NCBI RefSeq assembly: GCF_037042905.1 | Contig: NC_087250.1 | Coordinates: forward strand, 23,376,001-23,440,000 | Length of the DNA stretch: 64,000 bases | Direction of reading: 5' to 3' | Origin: Lytechinus pictus | Lineage: Eukaryota | Shown here: positions 1-64,000 of the stretch, one piece after another | Numbering within the stretch: position 1 is the stretch's first letter | How the letters are laid out: the number at the start of each line of letters is the position of its first letter | The notes under the pieces: generated by a model | The model's input: the letters and a program-made list of their open reading frames with translations, nothing else | Database searches by the model: none | What the model was told of the DNA's origin: nothing | Program-made: the position numbers and the translations under genes

Positions 1-1263
1 GCAATCTCAATCAAGATGCCCCCTCCGATACAAGATTTACTTAGAATTCAATTTGCAATTTCCAATCTGGGTAATACTTCCGACATAATGAACTGGATGT
101 ATTATTATGTTAAGTTACACTGCTTTTTTTTAAATCTCCTTTTTTGGAATACAGAGATGCACGGTGAGTCACGCTCTAAGCTCTAGCATCTATTCACCCC
201 AATTGCAAATGCATCATACACGACAGAAAAGCCCTCTTCTCCAAAGAGCAGGGGCTTACGTCAAGACTCCTCTTAATTATCATAAGAAATTTGGAAGGGG
301 GGCTTGAATGGGGGCATTGGGGGCAGCAGATTGGAACAAAAGCTTCATTTTTTTAAAATTCGAATCTGGCACGCACACACGTCAGAGATATAAGATAAAA
401 AGAGCGGAAAATGAAAGGCTTACCAATTCATGTTGCTAGTCTTCTTTTTCATACTCAAATTTTCCTTTGACCAGGCATTACCCATTGAAAATAATGGTTG
501 TCGCTTTATATTTTGGGGCAGCTTTGAATCATTCCAATTCATGCTTTCTTGTCATACTCCTTTTTCAATTTCTTATAAATGAAAAAACAAAATCAGTCGG
601 GTAAGGAAGAGGATCTGGAAAATATCTTAACAAGACTATCACAAGGTCTGGAAAGACGAGACTACATCTCAAATGAAGTGTATTAATCTGGATCGATAGT
701 TCAACGATTTAGTGGTCATGTGACAAAAGGAAGATGGACCAGATTAAAGACTTAGTCTGACATAAAAGAGATCCAGGAACAATGGGCTAAGGAATTTCAG
801 CGCCAGGACAATAACGGTTCCTAGCCTTGTTTGCCCACAACGACTAGCCTCCTGAATCGTTCTTGTCACAACACCCCTCCAATACGTCTTAATGTGGTCA
901 GATAGCCAGAAACTATGACAAAAAGTTTTTTATTAGCAGATCGGACCCCTCTCAATATTTCAATTTAATCAATACGGATGAGTTTGCAAGTATTCTTTTC
1001 TCTTCTTATATAAGAAATTCAAGAAACAGCATTTCCCCTGTATGTAGAGTTGTAATAATGAAATAATAAAGAAATTACCTATACATGGCCAGATATCAAA
1101 TTATTTCTCTCTAGAAATGCTAATTCTGCTCAATTTGTACAAGATCATGAATCTACCCAGATTCAAGATAATTCATTGTCAAGTATAAAAATACACAAAG
1201 TTTGCTTTGACCAAAATAGGGCAGATCAAAATTAGAGTCACTACTCATTTTACAAATGAAATA

Positions 1264-1476
1264 CACTCTATAATTCGAAAGGATGCAAATAATGACCATT
1301 CCAATATAAGATTTAGATTTAAACTTTGTGGATTGAAATATAAAGACTAAAGATTTGAAGCTAAATCTTTGGAGATTTAAAAGTTAGTCCTTAGGATAAA
1401 AAAATAAATCCAATATTTGGCTGATCAATTTTCACTGCCGTACTAGGTTTATTTCAAATCCTTGAAATCTAGAATG
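1264..1476. mobile_element. Degraded TA-flanked MITE (same family as 30058-30293)
   Basis: TA|CACTCTATAATTCGAAAGGAT ... AAATCCTTGAAATCTAGAATG|TA; interior aligns by eye with the 30058 copy. Confidence 0.7.
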
Positions 1477-1618
1477 TACCGCTAGCATTTCATCGTAATT
1501 TTATGATCACTTTCTGACAATTATTTTTTCCTTTAATAAAGGGAAAAACATATTTTATTGTGTCTCATTAACCTTTATCATTCTTTCTCCCTGCATTCAA
1601 TGAATATCAATGAACATC

Positions 1619-1760
1619 CTGGGAATGCTTCATGAGGTATCTTATCAATGATTTTTACTGAGAAAGTTGCTCTAAGCCAATCAGATGCAAGGATTTCAGT
1701 AGCTTATTACAAATACACAGTGAAAACCACTGCCTATTTGCTTCAAGGAATGCTCACCCT
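1619..1760 (+). mobile_element. Short MITE carrying a CCAAT motif (family with 53601-53730, 54895-55024)
   Basis: Shared core GCCAATCAGATGCAAGGATTTCAGTAGCTTAT; imperfect TIRs GGGAATGCTTCATGA / TCAAGGAATGCTCACCC. Confidence 0.7.
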
Positions 1761-2188
1761 ATTCTGCCCATCTCTTTTGTGCTATGCCTATTTAGCAGCG
1801 AGACAGTCCGGTTGACTTTTTGAGAAAGTTGTTGCTTTTATGACTTAATCCGGGGGCAGGGTTGAGCGGAATGATCGTTCATATGTTTTTATTTACAATG
1901 TTTTCATTCAGCTAACCTGGTATGGGATGCTATTAATGATGTATATTTGTGTAGAAAGTGCTAAAAATCCTTCACAGGTGACAACATTACAGACAGACTA
2001 GACTCAATTTTTCACTTTTTTGTTTGGATTTTCTATCGGAAATGTCCAGTTGTGACATTTATTAACAAACATTTCTGTTTCTGAATCTTTTTTTTTCTTT
2101 TCATCAAAAGAAAATTCAACTATTTTGTTGGGTGACCTCCCCAATCCAACAGCCCACCTTCTCCTTTTCTTTATCACTCTTTCTCCCC

Positions 2189-2384
2189 CATTCTTAAAAT
2201 TAATCGGTCAAATTGACTAGATCAGTCTTGTCTTGTCCCAGTCACATATCTGACAGAACATATCTAGTCAGAAATAACTGTTCGAGAAAAATATGACTAG
2301 AAAATAGTCAAATATGATTAGAATAACAGTTGCAACCTGCTGACTCGATAAACTAGTCATTTTCAATAATTTGCTTTGAGAGTG
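2189..2384. mobile_element. CACTCTTAA-type MITE (family with 27731-27893, 31672-31883)
   Basis: Imperfect TIRs CATTCTTAAAATTAATCGGTCAAATTGACTAG / ...TTTGAGAGTG; internal GACTAG repeats. Confidence 0.7.
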
Positions 2385-4917
2385 CCTCTCTGTCTTTGTC
2401 TCTCTCCAATTCCACCCATTTCTCAAATAAAATCTGCCACAATTTTAAAAGTTAGAAAAAATATCAAAATCCACCCATCCCACAAAAAAGTCACACAATT
2501 TTCTCTTCTAACTCCCCTCCTCCTTCTCATCCCTCCCTACCACACCCCCCCCCCCCCCCCTCCTCCAACCCCTTCTCCGCTCTCCATCCCTCCTCCTCTC
2601 GATCGATAATTCCCCGATACCACTTAAACACGCAGGTGCGCTGAACGGGGGCGCACAATGGGGGCGATTGTCACCCGCAGTTTGATACCACCTATTGTCT
2701 TTCCCATTAATATCGCCATCGAGGTCATCTCCTATTGTTCGGGCGTACGATGATGGGGATTTATTGATTAGAGGATGGTGCGCATTGTTGGATCCCTGAC
2801 GGAAATCCATTCACGTGTTGCTAAGTCAATTATATTGATGAAATATTTTCCAGTGTTATGGGTATCTATTTTTAGATTTCAATGTGCAGTTGATGACGAT
2901 GACGTAAGGTGAGACGGGTGACCGTTACACTTCCTCCTTAGCAGCCCCTTCCCCCTCCCTGCCTAATTGCCTATCACCTTTTCTTTTACATTCTCAAGAG
3001 GAGGGGGAATTGCATGGGGGCTTAGGGTAATTTCTACTCCAAAATGCTCTGAGCCCTTGACGATTAAAAAATAAGCCTTGAAAATTCCCATATATTACAA
3101 TGTCAAGCTTAACAAAGTTTGCAGATTTTAGTTGTGGGCTGTAAAAAAGTAGCCCCCCCCCCAAAAAAAAAATCAATCAAAATAAAAATGTGACCTGCTC
3201 AAGAGTATTCTGTCTTCATTCCAAAATATAAAAAAGAAAGAACAAGAAAACAAGAGACTATCAGTTATATCATTAAATTGTTCTTAAAAACCGCAATCAC
3301 CAACTGATGAGCCCATGCAATCGAAACGAAAGCGGTGTGTCATCTGGAAATCGCATCATATTGCACCTCCCAAGTTCAAATACAAAGAAATTTCATGGAA
3401 AACTCCCAAAAGCACTTCAATAAATTTCTCAAACTAATTCACTGTGCTATCCAAATTAATTGACCGGGTCGTAAATTGCTACTGAAGACTTCAAACCAAC
3501 TGCAACTGGTTGTTAATAGAGGTCGAGGGTCATCCGGTGTCATGTGACTCATAGGGTTGCGATGTTTAAGAGAAGTACTAGATCAATTAACAATGTATGC
3601 GTTGGCATGCCAAAATATTTACATCAATGTATCGATTATTCAAATCAATTCAAATGCACAGTTAACTCAAACCAAAGTTTTAGTTTTAGTAATTACATGT
3701 AGGCCTATTGTATAGTCTATAAGAGAGTAGAAAACCCCAAAGAATGACATTGACACTCGCCCATAAAACCAGATTTTCGCATGCCCCTCAAAGAAATACT
3801 TTTATGGCAAATTTGGCATTAAACTCCTTTCTGATTTATGACTTAATTTTCTGTGTGCCAATTTCATAATGCAGAGAGGCTTCAATTACATTTAGCCCTG
3901 GGGTAGGGGAAAGTAGTCACACTGCCCCCCCCCCCCAATACAGTCTTATTCAGACAAAAATGATTTTGAATGGGTTACATTTGATTAAAACTATAAATCG
4001 AGACATGACAAATAACTGCAATTCTCTTCTGTTTTTTTCAAAAATTCTTGTTCCAAACATTTTATCATAAATGTGCAGGCCCATACATGTAAAATCTGCC
4101 AGGTATAATGAATATCAACATTTCATAATCCTTTTTTTTGTAACTCTCGAACAAGGTGATTAAAATACTTGAATGGATTCAAATAAACTAACAATTATGA
4201 AGACTTGGACATAAGAGTCATGTATTCATCATTAGTACTTCTTTTGAAAAAGCGCTTCATAAGAAGTAATTATTAGTATCCATTCAGTTTAGAAGATTTT
4301 GTTCCTTCTTTCAACAGCTGTACAGAGTGCGTTGTTGGTCTATCCAGTTTGTGTATATCAATGGTGTGGCAGCCTTGTCTGAGACATGACTCCATATTGA
4401 AGGTTATTAATCATGAAGAGAATAATGTAAAATCAGACCAATGTCTAAATTACCTTCCAAACAAAGCAAATACAGATTAAAATGGGATTAAAAATGAGCT
4501 AGTGTTACAAGCGAGGAATGCTAGGTGACGGGGAAATGGTATTATTTTCAAGATCGTGTCTAAAAAAGGGGATCGGTGAATATTTATGGACTTGAACTTT
4601 GGCTGTCCTGAACCTGAGAGAGAAAAACATTTCAGGTTCATGGCACAAGTTTGATTCTACTTCTCAGGTATCAGTCTTAGCTGGAATAGAGAAAACTTCT
4701 GCAAGTCTGACAAGTTTCAATAGTCTAACCTTTTTTTTAAATGAAATTTTATAAAATGATTCCAACGTACAAAATGTGTACACAATGATCCCAATGTAGC
4801 TCTTACTATCCATGAATTTAGCAAGAATAAAACCAAAAAATTAAATACATTCTCAGATATTCGACTAATTTGACATAGAGACAAATAAGAAAATAGTCTT
4901 GCTTATTTCAATACATG

Positions 4918-5077
4918 CACTCTGAGTTTTTTTTTTTAGCCAACCTTAAGTTTATTCATATTTGAACCCCCCCAACTGTTGGGTTAAAACAAGATTGCAT
5001 GCTAAATGTATTGGGATTTTCAAATCAACAGTCCGTCATTTTAACCAACTTTTGGGTTGATTAAAATATTTCGAGTG
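4918..5077. mobile_element. Degraded CACTC...GAGTG MITE
   Basis: Ends CACTCTGAG / TCGAGTG with internal AACC...GGGTT inverted motifs; abuts the next MITE. Confidence 0.45.
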
Positions 5078-5084
5078 TGGACTG

Positions 5085-5299
5085 CACAGTAAAAATGCTG
5101 TTTACTTTTTTTGTACACTGTTGTCTACTATATGGACCTGACACTAGTTGTTTAAACCATTTAAACAAGTGTATACAAAATTGACACAAAAAAGTTCAAT
5201 TTTTAATACTCAATTCTCAATTATGTGGCTGTTAAACATGCATGGTACATACATGTAGTAAACATCATTGTGTTACATTTAAACAGCGTTTTTACTCTC
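5085..5299. mobile_element. CACAGTAAAAA-type MITE (family with 6204-6447, 62412-62636)
   Basis: TIR CACAGTAAAAATGCTGTTTA / TTTAAACAGCGTTTTTACT; many internal TTTAAAC motifs. Confidence 0.7.
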
Positions 5300-6203
5300 T
5301 GGTATAAAAGTAACTTCAATTCATTGCTTTCCATGAATTAACAAGAATGAAATTTAAAAAAATGTTTTCCATCTTCCAAGACTCTTTCATTCTTCTATCC
5401 AAAAGAATAAAGGGTAGACCTGATTTTTCCTTTGCTTTTATATTTTCCTCTTCTTTATGGGTATTTTATTTCCTGAATCATGAGTGAAACTTTATACTAT
5501 TAAAATTCACTCTAAATCTATTTTTTTCCATTCAAAATAAAGATAGATGAACATTTCACTTCATTAAGCAATGTTAAATAACAAGGAATTAGCCCATTAT
5601 GAATTCACTCTGGTAGGATAAAACAGAATTATACTCCATTTATCAAAAGTTTGGCAGGGTTAAAGTAAAGAGACACAGAAAAAATGTATGACCGAATTGT
5701 GACTTCAGGCAAGTAAAGTCATATTGTCAGTTCTCAAAGGAAAAGCCTACATTATGAATCCCTTTCCCCACAAACAAACCTTTTAACTTTTGCAAAGAAA
5801 GTGAATGGATTAAAGGCTTGGAGATATATGTGATTTCAAGCATATAAGATTTAATCCGTTGTTGACAAAACGGTAGGAATTATATCCCATATCAATGCCA
5901 TATCTAATACACTCTAAGCAGACAATGTATTTTCACTTAAGACGTCATGTAAAGGTCTATGTAGTATTGACGATTAAGACAACTTATACCCTATTGAGAA
6001 AATGCTAAAAATTGACTATAGGCCTATAGTAAATTTTTTCACCCAAAGCTTCGGCCTCTGTTACATCGGTTGTTCCGCCAAACTCTGTTGGCTTCACTCA
6101 CATTAAAAAAAGAAATAATAAAAAAAATGTTCAAAAACTCCTCCTAACAGATGGCTGCCAGCTATCTATAATAAGTTAAGAATATGTTGTTTTTTTGTAC
6201 AGT

Positions 6204-6447
6204 AACTGTAAAAAAGCTGTTTAAAATTTTACATATGTCGTTAAATCCTGTCACTTTAACAGCTATTGTGTAACTTTTAAACAAGTTGTTTAAGCTATTT
6301 ACAAAATTCTTAAACTTTTAAAAAAGTTCTTTGAATTTCTAAACAAGCTGTTGAAAAATTATGTTTAAAAGCTTAAACAACAGCTGTTGGAGTGACAGGT
6401 TTAAATTCATTGATGAAAATTGTTAATTACAGCGTTTTTTTTCAGTG
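6204..6447. mobile_element. CACAGTAAAAA-type MITE
   Basis: ACTGTAAAAAAGCTGTTTAAA ... ACAGCGTTTTTTTTCAGTG. Confidence 0.7.
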
Positions 6448-6800
6448 TAGTTTATCACATCAATCTGCTGTTGCAAGCGCTTGGTAATATCATGAAGCTA
6501 TTACTGTTCCAGGTATCAAATACTATAAGAAGGTGTAATTCTATTATTTTAATAGTCAATTGTTAATGTAATATAATCTGATTAGCAAACAGAAGGACAT
6601 AAGTCACATTAATATATTTTTCAGACATCAAGAGGTGAAGGTGAAAGAGATTTGATTAAAAAAACATTTGTTAGGCTAATTGTGACTTTCCTGACTTCAG
6701 ATTTAAAAAAGGATTAGCTGAATATACATCAATCAATACAAGGTGATGATACGAAGACAGTCCCTTTTATATGTTTTCGGGCAAATCTATAGGCCTAAGG

Positions 6801-6873
6801 TCAAGAAATCACATCATCAATTCATTTCATGTCATTTCAAGAAATCACATCATTAATTTATTTCATGTCATTT
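6801..6873. repeat. ~36-bp tandem duplication
   Basis: TCAAGAAATCACATCATYAATTYATTTCATGTCATT twice in tandem. Confidence 0.9.
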
Positions 6874-7928
6874 CTCTCTGTATGCATACAATGTAAGTCA
6901 ATCTGCAGAAAAGATTAACAGACTTATTCTAATCACATTTGTAACAATCAAAACAACCGCAGAACCAAGTTTCAATAAAAAAATTAATTTATCACTGTAT
7001 AAACCTTGTATCTGGCAACAAGTGACATAAAAGGGGATATATATGTATTTGTATGGACAAGCAGCTTTAACACAGAGTGAAGGGCAGTTAGGGTTTTGCA
7101 ATCTGAAATATACAAGAGAATAATAGATGTTTACAATAAGCACGAGACAGATTTTATGCAGCTAATGCAGCCTCCTGAGTCTACAAAAATCCAAGGAAAT
7201 ATTCACCATTTGATAAATGAATAAGAAATACAGTATATTCTGCATGTTGATTTTAATATTAATTCTATTCTTTTTTATTTTTCTGTCACATGTTTTAGCT
7301 TCTTTGCTCGTAGTTTCAAATCAATTTTGTTCTTCTTTTACTCTAATTTCTGTCTTATCTTTTTTTACTTTTTCTGTTCAATGTCAGTATGTTTCCTTAC
7401 AATCTTGAATAGATGCTAAATGTTGTCATTATTTTGTTTGCCCTATATTCAGCACAACTGCCTTTTTACTCAATCTTCTCACTTTCTTCTGGGTTTGTGC
7501 AGAAACTTCACCATAAAACAGAATGAAATGTATTTATCATCTTCTAGAAAATTCACCTGAAACTACTGAGTTCTGTTCAAAAGTCTTGATTTTGACACAA
7601 AAATTGTAATTTTCCCACTCCATGAGCAAGACTTTGAACTGCTTAAGAATTAAGAAGGATTAAGGAGATTAAATGAAGTAGTGTTTTCCTGCAACACTTC
7701 AGCCCCAAATTTAAATTAATTATTTCTTATTCTTGTACAGAATTAGGGTATTACAGCTGCTTCATGGCACTTACACAGTGTGAGGGATTTATTGCAACTT
7801 GTCAAAATACCATGCAGTTCATGCACTTGTCTCCTATAAACATGGACTTTATTACTTTCCATTTCCTTTTTACATAAAAAAGCCTCTCAGAGAAGTATCA
7901 GGCTCCTTCTCCCTACTCCAATCATGTA

Positions 7929-8023
7929 TAATCCCTATAATCCCCTCTAATCTTCTTTAATCCTAATCAGATTTGAATCATTAGAAACCCAGTGGGGTAG
8001 AAAAAAATAGAGAGATTTAATCC
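7929..8023 (+). promoter_or_regulatory. Cluster of K50-homeodomain (Otx/Pitx/Gsc-type) TAATCC/T motifs
   Basis: TAATCC at 7929, 7938, 7958 and 8018; TAATCT at 7948; TAATCA at 7964. Confidence 0.35.
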
Positions 8024-8730
8024 AAAGTTTGGTCAACATTTCGTGAGATTGCAGAGGATGGGTGGTGTGCTGAGAATAGCGCTTCAAGGAGACGCCAAAT
8101 CTTCTTAGCGTCTTGGTGTGCAGTCGACCACAAAGCGACCACAGGATGTAGGATTTTTAATCTTGAGACACTAACTTAAACTGTAATTTAAGGGAGATGT
8201 GTCTATTAAAACTGGCACTGAAATGCTATACAGTGTCCCATAAGAAGGAAACTTACGTTCGTTCGTTGTTATTTTTCTCAGCATAACTAAATGATTTAAT
8301 ATATGGTGTTTACATCATTATGAAGTTCAGTTATTCTTCTTTATTTTGAATTCTTTGAACCTTCTAAGACATGAAAACATATTTGACGACTGGAATATCT
8401 ATCCTTGAAAATGTGTTTCCCCTTTTTTCTGCAACACCCTGTACAGTAAGTACATAATGTTGCCTAAGAGATGTGGTTATGCTTTAGCAGGTTAAAAGAA
8501 AAATCCTTGACTCATGACGTGGATTCAAAAATACTAACTGCTGGCAAAATACATAATCTATCAAAGTCATTTAAAATGTGTGTGGGATTTCTATTCAGAA
8601 AATATACCAAATATACCCCTCCTATATTTTTCTTTTGGGCAGTTCCATTTGATAAAGCAAATCAGGAATATACATATATAGAGAGAGAGTTCAATTTCAC
8701 AATCAATTTCATGAATGTATGACTCCATAC

Positions 8731-8998
8731 CGGTGTGTTGGCTCAGTTGGTAGAGCGTCCGTCTCACAACCGGGAGGTCGGGGGTTCAAACACCGGCCGC
8801 GTCAGACTAAAATATGTTAGAAGATGGGAGTTGCTGCTACCCTGTTTGGCGTTCAATGATTAAAGGGATAGAGCCTCGTCGATCTGGCGCTGCTCAGCAG
8901 CTGCCAGGCCCATGATCAATTGGGCAAAACAAATTTTTTGAGTATTTCATTTCATGTCTATTTCGAACAATGAAATATGGATTTTCATCTTTTTCATT
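8731..8998 (+). mobile_element. tRNA-derived SINE, family 1 (tRNA-Val(CAC)-like head)
   Basis: A box TGGCTCAGTTGG, B box GGTTCAAAC, CTCACAA loop, body, (TTTCA)-type tail; second copy at 33270-33526. Confidence 0.85.
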
Positions 8999-9071
8999 AA
9001 AAGCTAAATGCCTACAATTTGTTAGAGAAATGAGGAAATGCTGCTGGACAGTCAAGTTAAGTTGTATTGAG

Positions 9072-9228
9072 GGTTCTGTGACATTTGCTCTGGCGACAAT
9101 TGCTCGGCTCTAAATTCCACACACTAATTGAATGACCAACTTCAACCCTAAAACTAACCCTTTTGCAAACATAATCCTAACCCTACATCTTATAAGAAAT
9201 TAAGCACGGAGCAAATTGTGTCATATCC
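9072..9228. mobile_element. MITE with GTGACATTTGCTC TIRs and CTAACC-rich interior
   Basis: GGTTCTGTGACATTTGCTC ... GGAGCAAATTGTGTCATATCC; related to 48316-48848. Confidence 0.65.
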
Positions 9229-9826
9229 AGAATTTAACAAGGATAAACCTGGAACTGCTTTGAAGACCTAGAACTAGTTTAAAAGACCAAAGAATAATAA
9301 TCTTTGACACCATTAATAGTTCACGCTCACTTCTGGAACAAATCTCACATTCACTAAATCCCTCCTTCCTCTAAAGAACAACAAAGATTAGCAATTCTGG
9401 TGGAATGTTTGTCTTTGAGCTTCAAAACGATCCCCGACTTCAACACGATCATTCATGTTCAAGACAGCTTGAACCCTGCTGAACCTAGCAGCCTATTAGC
9501 AGAGTGATAATGGGTGTATTGTTTGTGTGTGTCACTCATCACATCTGCATGTTGCCAAGCTGAGGAACTTTAGTGATTGTCTGATCCCTGTCAGACTGGT
9601 CTATCTATGTACTTTGATAACCTTTTATCGTACTTTAGCCACCAAGAACTTGCTACTTGAAACACAGATAGAGACCTTCTTGATAATAAACACATCTTCC
9701 GGCAACATTATGTCACATCTATCCGTCAAATATTGCAGCCACCAACAAATTAATGTCATAGTTTGTCTATGATTTTGTCTTCATTTTGTTCTGGAAACAC
9801 ATACACAATTAAGTGATATATCTGGT

Positions 9827-11235
9827 CAGGGCTCGATTTTAGCGGGAGCCCGGTGGCAAAAGGCTCCCTAAAACCTCTGCGGGCTCCTTAGAAAGTAATT
9901 GAAAAAGCCCGGTGGGCTCCCTAAGATTTTCTAGTATCAGCCACCAAAAAAGCAATTTCTTACCAGCACACTAATCCACGCTTTATAAGTCTAAATTATG
10001 TTTTCAAAATCATAAAAAACCTTGAAAATAGCGAAAATAGCGAGTTTCAAATTGCTTAGCTGCGTCTTTTTTTCTGTACCACGTTTTTCCACACACATGG
10101 TACCTATGGAAAAAAGAATCGGGCTACACCGGTGCGAGAAACAGTTGCATGTACAGGGGTCCATTATCATTTACGCCGTGTGTAATTTTCAATGCACACA
10201 TTTCCCTTAGAGATATCACGATTCTGTGTCATGTAGACATCGGCTCTGCTTGTCAAAAGGGCGCCTATTAACATCCAAAATAACTTACCTCGGTAGTGAA
10301 TTATTCCTGAAAAATCATTTGTTTCATTTTTTCAAGGGAGGGGGTAAATATCAGACAGTAAATCATCAAACATGGCAACATCTGATTTTAGGAGGACGCC
10401 GGATTTTACTCACGCACGCACTGACACTTGTGCAAGTCGGAGCTCTCTCTCTCTGCCTGAGCTCTGGGGGACAATTCAGTCAGTAAAGGCCTCAATGATG
10501 GTGATTTTCTGTTTCAGATAGAGTTTACATTTCAGGTTTTTTTTTTTAAACTACCAATAAAGTTGGATGGTTTCTTCATTGTGATATATATTTAAGTTAT
10601 TGATGAATACTTTTTCACCAAATTTAGACTCCCCCATAGAAAAATGCAATTTTCGTGGAGATCTGCGTTTTCAAAGAACTGCAGGAAAAGTTAGGGTATA
10701 CATGCATGTACATGTAACATGTGCCTACATGTGACATACTTAGCCTGTGTGGTTTTTGTACTGATATAAACACAATATTTGGAGTAAAAATTAGATGATG
10801 AATTAATTTCTTTAACATATACATGTATATCCAAGTCCACCGCACAGTCACACCCACACAAACACACACCAACCCACATCCATGATTCAGCATGAAAAAA
10901 AAAAATCAATTTTGTTTATGTATTTAATTTGTTTCCTTTTTTGAATTTATTATTTTTTTTTGAGGGGGGGGGGGCATTAAAAATGAAAAAAAAAAGTCAT
11001 TGACTTATGTGTTTGTGACCGGTGTCTAAGTGTGTTGGGGTGTCAAAATCTGATTTACCCTGAATAAATACAACTGGTATCGTGATGGTGTGCTTTAATA
11101 TTTTAATAGGTAATGACCAGTATTATGCAAAAAAAAGGGATAAACTTGGGCTCCTTAAAACCCATGCGGGCTCCCTAAAAAAGTGCTTGAGGAGCCCGGC
11201 TGGCTCCCTAAGAAAAAAGTAAAGGTCAGGCCCTG
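9827..11235. mobile_element. Non-autonomous DNA transposon (hAT-like CAGGG termini), ~1.4 kb
   Basis: TIRs CAGGGCTCGAT / GTCAGGCCCTG; subterminal GGGCTCCYTAA and GGAGCCCGG repeats at both ends; CTGGT direct repeat at the flanks. Confidence 0.8.
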
Positions 11236-11653
11236 CTGGTATTAATAAAGATAAACCTAGCGTATCATATCTTCAATATTATTAACAACAAAGTTTTAAA
11301 TTCAAATATAATTCTGTTGAATCAATGTTGAAATCTGCACCCCCTCTCTGTTTATATCAATTTTTTCATGTTAAAGCAAATAATTCTTCTATTTTGTTTT
11401 TGCTTTAAAAAATCTTTATCTAAAAAAAAAATGTTTTGATATCATCCGTAATGAAAAAGAATATAAGTCAAAATAAATCTTATGAGTGATTTACAACAGT
11501 ACATTCCCCGAAAGCATGTTGTAGTAGGTCGATGCCGAAAGAAAGGGTTCCTATGCTCTTCCACGACCTTTGACCTTCAACCTCAAAGCAGACAGACACA
11601 TTATTGGCCCTCTTCTTCCTGGGCTGTCTCCAACAAAACCATGACACTCATCA

Positions 11654-11667
11654 ATCGCCATGGCAAC
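11654..11667 (-). promoter_or_regulatory. RFX X-box-like motif
   Basis: GTTGCCATGGCGAT on the minus strand. Confidence 0.35.
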
Positions 11668-11878
11668 CATTATGTTTGAGCTAATTCTGTCACAATCCAC
11701 TCTCCACAAAGTTTGTACTAATCTAGTTCGGGTTAGGTACAGTTGTGGGAATGTCATGTTGGGCATGTAAGACAGTATGTTGTGAAGTATCGCAGGCTTA
11801 TGAACGATCGACTTGAGAGTTTGAACGCGATTGCACATCATTGTCCAAGTGATACATTTCTTAATGCTTTCCCAGAAG

Positions 11879-12096
11879 CATTGGCGGTGGAAGCCAAAAA
11901 CTTTAGGGGGGGACCACCAAAAAATTTTGACGAGCAAAAAAACAAAACAAAAAAAAGGTTATCAACCTAGATTTTAGGGGAGGGGGCGAAAAAAAAATTT
12001 GACACGCAAAAAAAAAAAAAGGTTATCAACAAGAAATTTAGGGGGGATCGTCCCCCCACCTCAAATTTAAGGGGGACAGGTCCCCCGCCGCCTATG
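11879..12096. mobile_element. hAT-type MITE
   Basis: TIRs CATTGGCGG / CCGCCTATG; 8-bp target-site duplication CCCAGAAG / CCAAGAAG. Confidence 0.8.
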
Positions 12097-12721
12097 CCAA
12101 GAAGGGAAAGTATTATGTATCAAGAAAAGGCAACTGCTAGGGCCTCATACTTGGATGTTGTTTTTTGATAAAATGCTTAAGTTTTGAACAAAATGTTGGA
12201 ATTTAGAATGCTAATTTATGTAATGGAAACTTTGTTCGTTTGGTTGATATATATCTTACTTCTGTCAATACATGACAGGTATGTTCCCAACATAAAAAAA
12301 AGAGTTATCATGTTTACTTTTGTCTTTTCCTCAATGTGCCATTATGGTGAGTCCATGTTGTCCTATATAATAAAAACAATTAAGATTATTCTTTAGGCCT
12401 GATGTTGCCATCATAAAATGATGAAAAGTGGCCCACGACTGCCACTTACTAAACCATAATTACATTACAAGTACAAGGTTTTACATCAAGTTTTAAATAT
12501 GAATTAACACTATTCTTAAATCTGTCCATGTTGGGAGCTAATTTTCATTTCGATTCTCTTTTCCGCTCCCATCCCCCATGATTCCCTTCTGCTAGAATCC
12601 CTATCCTTTCCCAATTTCCTCTCTCCATATTTTCCTCTATACACCCCCCCCTCTCTCTCTCTTCCCCTCCCGAAACATCCCTTCATTTCCATTCATCACA
12701 TTCCTGGTCCATCTCTCCTTC

Positions 12722-13913
12722 CAGTGGCGTAACTACGGGGGGGGGGGGGGGGGGGGGGGCATGGGGGGGCACGTGCCCCCCCAATCGGCTGACCAAAAAA
12801 AAAAAAAACGGGGAAAAGGAGAAAAAGAGGGAGAAAGGAAGAGAAACGTAGTGGGAAAAAAAGACATTATTGTTCATTATAATGTTATATTATTTCATAA
12901 TAATATGTTATGTTATATTACATAAGAAACATTTTTCATAACTTAATGAAACATAATTTGCTCAGGGCCTATGTTTTCATTGCTCCTGATGCTCGCATTG
13001 TCTGTTTACCGAGATATATAACCCTGATAAAAACTAAAACCTCCCGTTTTCAAGTCAATATATACCAAACTGCCAAATATATTTCCTCGCACTTCGAGTT
13101 ATTGTTTTATGTACAATAGTATGCTTCTTTTTCATGACTAAAGTGATTGCCCCATTTTAAGGTCTTAATATAAAACATTTCCTGTCCGTGCTTACGTTAG
13201 CAGTAGCGGATTGGTGAAATATGTCTGCTCTCAATGAATTCCTAGAATCAGTCCTTAAAATGTTCCTTTTTCTGATCTGAATATCAAAAATTTTCACCTC
13301 GCGCTTCGCGCTCGCACCGTTTGGTTAGTGAACTACGTATGGTCTTCGTGAATTCCTACAAACAAGCCTTAAAATGCCCCTCTTCATGTCTGAATTTCCT
13401 AAATTTTCAGCTCGCGCTTCGCGCTCGCAAGATTTGATTAGTGAGATGGGTATGTTAATCATGATTACAAGTGCTTTATGTGCATATGTTTAGATGTAAT
13501 TCTAACAAAATCAGCAAGCGCTTATTGGCACTCGCATTAGATGACTATGGTGAGATGTGTATACTCTTAACGGATTCCTAAAATATAGTCCTTAAAATCT
13601 TCCTGTTTGGGGTCAATATTTACAAAAATTTCAGCTCGCGCTTCGCGCTCGCATTATTTAGCGAGACAGGTACGTATCATGATTACAAAATAATTTTATA
13701 ATGTCCTTTTTTAGGTCTGAATATCAAAAAATTTAAGCTCGCGCTTCGCGCTCGCATTATTTGACCAGTGAGATACATATCCGTTTAATGGCACTGTCCT
13801 TAAAATGTCTCTATTAGGTCAGTATACCTGGCAACTGGGCGCGCTGCGCTCACTAAGTGACTCAAAATTTTTGCTCGTGCCCCCCCAATGCCGTGACCCA
13901 CGGAACGCCACTG
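12722..13913. mobile_element. Non-autonomous hAT element with internal tandem array
   Basis: TIRs CAGTGGCGT / ACGCCACTG; perfect 8-bp TSD TCTCCTTC; internal ~105-115-bp units containing AAATTTTCAGCTCGCGCTTCGCGCTCGCA. Confidence 0.92.
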
Positions 13914-14494
13914 TCTCCTTCCCTTACCCTTACCCCTGCCCCTTCACCCCTCCATTGTTTGCATTCCTATTTTCCCTTATTTCTTTCCTTTTGCAAGTCT
14001 TTTTGTGTATTTCACCTGCTCCTCCCTTCTCTCCCCCTCCCTCCCCCCTCCCCTACTTTCTCCTCCCCCCTTAATGCTCCTGCTCCCCACCTGCAATATC
14101 CCCAAACATCCAACTCAATCCATGATACATGGTAACTGGCAACGTTTGGCAAACATCACGAGCAGGGAGAAATGATCCGAGAATGTTTGCTGATGACTTC
14201 ACGTTTGTCACTCCAATCGGTATCATTCATACAAACATACATTCATCAATAGGAAGATGAGACACAGTGTCAATACAGGTAGTCATAACAGTGTATTGTG
14301 ACTGTGGACTTAAATGTGTGCTATATCTTTTCAAGTGCTTCTCTTTCCATTTGGGATATTTGATCTGTAAGACATAGGCAGACCGTCTCCGTCGCTCCTT
14401 AATCACGTTTCTAGAATTAAAGTCTTTTCAGATGAATGTCTTTGGCACGATTGCCATATCAATAGCGTGGCTCCCAATAAGGCATTCTAGTATT

Positions 14495-14885
14495 ACTCTG
14501 CAAAACATATGGCAATTTTCAAAGTAGGTATTCTAATGAAAATACAAAACAGTTGGTCAACAAATTTGACCAACAAGGGTCATTAAAACAAAAGTCTTGA
14601 CCAACTCATTGTAAAAATCATGGTCAACTATTGATCAAAACACCACCAACAGACCAATTATTGGTCAAAATTCTGAGCAAATGTTGATCAAAACACCAAC
14701 AGATGGACAACATTTTGACCAGTGATTGGTCACAATTTTTACCCAACCCTCATCATTGGTCAAACTTTGGTAGAATGTTACATCCAATAAGTGGTAAATA
14801 ATTAAATAAAAACAAAAAAAGGCAATGCAAGTAGTTGAGTTGAGTTGAAATTGAATGGAAGTCAAATACAAATTTTACACAGAAT
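14495..14885. mobile_element. Probable degraded MITE rich in TTGGTCAA/TTGACCAA
   Basis: Many inverted TTGGTCAA/TTGACCAA motifs; weak terminal inverted similarity (ACTCTGCAAAA / TTTTACACAGAAT). Confidence 0.4.
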
Positions 14886-15527
14886 CAAAGGACTTTCACT
14901 TGATTTTTGGATTTATCTCTGATATGGAATCAAACCTAGGTTTCTTGCAAAGCCCAGTATGTGCTTCAAAATTCCACAATGCAAAATCACAAGCGATAAC
15001 ATCACTATTCATATACCCTGTGATCATGTAGGCATTTCTTGAGTGAAACACAAAATACCTCACAAAGAAGAGAAGTCATCGACCAGCAAAACGGCATGGA
15101 TATTGAATTCATTCCATATTTCATCTTTTTTTAACAACGGATCATTTTTAAGTAGTCTTGGATGCAAGAGACAGAGGGATATCGATTTCAACCCATTCAA
15201 GTTAAGTATCTGCAATACATGAAGATGCTCAAAAGACCGCATCCTTCTGAAATGTTCATTGCTGGGCTGTTCCAAGGCAGCTTAGAAAAAGATGCATTTT
15301 AGAATTATGGCATTGGAGCAAAGCTTATATTGCCTGAGACTGTTTCTCTCTCTGAAAATTTCTTACAAGCACCCCCCCCCCTAAAATACCCCAAATATTA
15401 TCACCTTGAAAAAAGAGGGCATTTATCAGATATGAAGGACATAGACAGAAGAAGGCACGTGCCCCCCACCCCCTCTCCCCCCCCCGAAAAGCAAATGATT
15501 ATTACCCATGAATGAAATATAAGCCTT

Positions 15528-15613
15528 TCACTTACCTGATAATGAAAGTGTAGATGAGATAGATCCAGGCAGAATGGAAGGAAAAGAAAAGAAACACAAA
15601 ATATGGATTAGAA
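15528..15613 (-). other. Candidate recursive splice site (zero-length exon) RS-3, junction 15536/15535
   Basis: Minus strand reads TTCTAAT-CCATATTTTGTGTTTCTTTTCTTTTCCTTCCAT-TCTGCCTGGATCTATCTCATCTACACTTTCATTATCAG|GTAAGTGA. Branch-like A at 15608; no other AG in 15538-15624. Confidence 0.75.
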
Positions 15614-15829
15614 TAATGTAATAACTATTATTTCCTTTTTCACATCAAACGGAAGAATAAGAGGGGGTTTTTCAGATTTTTTCTAACCTTATTCTTTCTT
15701 TCTGTATTTAGCTAGCATTGTAAAAATAAAAATTGAATACGTCTTATACAACCTGATCATAATGTTTATTTAATATATCATCACTCTCATATAACTTTGC
15801 ATCGAGATGTATCTATCTCTTCTGAGGCT

Positions 15830-16060
15830 GAATGGGTTGGTACTGTTGCTATGACAGCGCCACTACAAAGTTCATGGGTAATCGCCGCTCTAGCGTGAGG
15901 GCGTTAATCCGTGTCCGGGGCCGGCTCTGATGTCGAGCCGGGCGCGGATATCAAAACGTGATGACAGGCAGGTCTGTCCTTGGATTTTAGCGCCAACCGA
16001 GCGAGGATGATCACAGAGACAAGGAAATTTGATGACTCGATCATGTTAGAATCCTAATCA
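15830..16060. promoter_or_regulatory. CpG-rich unique island, candidate cis-regulatory module
   Basis: CpG-dense in an AT-rich background; X-box-like GTTGCTATGACAGC (15845-15858); TAATCC/TAATCG motifs. Confidence 0.35.
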
Positions 16061-16124
16061 GAACGTATAATGTAATGTAAGTAGGTCTAGTTATGGTGTG
16101 TGCCTGTCAGCAATTGCAATTTAA

Positions 16125-16517
16125 AGGTAAATTCCAGTTCTGGTAACGATCTCAAATTGACTTTTTACAGAATCTAATATAATGACCACCCAAGTGTCTG
16201 TTTGTATAAATAAAAAATATGTGCCAAAGGATTCTGGAAGAAATTGTGTAATTGCTGAGAAATAAGCAAAATAAGCGCGGATTCGGTCACTTCCGTCGGG
16301 TCTTTATTCCAGCAATTATAATACACTGTCCCACGTGTGCCTATCTGTGTTGGCGATCTTCAGTGTGATCGTATTTCAGCTTGGATTTTATGATTTCACA
16401 AAGTTCAGTTTATGTAACTGTACCAGATCTAGATCCTCGATGATATACTGACAATTAAGCCTGGTTTACAGACTTTCTCATGAAATCAGTGTTTACTGCA
16501 ACTACTGGCATTTCTCT
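16125..16517 (+). mobile_element. Kolobok-like (TTAA-target) non-autonomous element
   Basis: TTAA|AGGTAAATTCCAG start; near-identical inverted copy at 56402-56795. Confidence 0.85.
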
Positions 16518-17920
16518 TGCTTTTCAAATTGTCTTCAATTAAGAACACTTTAATATGAGACACTGCAAAGCGTTCGTTGTCAAAATTAAGATGCAATTGC
16601 CAAAATAAGTGATTGTCAAATTGCTATTACTCTTAATTAATCTATTTTGGTGGTAGTTTGAGTTTGAAGATGGCATTTTTAATTGGTGAAGGTTTTTCAA
16701 ATCAAATACAGATTGAAATCACGTCTGGAGTGTCGCAGTGCAGTAAACTAGTATAAACCATTTCTGATGTATATCTATCATGAAGTTATTTTTCTTATTA
16801 TTATATCTGTCACTTTTGAGTATCTCTTTCTATTTTATAATTTGAATTCAAAGGTGATGTTACCCCAGTGAGCATTCGCTTACATTGATTAAGATTGAAG
16901 TTATTTGAATCTGGAATGATGAATGAATGATTCAATTATCTTAAATCGCTGCCCTAAAATGGACCCTCATTAGTTGCCCAATTGTTAAGCCAAGCCAGGG
17001 AGTTGGGAGGTTGATTCATTCCAGTAAATCACTCACATGCATTATTTATCCAACGAGATGTATATTTCTTTTAACTGTAGAATTAAAGCTATCAGCTTAC
17101 CTCTGAATGCATTCCAATATAAATCTGTTTTGTTGTCCAATGATTTGGATTTTATTGGATTTTATTTCTATCTATTCGATTCTCTTCAGTCCCCACTCTC
17201 CTGACCCCTTCCCCTAAAAATAAATCCTCTCTCCTTCCCTCCTATCAAACTTTCTCACTTCATAAAACCTTTGCCATATACAGGCCTAGATATCAAGTGA
17301 AGAAATTAACTTCAATTTCACACCTTAGTGGAAGGAGATTATCCTCCAAGATTCTCTTAATCCTACCCAATTTCAAGCCTTTATGCACTGCTAATTGCAG
17401 ACACAGAGCTGATCCAGCATAAATGTTGAATTTCCCTCAAGAAATTGGAAACAAGTTATTTCTACTTTTGCTTAGACGGGAATAAAGCTATTTAAGAACA
17501 CGGAGATGAAATAGAAAATGTTAATATTCAAGATCTAAACTAGGAACAAACAACGATTACAGATATGCACGTTGTGATGCCTCAGAGGAAGGAACCTGCA
17601 TAATTGAAACCATAAGGAATATTAAGATATCAAAATATCAAAATTATAGTTGAAATTATGTTCAACTACATTGCAGATAATTATTGATACTGGTGATTTT
17701 TCTCAAATAACTAGACTTTCATTTAATACAGGGAAATGCTTATTGCCATCATCTCCAACAGAATAATTGTAAAGTAACTGGTTGATATAAATAAAGGACT
17801 GGAAAATATCCATGTACACAATAGAAGAAGCATTGCTGTTTTGAAAAGAATGTACCACAAGCATAAGACAGAATATTCTCATACATGCAATTGAAGGAAA
17901 ATGTGTCCATGGCACACTAA

Positions 17921-18587
17921 TACCCTTTTTACACAGGATTTTCTTAGCCCCGGACTATCGCTAACCCCGTACTTTCCTTAACCCCGTACTATTTTTTTTC
18001 CTTTTCACACATGCCAAATTGTTATTGCTAACCCCGGATAAGGAATGCTTGCTTTTCACACACGAAACATGACTAGTGGTAGCTCATGAATATTCACGAG
18101 CGCACTGAGGGGTCATTCGGGTCATATCCAAAATCGCGCGCGCTTTAAATACATTTGTCGATCATTCGTAGTACAAGTACTTCACTCGGAATTGTTTATC
18201 GACTATACAATAGACCTAATTACGTTATTTGCTTGATTCTCATCACCGTGTTCGCTGTCATGAATATTCATTATGCTTACCTCTGATTGGACAACAGGGC
18301 CAGCTCTGTTGCGGGGCATGAAAGGGAGCGCTTAGCCCACTTTCGTTTTACACTAGCGATCTTAACCTCGTACTATCGCTCTTAGCACCGCAATTGCTGG
18401 GATAACCCTGTTTTTTTGCAGGGCCAAATAATCCCGTACTAAAGGTGGGGTTAGACCACTTTGCAAAAATGCTGTGTAAAAAGAAAGTGGGCTAAGCTTA
18501 ACCCCGTACTATAGGTGGGGCTAAACGGCAATTTAGCCCCACCTATAGTACGGGGTTAAGGAAATTTTAGCGTGTATAAAAAGGGTA
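17921..18587 (+). mobile_element. PIF/Harbinger-like non-autonomous element
   Basis: TIRs TACCCTTTTTACAC / GTATAAAAAGGGTA; TAA TSD; many TAACCCCGTACT subrepeats. Confidence 0.9.
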
Positions 18588-18705
18588 TAAGGGTTAAAAA
18601 GCCATCCTTGGGAGTATGAACACAGTTTTCTCCACATACGTTTTGAATGAAGCGTCCTTCGACCAATCTAACACTAAATACTTGACAAGTCTTATTAGGT
18701 GAGCT

Positions 18706-19116
18706 GACCAGTCCAAATATTATCCTCCATAAAGCCGCAAAATACCAAACACCCTAGTCTAAACAAGACTGGGGAGAAGGCCGGTGTTCAAGAACATGTA
18801 AAGCCTGTTCACACTAATGGATCTCAAATTTAGACCAGTCCAAATATTATCCTCCATAAAGCATCATCTAAACAAGACTGGGGAAAGGGAAGGCAAGTGT
18901 TTAAGATCACATCAAGCCTGTTCACACTAATGGATCTCAAAGTCAGACCAATCCAAATATTATCCTCTCTAAAGCATCGTCTAAACAAGACTGGAAAGGA
19001 GGAGGCCACTGTTCAAGAACACACAAAGATTGTTTACACTGCAATGGATCCAGAATTTAGGCCAGCCCGCATATTATCCACTTTCTAAAGCCTAGTCTAA
19101 ACAATATTGGGGAGAA
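18706..19116. repeat. Minisatellite, ~114-bp unit, ~3.6 copies
   Basis: Units start GACCAGTCCAAATATTATCCTC at 18706, 18833, 18946 and about 19060. Confidence 0.9.
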
Positions 19117-19476
19117 GTCGACTATCGTCAGTTTGCCACTATTTTAACTACTATGGTAACAGGGCTCAACAGCCAATCAAAAATTAAGGTTTGTTTGGTA
19201 GTTACAATATTAATTAAAAAATCTTTGTAAAACGGATCCAAAAAGTCTCCATAATGAGTGTCCACTGCACAACTAATTCACAAGCGCAGATCCTTTCTGT
19301 AAATTTTCTTTTTATTTATTTATTTTTTTTATAATTCAACTAAACCATACTCCCCCTCTCATTAGATGGAACGAGGGAGAAAAGTTCCTACATGTGCTAA
19401 AAACATTTTTTTACTGAAGACTTAAGGTCAGGCAACATACTGAGTCCTGTTTATCATCTCAGCAGTAAGCTTTCTT

Positions 19477-19490
19477 GTTGCCATGGAAAC
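19477..19490 (+). promoter_or_regulatory. RFX X-box motif
   Basis: GTTGCCATGGAAAC matches the RFX consensus. Confidence 0.4.
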
Positions 19491-20090
19491 ATGTTGTTCC
19501 AGCTCCCTTACCACTGCTGTTGGTGGAGCTAGTCTTGTTTGGAGACAATGCATAATTTATCATCTCAAGATTTTCTTTGATCGCAAAATCATGCAAATGT
19601 TAAGTTGAATATTTAGAAAGATAAATAACTGACAGACATTTTGAGTTATTTTCCCCAGAAATATCATCAAAATAATCATTGTAAAATTTGATGCCTGAAT
19701 GTTCTCTTATTCAGAATTCTACAAATTCATGTAGTTTGAAGAAAGCAGATTCAAGACATTTTGACAATTTGCCTTGATACAAGGCTATCAATCTGGATCA
19801 GCAGGTGCAAGACTTTAATAGCGACTCCTCATTAGTGCATAATTGGAGGAGAAAAAAACTCAGATCATTCAATAATAGATATATTACGACCTTATTGCAT
19901 CTTCCATTCAGAGTGTTTGGATAGGGGATTTGTGTTCCATTTTTTATATCTTGCCATTTTCTATCTTTCTTTTGATTTTGATCAATTCATTGACTCATCC
20001 TTTTCTCTTTTTTTTGGGGGGGTGTATCATAGCTGGATAGTTGTTTCAAGAATTAAACAAATGATGATAATGTCTTAAGTTTGTTTTCTT

Positions 20091-20523
20091 TTTGCAAAGT
20101 GGGCTAACCCCACCTTTAGTACAGGATTATTTGGCCCTGCAAAAAAGCAGGGTTATCCCAGCAATTGCGGTGCTAAGAGCAATAGTACGGGGTTAAGATC
20201 GCTAGTGTAAAACGAAAGTGGGCTAAGCTTAACCCCGTACTATAGGTGGGGCTAAATGGCAATTTGGCCCCACCTATAGTACGGGGTTAAGGAAATTGTA
20301 GCGTGTGTAAAAAGGTACGAGTGAAGTACTTGTACTACGAATGATCGACAAAAACCACTAGTCCGGGGTTAGCGAGTTTCGTGTGTGAAAAGCAAGCATT
20401 CCTTATCCGGGGTTAGCAATAACAATTTGGCATGTGTAAAAAGGAAAAAAAATAGTACGGGGTTAAGGATAGTACGGGGTTAGCGATAGTCCGGGGCTAA
20501 GAAAATCCTGTGTAAAAAGGGTA
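20091..20523. mobile_element. Rearranged copy of the 17921-18587 element
   Basis: Four segments of the element in mixed orientation; both termini point rightwards (ending 20317 and 20523). Confidence 0.85.
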
Positions 20524-21666
20524 AAGGAGAACATTAGCAACAATCAGTTTTCCCCTCTTTTTTCATTTTGGGACTATATTCTTCATAGACAAAAGAGTAG
20601 GTTTTTTTTTCGCAATTTCATTTGCCCATCCTAATCCACCCATTAGCATGCCCCCCTACACCTCGTTTTTGCAAATTACAGGTGCTGTTACATGTTTAAT
20701 CAAGATCCAACATTTAGCAAGCAGTCATGGGTCATACATCACCGTCCCTTCTAAATTAAGAAAGGGGGGGGATAAAGCTACTATTGCATTTTCGCATGTT
20801 AACCCCTCTTCTACGACAATGACTAATGCCCTGTCTCACCAACCTTCATCTCACACATGAAAGCTTGATCAAGTGTAGCCCTAGTTACATCATGATAAAA
20901 CATTGGAAATAAGGCAATGGCATGTATCAATCGGGAGTCTGTTTGAGCTGGTGAAGCTCCACAAGAATCAGAATTCTCAGAAAAGGGCTAGACAGTGCCA
21001 ATCACACACGGCAACAGATAATCAAATGTGATCAATTAAGTATTCATAATATTGATATTAATGCCATTAAATGAAAGTCCCCTCATTGTCATATCAAACA
21101 ATGCAAAGAATTCCCCACCGACCGATGATTGATTTTTCCATTCATGCGCAACATATCCAATTTCACCTTTTCTTCCTTGATCAAAATAGTTAATTAGTGA
21201 TTGACCAAATATTGATTTTAAAATCTAATGCATGAAATGAAAAGCTTGGATTGCTGTCACTGAATTCCACATGTCGAAGGTTGATGACCTCAATCTATTG
21301 TAGTTTTCATTTGATGAGGTCATGGGACCAAAGATTCTGGCCATGTACATTTCAATTGTAGGGTTTTAGTTACAAAAGTGTTCTGGGGAAATATCAGGGG
21401 GTCTTATTGAATAGAAATAAGAAGTCGTTTGGCTGAAATAAGTAGATTGCAAACTGCAAAGTAATAACTTGCAAGAAAGAAAAGAGGGAGGAGGGGGCAT
21501 ATTCCAAAGTCCGAAACAATCAAGAAAATTATTGACCTTCTTGAGAAAAAAATAACTGAGTGATAGATTTTGATAAAATATTTATAGAATATCATATTTC
21601 AATCTTTTCCTTTCTCTCTATTTCTCCCTTTTTCCCATCTGTAGCCAGTGATTCAAACATTTCAAT

Positions 21667-22142
21667 AGGTGGTTTCAGACCGCCTCGAAGTTCGTCAGTT
21701 CCAGGTATTCTCTGATCGGGAAATTTACCCCGATCAGAAAATACCAGGTATTTTGGTAATGTGAAAGCAAACTACGCATAATTTCCCCGAAAGAAAATAC
21801 CCGCTAAATAGTAGGTACTTGGCGAAATTACGAGAACTTTCGCGGGGATTTTTCCAAGGTCGCAGGTATTTTGGCAATGTGAAAGCAATTTACGGGAACT
21901 TTTAGCCCAGCGTGTCGTTGGGCGCGGGCGCCGTGTGTGGCTGCTGGGCTAGTGGTTTTGAATCTCGCGCCTTGCCTGCTTATTAGACCATACTGCGCAT
22001 GCTCCTAACGTCAGGAATTTATCCCGAAGGGTATGTTTCGGGGCGGTCTGAATGCAGGAATAATTAATGGGTATTTTTTAGCCTAAAAATGTTCTCGTAA
22101 TTTAACGGGGATTCTTGTGATCGAGGCGGTTTGAAACCACCT
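21667..22142 (+). mobile_element. ~476-bp PIF/Harbinger-like MITE, copy 1 of 3
   Basis: TIRs AGGTGGTTTCAGACCGCCTCGA / TCGAGGCGGTTTGAAACCACCT; 3-bp TSD AAT. Confidence 0.92.
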
Positions 22143-22821
22143 AATGTATTGCATACTTTTTGTTTGTTTGTTTATTTACTGTCATACAGAATGGGTGTGA
22201 ACTGAACAAGCCATCAGCTGATTAGATTAGATAAATCAGCATCATTTTATTGTATTTGAACAAGACCATGGAGGTTTTCAAAATCAACACCTGCATCTGA
22301 AAAAAGGATTTCTAGGGAAAGACAGTCATAGAAACTAGTATTTACAGAAATTACTGATGGTCAAAGAATGTCTACAGTTGAGACAGATTATATGATTTTC
22401 TTTGTTTGTTCCACGGAGATATAATCGGCTGTAGGGCAATCAAGCCATATAAATTCCAGTGGCATTTTGACTGGACACAAATAAAAATGCTTGAGATATC
22501 TCCAAAATTGGATGACCAAATAAAATGACAAAGGGACACGAATGTTGCAAGGACAAAAATATACAATTAAAGTCTAGTTTTTGAAAAATTCTTAGAAAAA
22601 ATAATCAGCATATTTGTACATAGAATCAATCAAATAGATAAATGAACATGACCTTGATTATGTTGAATAACACTGATTTAGACAAAATTTAGTTATGAAT
22701 ATTTACTAGTATATTAAAAATCTTTCAGATGACTTCCAAAGAAATTGGATCCATGACATAATGAACTTAGGATGTGTTGAATTAGATTTGAGCAGGCATC
22801 ATTGAAAAAGAATGTAACTTA

Positions 22822-23629
22822 GGCTGCGTTTATGCGACCTCAAGCCAGAATCATGATTTGAATCATGATTTGAATCATGATTCAAAACACAAACATGAAT
22901 CACGATATCACAGAATCAGCGTTTAGACGACCTTCATTCCAAAGCTGTTTCTCCTCAGATTCGGGCCAATCCAGTGCGCATCACTAGTGCGCAGTTTGAC
23001 AGAGGAAGTTTTTCGCACGTGTTTCGGCTCTCGAAAAATATTTTGCTTCCAGAATTCAACCTAAGTTTACTTCTATCATATAGGGTCCATATGCTTCTAT
23101 TCATCTTGTTAGTTAATCCAAAATGGTGTTCGGAAGTGAATTTCAGCGTAGATCCAATTTAATATTGACACTCTATACTCAACAACAACTGAGATCATTG
23201 TCTGTCCAGTTAATTCATTTACTAGAACTTGAAGTTGAAGACATGACCAAAAAATGAAAAGTAGTGGACGATGCGAAGACCAACACAGAATTTGAACATG
23301 ACAAGAAATGCATGCAATGTAATCATGTACATACAATGAGCACATAGAGAGCCTTGAGCTTGGCAAGAGTCAAACCGAAAGCCGTAGCCCGACACAGTGG
23401 GGTCATATAATCATGATTCAAATCACGATATCGTTTATTCGAACATTTTCGTACGTGATTCTGCAGAAACGTCTTTCCAAACGCCCCTTTTTTCGTGTTT
23501 CATGTTTGTGATTCTAATCATGATTATATTCAATTTCGACTAAACGCAATCGTGATTCTGCAGAATCATGATTTGAATCATGATTCGAATCATGATTATA
23601 GGGTAAAAAAGTGGCGGATAAACGCACCC
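22822..23629. mobile_element. PIF/Harbinger-like non-autonomous element
   Basis: TIRs GGCTGCGTTTAT / ATAAACGCACCC; TTA TSD; tandem palindromic AATCATGATT repeats near both ends. Confidence 0.88.
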
Positions 23630-24204
23630 TTATTCAGTGCTTTCGTATTTGCGATTCCAAACTCGAAAGATGTTTATTACTTTGATTTTTCAACAGATGA
23701 CAAATTTCATGAATGCAGTTTGACTTCAACAACATGTTTCTAGGGCAAAAAAGTATTAAATTATTGGAGCCATTTTTAACATAGACTATAAAATGTGAAA
23801 GGACAATACATTGAGAATCAAGAACTTTATAAAAAAGCAATGTCTGTTAACAATGAATTTAAAACCTTTGTATACACAATCAACTTGATTATCCCCAAAT
23901 ATCACAGGTTATTGGGGCGATGGAAGGAGGAGGCGGAGCTGTTAATCTGTAAACAACATTAAATTGGCAATAGAGGTATAAAATGAGTCCCTTTGTCAAC
24001 AGAAAGGTAGCAGTAATGTAGTAGGGATGTGTCAAGTCATAAAAACGTGTTTGGATGAGATAATAACAGGTGAGATGGGTTTCAGAGAAGAAAAAAAACA
24101 CCCACAAAAATACAGTTATATGGATAAAATAGGAAAGAATAGAGATATGTAGAAGACTAAATTAGCTAATAGGGAGTTAAGTATTAAAAATGAATCACAT
24201 TACA

Positions 24205-25132
24205 ATTATAAGCCAAGTTTAGCCCTGAAAAGGTTGATGTGAACAAATGAATGAAAATAATAATTGGCATTTATATATTCCGCCATCTATCTAAAAATAT
24301 TATATTCCGAGGCACACGAGAGAAAAGAAAGAATAAGAGGGTTTGGACAACCATAGCACTAAAATTTCATTAAAATTAGATGTAAAGTAAAGCATGGACC
24401 TGGGGCCCGTCTTACAAAGATTTGCGATTGATCCGATCAATCCCAACTATGGAAAGCCAGCAAAGTCAACGTATAAAATGCATGTTTGTTCAAAAAAATT
24501 CTAGATATGAATGTATATCCATAAATTCATTGATTTCTTGACAATTTGGTGTGTTCTCCTTTTTTACAAAGGACATTTTGCAAATTTCCTGTGGAATAAA
24601 ATTATGATACTGATGGATTTCCATAGAGTTACGATTGATTGGATCAATGGTAACTCTTTGTAAGACGGGGCCCTGGTCCATGAGTATAGTTTTCACATTC
24701 TAGAGTTTTGCCCCCAAAAAGTTATATGCACAATGAGGGTGATATATATGCAAATGGAAGAAAACCATGTTCATTCTTTTTTTTTTTTTTTTTTTTATTA
24801 CATGAAATGAAAATTCATGTTTTTCACTTTTGTTGGTTCAAGGATAAAGCAAGCTCTTGAATGTATTGTAAGTTAAAATAATGGTGATTCCACATGTTCA
24901 CTGTACATTGAAATATTCTATATTTCAAAATGAATTAAATATAGTGAGTTATGTCTACCAAATTGCTGTCCTTATTATTTACATGTTCCCTGTATTATGC
25001 CTATCACTGTTTTGCAAAATTAAGTAGAAATTTAGGATGTCATTACTTACTTATTTTACATCCACTTTTTTAAATCAAATTAAGCGAAAGTAATTTGTTT
25101 AAACCTTTTTTTTTTAAAGCATTGATCCTTTG
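24205..25132 (+). mobile_element. Old Kolobok-like element interrupted by nested insertions
   Basis: Subterminal inverted motifs AAAATTAGATGTAAAGTAA / TTATTTTACATCCACTTTT; interrupted at about 24256-24345 and 24393-24682. Confidence 0.5.
24403..24672 (+). mobile_element. GGGCCCGTCTTACAAAGA MITE
   Basis: TIRs GGGCCCGTCTTACAAAGA / TCTTTGTAAGACGGGGCC; CTG TSD; family copies at 58469-59000 and 58542-58810. Confidence 0.9.
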
Positions 25133-25583
25133 ATGGAATTTTAAGTGCCATGCTCTTTGATTTAATTCCCACCAAATGAATTAGGTATTCTTGAGTTTAG
25201 GGGAAAATCCCATCCAGAGACTGTACCCCAAGACAACTGTCTCCCATATCAGAGCAGGCATTGAACTTGTAAGTTATGTGTCATATCATTCTAGGTATTG
25301 GAGCAATGCACCATCAAAGGTTATGATAGCCCCCATGAACCGGTATCAGGGTGTATATATTGCACCTCTTCTTGCCCCACCCTCTTGAAAACTGAAACAA
25401 GATCTGACAAAAATGTTTTCAAATTACAGCTTGTTCCATGAGCTTGTTCCTACAGGACCAATAGTAAATTTGTCATATTCATCAAATTTTCACTTAAAAA
25501 ATGAACAAAAACACTATTTTTTGTAGTAATTTTCTAAAGCCAAATAATTCAAATTCCTCAGGGGTGTTATAACAACATAGACT

Positions 25584-25657
25584 GTAGTAGTACAAGTAGT
25601 AGTAGTAGTAGTAGTAGTAGCAGTAGTAGTCATCATAGTAGTGGTAGTAGTAGAAAC

Positions 25658-25728
<71 letters not shown>

Positions 25729-25771
25729 AAGTAGTAGTAGTAGTTGTGGTAGTAGTAGTATAGCAGTAGTC

Positions 25772-25855
<84 letters not shown>

Positions 25856-25921
25856 ACAGCAGCAGTAGTAGTAGTAGAAGTAGTAGTAGTAGTAGTATTA
25901 GTAGTGGTAGTTGTAGTTGTA
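25584..25921. repeat. (TAG)n microsatellite
   Basis: About 340 bp of GTA repeats with few interruptions, followed by an AAT/AAC-rich tract. Confidence 0.97.
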
Positions 25922-27730
25922 TCACTACTTATTTTACTATGATAATAAGTAACAATAGTAATAAGTAACAATAATAATTAATAACAATAACGAGTAATAA
26001 TACGCTAAGTACTACTAATAAGTAGTACAATTTATTAAAGAAGCAATAACTTCAAACGCATGGATCGAATTTGATTTCATATTATGTACAATCGATTTCA
26101 CACAATCAGGATATGACATTTACATGTGTCTTTCAATAAAATGATACACCATTCAACATCACAGAGCCACAATGACGTTTCATGTACCAGCGCCCTAATT
26201 CTTCATCTCCCATTGCAAAGAGGATCTTATATTACATGATTCACGGGGCAATGGTACAATTAAAACACAGAGGTGTAGAGAGACATGTATCAATAGATGA
26301 TATAGATTTCACCATGCAGCTGGTGCCCGCTTTTAAACAGATTAACGATAGATATCACATCGCCGATGGCTATCATCGTCTACATTTAGGAATGATTGCA
26401 GAATACATTTCGAGATGGTGTTGCCTATAGTGTCTATTTGCCTATAACAGTGACGATATATATACAATGTATGTAGATTAGCCTATACACCTGTATCAGA
26501 AATTAAATGTCTTTTCTATTTCAATTTCGGTAAATTCAAGTAAGTCACAGTACCGTAATCATTTTGTATGTTGCATAAATAATCAACCCATGTTTTACAT
26601 GGCTTAGGGTGAGTAAAATAATGCATGAAATCTCACAAATACTGCACAAAGAGAAAAGATGAGTATATGACATCATCAGCTCACTCATTTGCATATCGTT
26701 AATTGGTTTATCAGCATTTTTATCAGAAATATTAGAATTTTGAAGATGGGTCAAAAAAGCTTTATTTTAGAAATATGGAAATGTGGGTGGGTACTGATGT
26801 CCTCAAATTTCACAGCCCACCAACAATTTGGATATGCAATGGTGTAATGAGGAACAGGTTGCAATTTCGGTCTCAGGGACCTTCGGCCTCCCAGGCCATC
26901 GGTCTCTCAGGTGGGCATCAAATACAAAGACCTTAGCTACTACATCCGCTGTCACTAACATAAACATCTTGCCACATTATTCACATTCCTGCGGTTATGA
27001 TGAAAGACCATAGAAAGAAAGATAAATATTGATCTGTTTAATCAAATGTTATGCAAACGAAAAGATCTGTGGGCGCAACAAGAGGGCAACGGCTGGTCTA
27101 GAACAATGAAGATGAAGAGATCGGCCTTGGACAAAGAATGAATAAGAAACTCCTTTCTTTCCCTTTCTTTTTTATTTACTGGTGTTTCTTTATCATAAGC
27201 TTTCAGTGGCCCTTATCAGCCTCTTCCCACAACCCACCTTTGCAATCCTTTTGTCTTTTGGTCCCACATAATAAATAGGAAATCTATTTCTTTCTAGATC
27301 TTTTTATCATTGGTATTTCATTGTCATCAACCATCAATCATCTACATGTACTTCTTATTTTGCAATTCCTTTATCATTGTATGATTTTCAAACCTGCGTT
27401 AGTGGCCACATGTCTATACTTGGTTGCCACCAAATTGTCTCCCGTTTGAAAGTAATGTGTCAATATATTACAGAACCTGCTCAGTGTTCACCTGCTCAGT
27501 GTTCACATTTTCTGTTTCTATACATTGAATATGGTCAGTATACCATACATGCTGCCATGCCAGGCAATCACTGTTTGAAAATGTACATTCAGTTAAGCAA
27601 CGTTTTGTTGTAGATGTGTTATTTTGAATGACATAAATAACCTTCAATCTGGCATTTGATATAAGTACACATTTCATAAAATGCTACGTCAGGCAAGCTT
27701 GTTGCATCACTATGCATTGAGATTTTACTT

Positions 27731-27893
27731 TTACTAGTTAACAGGGTCAGCTGGGTGAAACTGTTATTCTAGTCGTATTTTACTAGAACAGAGTTATTTC
27801 TAACTAGAATATATGTCAGAAATGTGAATAGTATATCAGTTGCACCCAGCTGACTACTGGTCTAGTCAGTTTGACTGATTTGTTTTAAGAGTG
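27731..27893. mobile_element. Truncated CACTCTTAA-type MITE
   Basis: Aligns to the right part of 31672-31883; ends TTTTAAGAGTG. Confidence 0.75.
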
Positions 27894-28502
27894 CATAAAG
27901 TGTAGCCTAAGTATTAGTGCTATGTCAGGTATGTCCATAAAGGTGGCCCATTTGCAAAAGAATGTTACAAGGTGTTGTGTTAGTAAATCGGTCTACTTGC
28001 ACCGAGTGAATGTGGGATCCGATCTCTCAGATCACCGGTCAAGCGTTCAAGCAAGTCCGAAGGGCGTCAGATATCCAGCAGCTAGCCTCTGCCAAATTAA
28101 TCTTCAACAAAAGATGTCCCAGGAAGATGACTGGATTAAGAGGGGGGCAATCTTGCACCCCTTAATATTAAAGTCAAATGGCTGAAGAGATTGGTTATAG
28201 ACCCTTATTACTTCTTGTAGGATGAGTGGGTGGTCATTTGTGGTCAATCAGAGAAATTAACTACTGGACAATGCTGAGCATTAGAAAGGGAAATTTACCA
28301 TAAGAAGAAGGGGAAAGATATTTCACTAATTATTTCCTTTGCAGAACTGTGTGGCCCCTTATATTTGCTAAATAATTTCATTACCCGGTATCTTTTTTTA
28401 ATCATTTATCTGAGTTATTTGTCAATTCATTTTCACAAAATCTAAAATAGCAAATATAATACTACAGCTTTAATGGTCATCGGGAAGGCTTTAAAAACAA
28501 AA

Positions 28503-28596
28503 TCACTTACCTAGTTGAAGATACCATATCAAGCAGAAGAAGGCAAAGCAAATGTGTTCATGGAATAAAAGAAGAGAGAGAAAACAATCATTAATA
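28503..28596 (-). other. Candidate recursive splice site (zero-length exon) RS-2, junction 28511/28510
   Basis: Minus strand reads TATTAAT-GATTGTTTTCTCTCTCTTCTTTTATTCCAT-GAACACATTTGCTTTGCCTTCTTCTGCTTGATATGGTATCTTCAACTAG|GTAAGTGA. Branch-like A at about 28591; no other AG in 28513-28616. Confidence 0.72.
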
Positions 28597-29789
28597 TCAA
28601 TGAATGAAGAAAACAACTCTTTAAAGGAATTGAAATTTTACATATATTCAACATGCACTATACATATATTTACAATCGTGACATAACAATATACATTTGG
28701 TATATTCCAAATTTTGAAAAATACAAAAATAATGCTAAAATGACGAATATGCATGTAGTGATTTTTGAATTATTCAAATAAAATTTCTAAAACAGAAATT
28801 CATACAAATACAAAAAGTAAATCTAAGATATTTGCAAAAAAATGATAAACAATAAAATAATCAGGTATATTCCAAAATTTTGAATAGAATACAAAATACT
28901 AAAGTAATATACACAATTTTTGTGAATAATCATATAAGAAAACTATAATTCTTTAAAATGAGCAAAAATAAAGTTTATCATTAAAGATTAGTATTGGACC
29001 AAATGGAACTGGACCAACTGGGAGTATGGACTAACTAGTATTGTAGCAAATGGATGTAACCCCAAGCAGATGGCACATGAACTACAATATCACATCCTCG
29101 AATGTAATTCTGAGTTTCACATTCCTATAAACACACGCTCCCCTCTCTCTCAATATTAATAGCACACAAGAAAACTGGGATAAAGATGTTATCCTTCGAT
29201 GACCTTTCCGGGGAATCTATCAAACGATTTTCCGCCCGGCAAACGCCATTTTTTTCCACCCTTCAGTCTCCCTCCTCCCACTCTTAAGCGCATCAAAGTG
29301 ATCTGATATATCAATTTATTTCATTCCCAATCCGCTCCATCTCGAGACCACAGAAGGACAAGCGAAAAGGGGGTGAGCGGAAAGCAGAGATGTTCTATCG
29401 AAACCTTGGACGTGAATAAAGAAATGTCATGATAGTTTTAGTCGTCTTGCGATTGCTGGAGCGTGTGGCAGCTCGATTGTTGTTCTAATTAGTTAAGCAG
29501 TTTAGGCATGTGTTGGTTTTGATGAGAAATTGATGGAGTTTGATTCAGGAAGTTATTTTGGACTTGACAGTTTCATTGGTGGACTATGAAAGGCAAAAAA
29601 AAAATTTTATTGGTAGGCCTACTTGTTCTTTGACCCATTTCATTTCATGTTGCCCGAAGGTTTGAACTTAAGATGACTTTGTGAAATAATTTGAATAAAC
29701 TAATAAAAAATATGGAAAAATATCTTTCCCCTCCTTAATTTCAGATGAACTCACACTATGGTTTCTCCTATCTTCCCCAATTATTCCTT

Positions 29790-30050
29790 TCTTCTAAATT
29801 CCCTACTCTAAGTATCTTACTATCTCTCTCTCCTTCTAATTTTCTGTTTCATCCTCCCCCTCCTCTCCTTCTCCTCCTTCCCCTATCTCTTTCTTTTATC
29901 CCTCCTCTCCTCCTTCAACTCTTGCATCTCTCCTCTTCTTTCCCCTCTTTCTTCTTTAGTTCCCTCCATCTTCACCTCTTGCATCTCTCCTCCTCTTTCC
30001 CCCTCTTTCATCTTTCGTTCCCTTCATCTTTTACCCTTTCTATGTCCCCT
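29790..30050. repeat. CT-rich low-complexity tract
   Basis: Almost pure pyrimidine on the + strand. Confidence 0.85.
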
Positions 30051-30057
30051 CTTATTA

Positions 30058-30293
30058 CACTCTAAATTCCAAGGATTTAAAATAAATCCAGATCGGCTGT
30101 GAATAGTGACCAGCTGAATATGAGATATAGTTTTTTTTTTACCTTGTAGATTTAAATATAAATCTAAAAGATTTGAATTTAAATCTTTTGAGATTTGAAA
30201 GTTAATCCTAAAGATTAAAAATAAATCCAACATTCTGCTGGTCACTATCCACAACCGATTTGGATTTATTTTAAATCCTTGGAATTAAGAGTG
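30058..30293. mobile_element. TA-target MITE with long (~65-bp) TIRs
   Basis: TA|CACTCTAAATTCCAAGGATTTAAAATAAATCC ... GGATTTATTTTAAATCCTTGGAATTAAGAGTG|TA. Confidence 0.92.
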
Positions 30294-31671
30294 TACCCCC
30301 ACTCCTACAACCCCTCCCCTCAATTTCATTTCCTCTGACAATTAGAAAATACCAGTTCATTATATGAACTTCATTTGATACAAGGATGTAGAACAAAATA
30401 GAAACTAACGCTACAGCAGTGATCATGCCCTACATTGAATGTAATCTATAAAATCAAGCCATCTTGGCTCGAAGTCAGACAATAAACATTCATACATGAA
30501 GTGCGGAATACAACCCATCTCATGAAAGTGCAAATCTATAGGTCGACCGTCTTCATTTACAACTACGGCTATTGACTTTGAAATTTGAAATTCTCAAAAC
30601 CCTTCTAGATTTTTTGTTTCAAGGAAACGGCGGAGGAATATCGTCGAGGAAGGGGGAAAAGAGGGTGGGCTGAAAAGAAAATGAAGAAGGGGAAAGAGGA
30701 GAGTAAAGGAAGGACAAATAGATGAATCTAGGATGAAATAAAAATGAATAGAATCTCAGTATTTGATTAACAGCATAAACAAGGAAAGTATATGTATTCA
30801 TGAATAACCAAGAATCACACTTGCCGTTTGATCAGATAAACAGGAAATGAAATGAAAACTGGATATAATTTCAGTATCTGGTAAACAGACATCAAGATAA
30901 GAAAAAACAAAATACATAGGCCTATTTATAAACGCCTTAATATACAACAAACTTTCCCCACTCTCATCATATAATTTCAGTATCTGACAAAAGACAGCAT
31001 AAATAACACAAATAAAATACAGATTCACATATAGAACATGGCTAGATGAGATATATAGCAAACTTTCCCTGCTTCATCAGAACTAAATTTTGCATATTTA
31101 TCTATGATGTGGAATCAAGTTTAAAGTGACAGAAAATGCAATAAAATGTAAAAGAAAACAAGGCAGAGGAAAATAAGAAGGACCCCCCCCCCCTCCCCTA
31201 AAAAACGGACTTACTGCACATAACATACAATGGAAGTCAAAGAACAGAAATGCAAACATACCGAAGGGACACAGGAGTAGAGGAGTGATTCTGAGTAAAA
31301 GTAGGAAGTTTGAGTGAAGAAAACAGAGGGGTTGGATTCACTCCTATTTGATTTGCTCTTGAAAATCAGAGTATTTGTACCGACTTCATGATACACTACA
31401 CTGATGGGAGTCAGACCCAGGCTTCACAAAACATTAAGGAACATTCTCTCAGTTCAATCAGATGATTTAAAAAAAATAGAGCACTACCTTCTTATCTCTT
31501 TCTTTTGATTAAAATATGAATTGGAAAAAAAATTAAATTTTGAATAAATTACTTTAACTGCTTGATGAATGATTCCAAATAATTTTTATTAAAACTAAAA
31601 TACTGCTCTTCTCAGTTTACTAGTTCAAAAACGAAATTTAGTTTAATGACTAGATCTACTGGGTTAGACTG

Positions 31672-31883
31672 CACTCTTTAAACAAATCAATCAAACTGAC
31701 TAGTTAATGGGGTCAGTAGGGTGAAACTGTTATTTTTAGTCATATTTGACTATTTTATAGTAGCATTTTACTAGAACAGAGTTATCTCGGACTTAAAATA
31801 TGCATCATAAATGTGACTAGACATATCAGTTGCAGCCTGCTGACTACTTACCTAGTCAGTTTGACTGATATGTCTTAAGAGTG
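31672..31883. mobile_element. CACTCTTAA-type MITE, full length
   Basis: TIRs CACTCTTTAAACAAATCAATCAAACTGACTAG / CTAGTCAGTTTGACTGATATGTCTTAAGAGTG. Confidence 0.88.
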
Positions 31884-33269
31884 TGTGTGATACATCATGT
31901 GCCTGTTGCAAAAAGACTTGTAATACATGTGGGTCCATAGGATTTCCTGAGTTGTAATTGAATGCAACTATATCTGAAACAGCCCCAACCATATCAATAT
32001 ATTCTCGTAAAAAATTACTGCATTTTAGTCAAATATGACTAGAAAGTAGTCAAAAATGACTAGAAAATAGTCAAAAATTACTAAACAGAAGTTGGAAGTA
32101 GAGAGCCACAATGAAAGTGGCATTGAAACCAGATAATGAGCAGCAAGGGGGGTGCTTTCATTTTCCTGAGTTTTCTGTGAAACCAGGACCTACATGCCTC
32201 CCTCGGCAGCACTTGTGTTGTGAGGTAGGGTTTCCACATGCCCTTGCGTACTGGGGTCAAGTTAGCCTTGCGACCTTGGAATATTCAGCCAAGCTGTGAC
32301 AACAGAGCCTAGAATTATAGTAGAGCACAGCTCAGGTGATGAAATAACATGGACAGGATCATGTAAAAAAGAAAACAAAAATGTCCCCGTGAAATTATTC
32401 AGATATTTCATGGTAGTGTTCGGATCCATGTTGTATAGGTCAATGATAATGCACAGTTTTTGATTAAATCTTTTAGCTTTTATTTCACAGTATTAAATTG
32501 TTCAACATTAGCACAAGTATATTTCTGTATGCATTACATGACCTATTGTACTCAATGATTCAAAATGATGGTTAGTGCCTTTAACACAATAAGAAACAAC
32601 AGTGCATTACATATATTTCATGTAACAGAACTTTAACTTGTTTTTTTTTTAATATTTCACTTAGGTCTACATCTGCAGAAAAATATAGGGAAGTATGATA
32701 AATAATAGATAGGCCTTTGAAAAAAAATTGTCTTTCTTCTTCTTCTCTTTTAATATCCACAAAATGCACCTACCAATGACGAATTGCATCGCCATCATTT
32801 GAATTTGAAGTTATATCAAAGGACTGAAATTAGGTTAATTGAATTGGGACAAGGTTTTAGGGTATTCAACAGACTATTTTGGATGAAAAGTCATTGTTTC
32901 AACCAATTCAGCTGAGTACTCACAGTTTAGATGTCTCGATTCGAGGAAATCAATATGTGTTTTCAGACTATGTGAAATCTACCATCACATTGCGCTAATG
33001 AATTTAAAGAAATGAGATTTGATGTTGTTTTGAGAAGGGTATTCATCAAGGATAATATATCAGAGAAATATGAGTGGTTAGAGGAGGTTGGGATTGGTGC
33101 ACGAGTGCTTTGTTTGGGTGGGGGATATTTGAGAATAAAGAGATTTGTTTTAGTGGAGTATGAAGGACGGTGGAATAAAGTTACTGGAGAATAGACCTCT
33201 GAAGAAGTTGATGAATCCAGCATGGAGATTTGGTTCTAAGAAGGATTTGGTTTGCTAGTGACAGACACC

Positions 33270-33526
33270 ATGAAATGAAAATCCATATTTTATTGTTTGA
33301 AATAGAAATCTGAAATAGAAAATTTGTTTTGCCCAATTGATTGTAGGCCCAGCAGCCACTGTGCAGCGCCTGATCGACGAGGCTCTATACCTTTGATTGT
33401 TGAACGCCAAACAGGGTAGCAGCAACTCCCATCTTAATAATGTCTTCTGGTCTGACGTGGCCGGGGTTTGAACCCCCTACCTCCCGGTTGTGAGATGGAT
33501 GCTCAACCAACTGAGCCAACACACCG
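33270..33526 (-). mobile_element. tRNA-derived SINE, family 1
   Basis: Reverse-complement homolog of 8731-8998. Confidence 0.85.
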
Positions 33527-33548
33527 AATATCCGAGTAATAATTTGTT

Positions 33549-33860
33549 GGCTTATTGTCACTGTAATTTCAAATCAGTAGGAATACATTACTGGTTTTAA
33601 TATTCTAATCCAATTACTGCAACATCAGTAGTTAAAAAAGTTACAGAGGAGATTTAGCTAATGAAAGATATCATGAAAATGAGATATATTTATGGGTTTA
33701 ATCGTCACTGTAACTTCAAATGGGTCGGAAAACTTTACTGGTTTTATATTCTAATCCAAATTATCCAATTGCTGTAAAATCAGTGACTAAAAAATTTACA
33801 AAGAAGATTTGGAAAATGACAGATACCATGAAACTGTAATATGGATGGGTTTATTGTCAG
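33549..33860. repeat. ~150-bp tandem repeat, ~2.1 copies
   Basis: Units start GGYTTATTGTCAC-like at 33549, 33695 and 33848. Confidence 0.8.
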
Positions 33861-35297
33861 TCTTGGGGCGATATCAAACGACCCTACAATACAGTGCTTC
33901 CAGTGACCCTACCCGAGGGGACTAAAGTCTGGGGACAAGTCCGAGCCTATTGTTCGGGTTCCTTGGCGGAGCGATCGTTTATTGATTAGTTTTTGTTGTC
34001 TAAATTTAAAATATCCTCATAGGTTGGCGCTTCGTTCAACCCAAAGACGAGTCGTAAATGTCCCAAGAAAAGATGATGATGTCATTTACTTGCATGAATT
34101 TCTTGTATAAGCATCAATATTTCAAGAACCATTTGCATTGTAACTTTCAAAAGTTATATTTATGTCATTATTTCAAACCACTGTAGGTATAGACACTACA
34201 AGTTTTTTTCTATTTCAAATGCATATTTCATGACAGCAATAGCCAATTAGTGAATAAAACATACATTCCTTTCCTCTCTCGTTTCCCGTAACAAACCCAA
34301 CATTCAGCATTAACCCATAATTCCTATACACTGTAAATATGTTTATTAATATGAATGGTCGTAATTCTATTGATTTGTCAATTTTTTGTTGATTATGTTG
34401 TTATATTTTCAGTATTTTCAATATTGTAAGAACATAATCGACAAAATATTTGGGTAATCATTTTTTTCCTTCTGAAACAACTATACATGGAATCTTTGGG
34501 GTTCTCATACTTTGAGGGGGGTAAATTTGCACCCCTCCATCCACCTGGCACCATTGGTATACCCCGTATCCGATTACTGCTCATCCCTTTCACCCCTTAT
34601 TGATCCCCTATCCCCCAAATATTTTAATCCCCTTTAATCTATAAAGCGCCATTATAATGCAACTGTCACCTCTATTTTTCGCCTGCTTTTGTCCTTAGCG
34701 ACTTTATGGCGTTGAGTTTAAGCCCCCGATCTGAGGAATAAAAAGGCAGATCCTGGCACCTAGACCCAACCTGGCAAGACTGAGTTTACAGGGGGGGGGG
34801 TTATGGTGAGAGATCTTGCATTATAGCTTCAGAAGTTTTTATAGAGACAGATAACAATGCATAATGGATGGCAACGGGAGTGTTTTGGAGTGGGGATGCC
34901 GATAAAGAGTTGGTCATCCAACATCCTTTGTTATGAATGGGACTAAGCCACCCATAATAGGCCTAAATAGGATGCTAAGCATTCATACTTTTAAAAATAT
35001 CTCTTTTCATACGAAGTAAGATTATGATGTAATAAGAGGTATCACGAGATACAAAGATGCCTATGAATCAGCCTGAGATTCTTACACTCTGGCGACAGGA
35101 AGTGATATCAAATTGGCAACACCTTCAGACAGGGATGGCCCTATGATCTGAATCAAATAGAAAGTTAACGACAAGGAAAGATTTGAATGGACTAAAATAT
35201 ACCAAAAACAACTTTGTCTGTAATGTTTGCTTGTGTATCCTAATCCTTGAGCCCTTCTAAATTTATGCTATAAACTGTTTTAAAAAAAAGGATTTTT

Positions 35298-35545
35298 GTG
35301 GAGGTGTTGTGGTGCGTTGGTTCTGTCATTTGACTTTTAATCTAAGGGTTGAGGGTTCAAATCCCACCTAGTGCTAAAGTAATTTAGCAGGGCACTTACT
35401 AATGTTTGCCACTCTCCACCCAGGTGATGAATGGGTACCCGGTAGAATGTGAACATCAATGTGAATAGATAGTGCTGGTAAACACATGGCCAGGTTGCTC
35501 CCCAAGGAGTGGAGATGGTACACTTTATGTGTACAATTTATCGGT
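35298..35545 (+). mobile_element. tRNA-derived SINE, family 2
   Basis: A/B boxes (GGTTCAAATCC); conserved core CCACTCTCCACCCAGGTG..AATGGGTACC. Confidence 0.8.
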
Positions 35546-38241
35546 ACCATGTGCACCAGTCTCAATTAGGACTAATACGTTCAGTTTCTATATATTACAA
35601 CAGAAAGACATAAGGTAATACATTTCTGAACAAAAGAAAAAATCGATAAAAGCTACTGCTTTCGGGTCCCCTAAATGTCTGTTGTATAATATTCAACTAA
35701 ACCTTACATTGATAGAATAACATTATAACAAAGATAAAATTCAAATTAGTTTAATGATTGCATCCTGATTGGTCTCCTGCCATTTACAAGCTTTTCTAAA
35801 AAAAGCTTTCTGCAGGTGTTCCATTTTCCATTCATTTCTCTTACTTACAATATTAATTTGCTATGCTTATGTATTTGATATATTTTTTGTATTTACATGT
35901 GTATTTCAACTGTACATATTTTGATGTTTTTAATGGAAAAGAATAAATGAATTGAATTGAATTGCACCCATTCACTCAACATACTTAACAGGAATATTCC
36001 CCAAGTCGTTGACTCCATGAAATTGAAAAGGCAGCTAAATTGTCGCAAAATGGGATTTCACATCTCACAAAAGAAACATTTATCTGTAAGTATGTGGCCA
36101 ATACTACACAAAGTTGTTTATCGATTGACCAATCTAATACGACATGCAGTCATTCCATTGTAAGGTTTCACGAAGACTTGCAAGATCTATTTGGATATTT
36201 AGAGATCGCCTTGGATATACCAAAAGGGGGTCCCCAGGGATTGCCATCTGAGTCAGATGAAACCATATAAGTGCGCAAACGATACCCAATCTTCGTAAAG
36301 CAATAACATCACCAAAACATCTTCTAATGCAAGAAAAATGCAGGATAAACACAAGAAATAATGGGTAATTCTTTTAAAAATGTAAGATATACAGGACAAA
36401 GAGTAGTAATACACCTCCATTCAGATTAACTTATATGGGTGGAATGACTGGATGTATGTCTTTGACGGTTTAGTTCAACCGGAAATAAAATCATACTTTT
36501 CTATTATTTTGTTTGAAACACTACTATTTCATCCACAGTAATCATATTTAGGCCTATCTACCATATCAGGCTACAGGCATAGCTATTAAGATGGAATTTT
36601 TTTTGTCTATTGCTTTAAAAAAATGCAGGAAATTTGTTGGGATACACCAAGGTTGGCCTGCTTGTTTATTTGATAGTACACAAAGTCAATCATTTCATGC
36701 TGACACAAACATGACAATTGCATATAAATAATAAAATTTCTAAATAAAAAGTGACATCATATATAATACACACACACTAATTCCGTCATTCCAAACCATA
36801 ACGTGCTCCTCATGCACGAAGCAGTAATTAGCAATTTCGCCTACCCCCTCTTCAAACTCGCTGCCCATGAATAAATCATACGGTGATCGGGAGCATAAAT
36901 AAAGCCTCCATATTGGATTTGGGATTCGGCTGCCATGAAATTAATCAGGAATTGTTCCCGCCACATTCATCAACTCTTCATTTTACGTGATCTTTTAGCT
37001 CATTTTATCTGTTGCTCTGATGTGTTATTACTCATAATTCTGTCCAAATTTAATCCCCTATTCTTCAATCTGTCTAACTCTCATTCATGTCTGCCATCTC
37101 CATCTCTCCCCTTCTCTCTCTCTTCTTCTTCTCCCTAACCTCCATCTCTTCCCCCTCCCTCTTACACTCCCCATCCCCTCTTTCCATTTAACCTCCATCT
37201 ACCAATCTATCACTAGCCACCAGCTCTTTTTTTTACTTTTTTTTTAATTTCCTTTTTCTCACAATCGACACTTTCTCAATTATCATTGCTTCAATTTACA
37301 TATAGGCCTAGACTTTCATCTTAAAAATTATTTATCTATCAATATTTATACCCCTTATGAGCCAAAGCATTAAGTTCACCTGTCATTTTCGATGTTTCTC
37401 CCCCCCCCCCCTTCCATTCCTTCCCCTCTCTCTATCCCTCTCTCCCTTCCGTCTTCCTTTCTCTTTCATAAAAACATGTTTATCTCCCGATTAAAACCCT
37501 GAAGACCTACGATGAACAATTTTTAGAACAAAGGCCATTAGGCCGGACAATGCCCATCTCTAACCATCTGCCACACTCAACCTTTCTCCATAATATCAAG
37601 TCCATGAGTGATCGAAGGGGCAGTCCCTAATAAAGACAAGAGTTAAAGAAGATGCCTGTCTTGTTGACAATATTAATATTATGATAAATATCTATACATC
37701 AAAAAAGTGCATACAGTCTTGTGCCAAGTTTTATCTCTTCAACTAAAGCCCTTTGAAGTGATGCTGATTTTGTATTTTGCAAAATGAACTTCATGTTTGT
37801 AACAAAGACATGACAAAAATGATAATAACCTTGCATGGACTTGTCTCAAATATATAGCATGATAATAAATAACCATTTGTTTGATTGTTGCCATGGGAAT
37901 GGGAAATGCCAACAATGGCTACAAAAAAGTTCACTTAATATTTTTTTAATGCTATAAACAGGCGAAAACATAAAACTATGAATGCCACAACATTTATATT
38001 TGTATGCTTTGAACTTTCTCTTCAGTAAAACTAAAAACTGTAGACTGTATCATTAAAAATAAAAATGAACATATAGGCTAAATGAACAAATATGATTGTA
38101 ATCTTTATCAAGTGCTGCAAGAGATACTTTCCCCTCTGTGCAGATCCCGAAAACAAAATGATGAGCGTAATGAAGTAGAAAGAGATATATATCAGCAGCT
38201 TCATAAGAATATTTCCAGCTGTTTGAAGACCTTGATTCCAC

Positions 38242-38377
38242 CTGGACCCTCTAACATAAAGCTTAGCAATCAATCGTAGGGCTAATTTCTACGATTGATT
38301 GCATTGGTTATTGTGTATGATCAATCGTAGAAATCAGTAAGAAGATCAATTGTTATGATCTATGACACAGGGCCCAG
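38242..38377. mobile_element. Short GGGCCC-terminal MITE (family with 63527-63661 and split copy 58427-59095)
   Basis: Internal inverted CAATCGTAG / CTACGATTG repeats; CWG at the flanks. Confidence 0.7.
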
Positions 38378-38634
38378 GATGGTATATTCAGTTGTCATGT
38401 GACTTCCTGAGATGGACCAGGTGTGTCGATTTCATGTCAACAATGTTTAGAATTTCAAGGTTAATTTCAAACACTTGAAATGAGCAAGCATTAGAATGTG
38501 GAAGCTATCAGCAGGAGGGAGGTTTTTATTTAGGTTATTACAGAATGATTGAGAAAATATTGGATTTCTGTTGACTGGACTGGGCATTGCTATTTGCATG
38601 TATGTTGGACAATTATGTAATAGAGAACTGGGAA

Positions 38635-38937
38635 TGAAGGTGGTAGTGGTGGTGGAAGTGTTGTTGGTGGTGATGATAATGATGATGTTGATGATGATGA
38701 TGATGATGAAGATGGTGGTGATAATGACGATGAAGATGGTGATGATGACAATGACAATGTTGATGGTGATGATGATGATGATGGTGATGATGATGTTGAA
38801 GATGATGATGATGAAGATGATGATGATGATGATGGTGATGACGAGGATGATGATGAAGATGATGATGACGATGATAGTGATGATGGTGATGATGATAATG
38901 GTGATGGTGATGATGGTGATGACGATGATGATGATGC
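38635..38937. repeat. (GAT)n microsatellite
   Basis: Degenerate GAT/GGT repeats. Confidence 0.96.
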
Positions 38938-39985
38938 TAATCTCATAACAATGCCAATACTACCAATAGCAAATATCTTAATCAAAAAGGAACGATTGAT
39001 TTGTGTAAAGTTCAAGGGTCCTCTCCCAATGTCAAAAATAATTTATGATGCTGAAATGAAATGCAAAAGAAAAATCGTTGGATTCCAAATACCTCTCAGC
39101 CATCCACCTACCAGTCCCGCCATAGCAGTAATTGGTTTGTGACAACATATTTACGATAACATTTTGCTGATATTCCCAGGTGATAGAAAGTATACTGAGA
39201 TGAGTCACAAAATAAAAATGAACTTGCTTTAAAAAAATAAAATGATTCCCAGAGAGAATCATCTCTCTTTTAAAAGTAAAAAAACATTTTGAAAACAAAT
39301 AGGCTAGAAATATTAAGTAAAAGTGACATTTTCTTCATAATTGTAAATTGTATATGTTTAAAAATTAAGGGGAGCCTAAATAGAATATCTGATTCATTAT
39401 TATCAATGAAGGTTCTTACATTATCGATGGAGATCCTTACTGCTTTTGAAAAATGAATATTCTTTAGATACTACCAAAATAAAACAAAAGCAATTACTAA
39501 TTTCAAGTTCTTTACTCAGAAAACCCCTCTTCAAAAAGAATTTTAAATTTCATACATAGCTAGAATTTTCAAATTTCAACACACTAATCATTGTGGTTTT
39601 AAAAGACAAACTTGGAAAGTGATTCATACACAAACCAAACAATCAAGGCATTACATGGTTAATACCATCTCTCAAAATGATTTTGATAAGTGAAATGTGG
39701 CCACCATCAAGCTGCCGAACGTTTGTCAACAAGCGATAGCCCTTGTTGTCGCCAGGATTTTTCGGTTTCTTCAAGCTCGGGCAAAGAAAATACCGGAATG
39801 GGCGTGAGGAATGTCGATGGATGTTTAGAAAGTAATCACAGAAATGACCGAACGGTGTCATCTTTAAGAATATCAACCGCACCCCCTTCCTCTACCAACA
39901 TCACTTGGGTTAGATGGAGGTGATGAGAGAATGGTGTGTTCTCACTGGTAGTAGCCATCTGGAAACGTTTCATGAAACCTGCAGT

Positions 39986-40250
39986 GTAGAGGTGTTGTGG
40001 ATCAGTGTTTGGATAAGTCTACGGACTTTGAACCACAAGATCCTCGGTTCGAATCCCACTGCAGCACTCACGTTCTTTGGCAAGGCATTTATCTACATTA
40101 GCCACTCTCCACCCAGGTGTAGTGAATGGGTAACTGGTAGGAAGGGATTCCTTGAATGCTCGATTAGGGTAGCTGTGCTAAAACCACGGTAATAAGTTTA
40201 GAAACACTTAGAAACATTTGTATTAAGCGTTATGTAAATGTTGCATATTA
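39986..40250 (+). mobile_element. tRNA-derived SINE, family 2
   Basis: B box GGTTCGAATCC; core CCACTCTCCACCCAGGTG; TATTATT tail. Confidence 0.8.
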
Positions 40251-41341
40251 TTGACATTGATTTCTGGTAAATGAACCGTTTTTGTTGTTGCGGCATCTTG
40301 TTCTGACTCATTCAAATGCCGACCAAATTTCCAATATATAAGGGAGGGGAATGTGAACCTTTTTTTTTTAGATAGATAGATTTGATAGATTACCACCCAG
40401 TGATGATATCTCACAACAGGCAGGCTATAGGTAGGGTCTATCAATTTTATATGAGCTTAGAGAGAAATAAATAAGAACCTTTGTGATTTTTGGGGGTCCA
40501 TATTTCTCAGAAAACAATGCCACAAGGCACACTATGGTTTGGCGACACATTAGGCAAACTGATGGAAATAACACAATGAGTTGATGACAGATATGATGCT
40601 TCTGGGAAGGTCCAATGACATAACATGATGTAAAATGCAGGCATATGCCATTATTATTACCACCAGAAATCCAGTAAAATGGGCATATCTGGGCGCTACT
40701 ATGGTAATGATCTTATTTCTATATAAAGAGATTAATGTGCTCCCATTCTCTTCTACGATGAGCAATCGTTTGTTTAATACAAAGTGTGATATAATACAAG
40801 TAATGCACAGGATCAAAGGTAAATAGTGAAAACTATCCACCACAAAAGTGCAATAGGAACTTTCTAAAACATACAAGCTGTATATACTTCAGAATTAGTT
40901 TATTATAAATATGCAGACATCAATGTTGCTTTAATAAGTGTATCCCTGTCGAAAGACATTCTAATTTTTTTTTTTCAAAGTCACCATTAAAACAGTAGCC
41001 AAAACATTACTGCTGAAATACAATTATGATATGACCTCATTCATCACCGACTACCATCCAGCACCAAGACATTAGATACCCAGCTATCTCTCTCTCCCGA
41101 AGAAAATGAATTTATGGCCCTAAAATATATTCCGCATTCCCCAGTGACTGCACCGTACACAACATACAATAACGGGGCATGTATGGTGGCTTGGCCAATG
41201 AAAAGGGAAAAAAGGTAAGCTACAATGCACTGCTTGCCCAGGTATAACTCAATCAATTTCCTATTTACATGAGCTCTCCTCCTCTCTGTCTATAATTTGA
41301 TCAATGCAGCAAGACAATGAATGGGGTGGGTATGTTCTTAA

Positions 41342-41585
41342 AGGGAAAGTTCACCCTCACTCAAAGTTTATTGTAAAAATAACAGAAAAAATAATAAAAA
41401 ATATTGCCGAAGGTTTGGGAAAAATCCATCAAAGAATCAAAAAGTTATTAAAATTTCAATTGTTTGATTTGTGACGTCATATGCGAGCAGCATTCCTACA
41501 TAGCGAATGGTAAAAAATCAATGAAATGTCATTTTCTCGGAAGATTGAAAATGGTTTTTACTGTACCTTTTGTATATCAATAGGT
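41342..41585 (+). mobile_element. Left-end fragment of a Kolobok-like element
   Basis: TTAA|AGGGAAAGTTCACCC start and AAAGTTATT subterminal motif; no right end found. Confidence 0.5.
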
Positions 41586-43044
41586 GAAAAAATATGAAAC
41601 TAAGAAAAATACAGTATTATATTTTCCGCTTTGCATTTATGTGATACATGCATGAAAGCACCAGATTTTTTACTTAGATTTCTGTTGAAGTTCCGTGTAT
41701 TTATGAAATCAGCAAAATATGTAATAGTTAATTAGTTAATGTGGTATTTCACTCTGATAAAATGGTTTAAATAAAAGCAAAATAAAATAGTCTGATATTA
41801 GTAAATAATTTATGAAAATCTATTAAAAAATAAAAGAAATGCATTTAAAGCGCCTTTCACAATTGGTGGTGCGACTGCTTACAACCGTTGCGATTCTGTG
41901 CAACATATATTGCGGCCAAATGATCGCAAAACGATCGCACGAGCAATTGTGAAAGCCCCTGAGTTTTCAATTGTGAAATCATCAAACAGCAGCAAAATAG
42001 TGATCAATGAGTTTGTTAGAATTGCTCTTACCATAGGTCCATGCTCTTACCCCCCCCCCTTCCCTCCCTCCCTCAATACCCATCCCACCCCTCCCTACCT
42101 ATCCTCTCCTCACATTCATCCCTTATTACCTTCCCTCCCATATGTTCAGCTTTGTACATTTATTATTCCTCCCCTTTCAAACTTTGCCTGCTACTGACCC
42201 ATTTTCGGTCCATAAACGGCTTGCTTTTTCCCCTTCAATCCTCTCCCACATGAAGGCAAGTCAACATAATTGAGCAATAGCATTAACTATACGATGCTGC
42301 GAGGGCCCATTCCACATTTAGCAATACACATCTACCATTGAGATAGTAAAAACTATCTCCCAGTCTCTACCTACATTTAATACAGTAGAGAACTTTTGTA
42401 GCAGTCAATATGATATATTATGACGTAAAATGACTTTGGGTATTGACATTATTTTACAATGCTCCATAGGCATACAAGGGGACTGTGAGATATCAATCTT
42501 TCCAAGGGACTTGGTGATGGGGATGACAGCAATGTCAAACCATTGGGAATGCAAGACACAATTTTGTGAATGTGCTGTATATGGTAAGCTAATTTCCCAC
42601 GATACACCGAGTTATTTATATTTGATCATATGGCTTGCCATACATAAGACACTTTACCAACGGACTGCATCATCGCCACCACCTGGCATACTGTCACAAA
42701 ATGAAACAGCGTAACACATAAAATATAACACCATTATAAGGGAGACTTTCAAACCAAGTAAGAAGATATAATACGCAAGTAGAGATACAACGGCTTGAAT
42801 GAGATTTAATCCAGCATATGAAGTCAATGTGAAAGGGGTCATTGCTAGCATACTTCATTCAATTGAACCCAAATCCCATGATGTCTTCCTGAATGTTGCG
42901 CGGAACGGAGCGGGGCGGTCCTTCCTCTAATACGCCATCGTGGCCTGCTAACCTAGTTCCCTCGGTTTGACGACATTTGACGATGCAACGACGGAGAAAA
43001 ATCAGCTGCTTCCGTGTAATATGTCTGCGGTTCTATCTCATAGG

Positions 43045-43640
43045 GAATAGTGTGTGAGAGAGATGGAGAGAAGAAGGAAGGAGTGACAGAGCGAGAGGAA
43101 GAGAAGAGGGAGAAGTTTTGAGAAACAGAAAGAGAGTTGAAGGGGTACTTAAAAAGTGAGACAGAGAGAGAGATGAAAAGAATGAAACAGATGGATCAAG
43201 TGTCAAAGATAAATAGAAAATGGAAAGAGCTAGAGAAAAGAGAAGAGAAAAGAGAAGAGAAAAGAGTAAGTGAGGGCGAGGAAAGAGGGCGAATGGAGAA
43301 AGGAGAGAAGAAAACAGATAGATCAAGAGTTGTTAAAGAGGAAATGGAAAGGGCTAGAGTGAAGAGATGAGAGACTGAGAGAGAACAGAGAAAGTGGCAA
43401 GAGAAACAAATGGATCAAGTACTGCACGTAAAGAGAAAATGGAAAGAGCTTGAAAGGAAGTGATGAGAGAGAGTAAAGGTGAGAAAAGAAAGCGAACAGA
43501 GAAAAAAAAAGAACAAATGGACAAAGAGTAGTATATAAAGAGGCAACAAAATGCAGAAAGGAAATAAGATATGAAAGAGATAGAGAGAGAAAGAAACAAA
43601 AAAAAGAGCGTAAAAGATGAAAAGATAAGGAAGTTAAGGG
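43045..43640. repeat. GA-rich low-complexity tract
   Basis: About 600 bp almost entirely purine on the + strand, with internal duplications. Confidence 0.9.
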
Positions 43641-44159
43641 CAGACAGAGGGCAGGTGATGCTAAAATGGCCGTCTAAATAATCACAGCGATGCATCCTGG
43701 GTGTTTTTAACCAACTCCAATCAAGCTCAAATAATTTGATGTTCCCGTTCTTTCCGCCTGATCTACGAATGGAATATGAGACGATACTGCAGTCCCATGC
43801 CTTTACTTTTGCGTTGGACAAACAAATGTTATAACAGGCAGCCTTCTGATACAACATGTTAGAATGCAAAAATGACTGAATCAAAGACAGTGTTATGTCA
43901 CATTGAAGACAAATTTTTAAAAACATCCTTTTCGTTATAATAATATTTATAACCAACTCTAGAATGTAAGTATACATTTCCTGTAAGGCTGTCACTCAAG
44001 CGTTCTAACACTGAAAAATTGACATGTGACATTTCATAAATCGAATAGTAGTACCAAATACAGACACAGATAAACTTGTATTCTTTTTGTCAAACGATTG
44101 TCAAGACACAGCTCTAGCAAATCAATTATTTCATATTATATATCAAGTTTTTAACAGTC

Positions 44160-45060
44160 ATTTTCCCTACCTGGCATTCCTGTTCACCTTCACCATATAG
44201 TTTCGCTATCCTACACGGAACCCCTCCCCTCCTTATAACATCTCCTTTTCACCCTTTATTTCTCTATCCTACCCGGTACATCTCCCATCATTACATCCCA
44301 TCTTCTTCCTCTATTTTTATTATCCTATCCAGTACACCTCCCATAGAGAGGCCGCTCTCATTACGCTTTCTAAAACTAGTTCACTGGAAACCGATTCAGG
44401 AAACCACTTTGGAAGATCGCTTTGCTAGCGTTCCCACTTGATCACACAAAAGTGGTTTTCAAAATCACGTAAGGCACTCTTGTTGCTGTGGAAACGCTCT
44501 CAGTGGGGCGACACGTTTCGCGCGAAATTTGAAACCGCAGCATAGGCATTCTACACCTGTCGTGTGGAGTAGCGCGCTCAAAATGTGCGAAGATTGCTTC
44601 CCGAAGAACGGTTGTGTCCTCACTTACGCTAAAACCAGTTTAACGAGGCAAAGCGATCTTGAAAACTACATCGCGAGGTGGTTTTCCAAACTGATTTGGA
44701 AGATCGCTTCCAAGACTGCTTCGACCACTACGCGTTAAACTAGTTTCCACTTAACTAGTTTCCAGTAAACTAGTTTTAGGAACGTAGTGAGAACAGCCTC
44801 TATAACATCTCTCCTTTATTATCGGTTTTCATTATCCTACCTGGTACACCTCTTACAGCTCTCCTCTATTTTCACTATCCTACCCGGTACAGGCTCACAT
44901 CATTACATTCTTCATTATCTATTTTCACTATCCTACCCGGTACAGGCTCACATCATTACGTTCTTCATTATCTATTTTCACTATCCTACCCCGTACACCT
45001 CTATCATTTACACCCAATCTTCTTTCTCAATTTTCACTTCTCTACCCGGCACTCCTCCTC
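44160..45060. repeat. Degenerate ~50-bp minisatellite (TTTTCACTATCCTACCCGGTACA core)
   Basis: Repeated CTATCCTACCCGGTAC-like units on both sides of the 44347 insertion. Confidence 0.8.
44347..44801. mobile_element. TIR element (PIF/Harbinger-like) inserted in the minisatellite
   Basis: TIRs AGAGGCCGCTCTCATTACG / CGTAGTGAGAACAGCCTCT; AAACTAGTT subterminal repeats. Confidence 0.85.
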
Positions 45061-45717
45061 ACCTTCACCCTATATTATCATTTTCCTTCCCAGAATCCCT
45101 TCCCCTGTATATAACACCTCCCCATCAACCCATACATGATATAATATCCCAGAAGGTGTTCCATCTCTAACTAAACAACCTCTCGGGGCCAGAGGTGCGC
45201 TATTTCTCCAAACATGAACATCTCTCTAACAACTGTCACTCGTCCCGGGCTACCCAAGATTTTTCTTGGGGGTATTTGAAGACGTCGCACCTTGATAATT
45301 GATTTCTCTTTTATTTTGTTCATCATTTTGATCTCGCGAGTCTTACAGCACTGCCAGCATAGTAATCAAACAAATTGATTCCATGGATGCGACGAAAAGA
45401 AAGTCAGAATCCTACAACATTTAGTGTCAGTATGATGTCTTTAGAGAGATCAGTTTAAAAAAGTATAAGTCTTCACCCTGATATCTGAGCTCTGATATCA
45501 TTGTCATGTTATAGAGTATTGATTGTAATGCATTCATTAATATTTTTATGCTGTAGATTTATAATTTTCATGGCTGATGTAACTAGGTATAAATGTTAAT
45601 ACTGCTATTCTGAGCAATCATTGTGGCATTGAGTGGTATCACCATTAATGGTGGTGGTGGTCATAACTATCACAATTACCAGTCCATAATCATCCTTAAT
45701 CAACATCGTTGTTTAAC

Positions 45718-45955
45718 TTCTTCTTCTTCTTCATCACCATCATCATCACCACCATCCTCATCACTACCACCCCCATCATCATCATCATCACCACCATCCT
45801 CATCATTACCACCACCATCATCATCATCATCATCACCATCATTGTTTTTGTCAACATCATCGCCATCATCTTCACCACCACTGCCAATATCACCACCAAC
45901 ATCATCATCATAATCAACATCATCATCATCACCATCACCACCACCAACAACAACA
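45718..45955. repeat. (CAT/CAC)n microsatellite
   Basis: Degenerate trinucleotide repeats. Confidence 0.95.
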
Positions 45956-46403
45956 ATATTATCTTGCTCTTTCACGTTCATCAACAAGAATAGGTAGATA
46001 ACAAACATCATACAAATCCCCCCAAAAAACATTTTCATTTTATATCATTTCAACAAAACCCAGTGAAATTGTGTATCTCATGATTTCCACCCAAAAAGCT
46101 CTATCTACACTTATAACACCACCTACAAAAGAAAAACATCTGACTCCAACAATCCCATAATGCCCCAGCTCTCCCCTAGGCCCAATCCACTGAAGAAGTC
46201 CGATCCCCGAAACCGCCTCGAACAAATTAGCGGGTAACGTTTAGCACGGCTCATCTTACAGAAGGCCAAGACTTGAAGGAGTCCGCAGGGGATAGGTCCT
46301 AAGATGGGACACAGTTAGAAACGTTTAACTGACAAAGATGCTGCGCTGTTATATGCACTATGCTGACAAGAAACAGGACATGTGTAATCTGTAATATGGG
46401 GTG

Positions 46404-46920
46404 TAATATACAAATAGCGAATAGGCATGAGTGCGATGGTGCGAGATTTCGCATGAGGTGAAAGCAAGATGCTCTATTCAACGAGGCGTTAGCCGAGTTG
46501 AATAGAGTGTTTCTTTCTTTCACCGAATGCGAAATCTCGCACCATTGCACGAATAAGAATATTCGCTATTTGTGTTGTACAACGCCTCGGAGTTTAGCGA
46601 ATTTATGAAAAAACCAAGAGTTTTTCCTGCAGTAATCTATGGAAAGGGAGCAAAAATATGGAAAGCGAAAAGCAAAATCCCACAAGCGAACACCTCGGGC
46701 AGCATTGCGCATTTAGCCAGCAGGCTATACGCGTATTGCACCTGCATTTTTACTGAGCGCAATGAATTGAATCGTATTGTGACGTCACCTCCTAAAGCCG
46801 TGCAACGGTACATTTTGGACGGTACATTTTGGATGGTACGTCTTTTGTGCAACGGTACGAATGTTTGACATTCAGCCTCCCATTTGCTCGCGTACAACAA
46901 GCTAAGTAGGCGTTGTACAA
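46404..46920. mobile_element. Probable non-autonomous DNA-transposon-derived repeat
   Basis: CpG-rich block with internal inverted repeats (AATAGCGAATA / TATTCGCTATT, GTGCGAGATTTCGCA / TGCGAAATCTCGCAC, GTACAACGCCT / AGGCGTTGTAC). Confidence 0.55.
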
Positions 46921-47129
46921 TATGCAATGTACGTTGAAATCTACAATGTGGGGTGTAATCTACCATCCATGGTATTATGACATCACAATGACATATCACC
47001 TGGAAGCCCTCATACAGAATATGAAGCATCTGACTCCAGTCATACAATAATAACAAAGCGCTACATGGAACGATGTCTCTAAGAGCTTTACAGACATATT
47101 AATTATTAATTTACTACCCCGGTCATCAG

Positions 47130-47375
47130 ATCCTTGCATGCCCACATACAATGTATGCACTTTCTCCACCTCCTGGGGAGCATTCCAATCAGAGTTCAAA
47201 AACTCAATTGCTAGGCATGCTACATAGGATTTCGCATCCTACCGGGTACTCATTTAACACCTGGGTGGAGAGTGACAAAGTGTGGACTGATGCCTTGCCA
47301 AAGGACGCTCGGCCAAAGTGGGATTAGAACACATGACCCTTTGATTACAAGGTAGAAGCGGTACACCAAAACGCT
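47130..47375 (-). mobile_element. tRNA-derived SINE, family 2
   Basis: GGGTACTCATTTAACACCTGGGTGGAGAGTG is the reverse complement of the family core. Confidence 0.75.
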
Positions 47376-48315
47376 AATAACAATAATAATATACAACATA
47401 TAGCACTTAATACAAATGCTTCTAAACGCTGCATACTATTAATGAAGATGACACTTCATAACCTGCATAACATTATTTAAAACTTCAATTTAAATTTACT
47501 GTACAATAAATGTTGATTATTAGTTTTGCATAAAAAGCCTCTATGGGAATCACAGAATTCGGTAGTTAACAGGTTAAGCTATCAAACCTCTGAAAATCAC
47601 CAGAAATAAGTAAGTACCCTTCAAATTAATGATTATTGCTTAACACCCAGAAATGGGGCAAATGTAACGTAATATCATTCCATATCATACTCATAGCAAC
47701 TCGTCATAACAACCACGCATGAATGCGTACAGACAGACTCTAATACCCACACATATTCATACAATTCACAGAGTCGCATCTTTCTGGTCTCCATTACAAG
47801 CAAGTAACCTACATGATCTTAAATTGGCGCTGAAATCGGATTAAGCGCCGGTTAAGGCGAGACAGACGACACGCTCCCCACACCTGTCAGACATACAACC
47901 GAGAGCTTATATTAACCTACATTCGTTTGGAAAAGAGAAGATTGAGAAATTGTCCGTTATTTCACCTTTATTGGAGAGAGATTATGTACTATTAACCCTA
48001 ATACACTTGCATGGCTTTATTTAGGATTATACTCTTTTAATTTGTTATTTATCACTTTCTCAATTACATTTAACAACTTTTTCAGGTTATTCAGGACCTT
48101 TTTTATTTTAATTTTGCAGAACAATATAATTAGTCATTGTTTGGTATCTGGAATCAGTGCTTTTTATTGGGTTTTTACTAATTTTTGTAGGCCTTTAAAT
48201 GCTTCATAATGTGTATGTGGGACAACAGAACTGTTTTTTTATGATTATAATTATATCCAATCTGGTGAGGGGGAATTTGTAAAGCACATTCGCTTGGAAC
48301 AGAGGACGTAAAAAT

Positions 48316-48848
48316 GGTTCCATGACATTTGTTCCGGTGACAATTGCTCCACTGTAAATTCCATACCCTAACAGAATGACCAGCTATTCTTTACGATCTT
48401 CCACATCTACCACTCTTGTGATCCCGCGTAGCAGGACCAAGCATTATGGAGATCGGGCTTTTAGCTATGTGGCGCCAGTTATGTGGAATAGACTGCCAAG
48501 TACTATCAGGAAGATGAACACTCTTAAGACATTCCAATCGAGTGTCAAATATTACCTATTTTTACAACCATATTAGAGAAGGCCATGTCTTTTCCTCACA
48601 TGAATGTTATGTTTGATGATTTGAATTGTGATTATTTCCAATGCTTTTGTTTATTGAATATGTAGCGCCTTAAGTAATGACCCATTAGAAAGTGCGCATT
48701 AGAAATACTTATTATTAGCTTTTACACAGGATTTAACACTATTACCTATCCTAAACCTAACCCTAAACTTAACATAAACTCCCATTGCAATCCTAATCCT
48801 AACCCTATATCTTAGACGAAATAAAGCCTGGAGCAATTGTCGCCAGAA
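48316..48848. mobile_element. GTGACATTTGCTC-family MITE split by a LINE fragment
   Basis: Left half 48316-48384 and right half about 48717-48848 match the 9072-9228 copy. Confidence 0.7.
48385..48716 (+). mobile_element. 5'-truncated LINE (L2/CR1-group) 3' end
   Basis: Peptide YSLRS...YGDRAFSYVAPVMWNRLP..IR..TFQSSVKYYLF matches the typical ORF2 C-terminal motif GxRAFSxxAPxLWNxLP; followed by a 3' UTR and TATTATT tail. Confidence 0.85.
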
Positions 48849-48981
48849 CATCTAATTCTCACAATTGACTGACCAATTGAACTAGAGATTAATCATACCT
48901 CATTATCAAAAGCATTATTAATTTCCTTTATGAATGCACAACTGATAATGGATGCCTTTTGATTCCCTGAGGAGAATATAT

Positions 48982-49456
48982 AGGTGGTTTCAAACCGCCT
49001 CGATCACAAGAATCCCCGGTAAATTACGAGAACATTTTTAGGCTAAAATATACCTATTAATTATTCCTGCATTCAGACCGCCCCCAAACATACACTTCGG
49101 GATAAATTCCTGAAGTTAGGAGCATGCGCAGTATGGTCTAATAAGCAGGCAAGGCGCGAGATTCAAAACTACTAGCCCAGCAGCCACCCACGGCGCCGCA
49201 CCCAACGACACGCTGGGCTAAAAGTTCCTGTAATTTGCTTTCACATCGCCAAAATACCTGCGACCTTGTCAAAATCCCCGCGAAAGTTCTCGTAATTTCG
49301 CCAAGTACCTACTATTTAGCGGGTATTTTCTTTCGGGGAAATTACGCGTAGTTTGCTTTCACATTACCAAAATACCTGGTATTTTCTGATCGGGGTAAAT
49401 TTCCCGATCAGAGAATACCTGGAACTGACGAACTTCGAAGCGGTCTGAAACCACCT
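48982..49456 (-). mobile_element. ~476-bp PIF/Harbinger-like MITE, copy 2 of 3
   Basis: Reverse complement of 21667-22142; flanked by a 34-35-bp direct duplication. Confidence 0.92.
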
Positions 49457-50259
49457 AATGGATGCCTTTGATTCCCTGAGGAGAAGATATGAGAATCATT
49501 ACCAAGCTACATTAGGCATTCAAGAGATGAGCCCTGGTGCATCTCAACTCTCAAGTGTGATAGTATGGTGCAAAGAGGTTTAAAGGGGAGCAGCGAAATC
49601 ATTTGATTCAATTCAAATCACCTATAAGCTTAATGCTCTATGAGATATTTGCAGTAGATCTGATCTCAAGTATATTTGTATATCAAAAGGCTTATTTATA
49701 GTGCTCGCATTGGTTTGATGCTATTCCATTTCTATATTACCAAGTCATATATTTATCAATTTCTACTTTTTATACTATAAAATTATTATTATGACCAAGT
49801 TGTTCATTTCTCTTTACTATGTTAATTTCAATTATGTGACAATACAACACATATTGATTATAATTACTGGTTAGGGTACACAAAATCATTTACTACTGGT
49901 ATGAATTATGAATTGAAAGTAGACTAAAACAAACTTGATACTTGAAGAATTTACATGCCAACATTTTATATTCTGAAAATTGCCCTCACAGGATGAAGCA
50001 TTAGCGCCAATGAAGAGAGTTCACACTTCACATTTGCATTGTATTGCTACACAATCAAAACATAGTATACTAGTAAATGTGAACGAGCTCAGTCACATAT
50101 CAATGAGTGATATACAACATCACATAATGTGGCAATTAAGAATATGAATCATTACAAATGATGAATAAACTATGAGTGCCCCTCTAAAGCTCATCAACGC
50201 ATCCATTCCCTATCTTTACACCAATGCCTTGCAATCTCAACACCAATGCCTCGTTTAGT

Positions 50260-50480
50260 GTGATGAGCGGAGCTATTGCTCATAGCACGTATTGCTGCCT
50301 GATTAATTTTAATTGCGAGTAAACCCTCGCGGACCACGTTAGCTGTTTGGCGCACGAACGAGACAAGTGATGCGACGGCTTGATGATAGAGCTCCCCCCT
50401 ACGCAATCAGAATACGGTGGATGAACCGATGGGGGTAATCGCCTAATCGCCCGTTCTGATTTTGCAGGTGGGGGTGGTTA
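50260..50480. promoter_or_regulatory. CpG-rich unique island, candidate cis-regulatory module
   Basis: CpG-dense, non-repetitive within the window; TAAT/ATTA and TAATCG motifs. Confidence 0.3.
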
Positions 50481-51295
50481 ATTCTTCGGGGAGGACAGTG
50501 GATTTGGATGCAGGAGTAATGAATGAATTACTGCTGCCACTTAAATTTTAGGCTTTGCATTTGATGAGTGAGATTTTATTCCAGATGAGGTCCCCCATTT
50601 TGGTTCTGCTGAAATACTTCTAGTCCCAACATCACAATTCCTGATTGGTTTGAAGACGAGACATTTTCCTCATTTGTAATGTACCTTTTCTTGTACTTCT
50701 ATAAGTTCTCTTTACCTTTACGTTTTGCTCTCTACTAAGCGCCTTGAGCATTTAATCGAAATGGAAAAAATGCTATATAATCCTATGTATTATTATTCAA
50801 TTGTGATATATTCAGGGCTTAATTTTTTATCAATTACATATGATAATATAGATTCTAATGATTCATTTTAATAACAATTTTTGATAATGAATTATAATTC
50901 TCAAAATAAATTTGAATCATTCAAATCTATAACAAAATTTAATAAAGATTTCAAAATAATAAATTCTAATTCATCATAATGATATATTATAATAACAAAT
51001 TCTTATGATGAATTCTATTAAAATAGAAACAGCGGAAATACATTCTAGTTATAAATAAATTCTATAAATTAATTCACAAGCCAGTATGTTACATCTCCCA
51101 ATTAATGAGCATTATGGATTAATCTATTGCTTATCTTGACCCCCTTTTCAAGGGAAATATTGGTTGTAGGGAAGCGTAATGAAATATCTGTGTCAAATCA
51201 ATACTTTCTCACATCTAATATTCATTCATGAAATATTTAATAGTATACTCAAACAAGGAGGAAAATTTTGTTGACTACCCTCCACGTTTAATTGG

Positions 51296-51530
51296 TATTA
51301 TAAAATAGGTGTATTATTTCAAGCATCGCGATTGGCCAATAAGCGTCACATGACATCTAACTTTTTTGTGCATTGCATGGCAGTGCAAAAGGTGCGCAAC
51401 AAAAACTGACATTGCACGCTCAAGCAGACCAGGGCGGTAGAAGTCCCGGGAGAAGTCCAACAAAACTGTACTGTAACTTTTTAAGAATTTGCTTCTGGGT
51501 TGCTATTTTATAAAACAAATAATGCACTTG
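51296..51530. mobile_element. Probable degraded interspersed repeat
   Basis: Inverted ends TATAAAATAG / CTATTTTATA; internal GATTGGCCAAT palindrome. Confidence 0.35.
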
Positions 51531-52514
51531 CTCTGTCGTGCGTAAAAGTAAATGCAGAGAAAGCTCGGTTTCTTCAGATGGTGCACACTGGGCACTCGGC
51601 GCCAGCGGCTCGTGCACAGTGCGGCACCTATCTCATGAAACCTCACGATCTCTTGAACATATCCAAATTCATATGTCAAAGACTCTCTAAATGTCACAAC
51701 ACCTACATGTATGTGTGTGATCTCAAATTAGCGCCATGATCATATCGACTTATCGAACCACCTTCGGTCAATACCGTCACATCGTAAGCATCAAGTATTT
51801 GATTTTTTTTCAGTCTAGAATGGCTGACATAGAGTAGATACTGTCCACAAGAAGCAGAGCTGACTTAAGCCATGATAACACCTCTCTAATCAGAAAAAAA
51901 GAGTAAATGTCTTCTGGCCTCGAAATAATTGACAATTTATTGGTTCATTCACACATGTCTGACCCAGATAAATTTCTCCACTTTAAAAAAAAATTGCCTG
52001 AAGTTCCTGACTATGCAACAAGATTTTTGCTCTTTTCAGATTTTATACAAGGATTACGCATTTTTTTTTGTTTCACTGCGTGCCATGTGCATTCTTGCAT
52101 TTTTGCTTTCCCACTGAAAATGTCCCAAGACAAGGACAAATTCCTGCAATATTTCGAAAAATTACTTAAGTTGATTACATTATCTTATAGGGATAGTATC
52201 TTTCACACCATCCAAATACTTGGAATACACTGTTCAGGGAAGAATACCTTATCAGATACTTTTCCTAATTGGGATCAGTGTGAGAGCAGCTGTAGATGCT
52301 GTAATCTTGATAGTGAAGATGATTTAAACTCTCTCCAGTACAAACAGTAGATGTTACTCTAGATGGCGTCTCGCGAGGACGAGCACGAAGATTAAACAGA
52401 GAATGCGATCAGGAGACAAGGTATAGGATCAATAAATTATTGCAGGTCACCGTTAGAAGGAAATGAGCATCTCATATATTGCTAAAAGGTTGGGGAGTGT
52501 CAGAGGAGTGGTCC

Positions 52515-53225
52515 ATTGCCACTTGGTCTAATGGTGCTTGTCCAGTACCACATGGTTTAAAAGGGGGATTTTGTCTATTAGTACCTGGTCTAAAATATCA
52601 CTTGGTCTAAGAGCCACTTGGTCAAGTAGCACTACAGTACTTGGACCTGGTCTGATATACACTAGTCTATAGCACTTAATCCTGTATCACTTGGTCTTGT
52701 AGCCACTTGGCTTATTCGCACTTGGTCAAATAGCACTACAGTACTTGGACCTGGTCTGATATACACTAGTCTATATCACTTAATCCTGTATCACTTGGTC
52801 TAATAACACAGTCTGATATGATTTGGTCTAATGGCACATGGATTAATTAGATAATCACACATGATGTAATAGGTTATAGCATTGTCTTGAAGCACTTGTT
52901 CTCACTTGATCTAAACATGGACCTACTGCAGGTCCATGGTCTAAACTCTAATTGCAGCTGGTCTTATACCAGTTGGTCCTATAGGACTTGGTCACATGGT
53001 ACTTAGTCTATATCACTTGGTACTACTTGGTCTAATACTAATAGGGATAATACTAATTGGTCTAATACTACATGTACTTGATCTAATGCTAATTAGTCTC
53101 ATACTACTTGGTCTAATACTAATTGGTCTCATACTACTTGGTCTAATACTAATTGATCTAATACTACTTCATCTAATACTACTTGGTCTATAAATACTAC
53201 TTGTTATAATACTTCTTGGTTTTAA
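52515..53225. repeat. Degenerate ~15-bp minisatellite (CTTGGTCTAATACTA)
   Basis: Dozens of TTGGTCTA units; an ~83-bp direct repeat at 52615 and 52719. Confidence 0.9.
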
Positions 53226-53600
53226 ATAATCTTGGGTATACATGAATGAAGGTACAGACTTTATCAACAAGATACAGATAAATTAATTCATTCAGAATTT
53301 CCAGAAATTGCATTAGGAGTAGGCCAAATTTTTTTTTGAATTCAAGACAGAGATTCCCCTCCCTCTTCTTAGTAAGTCAGCAAAGATTTTTTAAAAGCAT
53401 CCTCAAGACAAATTCGCATTTATCATTCGTCTCAATCTAATAACAGAGCCAGAGGCAACACCTTGGTAGTGCCACAGAGTATTTTCCTCCAATCATTTGT
53501 TCACGGAAATAGACCGGTTCTTATTTGCTTGCTAATTTGATTTGATTGTGGATAAAAGAAGTGAAAGCTTCTTGGTGAGGACCGAGCGTTCTTCATCAAC

Positions 53601-53730
53601 TCGGAGCATTTCATGAAACTAATGATTGGTGATTGTCACTGGTAGCTGTTATAAGCTACTGAAATCCTTGCATCTGATTGGCTGAGAGCAGTGACTTTCA
53701 TTGACAAGATGATTTGTGAAACACTCCCCC
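53601..53730 (-). mobile_element. CCAAT-carrying short MITE
   Basis: Reverse-complement homolog of 1619-1760. Confidence 0.75.
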
Positions 53731-54469
53731 TTGGATGAGAGCAATGAGAACACATTTTCGTTATTATTTTTTTCTTCAATTAGTCTATTTCATCCTCTTT
53801 GCCACCCCCCCCCCCTTACCCCCCCCCACACACACATACACACCCTTACACTAATGCATGCATCCTGTTAGAGATGAAAATCATTGTTACAATCATAATG
53901 CAAATGCATGAATGAAAGGAGAAGTCAATGACATACGAGCACTAATGAAGAAAATAATATTAGAGAAATGTATCAATGAAGTTTTCTGATATAGGTTTCA
54001 TGGTACAGCGTGGACCTTTCTTGGACCTAAAATGGACAATCCAATGCTAAAAGCAAGATTTGGAGATTTTATTGATTTTTGTCAATTAAAAACTTGTGAT
54101 ATTTCACATATTAAATCTCATTGATATTTTTAATGGGTCCTCACGATATTTTTTCATATATACAATAAATAATGATTATTTATTGAATGCATAAGTAAGA
54201 TCTTTTTCAATTTTCCAGAGAAAACAGCACATTAACATAAGTTAATATTGGCTTGGGCTTTATTTCCCTTTAAATGAATAGTTTGCATCACATTGTCCAG
54301 CACTGCCAATATTGGAATTCACTACAATTCTCAGATTATGTTAAGTGATGCTACTTAGTTTAAACACATAATTACAACTGCCAAATTTCATCAATTTGGA
54401 CAGATCTATCTTATAATCACCTCATCAAGAGTGCAAACTCTGAAATTATCCTCACCGAATTACTCATCG

Positions 54470-54800
54470 ACCCTAATTAATACACCTTCACTAGTGCCAT
54501 ATAACCAACACACGCAGGTTATACGAGTGGCTTTAACCCACAGACAGTAATAGCCTATATTCCCCTGGGGAGCGTAATTAATGGTAATTAACAGCAATTA
54601 ACCCACATTGATATCAACGACCAATTTACGCATGCGGTAGCAGCATTACTAGTGCTGTATCAAACTTCGGGGTGACTCCCCTATACCCCCGTGTGTTTTA
54701 TGTATCATTGTATTAGCAGCTTTCGGCTAATGTGTATCATAATGCGCGCTGGCGGGCTAATTAAGACATAATACAGCGTGATTAGATAGAAGGGAGGTAT
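54470..54800. promoter_or_regulatory. Homeodomain-site-rich candidate enhancer
   Basis: TAATTA at about 54474, 54575, 54585 and 54758, plus CAATTA, in a CpG-richer unique segment. Confidence 0.35.
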
Positions 54801-54894
54801 AAAACGAACTAACAGGTTTTAGAGTTGTCGGTGTGATGACATAGCTAATGGTTGAATGTTCCGCCAATAATTTGTAGAGAGTGTGAATGAAGCT

Positions 54895-55024
54895 TGGAGG
54901 CATTACATGAAACAAAAAGTCAATGATTCTTCACAGAGTATTTGTTATAAGCTACTGAAAGCCTTGCATCTGATTGGCTCAGAGCTAAATAGTCAGTGAA
55001 GATTTGTTTCATGAAATGCCCCCC
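54895..55024 (-). mobile_element. CCAAT-carrying short MITE
   Basis: Homolog of 53601-53730. Confidence 0.75.
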
Positions 55025-55192
55025 ACGACCAAAAACCTGCTCAATGCAATATAGTTGAATATTCTTGATTAAACTGTAAGTGTTAAAAGATAGTTTGTGA
55101 ATTTCAAAATATTGCAAAAGAACAGGACTTTTGGAAATCTGCTCTTTCTGTATAAAAGGAATTCTTGAAATTTATAGATGCATTTACTCAAA

Positions 55193-55670
55193 AGGTGGTT
55201 TCAGAACGCCTCGAAGTTCGCCAGTTCCAGGTATTCTCTGATCGGGAAATTTACCCCGATCAGAAAATACCAGGTATTTTGGCGGTGTGAAAGCAAACTA
55301 CGCGTAATATCCCCGAAAGAAAATACCCGATAAATAGTAGGTACTTGGCGAAATTACGAGAACTTTCGCGGGGATTTTTCCAAGGTCGTGGGTATTTTGG
55401 CGGTCTGAAAGCAAATTACGGGAACTTTTAGCCCAGCGTGTCGTTGGGTGCGGCGCCGTGCATGGGTTGCTGCTGGGCTAGTGATTTTGAATTTCGCGCC
55501 TTGCTGCTTATCAGACCATACTGCGCATGCTCGTAACTTCAGGAACTTATCCCGAAGGGTATGTTTCAGGGCGGTGTGAATGCAGGAATAATTAATGGGT
55601 ATTTTTCAGCCTAAAAAAGTTCTTGTAATTTAACGGGGATTCTTGTGATCGAGGCGGTTTGAAACCACCT
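55193..55670 (+). mobile_element. ~476-bp PIF/Harbinger-like MITE, copy 3 of 3
   Basis: Same TIRs as 21667-22142; 3-bp TSD AAA. Confidence 0.92.
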
Positions 55671-55797
55671 AAAGAGTGATCAGCGATCCTACTCGGAGAG
55701 GGGGGGGGAGGGTCATTTCAACATTAATCTAACTAGTTGTAACTGAACTTTATGGGGAGGGGGAGGGCTCAAGACGGGGAAAAAAGTTTTAGAACAA

Positions 55798-55886
55798 TCA
55801 CTTACCTAATGAATGCAAACAGATTGAGTAGAAGCGGCAGTACAGCAATATGAAAAGAAGAGAGAAAAAATGAAATTGAGTTAGAA
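55798..55886 (-). other. Candidate recursive splice site (zero-length exon) RS-1, junction 55806/55805
   Basis: Minus strand reads TTCTAAC-TCAATTTCATTTTTTCTCTCTTCTTTTCAT-ATTGCTGTACTGCCGCTTCTACTCAATCTGTTTGCATTCATTAG|GTAAGTGA. Branch-like A at 55881; no other AG in 55808-55926. Confidence 0.75.
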
Positions 55887-56401
55887 ATATAAATAAAGAT
55901 AATCAACAAATAATATATTTTCATTTCTCATGAAAAAAATGAAAATCAAAATGTTCAATACAAAACCACTAATCCAGTACGATCTTAAGAAATAGATTTG
56001 GTTACTTTCGAGAGCTTGGGAAAACAGAGGGAATATTGAGAATGGTTGGTCATTTATGACTTTCAGAAAATAATTATTGCGGAACAAATAAAATATTAAT
56101 CTGTTTCACCACCCTACATCACATCAAAGGCAAGCTTTTTTTCTCAATATAATTCAATATAAATGAACAAACAAAATCACACCTCATACTGTGTCCTATA
56201 ATAATTGTATAATATGTTACACCTTACAAGGCAACTTCTCTATGTGTATCTCCTTTACATAACAGTATTAATATTATCAATCATTAGATTGAAATGTTTA
56301 CACAATAGAGCAATATAAAATATAGTTTTTATGATATATAGAATGGTTACAATGTGGGTGTACATATTTTGCTACCAGGGTGTAAGAGGCCACTTCTTTA
56401 A

Positions 56402-56795
56402 AGCTAAATGAACGTAGTTGCAGTAAAACACTGATTTCGTCAGAAAGTCTGTAAAACCAAGGTAAAGTATTGATATATCATCGTGGATCTAGATCTGGTA
56501 CAGTTACATAAACTGAACTTTGTGAAATCATAATATCTAGTTAAAAAACGATCACACTGAAGATCGCCAACACAGATAGGCACACGTGGGACAGTGTATT
56601 ATTATTGCTGGAATAAAGATCCGACGGAAGTGACCGAATCCGCGCTTATTTTGCTTATTTCTCAGCAATTACACAATTTCTTCCAGAATCCTTTGGCACA
56701 TATTTTTTATTCATACAAACAGACACTTTGGTGATCATTATATTAAATTCTGTAAAAAGTCATTTTGAGATCGTTCCCAAAACTGGAATTTACCT
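56402..56795 (-). mobile_element. Kolobok-like (TTAA-target) non-autonomous element
   Basis: TTAA|AGCTAAAT ... ATTTACCT|TTAA; inverted copy of 16125-16517. Confidence 0.88.
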
Positions 56796-58426
56796 TTAAG
56801 CTACAAAACTTTTTTTCATTTCTCTCGGTCGAAAAAGGTGAAATATTCAGAATTGAGAATAAGCTGTTATTCTAGATGAATAGTTTAGAATGGTTACAAA
56901 GGGGGATGATATGCCAAGCAGGTTTTTGCGTGATTTTGAAGGCTTTGTTGAAACCAGCATGAGATATAGCATATCATATCCCCTCCGCTGTGCTGTACAA
57001 TAGTATTGTATGATACGCGGATGGAGAGGGTCACATGGGCTCATTCAGATGGGGAAAATAATCACAAATGCGGTACAAGAATAGTTAGTTTTTAAAGCAT
57101 GCTTAGATTTAGTATGCAATTTTCATCATCTGGTACCTGTTTAATTTAATTAAGTTAAAAATATTGTAACTTTGCCTATTTGGTAACTACCATGACAACC
57201 TTGATTGTGATTGGCTGCTGAGAAATGTTACCATGGTAATTAATAGCAAAAATGGAAAAGTTATCGTAATCATTAGTCTTTATGAGGCTGGCTCCGAAAC
57301 ACAATAAAATTTGTCACTGTTTTGTTATATGTTCTGTGAGTATTTTACAAATATGAATTTTAAAAAATGATGAATCTTTCAAGTCAACATTTAGTTAACA
57401 TTTTCCAATAGTCTAAATAGGCTTTAAATACGTTTGAACAAAGTATACATGTCAGTGCGGATGAATGGTAAAATAAGACTGTGTGCCAAAGCGGAAGATA
57501 TTACATTATTTCTTCCCGAGCGATAAAAGAGAATTAAAAATAATAAAACGTGAGAGAGATATATGCGTAGGAGATTGCGAGATCGTTGGAGGGTCGTTGG
57601 TGGATTGGCAATTCTTCCACTTGGTTGACCCGTAAAGCAAAGGCTTGCTGCAGAGAGCAGAAGTAGATGTTAACCTTGTAGAGTGGCAAGAGGCATTGGG
57701 GGTCGCATGACATCTATGACCACTCTCGTCTCGTATATAGATCTCAACGACGCTTTTGAGGTGAACCGCGAGTCAGCGTGGAATAAATTACATTGTGTTT
57801 TGATTGGTAAAAGAAATGAAAACATTTCGGTGCTATAGTGTGGCTTTAATGATGTTAGTTTTGCAATATTATTTTGTTGAGTGGTTATTGAAGGAATGGG
57901 TTGTCAATAACGATTGATTTCATATGGGGAAATGTCATGATGGGTGAAGCTTAGTGCTGTAAGAGTATCGGGTTAATGCTGTTTATTTAAAGAAGTTAAG
58001 CTGTCATATAAAAGTACTGATTAAAGTTTGATTATTGCAATGACAGGTGGACACAGCAAAATTGTTGAGAAGAATCCTCATCTAATGATATACATTATGC
58101 AGTGTACTAAAAAAGTTACAACTTAGAAATCAAACCGTTATCCTCAGAATCACAGTCATTAAAAGTAGATTGAGACACGGATTAGTACATGTACATATAG
58201 GATATTTTAGAGAGATTATGGGCTAACTTACAAAAAAAAATAGAATAAAAAATAAGGAGCATTCACATTCCTTTCCTCTTTTCTTCCAGGCAATATGCAC
58301 TCTCAATTCAATTCCTCTCTGCTAAAAATTACCACTCTTCTCTTCGTATACAAATATATCGCAGATCAATAGATGTTGTTGTTCATATTGTCTTGTGAAC
58401 TTGAATTAATTCAATCTAAATAGATC

Positions 58427-59095
58427 CTAACCCTGCACCGCAATGTGCAGCAATTGATCAAAGAACTGGGCCCAGTCTTACAAAGAGTTACGATTGATCC
58501 AATCAATCACAAGTATGGAAAGCCTTGAATGTCAACATCTGGGCCCTGTCTTGCTAAGAGTTACTTTTGATCCAATCAATCGTAACTCTATGAAAATCCA
58601 TCAGTGTCATAATTTTTCTACAGAAAATTTGCAACATGTTCTTTGTAAACAAAGGAAAACACACAAAAATTGTCAAGAAATCTATGACTTTATGGATATA
58701 CATTCATATCTAGAAATTTTTTTGAACAAACATGCATTTCGTGTTTTCTTTGCTGGCTTTCCATAGTTGCAATTGATCGGATTAATCGCAACTCTTTGTA
58801 AGATGGGCCCCTGAAATGCGAATTTGTTCAAAATATTTTCTATGATGTAGTCATACATGGTTTTCTTGAAAATTCAGTGTGCTTCTTTTTGTTTACAAGA
58901 CATTTTTTAACTTTCTTATAGAGAAAATATTATTACAATACTGTATTTCCACAGAATTGCGATTGATCGGATCAATCGTAACTCTTTGTAAGACGGGGCC
59001 CAGATTTTTGCGATTGATCATACATGATAATTCATGCAACCAATCGTAGAAATCAGACCGATTATCAATCGCTAAGCTTTAAGTAACAGGGTCTG
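58427..59095. mobile_element. Triple-nested MITE cluster
   Basis: Outer short MITE (58427-58468 + 59004-59095) contains a GGGCCC MITE (58469-59000), which contains an inverted copy of its own family (58542-58810, CTG TSD). Confidence 0.85.
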
Positions 59096-59379
59096 GTCTT
59101 TATTGTCCTTGATTTTTTTTCTTGTTGTTGTACCTGTATTATAATTTGATTTCTACTTTTGAATTACTATGTAATTAAATTGCATCTGAATATGTCCTTC
59201 TATGCATATAAAAGCATTAATATCATAGGTGATACTGCTTTAAATACTAATTCTCTTGCGATCCAAACATATTCCATCTCATCGCTAACAAGGACGAATG
59301 AACAATCTTATCAAAAGTAATAATCCACTTAAAATTTGATAAAGCTCTGATTAGAATGCCTTGATGCTCGACCAATCTC

Positions 59380-59680
59380 GTCATCTCATGATTCCAGCCC
59401 AGCATTCTCATCCCAACCAACATCCAGTCGAAACAGATGATATCTCATCTGTTGCCATGGCAACTGAATTTGTCGCTTATTTGAGCAGGAGGGAGGGAGA
59501 GGGAGCGAATGAATGAAATTTGCCGGTAAAGGTCGGCCGCCGAACGCTGGAGGTATATATAGAGGCGCACCCCACTAATTTCATTGTCATTATCGTGCAA
59601 TGTCGTCTTAATTACTGAATTGTGAATATTGCGCGAGAGATCGCTGTTCAGTCACGTCATATGATCTACATGCACATGTC
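59380..59680. promoter_or_regulatory. Candidate enhancer/promoter with perfect X-box and paired E-boxes
   Basis: AACAGATGA-TATC-TCATCTGTT (59432-59453) overlapping GTTGCCATGGCAAC (59451-59464); GC-rich stretch; TATATATAG at about 59554. Confidence 0.45.
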
Positions 59681-61945
59681 TCAGTGACTTCATACTGATA
59701 AGCTCATACATACTGTGTAGATATGGTCATAGTAACTAATGAGTAAAGATATTCATTCTAGGGTATTTCTTAGTTTTACATTTATTCCAATTATATAATG
59801 AGCACACTGAAATAACTTCAATCAAGGACTGAACCTTCTTACTAACATTCATTAAATTAAAGTCGAGTGCTTCCACCATTTAGCAACTGATGACATCTCA
59901 ACATCAGTGGTGTAATGAGGGTGCTTGTTTCTTCTGGTTGCTACAAAAGCAGAAGTGCTTGTAAGCAAGTAACCAGAGGACCAAAGGCTAAAGATCCTCT
60001 CCAAGGGACCTGGTTTCGAGTATAAATGCCCTAGATAAGAACTAAACCTGGGTCAAATGATTTGTGAAATCACCCCTCTACCGATTGAGCTTTCATATCC
60101 CCCTCCCTCCTTAAAAAGTTGATGCTCACGAATTAACTACAGCCAATTAACTTAAAGCAAAAAAAGTTCAGGGTGTGCAGTGCACTCATTTTGGGGCAGT
60201 ATGCCATAAGCAGGGGTGCCTCTCATCAAAGCAATTACAGAAAAAAAATGTGCCGCCCAGCTAGAAATCGAACATCCATCACCCATCTCATCTTATCAAA
60301 CATGAACCAAAAATACAGAATAGAAGCCATCAGACGTGTTTATGAATACCGATTTCTGCATTGCCAGGAGGCGATATTGAGATAATTTTTCTAATATTTA
60401 CGCAAGACTTTAAGTGGTTCTTGAGACCAATATCATTTCCATACGATGCACTTATCGGTTGAGGCATAGAGGTTCATCAAGGTTTTGAAGTAAAATCTTT
60501 CTTTAAAAGAAAAAAATAAGTTTTTTTAATTCAAAAACAAAATAAGCTGTTTTTAAGAAATAGTAAGCCTTAATCAAGAACTTAAAAGGGGAAATTTAGC
60601 AATATATGACAAATCTTATAATCAAAGCACTTTTATTTCGAATCTCTTTTGGAAAAATTGCTTTTCAAAGTGAATTATCATCAGGTGGCTAGAAGAAAAA
60701 GGAAAGTTTAAAGCCAAATTTTCCTTTAATTTTATATTTTCAAAACAAAAATTGAATGAAGAGGTTCAAACAAACATTGAAACAAAGGTAGGTGCTTTCA
60801 AAACAATTAAAAACATCACATTTCTTTATGTGAACACATCGCCTGGCGACAGGGAAGCTAAGCCTATTTTGAAAGCGGCAGAAAGTAGCAACTGCAGGAA
60901 TTCGACTGGGGGGAGATAATCCGAAAACTTCAATATTTGTAGAAAACAGCTTTAACAAATAGTGCACATGAACTTCCAAATCTGTCACACCTTAACTACA
61001 ATGAAATAAAAAAGAAAAAGACTTAAACTTCAGAGCCTTTGAGAAATAGTTTTATTTTTCAAAATAAAAAGTGCAGTAAACCACAAGCCCTGAAAAGTGC
61101 AGAAACTTCTCTCCATTGTATCGACATGGGCAAAAAAAGTTCAGAGACTTAGGTGTTCCCCAACACCGATGCCGCAACAAATTAACGAAGAATACCCAAT
61201 AATTATGCCACAAATTCGAAAGGAAATGAGCGATAAAGATAGAATTATCTCCCATTGCTATCACTGTGAACAGCAGACATGGAATTCAGTTAGCGCCTCG
61301 TAAGGAATACAAACCAAATGATTTGTGACTTATTCTATTAAACAAGACACCATACATCACCACAAATGTCGATCAAAGGGACAATGATTCGTAAAAGTCG
61401 TTATGATAATGGCGACACCAAAAACGACTTTATTCCTGATTTTTCATTTTTCCATGGTTGATGTAACATCAGAATACTCAAAGATAAATACCTGCTCAAC
61501 ACAGAGGGATGAGTTCATATAAAGAATAACTACTTTCAAGCTCGACAAACGTCGACCATCTTTGTGACTGATTAATGATCCATTTCAAATGCAATTTGGG
61601 TATCAATAGACGACCCTCTCACAATCGTATCTCCAAAAGCAAACTTCTAACACAAATAGAAGAAATACTCAAAGACCAGATATCACAGATGATCAAGTCT
61701 AGCACATTTCTGTCTCATTATCTCTTTCTCCATTTGACTGATTTTCCATTAACATGTATGTTCATGTTCCCTACTGTAAAAAGGTGTAGATTTTTTCATT
61801 TATAAAATTACCTATTGCAATAAAAGTTGAAGTTCAAGTCAAATATCAAAACTTCAATTATGTCGAGTAGCAGCAATTGTATGATGATCCACATGTTAGC
61901 CATCTCAGTAGTTGGATAAAGCACCATTAGGTCAAGTGCCACATT

Positions 61946-62240
61946 ATAATAATATTAATAATTATAATAAGCATTTATATAGCGCCATCTATCTAGAAAT
62001 AATCTATTCAAAGGCGCATTGTTTATTATTATTACCCCGGCTTTAGCTCGAGCTGCCTTTCATTGGTCAGTGCGTTCAAGGACTTAATCCTGCTGGGTAG
62101 CCATTCACCTCACCTGGGTTGAGTGCAGCACAATGTGGATAAATTTCTTGCTGAAGGAAATTACGTCATGGCTGGGATTCAAACCCACGACCCTCTGTTT
62201 CAAAGTCAGAAGACTAATCCACTGGGCCACAACGCTCCAC
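61946..62240 (-). mobile_element. tRNA-derived SINE, family 2 (full length with AAT tail)
   Basis: Minus strand GTGGAGCGTTGTGGCCCAGTGG (A box), GGTTTGAATCCC (B box) and core CAACCCAGGTG; tail shared with the fragment at about 24256-24315. Confidence 0.82.
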
Positions 62241-62411
62241 TGATTATCCTAATTCTATCATCAACATTATACTACAACAATGCTCATTGAGCTGGTGATT
62301 ATATTCATAACATAATTCTAATCTAACAAGAAATCAAATCAAAATTCATAGCTTTTCTGGAAGTCTTAAATGGATCAGTAGCATGGTAAATATTGCCAGC
62401 ATCGAATTCTA

Positions 62412-62636
62412 CACATAGTAAAAATGCTGTTTAAAACTTTTATACAAAGCTATTTACATAGAACCTTACAGCAGTTGGTTTAACAGTTTAAACAAGTATT
62501 TAAAATCTTAAACGACAAAGTTTGATTTTTAAGATCTATTTCACAATAATTCAAGCAGGGTTGTTTAATCTGTTAAACAACTATTGTTAGGTTATAAGCA
62601 GAGTTAAATACAATTTTAAACAGCTTTTTCCCTGTG
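62412..62636. mobile_element. CACAGTAAAAA-type MITE
   Basis: CACATAGTAAAAATGCTGTTTAAAA ... TTTTAAACAGCTTTTTCCCTGTG. Confidence 0.7.
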
Positions 62637-63526
62637 CATCATACTTATAGTTTTCTTAGCTGCATTACGCATACACATGCATTACAATTCTATATGTATA
62701 ATTCTATTATTATCATTTTATATGTATAATTGTATTAGGCATGTATACCTTGTACACAGAATTCTATAATATGCATTACACACGTGAGTTTGTTGATTTT
62801 CCAAAGATGTACCTTCACACACATCTATCATCTTTCTATACTCACACAGAACACGTCTGAGGATAATTCTATTGATAATTACGACCAACTTACACTTCAT
62901 TACATTTTACGACAAGAGCTAATATGTCTAGATACAGCTAAGAAGCTTCGTCGGTATCTATGACGTTACAAGTATTATGACTTTGACTTTAATAAATATT
63001 GTCTGTTACAGCAAAAAGGATGTAAAATGTGACCCAAAGTAGAGGATTTAATTTCCCTTTTGCTCTCAACTTCCAATTTATGGCATTCATAACATCTAAG
63101 AAAGCCGAGTTATCTATAAATTCAGGCGTAAACTATGTACATGTACCAGGCTATACCTATTCTGTGTCAAATGCATTTCTATATTGAGTTCAAGCTGTGA
63201 CATTTACATTGACTGTCAGAGTATTTTGTGTTTTTATTCTTTATTGAATTGAATTTATTTGCATTTTCAAACCAAAAACCAAAAACATCATGAAGTAAAA
63301 TGAGAATCCATTCCAGGAAAGAAAAAATCATTTTTAAAAGTATTTGAAGGGTTTACTCTTAATCTGCAACATTGGATAGGCTTAAACATTGCGACGATGT
63401 ATAGGATTATTCAGGACTCCTTTTTTAGTTTCCTTTTGAGCATTTTAAGGGGTGAAATCGCCCCAAGCCCCCATGTAATTTTCCCCTGATCCATTTATGT
63501 TCCAGGATTCTGATTTTAAAGTCTTG

Positions 63527-63661
63527 CTAGGTCCCATAAAACAAAGGTTAGTGATCGATTGAATGCTTGATTTTTATGACTGATTGTACATTATAGTCAA
63601 TGCAATCAATTGTAGATAAATGTTCTATTATCATTGCTAAGCTTTGTGTCACGGGCCCTAG
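63527..63661. mobile_element. Short GGGCCC-terminal MITE
   Basis: Homolog of 38242-38377. Confidence 0.7.
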
Positions 63662-64000
63662 ATGGGTAATAAAACACCCCTTTATATTCCAGTCCGACTT
63701 CAAAGTCTTGTTACGAGCAGGGTCGATGCCATGCGAACGCAGTGAACAACAGCCCAGTGGGTGTTCAGACTTAAACCTCAAATCACCATTACTAATCATC
63801 AAAAGGACGGATCCTTACCCTATTCTCTGAACCATCACTCCTTCACGACTTGTCGCTCTATCAAAACAAAATCGTCCCTCATCCCATCAATAGAATATCA
63901 AGGATCTATTCAAACGGGTATCACACAGCCAGGTGCAAGCGTTTGCTTAATTAGTTCCATTTTCCCCCCTCCCTTGATAACATTCCTAAATTCTTTACCG

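Follow-up and report, generated by a model that had tools for sequence, protein, structure and literature searches.

Zero-nucleotide ratchet points have been described in the Drosophila genes Ubx, kuz, osp, fz and luna (Burnette 2005, cited in PMC2773006; Duff et al., 10.1101/006163). According to the available excerpts of the latter study, 196 of 197 fly ratchet points carry TT at -5/-6, and the fly recursive segments average 17,953 ± 9,039 nt (10.1101/006163). Vertebrate recursive splicing proceeds via RS-exons, and its sites require a 5' splice site further downstream that defines the RS-exon, as excerpted in PMC6224609 (citing Sibley 2015). For sea urchin introns longer than 50 kb, Table 2 of Shepard, McCreary and Fedorov 2009 (PMC2773006) gives 0.540 sites per 100 kb on the sense strand vs 0.066 on the antisense strand, an 8.2-fold difference. 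A preliminary description of the DNA analysed here knew of no such system in an echinoderm-like genome; given this aggregate computational sense-strand enrichment in sea urchin long introns, that statement was too strong.

Here, we describe the sequence layout, strand, host intron and spacing of eight sense-strand YAG|GTAAGT sites in intron 1 of a sea urchin ephrin gene. The window, which is the whole 64,000-nt stretch under study (positions 1..64000; contig positions 23376001-23440000), holds numbers 4-6.

Host Gene of the Window

The analysis was extended by 100 kb to either side of the window, to 264 kb in all. Intron 1 of an ephrin gene on the minus strand, 184,628 nt long, was found to contain the entire window. 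The earlier proposal of a very long minus-strand intron was therefore correct, and exons were located on both sides. In window coordinates, exon 1 was at 138247-138087 on the minus strand (MSQLSRTKFSWPSPMALPKAKSGIIFFVNALLLLWSVTLAKTLQPIAWDKNNS, donor TCTAA|GTAAGTTC). Exon 2, which encodes the Pfam domain Ephrin (PF00812, E 4.2e-21), was at -46542 to -46828 on the minus strand, and exons 3-5 were placed by tblastn at about -47436 to -49376.

The gene was judged to conform to the ephrin plan of a receptor-binding domain, an N-terminal signal peptide exon and a C-terminal hydrophobic tail. Exon 1, N and exon 2 aligned without insertion to the predicted ephrin of S. purpuratus (94% and 95% identity), and exon 2 was 99% identical to the ephrin of Lytechinus variegatus over 95% of its length. 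The receptor-binding domain PF00812 together with 94-99% identity to sea urchin ephrins, including the N-terminus, confirmed the gene as ephrin. Sp-Efn expression (PMC4996649) suggests gastrula-to-pluteus ectoderm as a likely tissue of ephrin expression. The intron contributes nothing at the level of the mRNA product: the protein model of S. purpuratus reads exon 1-N-exon 2.

Thirteen stop-to-stop ORFs of at least 120 aa were listed in the window, and 7 were set aside as low-complexity by eye. The remaining 6 matched no Pfam family above the cut-off, with one sub-threshold match (17.2 vs 23.3 bits). The ORF listing and the Pfam search of 6 of the 13 ORFs gave no coding exon in the window, as previously stated.

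A Chain of Eight Sites in Ephrin Intron 1

Within the 64 kb of the window, AGGTAAGTGA has three exact matches, each of them on the minus strand (15528-15537, 28503-28512 and 55798-55807). By chance, 0.12 (sd 0.33) would be expected from 100 dinucleotide-preserving shuffles, none of which reached three. There was no exact copy on the plus strand of the window. These matches confirm the three minus-strand loci of the preliminary description, its junctions with zero bases between YAG and donor, and its claim that the plus strand of the window holds no such site. The acceptor triplets TAG, TAG and CAG directly abut GTAAGTGA, with pyrimidine-rich sequence and branch-like motifs upstream. The shorter AGGTAAGT alone was only mildly enriched in the window (5 vs 1.87 expected; 3 of 100 shuffles reached 5), and two of its five copies (31846-31853 and 10283-10290) were without the upstream signals; therefore, the signal is the composite site and not the octamer.

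Element 4 of the eight (55798..55884, minus strand) carries CTAAC at -77, a T-rich tract, CAT at -45, an AG-free spacer and TAG|GTAAGTGA, with the junction at 55806/55805; its AG-exclusion zone is 119 nt, and the 60 nt upstream are 77% pyrimidine. Element 5 (28503..28592, minus strand; junction 28511/28510) lies 27,295 nt further on and has a TTAAT-type branch-like motif at about -80, a T-rich tract, CAT at -50, an AG-free spacer and TAG|GTAAGTGA (AG-exclusion zone 104 nt, pyrimidine fraction of the upstream 60 nt 0.70). After another 12,975 nt, element 6 (15528..15611, minus strand; junction 15536/15535) shows CTAAT at -74, a T-rich tract, CAT at -39, an AG-free spacer and CAG|GTAAGTGA (AG-exclusion zone 87 nt, pyrimidine fraction 0.78). 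A polypyrimidine tract had been said to precede each YAG: a strong T-tract is indeed present, but it is placed about 45 nt upstream and does not adjoin the YAG.

The same-strand chain proved longer than first described, with eight sites rather than three in the 264-kb analysis. Outside the window, the A of the AG is at 113514 (contig 23489514), 102392 (contig 23478392), 82183 (contig 23458183), -9041 (contig 23366959) and -26934 (contig 23349066), all on the minus strand. No composite site was found on the antisense strand of the 264 kb or in the 79 kb of it outside the intron. On the minus strand, 8 of 22 AGGTRAG occurrences had a long AG-exclusion zone (76-150 nt) and 63-78% pyrimidine in the upstream 60 nt, compared with 0 of 24 on the plus strand of the same 264 kb. 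Counted the other way, 86 minus-strand AGs had such upstream features and were followed by GTAAGT in 8 cases vs 0.03 expected (P 9e-18). Plus-strand AG|GT passing a looser filter (AG-free for at least 60 nt, pyrimidine at least 60%) continued as GTAAGT in 0 of 16 cases.

The eight sites divide the intron into nine segments of 24574, 11122, 20209, 26376, 27295, 12975, 24578, 17893 and 19606 nt (range 11.1-27.3 kb; mean 20.5 kb, or 20,514 nt), and their density is 8 per 184.6 kb, or 4.3 per 100 kb. The spacing is far more even than random placement would give, with a probability of 3e-4 for a coefficient of variation as low and 1.5e-4 for a largest gap as small. BLAST of ±600 nt around the loci of the window found no in-register similarity other than 13 nt at the junction and 18 nt in the T-tract (E 0.012), in agreement with the claim that the three loci are non-homologous beyond the motif, and all eight sites are likewise without homology beyond the element. 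The 401 nt around 28512, the one site searched, occur a single time in the 811.7-Mb assembly. The lack of homology between sites and the uniqueness of the searched site indicate that the sites are not copies of a repeat.

Architecture of the Elements

The eight sites share one layout: a branch-like CTAAY at about -75, a T-rich tract at -70 to -51 (79-90% pyrimidine), CAT, a pyrimidine-rich AG-free spacer of 36-47 nt, and YAG|GTAAGT. All eight have AG-exclusion zones of 76-150 nt, a pyrimidine at -3 (T in five), the exact donor GTAAGT and a junction reading YAG|GTAAGT, and seven have A at -5. TT at -6/-5 occurs in 1 of the 8 ephrin sites and in 3 of 22 sites elsewhere, and G at +7 in 21 of all 30. 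The exact GTAAGT donor is in keeping with the end of exon 1, TAA, which offers U1 little to pair with. GTRAG, the only donor type counted in this check for RS-exons, was absent from the 160 nt downstream of each of the eight sites and from the 58 nt downstream of 20 others.

CTRAY is at -74 to -77 in four of the eight sites, and of the 26 CTRAY occurrences counted over 30 sites, 10 lie between -90 and -71. About 75 nt from the branch-like motif to the AG is unusually far for a branch point; in some sites CTRAY is also present inside the spacer, at -27 to -40, and may mark an alternative branch point there. The pyrimidine at -3 and the placement of CTRAY appear to be features of an acceptor, superfluous for a simple donor. 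The displacement of the T-tract is the most distinctive feature of the element.

Same Layout Elsewhere and RNA Reads

A genome-wide search was made with the pattern TTCTTTT-N0-12-CAT-N34-50-YAGGTAAGT, and the AG-free subset was counted by eye from listings. Spacers were AG-free in 23 of 29 distinct matches, compared with about 7.5% expected from the AG frequency; 7 of these were in ephrin intron 1 and 16 among 22 confirmed sites elsewhere. At these 22 other places, which were chosen by a pattern already demanding the tract, CAT and the spacing, the layout was confirmed in sequence, with AG-exclusion zones of 50 to >160 nt. Four same-strand pairs, 27-77 kb apart, were found among them. Only the AG-free subset stands out genome-wide. 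Raw counts of the loose pattern were not above the reversed-pattern control (256 vs 327), and those of the TTCTTTT/CAT/YAGGTAAGT type (30 vs 22) were not counted as above it. The fly-type pattern Y10-N-YAGGTAAGT was not enriched in the assembly (32 vs 48 in the control).

Three rRNA-depleted RNA runs mapped to 12000-31999 gave a depth of about 0 on unique intron sequence, including both sites in this interval. At this depth the runs, in which no junction read, sawtooth or lariat was seen, speak neither for nor against use of the sites. RNA reads in the window pile on repeats and avoid the ratchet-like sites. An exact 28-nt scan of metagenome contigs gave no match.

Proposed Mechanism and Alternative Explanations

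The features expected of zero-nucleotide ratchets were found together: YAG abutting GTAAGT, a sense-strand excess in a long intron, and an upstream tract without a competing AG. Judged from the sequence, the eight sites are probable zero-nucleotide recursive splice sites, and intron 1 is predicted to be removed in nine pieces (probability roughly 0.75). We infer their use in splicing, the order of the steps, the branch point used and the role of the spacer as follows. During transcription of the intron, exon 1 (ending ...TCTAA) would be spliced to the first YAG. Because GTAAGT directly abuts the AG, this join would rebuild a 5' splice site, TCTAA|GTAAGT..., and at each step the exon-1 end ...AACAACTCTAA would be joined to GTAAGT at the junction. 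The rebuilt site would be reused with the next element, and so on up to exon 2, so that the intron would leave as nine lariats of 11-27 kb with no intron base in the mRNA. CAT stands where an ordinary acceptor would carry CAG, and the AG-free spacer is next, so that the first AG after the branch point would be the AG abutting GTAAGT. The spacer might act as an AG-less 'virtual exon', separating U2AF/U2 at the tract from U1 at GTAAGT by enough distance for both to bind together.

A broader reading is tentative, and we give it somewhat worse than even odds. Sea urchins may remove their longest introns by constitutive, fly-like zero-nucleotide recursion through a ratchet design of their own with a 'virtual exon' spacer, which would shift the branch point and T-tract upstream of the AG|GTAAGTG junction by about 45 nt. 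U2AF/U2 and U1 would then cooperate in the manner of exon definition, with no steric clash and no exon left. Sea urchins are basal deuterostomes. If this reading is true, recursion of the zero-nucleotide kind would date back to the bilaterian ancestor, vertebrates would have largely lost it or put RS-exons in its place, and the spacer would solve in a new way the problem of recognising a zero-length exon.

Chance, or relics of a dispersed repeat, could be suspected from the mild enrichment of AGGTAAGT alone in the window and from one unrelated repeat family that also ends in TTTTCAGGTAAGT, with several copies among the matches listed. This explanation is effectively refuted by the composite probability of order 1e-17, the 8 vs 0 distribution by strand, the lack of similarity beyond the element with the one searched site unique in the genome, and the RNA reads, which pile on the window's repeats and avoid these sites. 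The sites could also mark where short unannotated exons end: the stretch of roughly 40-50 nt from CAT to AG|GT would form a mini first exon or belong to a cryptic or poison exon, with GTAAGT as an ordinary donor. The T-tract and CAT loosely resemble a pyrimidine-rich initiator, with a mini first exon starting at CAT, and CAT keeps within a narrow range of distances from the donor (36-47 nt). However, all eight sites have no AG for 76-150 nt upstream and therefore no acceptor for an internal exon, and AG avoidance upstream of a start site would have no rationale. The spacers are unconserved between sites, and reading frames at the window sites, judged by eye, are short or closed. Transcripts initiated there would not encode the exon 1 signal peptide, the S. 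purpuratus model includes no additional sequence between exons 1 and 2, and eight promoters at 20-kb steps in one intron would be unparsimonious. We regard short exons as very improbable.

U1 snRNP is known to suppress premature cleavage and polyadenylation and to tether nascent RNA. The sites might serve such roles without resplicing, as strong sense-strand 5' splice-site motifs that hold U1 snRNP on a very long intron, the AG being the exonic half of the donor. CAG|GTAAGT is the full U1-complementary donor consensus, and the exact GTAAGT in all eight sites and their regular spacing would suit this role. It leaves the acceptor half unexplained, namely the AG-exclusion zones in all eight sites, the T-tract and the CTRAY at about -75, and T at -3, found in five of eight, is rare on the exon side of donors; U1 recruitment alone is thus unlikely, though slightly less so than short exons. 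Finally, each GTAAGT...YAG stretch might be excised without involvement of exon 1 and in no fixed order, the last step joining exon 1 to exon 2. Every segment starts with GTAAGT and ends with a branch-like motif, tract and YAG, as a complete intron does, and fusing the upstream half of one element with the downstream half of its successor restores the same element. Such nested removal is a variant of recursive splicing and not an alternative to splicing at the sites. Fly steps run sequentially from the 5' exon, according to the exon-ratchet junction reads and lariats in the available excerpts of 10.1101/006163, which makes the nested order rather doubtful, if the least improbable of these alternatives.

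Comparison with Known Systems

Recursive splicing at the ephrin sites would resemble that of Drosophila, as excerpted in 10.1101/006163 and PMC2773006, in several respects. In both, very long introns carry on their sense strand an acceptor juxtaposed to a donor as YAG|GTAAGT, with no exon left, and the hosts are developmental signalling genes. Several sites occur per intron (five in 108 kb of luna, exceeded by the eight in ephrin intron 1), and the segments are of similar length (fly mean 17,953 nt vs 20,514 nt). In contrast, the fly pyrimidine tract abuts the AG, whereas the urchin T-tract lies at -70 to -51 behind CAT and the AG-free spacer. The ephrin sites are thus not of the Drosophila type, with its adjacent tract and TT at -5/-6. 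As this TT rule, kept by 196 of 197 fly sites, holds in only 1 of 8 ephrin sites, they would belong to the fly class by analogy. Use is proven in flies, whereas the ephrin sites are predicted from sequence.

RS-exons of vertebrates, as far as the excerpts describe them, likewise have a 5' splice site rebuilt after the first step and lie in long first introns of cell-signalling and adhesion genes. Unlike these and the cryptic RS-exons of flies, the ephrin sites have no downstream GTRAG donor; their exon-sized spacing element is upstream of the AG and AG-free. Vertebrates and sea urchins are both deuterostomes. Acceptors with distant branch points and long AG-exclusion zones were reportedly described by Gooding et al. 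in 2006 as ordinary exon acceptors, often of regulated exons. They are alike in that the branch point is far upstream and the first downstream AG is chosen as earlier AGs are absent, but the ephrin intron carries this arrangement joined directly to a donor, and several times over.

The survey in PMC2773006 concerns the same kind of site, sense-strand enriched, in the same animal group. It differs in that its available text gives aggregate computational counts from a human-consensus matrix and names no gene, chain, spacing, architecture or RNA test; the density in the ephrin intron, 4.3 per 100 kb, is about eight times its average. By analogy with these systems, the elements of the ephrin intron probably belong to a known class, the recursive splice sites, with a new layout.

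Host Gene and the Extent of Intron 1

The window (contig C6:23376001-23440000 of the 811.7-Mb assembly) was analysed together with 100 kb on either side, 264 kb in all, and positions outside 1-64000 lie in these flanks on the same scale. On the minus strand, an open reading frame with an ephrin receptor-binding domain (Pfam PF00812, E 4.2e-21) was located at -46542 to -46828 (L016:3172-3458) and is exon 2 of an ephrin gene. Its acceptor is ...ttccatcacag|T and its donor is ATCA|GTAAGT. Exon 1, at 138247-138087 (L009:4087-4247) on the same strand, contains an open reading frame with the signal-peptide-like start MSQLSRTKFSWPSPMALPKAKSGIIFFVNALLLLWSVTLAKTLQPIAWDKNNS and ends in TCTAA|GTAAGTTC, in a phase that matches exon 2. 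The predicted ephrin of S. purpuratus (P0001) consists of exon 1 (94% identity), one N at the junction and exon 2 (95%), with no insertion. The positions of the two exons and this protein match therefore define intron 1 as 138086 to -46541. At 184,628 nt, it accounts for about 98% of the gene, and exons 3-5 follow within 3 kb beyond exon 2.

The preliminary description, made from the sequence alone, had placed the window inside a very long minus-strand intron without any coding exon. The whole window does lie within ephrin intron 1, and no convincing coding frame was found in it: of 13 stop-to-stop open reading frames of at least 120 aa, seven were judged by eye to be low-complexity and left out of the Pfam scan, and the remaining six gave no family above its cut-off. 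Long, low-complexity, trinucleotide-like tracts at 25494-25942 and 38447-39142 can be read through in more than one frame, as poly-L/Y/S/V and poly-D/I/S/M, and are simple repeats, not genes.

The "ephrin-B2-like" model of L. variegatus (P0002) showed 99% identity across 95% of exon 2. Unlike the S. purpuratus model, it starts at MNISVD within exon 2 and has no signal-peptide exon. As exon 1 is 185 kb upstream here, the short model probably arose because annotation lost that exon on the far side of the giant intron. Annotation pipelines can thus lose first exons across introns of this kind. [quoted passage not shown] The same-strand upstream neighbour of the ephrin gene is a large C2H2 zinc-finger gene (L010:3676-9339, minus, about 147676-153339; Pfam zf-C2H2 and zf-H2C2_2), and from the end of its last open frame it is about 9 kb to ephrin exon 1. 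An intact 1049-aa frame with PHD, endonuclease and reverse-transcriptase domains at 157013-160159 (L011:3013-6159, minus) belongs to a LINE-like retroelement.

A Chain of Eight Predicted Sites

Three non-homologous minus-strand copies of AGGTAAGTGA had been described for the window, and both the count and the lack of homology were borne out. The copies (15528-15537, 28503-28512 and 55798-55807) are all on the minus strand, with 0.12 expected from shuffles, and none of 100 shuffles reached three. Read on that strand, they are TAG|GTAAGTGA, TAG|GTAAGTGA and CAG|GTAAGTGA, preceded by pyrimidine-rich sequence. In BLAST comparison of ±600 nt, in-register similarity was confined to 13 nt at the junction and 18 nt in the T-tract (E 0.012), and the 401 nt around 28512 occurred a single time in the assembly. 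The octamer AGGTAAGT alone was mildly enriched in the window (5 vs 1.87 expected; 3 of 100 shuffles reached 5). Two of these five copies, at 31846-31853 and 10283-10290 (minus, the sense strand), have neither the T-tract nor a long AG-free zone. Their AG-exclusion zones, the AG-free stretches upstream of the AG, are 11 and 16 nt, and the two copies would be internal negative controls in an RNA test. The signal proper is the composite site, not the octamer.

In the 264 kb, the minus strand carries 10 copies of AGGTAAGT and the plus strand two, and eight of the ten minus-strand copies have one common layout. The A of the AG in these eight sites is at 113514, 102392, 82183, 55807, 28512, 15537, -9041 and -26934. 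All eight are inside intron 1; the remaining 79 kb contains none. Among 22 minus-strand AGGTRAG sequences, eight combine an AG-exclusion zone of 76-150 nt with a pyrimidine content of 63-78% over the 60 nt upstream, whereas none of the 24 plus-strand sequences in the same region does so. Such upstream features were carried by 86 of 14,726 minus-strand AGs, and GTAAGT follows eight of the 86, against an expectation of 0.03 (binomial P 9e-18). A looser filter, requiring at least 60 nt free of AG and at least 60% pyrimidine, was passed by 16 plus-strand AG|GT sites, none of which continues as GTAAGT.

The sites divide intron 1 into pieces of 24574, 11122, 20209, 26376, 27295, 12975, 24578, 17893 and 19606 nt (mean 20.5 kb). 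Compared with random placement of eight points, this spacing is unusually even, both in its low coefficient of variation (P 3e-4) and in the small size of its largest gap (P 1.5e-4). In all-against-all BLAST of ±500 nt, in-register similarity was confined to the element itself.

Architecture of the Element

A branch-like CTAAC or CTAAT is present at -74 to -77 in four of the eight sites, the others being TTAAT-, CTTAT- or TTGAT-like by eye. The T-rich tract peaks at -70 to -51 (79-90% pyrimidine, 61-73% T). It is followed in 8/8 sites by CAT at -39 to -50, the position of CAG in an ordinary acceptor, and then by an AG-free spacer of 36-47 nt with 64-76% pyrimidine. Position -3 is Y in all eight (T in five, C in three), leading into AG|GTAAGT; +7 is G in 5/8 and +8 is A in 7/8. 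In the four ordinary acceptors of the ephrin gene, the pyrimidine tract abuts the AG, and in three of them the preceding AG is about 35-38 nt upstream by eye. No GTRAG was found within 160 nt downstream of the eight sites or within 58 nt downstream of 20 sites elsewhere, and on this search downstream RS-exon donors were rejected.

Over 30 sites (the eight and 22 elsewhere in the genome), the donor half reaches past GTAAGT, with G at +7 in 21 and A at +8 in 19. These bases are missing from the three ordinary ephrin donors that were read (GTAAGTTC, GTAAGTCC and GTAAGAAC), and neither is known to improve U1 pairing. The CAT of the element at 102392 (L007, minus, about 102430-102437) reads gcATATCCTTc and contains ATATCCTT, the U12-type 5' splice-site consensus; this was seen at one site only. 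U12-type and Rbfox (GCATG) motifs at the CAT were rejected as coincidence, each being present in just one or two sites. Coding spacers (signal-peptide-like or transmembrane-like) were rejected by eye, the frames being inconsistent or closed and the sites having no sequence in common there, and spliced-leader RNA genes were rejected as the "leaders" are unlike at every site.

Occurrence of the Layout Elsewhere in the Genome

The pattern TTCTTTT-N0-12-CAT-N34-50-YAGGTAAGT gave 30 matches genome-wide (29 distinct), compared with 22 for the reversed control. The spacer is AG-free in 23 of the 29, where about 7.5% would be expected from the AG frequency (0.944^45), and seven of the 23 lie in the ephrin intron. 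The looser YYYYNCAT-N34-50-YAGGTAAGT was not enriched; its raw counts are uninformative because the 256 matches compare with 327 in the reversed control. Among the 99 distinct sites listed for it, 27 have AG-free spacers by eye, and 156 further matches lie outside these. The fly-type Y10-N-YAGGTAAGT showed no enrichment genome-wide (32 vs 48 in the control). With regard to conservation, an exact 28-nt scan of metagenome contigs gave 0 matches.

Sequence reading confirmed 22 sites outside the ephrin gene; 20 of them were examined as 221-nt pieces, and the other two lie in one 50-kb stretch of contig C4. Their AG-exclusion zones are 50 to >160 nt (at least 65 nt in 21/22), the pyrimidine fraction of the 60 nt upstream is 0.63-0.78, and +7 is G in 16/22. 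CTRAY occurs 26 times in the 30 sites taken together, and 10 of these occurrences are within -90 to -71. As the outside sites were chosen by a pattern already requiring tract, CAT and spacing, only four of their properties count as independent observations: the lack of AG in the spacer, the longer exclusion zone, the branch-like motif and the +7 G. Four same-strand pairs were found, at C4:2464788/2496224 (31 kb apart), C4:14732203/14763310 (31 kb), C4:29405948/29482969 (77 kb) and C14:6806074/6832968 (27 kb); with a few dozen sites over 811 Mb, well under one would be expected by chance. Three minus-strand elements on C14 (L034 6806021-6806241, L035 6832915-6833135 and L037 26095646-26095866) have a similar spacer, unlike the ephrin sites, which reads CCATG.TCCAT.T.GA.G...TCTTCTT...CCAATCAG|GTAAGT. 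Two of the three are on one strand, 27 kb apart, and all three may be duplicated elements or share a conserved spacer.

RNA Reads on Part of the Window

Three rRNA-depleted RNA runs with the same species label, about 6% of each, and one contig set were compared with window positions 12000-31999. In unique bins, including both sites (15536 and 28511), RNA depth from these fractions was 0-0.07, and all depth was on repeats. Among the best-supported rows, at this depth of 0-0.07, no joints or loose ends were seen at 15536 or 28511. The repeat-mapped reads were mostly 95-99% alike with only a partial fit. Interspersed repeats at 16002-16668, 20004-20670 and 21338-24672 reached an RNA depth of up to 170 on both strands. 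Since the reads on them are mostly 95-99% alike and run on into unlike sequence, they are transcripts of copies elsewhere, not of the ephrin intron.

Proposed Mechanism and Alternatives

The predicted sites probably function in splicing. The best reading is recursive splicing at the eight predicted sites of ephrin intron 1, with a probability of roughly 0.75. Exon 1 would join the YAG of the first element, and the join would rebuild TCTAA|GTAAGT..., to be reused at the next element; after eight rounds, exon 2 would be joined. The AG-free zone would ensure that the first AG past the branch point is the AG fused to the donor. The exon 1 end (TAA) pairs poorly with U1, which fits a need for an exact GTAAGT at each step. 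Exon definition has a lower size limit, from which we infer that the CAT and spacer may form an AG-less, exon-sized gap, allowing U1 to bind the GTAAGT at the same time as the 3' splice-site factors bind the tract.

Nested, non-sequential use of the same sites would draw on the same elements and is unlikely. That the elements hold U1 without any resplicing is decidedly unlikely, as this would account for the donor half but leave the acceptor half unexplained. It is highly improbable that the sites are the ends of unannotated mini-exons or first exons: the upstream AG is absent, the spacers are unrelated in sequence, and the protein model joining exon 1 to exon 2 contradicts it. An origin by chance or from a repeat is scarcely credible.

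Comparison with Known Systems

Recursive splicing is proven for about 200 sites in flies and for a handful of vertebrate genes, and the recognition of a zero-length exon is a matter of continuing debate. To our knowledge, almost nothing is known of it in other animal phyla. The ephrin locus, in an animal group that is a classic model of embryology, makes a clean case that can be tested, with a single-copy gene, a 185-kb intron and eight predicted steps.

The preliminary description knew of no such system in an echinoderm-like genome. In the recursive-splicing literature on sea urchin, Strongylocentrotus, Lytechinus and echinoderm, we found neither a site architecture nor a description of individual genes nor proof from RNA. 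An aggregate, computational enrichment is published, in which such sites show an 8.2-fold excess on the sense strand of sea urchin introns >50 kb (Table 2 of Shepard et al. 2009, PMC2773006, in the text available), and to this extent the statement goes too far. The ephrin host gene and the eight-site chain are newly defined. Titles and opening abstract lines of papers on recursive splicing and AG exclusion zones held nothing on this layout, and a 2026 preprint on sequence features of human recursive splicing deals, in its accessible part, with the CG content of the ends of first introns and not with such a layout (PMC13105047).

Vertebrate recursive splicing is established in a different, RS-exon form, according to an excerpt of PMC6224609. 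In flies it is established at AG|GTAAGT, with recursive segments of 17,953 ± 9,039 nt on average and TT at -5/-6 in 196 of 197 ratchet points, as far as the consulted text of 10.1101/006163 goes. By comparison, TT is at -5/-6 in only one of the eight ephrin sites, and A is at -5 in seven. The ephrin architecture fails a defining feature of the fly class but keeps its logic, and a site layout that departs from the fly rule in this way suggests a mechanism.

Follow-up and report, generated by a model that had tools for sequence, protein, structure and literature searches.

Eight candidate recursive splice sites with a displaced pyrimidine tract and a distal branch-like motif in intron 1 of a Lytechinus pictus ephrin gene

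The first intron of a Lytechinus pictus ephrin gene carries a series of eight YAG|GTAAGT sites in which the pyrimidine tract and a branch-like motif lie well upstream of the AG, and these sites are very likely recursive splice sites. Judged from the sequence, their displaced-tract layout appears to be a new architectural variant of such sites. On balance, we consider it probable that the eight sites, through their distal branch and tract signals, let the spliceosome remove the intron of about 184.6 kb in nine consecutive steps of 11-27 kb.

The window, meaning the whole stretch of 64,000 nucleotides that was analysed, is the interior of this intron, and the gene lies on the minus strand. Two minus-strand ORFs are matched by Pfam Ephrin, and with sea urchin ephrin proteins exon 1 maps to 138247-138087, while exon 2 begins at -46542 (window-relative coordinates). 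The sites, three of which fall into the window (AG at 15537, 28512, and 55807, minus strand), cut the intron into nine segments of 24.6, 11.1, 20.2, 26.4, 27.3, 13.0, 24.6, 17.9, and 19.6 kb, corresponding to a density of 4.3 recursive-type sites per 100 kb. As a side observation, DNA runs of a second organism have 5-11% of words in common. The features are as follows, with branch-like motifs being motif predictions and their distances counted from the branch A to the G of the AG.

138086 down to -46541, minus strand: ephrin intron 1, about 184.6 kb, both ends outside the window
1..64000, minus strand: the window, interior of intron 1 according to the ephrin gene mapping
113514, 102392, 82183, -9041, and -26934 (window-relative): five further sites of the same kind outside the window, from the intron-wide scan
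15530..15538, minus strand: site A, CAG|GTAAGT, acceptor fused to donor, with the A of its AG at 15537
15538..15575, minus strand: site A spacer, AG-free, moderately pyrimidine-rich, beginning with the AT of CAT, one TGC
15538-15624, minus strand: full AG-free zone of site A, 87 nt
15576..15594, minus strand: core pyrimidine tract of site A, 19 nt without purines, ending in the C of CAT, 38 nt short of the AG
15607..15611, minus strand: branch-like CTAAT of site A, 72 nt
28505..28513, minus strand: site B, TAG|GTAAGT, with the A of its AG at 28512; run X1 contig coverage stops at 28514
28514..28561, minus strand: site B spacer, AG-free, beginning with the AT of CATG, three TGC
28513-28616, minus strand: full AG-free zone of site B, 104 nt
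28562..28584, minus strand: pyrimidine tract of site B, with TTTTCTCTCTCTTCTTTT as an uninterrupted 18-nt pyrimidine run at 28567-28584, followed by A and TTCC
28590..28594, minus strand: branch-like TTAAT of site B, 80 nt
55800..55808, minus strand: site D, TAG|GTAAGT, with the A of its AG at 55807
55809..55851, minus strand: site D spacer, AG-free, beginning with the AT of CATA, three TGC
55808-55926, minus strand: full AG-free zone of site D, 119 nt
55852..55870, minus strand: core pyrimidine tract of site D, 19 nt TTTTTTCTCTCTTCTTTTC, its end 44 nt short of the AG
55880..55884, minus strand: branch-like CTAAC of site D, 75 nt

The series is not random. YAGGTAAGT occurs four times in the window, always on the minus strand (15530, 28505, 31846, and 55800), while shuffled versions of the window hold a mean of 0.86 and none of 100 shuffles reaches four. 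Over the whole intron, AGGTAAGT is found 10 times on the sense strand and never on the antisense strand, and 8 of these 10 carry full acceptor signals, with AG-free zones no shorter than 76 nt, compared with 1.43% of all intronic AGs (binomial 8e-14). Chance is excluded for the eight sites because of this sense-only distribution and the excess of AG-free zones. In the genome, the 221-nt flanks of sites B and D occur only once each, so the sites do not form a repeat family. Two other occurrences look like chance, namely, the fourth YAGGTAAGT of the window (AG at 31853), with an AG-free zone of 11 and without a tract, and a fifth AGGTAAGT (GAG, 10290), with an AG-free zone of 16.

We compared the layout with a reference set of 23 exactly mapped ordinary acceptors of the species, 16 from clathrin, 3 from a zinc-finger gene, and 4 from ephrin. 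The AG-free zones of the eight ephrin sites span 76-150 nt, with a median of 93.5 nt against 40 nt at the ordinary acceptors (p = 3e-4), and they reach upstream past the tract, always covering the distal branch motif. A branch-like YTRAY is located about 72-80 nt upstream in 6 of the 8 sites, and the median distance of the best YTRAY is 74 nt at recursive-type sites versus 28 nt at ordinary acceptors. In all eight sites a long, UCUC-rich, purine-free run stops 32-61 nt short of the AG, whereas the tract adjoins the AG in the 23 ordinary acceptors; the pyrimidine fraction has its maximum at -51..-60 (0.90) in the former and at -1..-20 (0.80) in the latter. Altogether, the upstream signals are set back by about 45-75 bases compared with those of ordinary splice sites. 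The spacer is still 64-75% pyrimidine, and A makes up about 50% at -2..-4 of the recursive-type sites, against 9-26%. In all 8 sites a CAT lies no more than 4 nt from the end of the tract, which is thus closed by CAT(G). CAT(G) at this position is the strongest specific motif, which the preliminary description had missed.

That description had given AG-free zones of 87-119 nt, tract ends 38-49 nt before the AG, branch-like As 72, 80, and 75 nt upstream, and one, three, and three TGC motifs for sites A, B, and D. Recomputation returned the same zones (87, 104, and 119 nt), the same branch distances (best YTRAY being CTAAT, TTAAT, and CTAAC), and the same TGC counts in the last 45 nt, and 15-nt all-pyrimidine windows end 38, 54, and 44 nt before the AG, the value for site B being 49 if the following 'ttcc' is counted. 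The layout differs from that of ordinary acceptors of the species, as represented by the 23 mapped ones.

The layout recurs across the genome. The pattern Y8-CAT-N28-60-YAGGTAAGT has 106 matches versus 63 for the reversed control, about 4.8-fold after correction for the 9-mer itself, YAGGTAAGT being 2.86-fold rarer than its reversed control (6644 versus 19013). Among 100 matches listed, 33 are AG-free by eye, and several of the matches listed cluster on the same strand, 14-137 kb apart. The classical form with an adjacent tract, Y8-N-YAGGTAAGT, is enriched only about 1.4-fold (70 versus 141), and by eye none of the eight ephrin sites has the Y8-N-YAG form. Twenty genome-wide sites, picked by the pattern and by AG-freeness read by eye, have a median AG-free zone of 99.5 nt and the same profile as the ephrin sites; their tract position is given by construction, since they were picked by the pattern, which leaves the additional AG-free length, the branch motif, and the UCUC content as the independent features. 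UCUC occurs 2.0 times per site in -90..-46 at the 8 sites and 3.45 times at the 20 sites, compared with 0.22 at ordinary acceptors (p = 3e-6).

At site B, coverage by run X1, the kind of which is not on record, ends in a cliff. Its contigs cover 25950-28514 at a depth of 15-18, and the depth drops from about 15 (15.4) to 0 within 4 nt of the site, being 0 directly above 28514. The terminal contig ends with one other letter and 16 unmatched letters (counted; the letters themselves are not printed), which by letter count fits a junction of exon 1 (...CTAA) with GTAAGT. The sum of 16 + 4 = 20 nt equals 31 - 11 and matches 31-letter words if junctions at B and D both exist; this value is expected with both junctions because B and D have GTAAGTGATT in common. 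Three ribo-depleted RNA runs (X18-X20) have almost no depth on unique sequence and speak neither for nor against.

In the common plan of the sites, a branch-like CTAAY or TTAAT about 72-80 nt upstream is followed by an 18-30-nt UCUC-rich tract, CAU(G), an AG-free spacer resembling an exon end, and a YAG fused to GUAAGU. The CAU(G), about 40-55 nt upstream, may be read as the acceptor consensus CAG|G with its G replaced. SF1/U2AF65, followed by U2, would be recruited to the distal branch signal and tract, and U1 could bind the perfect donor simultaneously, given the 40-55 nt between both platforms. With the two platforms thus separated, the spacer would act as a disarmed pseudo-exon for cross-talk resembling exon definition. 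As no AG stands between the branch and the donor, the second catalytic step would take the first AG, the one abutting GUAAGU. Exon 1 (...CUAA) would then be joined directly to GUAAGU, with zero nucleotides kept, the donor regenerated, and the next segment made removable. Such a displaced design would replace the downstream cryptic RS-exon of flies and vertebrates.

According to the available part of Joseph et al. 2021 (PMC8605326), intronic recursion in Drosophila needs a downstream cryptic exon, and the mechanism is called unified across metazoans. On this precedent the urchin sites might use ordinary exon definition of the fly or vertebrate type, with a weak cryptic downstream donor (RS-exon), and the displaced tract would be a habit of the lineage that has no bearing on the mechanism; we regard this as unlikely. 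Weak GT sites are present downstream, but donor-like motifs at +10..+200 stay at intron background, with 5 matches scoring at least 5 in 1528 nt versus a background of 0.43 per 100 nt and none scoring at least 6, on a crude consensus score without a trained model that a weak donor could escape. Furthermore, the displacement is uniform in all eight sites, its profile recurs in the 20 pattern-picked sites, and the classical form is barely enriched genome-wide. We also found no stable RNA fold at the sites (mean z -0.2 and -0.4).

Exons depending on the eMIC domain are described, in the available parts of Torres-Mendez et al. 2022 (PMC8797185) and of a preprint (10.1101/2024.09.17.613571), to combine a long AG exclusion zone with a stronger and more distal branch signal and tract and with UCUC followed by UGC within 50 nt. 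The preliminary description had called the sites microexon-like, a resemblance that holds for the AG-free zone, the distal branch signal, and the UCUC tract and is weak for TGC, the count of which equals that of dinucleotide shuffles. We consider it improbable that the sites are zero-length microexons dependent on an Srrm234 eMIC domain bound to the spacer UGC, which would make recursion tissue-specific. In its favour, the three published cis features are present, by eye, five of the eight ephrin sites have UCUC followed by UGC within 50 nt, and the last 45 nt hold about twice as many TGC as those of ordinary acceptors (1.5 at the 8 sites and 1.1 at the 20 sites versus 0.57, p = 0.008; TGC per G 0.23 versus 0.12). 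However, dinucleotide shuffles of the spacers give no TGC excess (13 observed versus 12.07, P = 0.40), the last 45 nt hold no TGC in 1 of the 8 ephrin and 6 of the 20 genome-wide sites (7/28), and TGC mostly lies at -50 to -30, directly after the tract and away from the AG. The more constant motif is CAT(G), which differs from the published enhancer. A six-frame genome search with Pfam SRRM_C (PF15230) gave no match in this genome, nor in any control genome. The zero-length microexon is partly supported as an analogy, not as regulation.

The predicted branch points also admit a different choice. The CAU that closes the tract offers an A that also fits yUnAy and could be the branch; it is improbable, however, that the branch is this A or another spacer A, 20-55 nt from the AG, with the tract serving as a platform for PTB, ELAV, or a similar factor. 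TTCAT and CCATG fit the loose yUnAy, the CAT is found in every ephrin site, and a spacer this rich in pyrimidines could serve as the tract. On the other hand, the strong consensus CTAAY is enriched at 60-95 nt, with 10 of 28 sites (8 ephrin and 20 genome-wide) versus about 1.5 expected by simple arithmetic from a background rate of 0.0015 per nt. The AG-free zone, moreover, always reaches past the tract and over that motif, and a branch placed after the main tract would depart from the known order of signals. It is very improbable that the sites are not acceptors at all and either bind U1 to guard the long intron against premature cleavage and polyadenylation or are due to chance. A perfect, sense-only, regularly spaced donor motif would suit U1, but U1 sites need no AG-free zone, long tract, or upstream branch motif, coverage stops at the AG of site B, and the intron-wide AGGTAAGT statistics exclude chance.

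Taken as recursive splice sites with a displaced tract, the ephrin sites are like the Drosophila ratchet points of Ubx, kuz, and Bx, as far as these are described in the available parts of the Duff et al. preprint (10.1101/006163) and PMC8605326, in having a fused YAG|GTAAGT in a very long intron, on the sense strand only and several per intron, with zero nucleotides kept and the donor regenerated at each step. In the same partly available sources, the prominent fly tract adjoins the AG, the branch points lie at -36 to -21 (Duff et al.), and a downstream cryptic RS-exon is needed, whereas in the urchin the tract ends 32-61 nt upstream, the branch-like motif has a median distance of 74 nt, no downstream donor signal was found with the crude score, and CAT(G) closes the tract. 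The preliminary description was therefore right to set the layout apart from fly ratchet points. In Strongylocentrotus introns longer than 50 kb, ratchet-type motifs are 8.2-fold enriched on the sense strand (0.54 versus 0.066 per 100 kb), according to Shepard et al. 2009 (PMC2773006), who scored the fused consensus (y)nncag|gtaagt; a displaced tract is not described in the available part of that paper. Matrices of the fused consensus probably under-count such sites, since the ephrin sites lack the Y8-N-YAG form.

Vertebrate recursive splicing reportedly proceeds through RS-exons, as Sibley et al. are said to have described in 2015. The vertebrate sites resemble those of the urchin in that long introns of cell-adhesion and signalling genes are removed step by step, and in the regenerated donor (Blazquez et al., PMC6224609, available part), but they are defined with a real, sometimes included downstream exon, and none is evident at the urchin sites.

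The neural microexons regulated by SRRM3/4 (Srrm234), as the partly available sources present them, are similar in the long AG exclusion zone, the branch signal and tract further from the AG, the UCUC-rich tract, some UGC between tract and AG, the strong donor, and an exon too short for U2AF and U1 side by side. They differ in that a microexon is an exon of 3-27 nt in neural mRNA, whereas the urchin exon has a length of zero, because AG and GT are adjacent, and nothing of it enters the mRNA; the urchin UGC enrichment is weak, and CAT(G) is the constant motif. More speculatively, and rather unlikely in our estimate, zero-length recursive exons of echinoderms, and perhaps of other non-insect invertebrates, may be recognised by the neural microexon machinery, with a UCUC...CAUG/UGC enhancer recruiting an Srrm234-type or similar factor and both designs sharing an evolutionary origin. 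If the machinery were shared, the stepwise removal of giant introns would be regulated and tissue-dependent, and if the origin were shared, each site would be a short exon with its own acceptor AG disarmed to AU.

The window (G000:C6:23376001-23440000, in the 811.7-Mb assembly) was examined together with 100 kb on either side, 264 kb in all. Downstream of the window, two ORFs on the minus strand match the Pfam Ephrin domain (E = 3.8e-23 and 7.6e-5), and the exons of this gene were positioned using sea urchin ephrin proteins. All coordinates are relative to the window unless a contig is named, and may fall outside 1-64000.

138247-138087, minus strand: ephrin exon 1, ending in ...AACTCTAA, followed by GTAAGT
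-46542, minus strand: start of ephrin exon 2, preceded by ...tttcttccatcacAG
After exon 2, within 3 kb: ephrin exons 3-5

The positions of exons 1 and 2 give a first intron of about 184.6 kb, which contains the entire window. Stop-to-stop ORFs gave no convincing coding content in the window, a Pfam search with 10 window ORFs returned a single sub-threshold match only, and Rfam over the window returned one tRNA-like match and nothing else of note. This match (8732-8795, plus strand, 32.9 bits with a gathering threshold of 29) could represent a repeat of tRNA origin and not a gene. At 22818-23637 the intron contains a young, high-copy interspersed repeat of about 810 bp, with at least 41 copies of 93-100% identity across many contigs. 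The intron also carries trinucleotide and hexanucleotide microsatellites, namely (GTA)113 at 25584-25921, (TGATGA)44 at 38671-38936, and (TCA)68 at 45731-45943. Upstream of ephrin, on the same strand and outside the window, lie two features (loci L027 and L028, 160159-157013 and 155383-147676); this region holds a 1049-aa ORF, retroelement-like by eye, with a suggested PHD finger, endonuclease, and reverse transcriptase, and a four-exon C2H2 zinc-finger gene (protein P0002, 1182 aa). The NCBI entry "zinc finger protein 814-like [Lytechinus pictus]" is matched at 100% identity by a long ORF on the minus strand, which lies 87 kb upstream of the window end.

The motif YAGGTAAGT occurs four times in the window, each time on the minus strand. 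The preliminary description had proposed three of these (sites A, B, and D) as ratchet points with a microexon-like layout around an exon of zero length, and the values it gave for the AG-free zone, the pyrimidine tract, the TGC motifs, and the branch-like motif were reproduced exactly. No tract precedes the fourth occurrence (site C, 31853) or a GAG/GTAAGT at 10290, and their AG-free zones measure 11 and 16 nt; both resemble chance occurrences and were used as internal controls. Scanning the 264 kb yielded five further AGGTAAGT sites on the minus strand, each with 76-150 nt of AG-free sequence upstream.

Site A, A of AG at 15537, minus strand: AG-free zone 87 nt, tract end 38 nt before the AG, one TGC in the last 45 nt, CTAAT at 72 nt
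Site B, A of AG at 28512, minus strand: AG-free zone 104 nt, tract end 54 nt before the AG, three TGC in the last 45 nt, TTAAT at 80 nt
Site D, A of AG at 55807, minus strand: AG-free zone 119 nt, tract end 44 nt before the AG, three TGC in the last 45 nt, CTAAC at 75 nt
113514, minus strand: further site
102392, minus strand: further site
82183, minus strand: further site
-9041, minus strand: further site
-26934, minus strand: further site

The plus strand of the 264 kb carries two AGGTAAGT sites, whose AG-free zones measure 0 and 20 nt. Intron 1 has ten sense copies of the motif and no antisense copy; eight of the ten have 76 nt or more free of AG upstream, compared with 1.43% of the intron's 10,813 AGs (binomial 8e-14). 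The eight sites divide the intron into pieces of 24.6, 11.1, 20.2, 26.4, 27.3, 13.0, 24.6, 17.9, and 19.6 kb. A repeat family as the source of the sites is ruled out by the 221-nt flanks of sites B and D, which are single-copy in the genome; aligned to one another, the sites show likeness at the level of motifs only.

The sites share a common anatomy, which in the sense direction consists of a YTRAY branch-like motif, a UCUC tract, a CAT, an AG-free spacer between tract and AG, about 50% A at positions -2 to -4, and YAG/GTAAGT. The branch-like motif lies 75, 72, 72, 75, 80, and 72 nt upstream in six of the eight sites; in the remaining two the distances are 108 and 90 nt. All eight have a long UCUC-rich tract, with CAT at most 4 nt from its end; in five it is CATG, a feature absent from the preliminary description. 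The spacer is free of AG and 64-75% pyrimidine throughout. Because the A content is high just before the YAG, the last bases resemble the end of an exon, not that of an intron. An RNA fold bringing the branch and the AG together was rejected, the mean MFE z-scores over the eight sites being -0.2 (-95 to +12) and -0.4 (-48 to +12). The spacers showed no significant enrichment of TGC, YGCY, YCAY, GCATG, CATG, or TGT over dinucleotide shuffles.

The layout is not merely how sea urchin acceptors look. We mapped 23 ordinary acceptors of this genome exactly, threading proteins through the DNA until the joined translation reproduced the protein: 16 from the clathrin heavy chain (L. pictus P0018 on loci L029-L034, 16 of the 27 exon matches on contig C2), 3 from the zinc-finger gene, and 4 from ephrin exons 2-5, the latter from alignment to the proteins of relatives. 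Their pyrimidine fraction is 0.80 at -1 to -20 and falls to background by -40, whereas the eight recursive sites reach 0.90 at -51 to -60 and have 0.64 at -1 to -10. The median AG-free zone is 93.5 nt at the eight sites and 40 nt at ordinary acceptors (p = 3e-4). Taking the eight sites together with 20 others from elsewhere in the genome, the best YTRAY lies at a median distance of 74 nt, compared with 28 nt at ordinary acceptors, and A at -2 to -4 amounts to about 50%, compared with 9-26%.

Nor is the displaced layout peculiar to ephrin. Patterns were counted genome-wide with the reversed pattern as the control, and folds were corrected for the 9-mer being 2.86-fold rarer than its reverse (YAGGTAAGT behind H-N120, 6644 matches and 19013 reversed). 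This scarcity fits selection against stray perfect donors. The corrected excess is about 4.8-fold for Y8-CAT-N28-60-YAGGTAAGT (106 and 63 reversed), about 1.6-fold for Y10-R-N30-58-YAGGTAAGT (458 and 838), and about 1.4-fold for the classical, fly-like Y8-N-YAGGTAAGT (70 and 141). Among the 100 CAT-type matches listed, 33 are AG-free by reading, compared with about 8 expected by our own reckoning from an AG frequency of about 5.5%; 4 of these 33 are ephrin sites, and several others are grouped as pairs or trios on the same strand, with spacings of 14-137 kb, on contigs C3, C4, C8, C14, and C17. The 20 non-ephrin sites (301 nt each) have a median AG-free zone of 99.5 nt (minimum 65), a pyrimidine peak of 0.91 at -51 to -60, and, in 14 of 20, a YTRAY at 55-110 nt; because the selection pattern fixes where the tract lies, independent information comes from the remaining features alone. 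Of all 28 sites, 10 carry CTAAY at 60-95 nt (about 1.5 expected), and UCUC motifs are enriched at -90 to -46 (p = 3e-6). Two recursive-type sites 27 kb apart on contig C14 (L048 and L049, G000:C14:6806074-6806139 and 6832968-6833034, minus strand) have near-identical spacers, CCATG(G)TCCATCTTGATGTCTG...CAATCAG, indicating that at least some sites arose by duplication within an intron.

Reads were mapped on 25950-38650, a 12.7-kb stretch between the simple repeats at 25584-25921 and 38671-38936 that includes site B and the control site C. The run index lists no RNA data set for the stretch, and the ribo-depleted raw-read RNA runs X18-X20 have practically zero depth on its unique sequence. Run X1, which consists of contigs of unrecorded kind and is one of four same-study runs each holding about 35% of the words of 24000-33999, has depths of 18.4 and 15.4 over 25950-28514 and zero directly above 28514, the 0.76 of the next bin being fully explained by its first 21 nt. 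Above site B nothing follows until about 34 kb, where depths of 2-17 appear towards the next upstream site; control site C shows no such signal. This is the shape of a recursive sawtooth, which would not be expected of a DNA run. The terminal X1 contig is gene-sense and aligned to 28514 with one differing letter and 16 letters unmatched in the stretch. The last letters of exon 1 are CTAA, and the genomic sequence leading up to site B has CTAG instead, so that a junction of exon 1 with site B would align exactly that far with one mismatch. The first ten intron letters, GTAAGTGATT, are common to B and D; with words of 31 letters, which we take to be Logan's word size and which agrees with the 31-letter index used, a B-specific contig could therefore reach 31-11 = 20 letters into exon 1, that is, 16+4. 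The contig end is a strong hint, but not proof, of the exon 1-site B junction.

Elsewhere in the mapped stretch, a segment of about 48 nt (35405-35453) collects 190-400 reads in all three RNA runs, the first mate nearly always on the minus strand, with long loose ends on either side that are concordant among the runs. Rfam finds nothing there, and the pile is a short stretch common to an abundant RNA encoded elsewhere. Of the 31-letter words sampled from 24000-33999, 5-11% are present in DNA runs labelled as a second organism, probably as conserved islands in a related species.

Taken together, these are in all likelihood true recursive splice sites; their architecture is a new variant, met repeatedly in this genome. 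To our knowledge, recursive splicing is known in detail from flies and vertebrates only. There, a hidden downstream exon solves the inability of a zero-length exon to hold both splice-site complexes. This RS-exon, a cryptic exon defined with a downstream donor, is described as the fly and vertebrate solution in PMC8605326, and fly recursive branch points are placed at -36 to -21 in 10.1101/006163. Donor-like motifs at +10 to +200 of the sea urchin sites are neither enriched nor in any case strong, so that the RS-exon solution has no visible counterpart here. By eye, none of the eight ephrin sites fits the Y8-N-YAG form. Recursion in sea urchins was to be expected from Shepard et al. 2009 (PMC2773006), who computed that, in sea urchin introns longer than 50 kb, fused RP-sites are 8.2-fold enriched on the sense strand; the density given there, 0.54 per 100 kb, is eight times below the 4.3 per 100 kb of the ephrin intron. 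Full-text searches of a library with few subscription journals gave no paper that reports either a displaced tract or a microexon-like layout for recursive sites.

The layout suggests a second solution to the zero-length exon, in which the branch and tract platform is set about 45 nt further upstream, the interval is cleared of AGs, and splicing takes place at the first AG, to which the donor is fused. CAG/G is the acceptor consensus, and the tract followed by CAUG could represent a disarmed acceptor; CAUG would be the stable choice where AG must be avoided, because CAAG recreates an AG and CACG contains a CpG. Very short exons are poorly defined owing to steric hindrance. Assembly of U2AF65 and U2 at the branch and tract might be compatible with binding of U1 to the perfect donor 40-55 nt away, a distance that would be roughly the span at which exon definition starts working. 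With no AG in between, step 2 would use the AG of the fused site as the first available, leaving an exon of zero length. If true, this would account for the small number of sea urchin sites that consensus matrices requiring an adjacent tract detect, and such sites could be predicted by a simple rule in the genomes of other invertebrates; a change of CAT to CAG would be expected to convert the spacer into a real exon of 40-55 nt.

The microexon analogy of the preliminary description is apt. According to PMC8797185, eMIC-dependent exons are marked by long AG exclusion zones, by UGC close to the acceptor, by UCUC-rich tracts of greater length, and by strong CUAAY branch sequences; 10.1101/2024.09.17.613571 describes stronger tract and branch signals for them, further from the AG, making room for a UCU_CUC[N1-50]_UGC enhancer. 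The sea urchin sites clearly share the AG exclusion zone, the UCUC-rich tract, and the distal CUAAY branch sequence, but the UGC likeness is equivocal: TGC is more frequent per site (1.5 in the 8 sites and 1.1 in the 20) than at ordinary acceptors (0.57; p = 0.008), also per G (0.23 and 0.12), yet it does not exceed dinucleotide shuffles (P = 0.40) and 7 of the 28 sites have none. Control of the sites by Srrm234, which had been raised as a possibility, is a guess; a six-frame search with Pfam SRRM_C (PF15230) gave zero matches in this genome and in the control genomes too. The resemblance to microexons is real at the level of architecture, and its best explanation is a physical constraint common to both; if the proposed solution holds, it would provide a physical reason for the likeness of microexons and zero-length exons.

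Follow-up and report, generated by a model that had tools for sequence, protein, structure and literature searches.

Background

Do true zero-nucleotide recursive splice sites exist, or is a hidden exon always needed? Tests in flies and vertebrates speak for the hidden exon, and use of acceptor and donor signals at the same time has been assumed to be sterically barred; a 2026 preprint (10.64898/2026.04.13.717821), in its accessible part, holds that recursive splicing may start by exon or by intron definition. The question bears on a candidate recursive splice site, RS-1, on the minus strand of the Lytechinus pictus DNA analysed here (the window, a stretch of 64,000 nt), where an acceptor is fused directly to a near-perfect donor and two sister sites, RS-2 and RS-3, share the same orientation. 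The computed enrichment of such sites in large sea-urchin introns is already in print (Shepard 2009, PMC2773006). According to Table 2 of the portion available to us, sea-urchin introns longer than 50 kb hold 8.2 times more of them than the antisense strand. The sites in the window belong to the same motif class and are likewise strand-biased, but the genome-wide count given in that portion is 0.54 per 100 kb, against three in 64 kb here. A literature search that left subscription papers outside its scope returned no paper that treats individual echinoderm sites or reports natural ratchet points with microexon-like spacing.

Results

RS-1 reads TAG/GTAAGTGA (55798..55808, minus strand), with the AG at 55807-55806, GTAAGTGA following directly at 55805-55798, and the junction between 55806 and 55805. 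Its own donor scores 96 of 100; all donor scores reported here come from an approximate matrix scaled to 100. Positions are counted with the G of the AG as -1. The acceptor is preceded by an AG-free zone of 119 nt (55808..55926), the preceding AG ending at 55927. Within this zone lies a predicted distal branch motif, TTCTAAC (55880..55886, with the A at 55881, or -76), which is the best U2-pairing candidate in -10..-124 and has a score that is equalled or beaten in 4.6% of random -60..-90 windows. A fair second motif, TACTCAA (55824..55830, with the A at 55825, or -20), ranks next, so the branch position of RS-1 is a prediction. The uninterrupted pyrimidine run is 19 nt long and includes CTCTCT (55852..55870, -65..-47), ending 47 nt before the junction, and 95% of it is unpaired in the predicted fold; the best 25-nt window, 55874-55850 (-69..-45), contains 23/25 pyrimidines. 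The spacer that follows (55815..55847) holds three TGC motifs at 55847-55845, 55839-55837 and 55817-55815, starting at -42, -34 and -12. The original prediction had described the fused site, the branch motif, the U/C tract, the three TGC motifs and the 119-nt zone, and all were recovered at their positions, the -75 that it gave for the branch A differing from our -76 by counting convention. Folding of the sequence around RS-1 gave no structure bringing the branch motif and the AG together, and the RS-1 DNA is without a second copy elsewhere in the window. The AG that bounds the zone (55928-55927) sits at the apex of an AU-rich hairpin predicted for 55954-55917 of the minus strand.

The two sister sites are on the same strand. 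RS-2, also TAG/GTAAGTGA (28503..28616, G of the AG at 28511), has a 104-nt AG-free zone, three TGC motifs, a branch candidate TATTAAT with its A at 28591 and an 18-nt pyrimidine run at 28584-28567. RS-3, CAG/GTAAGTGA (15528..15624, G of the AG at 15536), has an 87-nt zone, one TGC, a branch candidate TTCTAAT with its A at 15608 and a 19-nt run at 15594-15576. RS-1 and RS-2 are 27,295 nt apart, and RS-2 and RS-3 12,975 nt. The minus strand contains 3533 AGs, of which five are followed by GTAAGT, 53 have an AG-free zone of at least 80 nt, and three have both (hypergeometric p 3e-5, an optimistic value, as are the other p-values, since the thresholds were set after the sites were seen). On the plus strand, none of the 3578 AGs combines the two. 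This strand-biased excess of 3 against 0, like the fused YAG/GTRAG acceptor-donor seen at RS-1, is a property of ratchet points. The mean number of such sites was 0.013 in one set of 150 block-wise dinucleotide shuffles and 0.0 in a second set of 150, compared with three observed, and AGGTAAGTGA was seen three times where 0.04-0.06 were expected per strand. When compared with all 41 AG/GT sites on both strands that have an AG-free zone of at least 40 nt, the RS sites have the top three donor scores (96, 96 and 100; the next is 90) and also take the first three places in pyrimidine-run length (19, 18 and 19 nt; the next is 15). One other TAG/GTAAGT on the minus strand, at 31852, is without an AG-free zone and sits inside a palindromic repeat (31672-31883).

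The three sites also share a geometry. In each of them the top-scoring branch candidate lies far upstream (-76, -81 and -73 at RS-1, RS-2 and RS-3), with scores reached by 4.6, 4.6 and 14.6% of random windows, and the pyrimidine runs end at -47, -57 and -41. A run of at least 18 pyrimidines ending at -35..-60 is found at 3/3 RS sites, at 7/101 other AGs whose AG-free zone measures at least 80 nt, which served as controls, and at 28/7095 other AGs. Close to the acceptor, the 17 nt before the AG (-4..-20) are 65, 53 and 71% pyrimidine; at no site does a run of 12 or more pyrimidines reach to within 12 nt of the junction, and the strong proximal tract of fly-type ratchet points is missing at all three. 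Three TGC motifs in the last 50 nt occur at RS-1 and RS-2 and at 0/101 controls, while RS-3 has one. The four marks of exons that depend on the eMIC, namely a long AG-free zone, a distal UC-rich tract, CUAAY and UGC near the acceptor, are all present at RS-1; RS-2 is without a strict CTAAY, and RS-3 has its single TGC. An included exon of at least 3 nt, as in an eMIC microexon, is not found at RS-1: the donor follows the AG directly, and there is no other AG within 119 nt.

At 135 nt downstream of the RS-1 junction, in agreement with the original prediction, lies a MITE of 478 nt (55193..55670) with terminal inverted repeats AGGTGG...CCACCT and a TTT target duplication at 55673-55671 and 55192-55190. 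Its description as young is fair, two other copies (near 21646-22143 and 48981-49478) showing 92-95% identity, though the age itself is undated. The copy near 49 kb is bordered by a 36-nt direct repeat (48946-48981 and 49456-49490, 94% alike), not by a clean 3-nt duplication. The donors downstream of RS-1 that could close a cryptic exon (55668..55733, minus strand) are weak: cta/GTTAGA with its GT at 55733 (+72) and cga/GTAGGA at 55692 (+113) both score 64, and tag/GTGGTT at 55668 (+137), created by the MITE's own end, scores 69. The first donor of at least 70 is found at +551. The earlier remark that no strong donor precedes the MITE holds as a description (best 64, where the site's own donor reaches 96) but not as something unusual, since a donor of at least 70 within 135 nt is also missing at 57% of random minus-strand positions. 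By arithmetic, tga/GTAAAT (55182..55190, GT at 55187, minus strand, score 63) stood at +137 before the insertion, which therefore cost the site no strong donor within about 500 nt; the pre-insertion sequence has no donor reaching 70 out to about +510. Because of the 57% background and this former donor of 63, the MITE is uninformative on whether a cryptic exon is needed, and the argument from its proximity that none would be needed fails, weak donors being available at +72, +113 and +137.

Across the three sites, the best donors at +20..+100 score 64, 53 and 69 (background percentiles 0.42, 0.11 and 0.66 for RS-1, RS-2 and RS-3), and those at +10..+135 fall at percentiles 0.27, 0.72 and 0.83, with RS-2 having a donor of 74 at +126 and RS-3 one of 77 at +131. 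GC-type donors within +250 of the three sites gave no match. There is no excess of donors close downstream at the three sites, a number too small to exclude one. For a donor about 50 nt downstream, as at fly-type sites, RS-1 offers the three weak ones at background level.

The surrounding DNA is repeat-rich, with a G+C content of 31-41% per 2 kb across the window. Among the minus-strand stop-to-stop frames of at least 55 aa (150 in total, 13 of low complexity left out), 0/137 had a Pfam match above the cut-off and 1/137 matched below it; the exons flanking the putative intron of RS-1 would lie outside the window. If RS-1 is used, the junction expected in RNA is exon/GTAAGTGATTG. A search of sequencing runs found no RNA run containing the RS-1 region (best word share 0.12), and a 26-nt exact pattern across the RS-1 junction had 0 matches in metagenome contigs. 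Four of the 24 listed runs (two of raw RNA and two contig sets, possibly from other species) were compared with 55640-58450. Depth was observed on repeats only, most matched raw RNA reads were less than 95% alike, and every bin wholly within 55734-56297 had zero depth, which, given that the runs may come from other species, says nothing about the use of RS-1.

Discussion

Our preferred reading, with a probability of roughly 70%, takes RS-1 for an intronic recursive splice site, or ratchet point, in a giant minus-strand intron. The reading draws on the strand bias of 3 against 0, the common spacing and a surrounding sequence in which no coding frame is recognisable. The original prediction of a recursive splice site draws its support from sequence statistics and none from RNA. 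In a first step, the upstream exon would be joined to the AG at 55806 by way of the far-upstream branch A at 55881 and the adjacent pyrimidine run, and the AG-free spacer would leave the first AG downstream of the branch to be chosen; AG choice by scanning from a distant branch point is described in the accessible part of PMC1431707. In a second step, the join would rebuild a strong donor, exon/GTAAGTGA, which would splice on to RS-2, 27.3 kb further on, and then to RS-3 after another 13.0 kb, so that the mRNA would keep nothing of the sites. Against the ratchet reading stand the 53-71% pyrimidine before the AG, weak beside fly ratchet points, the usable-looking branch motif at -20 of RS-1, and the small sample, n=3 with features picked after looking. 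Judged from its sequence, RS-1 is a real, non-random candidate that is ratchet-like yet without the proximal tract of fly sites, and that, for want of an exon, does not count as a microexon.

The intronic ratchet points of Drosophila (kuz, Ubx and Bx; Duff 2015, Pai 2018, Joseph 2018/2021) resemble the RS sites in their YAG/GTAAGT with a near-perfect donor and in forming several co-oriented sites, here 13-27 kb apart, in a very long stretch without coding frames. They differ in where the acceptor signals lie. The U/C tract abuts the AG in 47/47 fly rows judged by eye (PMC6110457 S1 Table; part 1 of 11, 47 of 539 rows, and biased because these are rows of high motif score), and the three of seven lariats that end at a site have branches 20, 29 and 31 nt upstream (PMC6110457 S2 Table). 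At the RS sites, by contrast, the tract stops 41-57 nt short of the junction, and the best branch motif is 73-81 nt upstream of it. The human lariat searches described in the accessible text of PMC10156609 dropped branch distances outside 10-60 nt, so a geometry of the RS type would be missed by them. A distal arrangement is known from acceptors with distant branch points (more than 40 nt upstream) and AG exclusion zones (Gooding 2006, PMC1431707); in the part of that report available, the branch and tract also lie in an AG-free zone and the predicted acceptor is the first AG downstream, but real and often alternative exons follow, whereas at RS-1 a donor comes immediately after the AG. RS-1 would belong to this class with its predicted branch at -76, but not with the rival at -20.

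Within the ratchet reading, the probability divides about evenly between two ways of recognising the acceptor. One, as for a 0-nt microexon, would rely on the site's own donor together with the distal tract; the other, the fly route, would rely on a weak donor lying downstream. Under the first, which we put forward tentatively, U1 would bind the site's own GTAAGTGA and U2AF/U2 would bind 45-80 nt upstream, no downstream cryptic exon being required, possibly with help from Srrm2/3/4 (eMIC) through the TGC motifs. The closest parallel is the 4-nt exon 2 of human MPC1 (PMC9929638), which in the available text of that study has its branch at -68/-64 and 22/25 pyrimidines at -67..-43. The geometry of RS-1 is nearly equal to it, the two having in common a branch at about -65 to -76 (predicted for RS-1), 22-23/25 pyrimidines at about -68..-44, a TG-containing spacer and a strong donor at the acceptor. 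The same text reports that in minigenes 67 nt upstream and a 6-nt donor were enough for the 4-nt exon, that mutation of the donor led to skipping, and that a 0-nt version still made both lariats, that is, still spliced in two steps. MPC1 differs in being a real 4-nt coding exon whose 0-nt form was engineered, where the RS sites would be natural 0-nt sites, three in a row. The suggestion that RS-1 may need no cryptic exon, whose reasoning from the MITE falls, is better supported by the distal branch motif and tract at 3/3 sites and by the MPC1 0-nt experiment. It also agrees with the fly sites being built differently and with no RS site having a donor of at least 70 at +20..+100.

The eMIC marks at RS-1 point the same way. 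Long AG-free zones, UGC near the acceptor, UCUC-rich tracts and CUAAY are listed for eMIC-dependent exons in the accessible sections of PMC8797185, and RS-1 resembles the neural microexons controlled by SRRM3/4 and Srrm234 in all of these. The exons in those sections are included ones, with a median length of 31 nt in flies; their introns are short and, in flies, their donors weak. RS-1, in contrast, has no exon, a huge putative intron and a near-perfect donor, and its dependence on the eMIC would be a conjecture. Self-definition is weakened by several further points. The MPC1 0-nt construct was an artificial one in which the lariat starting at the site still came from the native downstream intron, and the test of a minimal 6-nt donor used the 4-nt exon. 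The fly rows compared are biased towards proximal tracts by their high motif scores, the comparison has no ordinary acceptors of the same genome as a control, and RS-3 has only one TGC. Pai 2018, in the part available to us, takes simultaneous use of both signals as sterically barred.

Definition of the acceptor across a short cryptic exon, ending at the weak donor at +72, +113 or +137 and then skipped as RS-1's own donor wins, is possible to the same degree. It is the mechanism tested in Drosophila, where, according to the accessible part of PMC8605326, ratchet points need a cryptic exon and such exons are about 50 nt long. Candidate donors are present at RS-1 and, somewhat stronger, at RS-2 (+126) and RS-3 (+131). 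A donor stood at +137 of RS-1 both before and after the MITE insertion, and the ends of the element can pair (-32.9 kcal/mol), which could loop it out. Against this route, the RS-1 donors are at background level (percentiles 0.27-0.42) with none of at least 70 until +551, and the upstream shift of tract and branch motif at 3/3 sites is left unexplained.

Outside the ratchet reading, RS-1 could be a chance motif or an unused relic in AT-rich, repeat-rich DNA. The thresholds being post hoc and the further AG/GTAAGT at 31852 lying within a repeat speak for this; the strand bias and the joint statistics speak against it and make it improbable. The least likely reading, that GTAAGT serves as donor to an ordinary exon of rare or poison type (121 nt, 55926-55806, with the GAG as acceptor, or else a GTAA microexon of 4 nt), can call on a U-rich tract before the GAG at 55927, one frame of the 121 nt without a stop and an aa/GTGA at +4 in all three RS sites, but GAG is a poor acceptor, the 121-nt segment is 26% G+C, is not a multiple of three and holds the branch motif and tract, RS-2 and RS-3 are without a tract before their upstream AG, and the +4 donor scores 62-67 against 96-100.

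The spacing of the RS sites is the one that allows a human microexon to splice even at 0 nt. That natural zero-length microexons remove giant introns here, as self-defined ratchet points with U1 on their own donor and maybe switched by the eMIC, is a proposal we regard as rather doubtful. If true, recursive splicing would have a second route, separate from the cryptic-exon one of flies and vertebrates, and would be linked to the control and the birth of microexons.

Other features of the window

A possible 18-nt exon lies at 10306-10289 of the minus strand, with a CAG acceptor after a 73-nt AG-free zone, a GAG/GTAAGT donor scoring 97 and a stop in one of the three frames. It is the only such microexon-like match on the minus strand; the plus strand has three weaker ones. 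At 31214, also on the minus strand, TGTGCAGTAAGT follows a 75-nt pyrimidine-rich AG-free zone, with acceptor and donor sharing one G, so that the site is ratchet-like but one base short; the plus strand has a comparable overlap at 8446, and the one at 31214 may therefore be due to chance. The Rfam search of the window returned only one weak tRNA-like match, at 8732-8795, which opens the first copy of a repeat pair (8731-8988 and 33275-33526, 85%) that is probably a tRNA-derived SINE. An interspersed repeat at 56406-56799, 600 nt upstream of RS-1, is 92% identical to 16121-16513 and attracts thousands of RNA reads from elsewhere.
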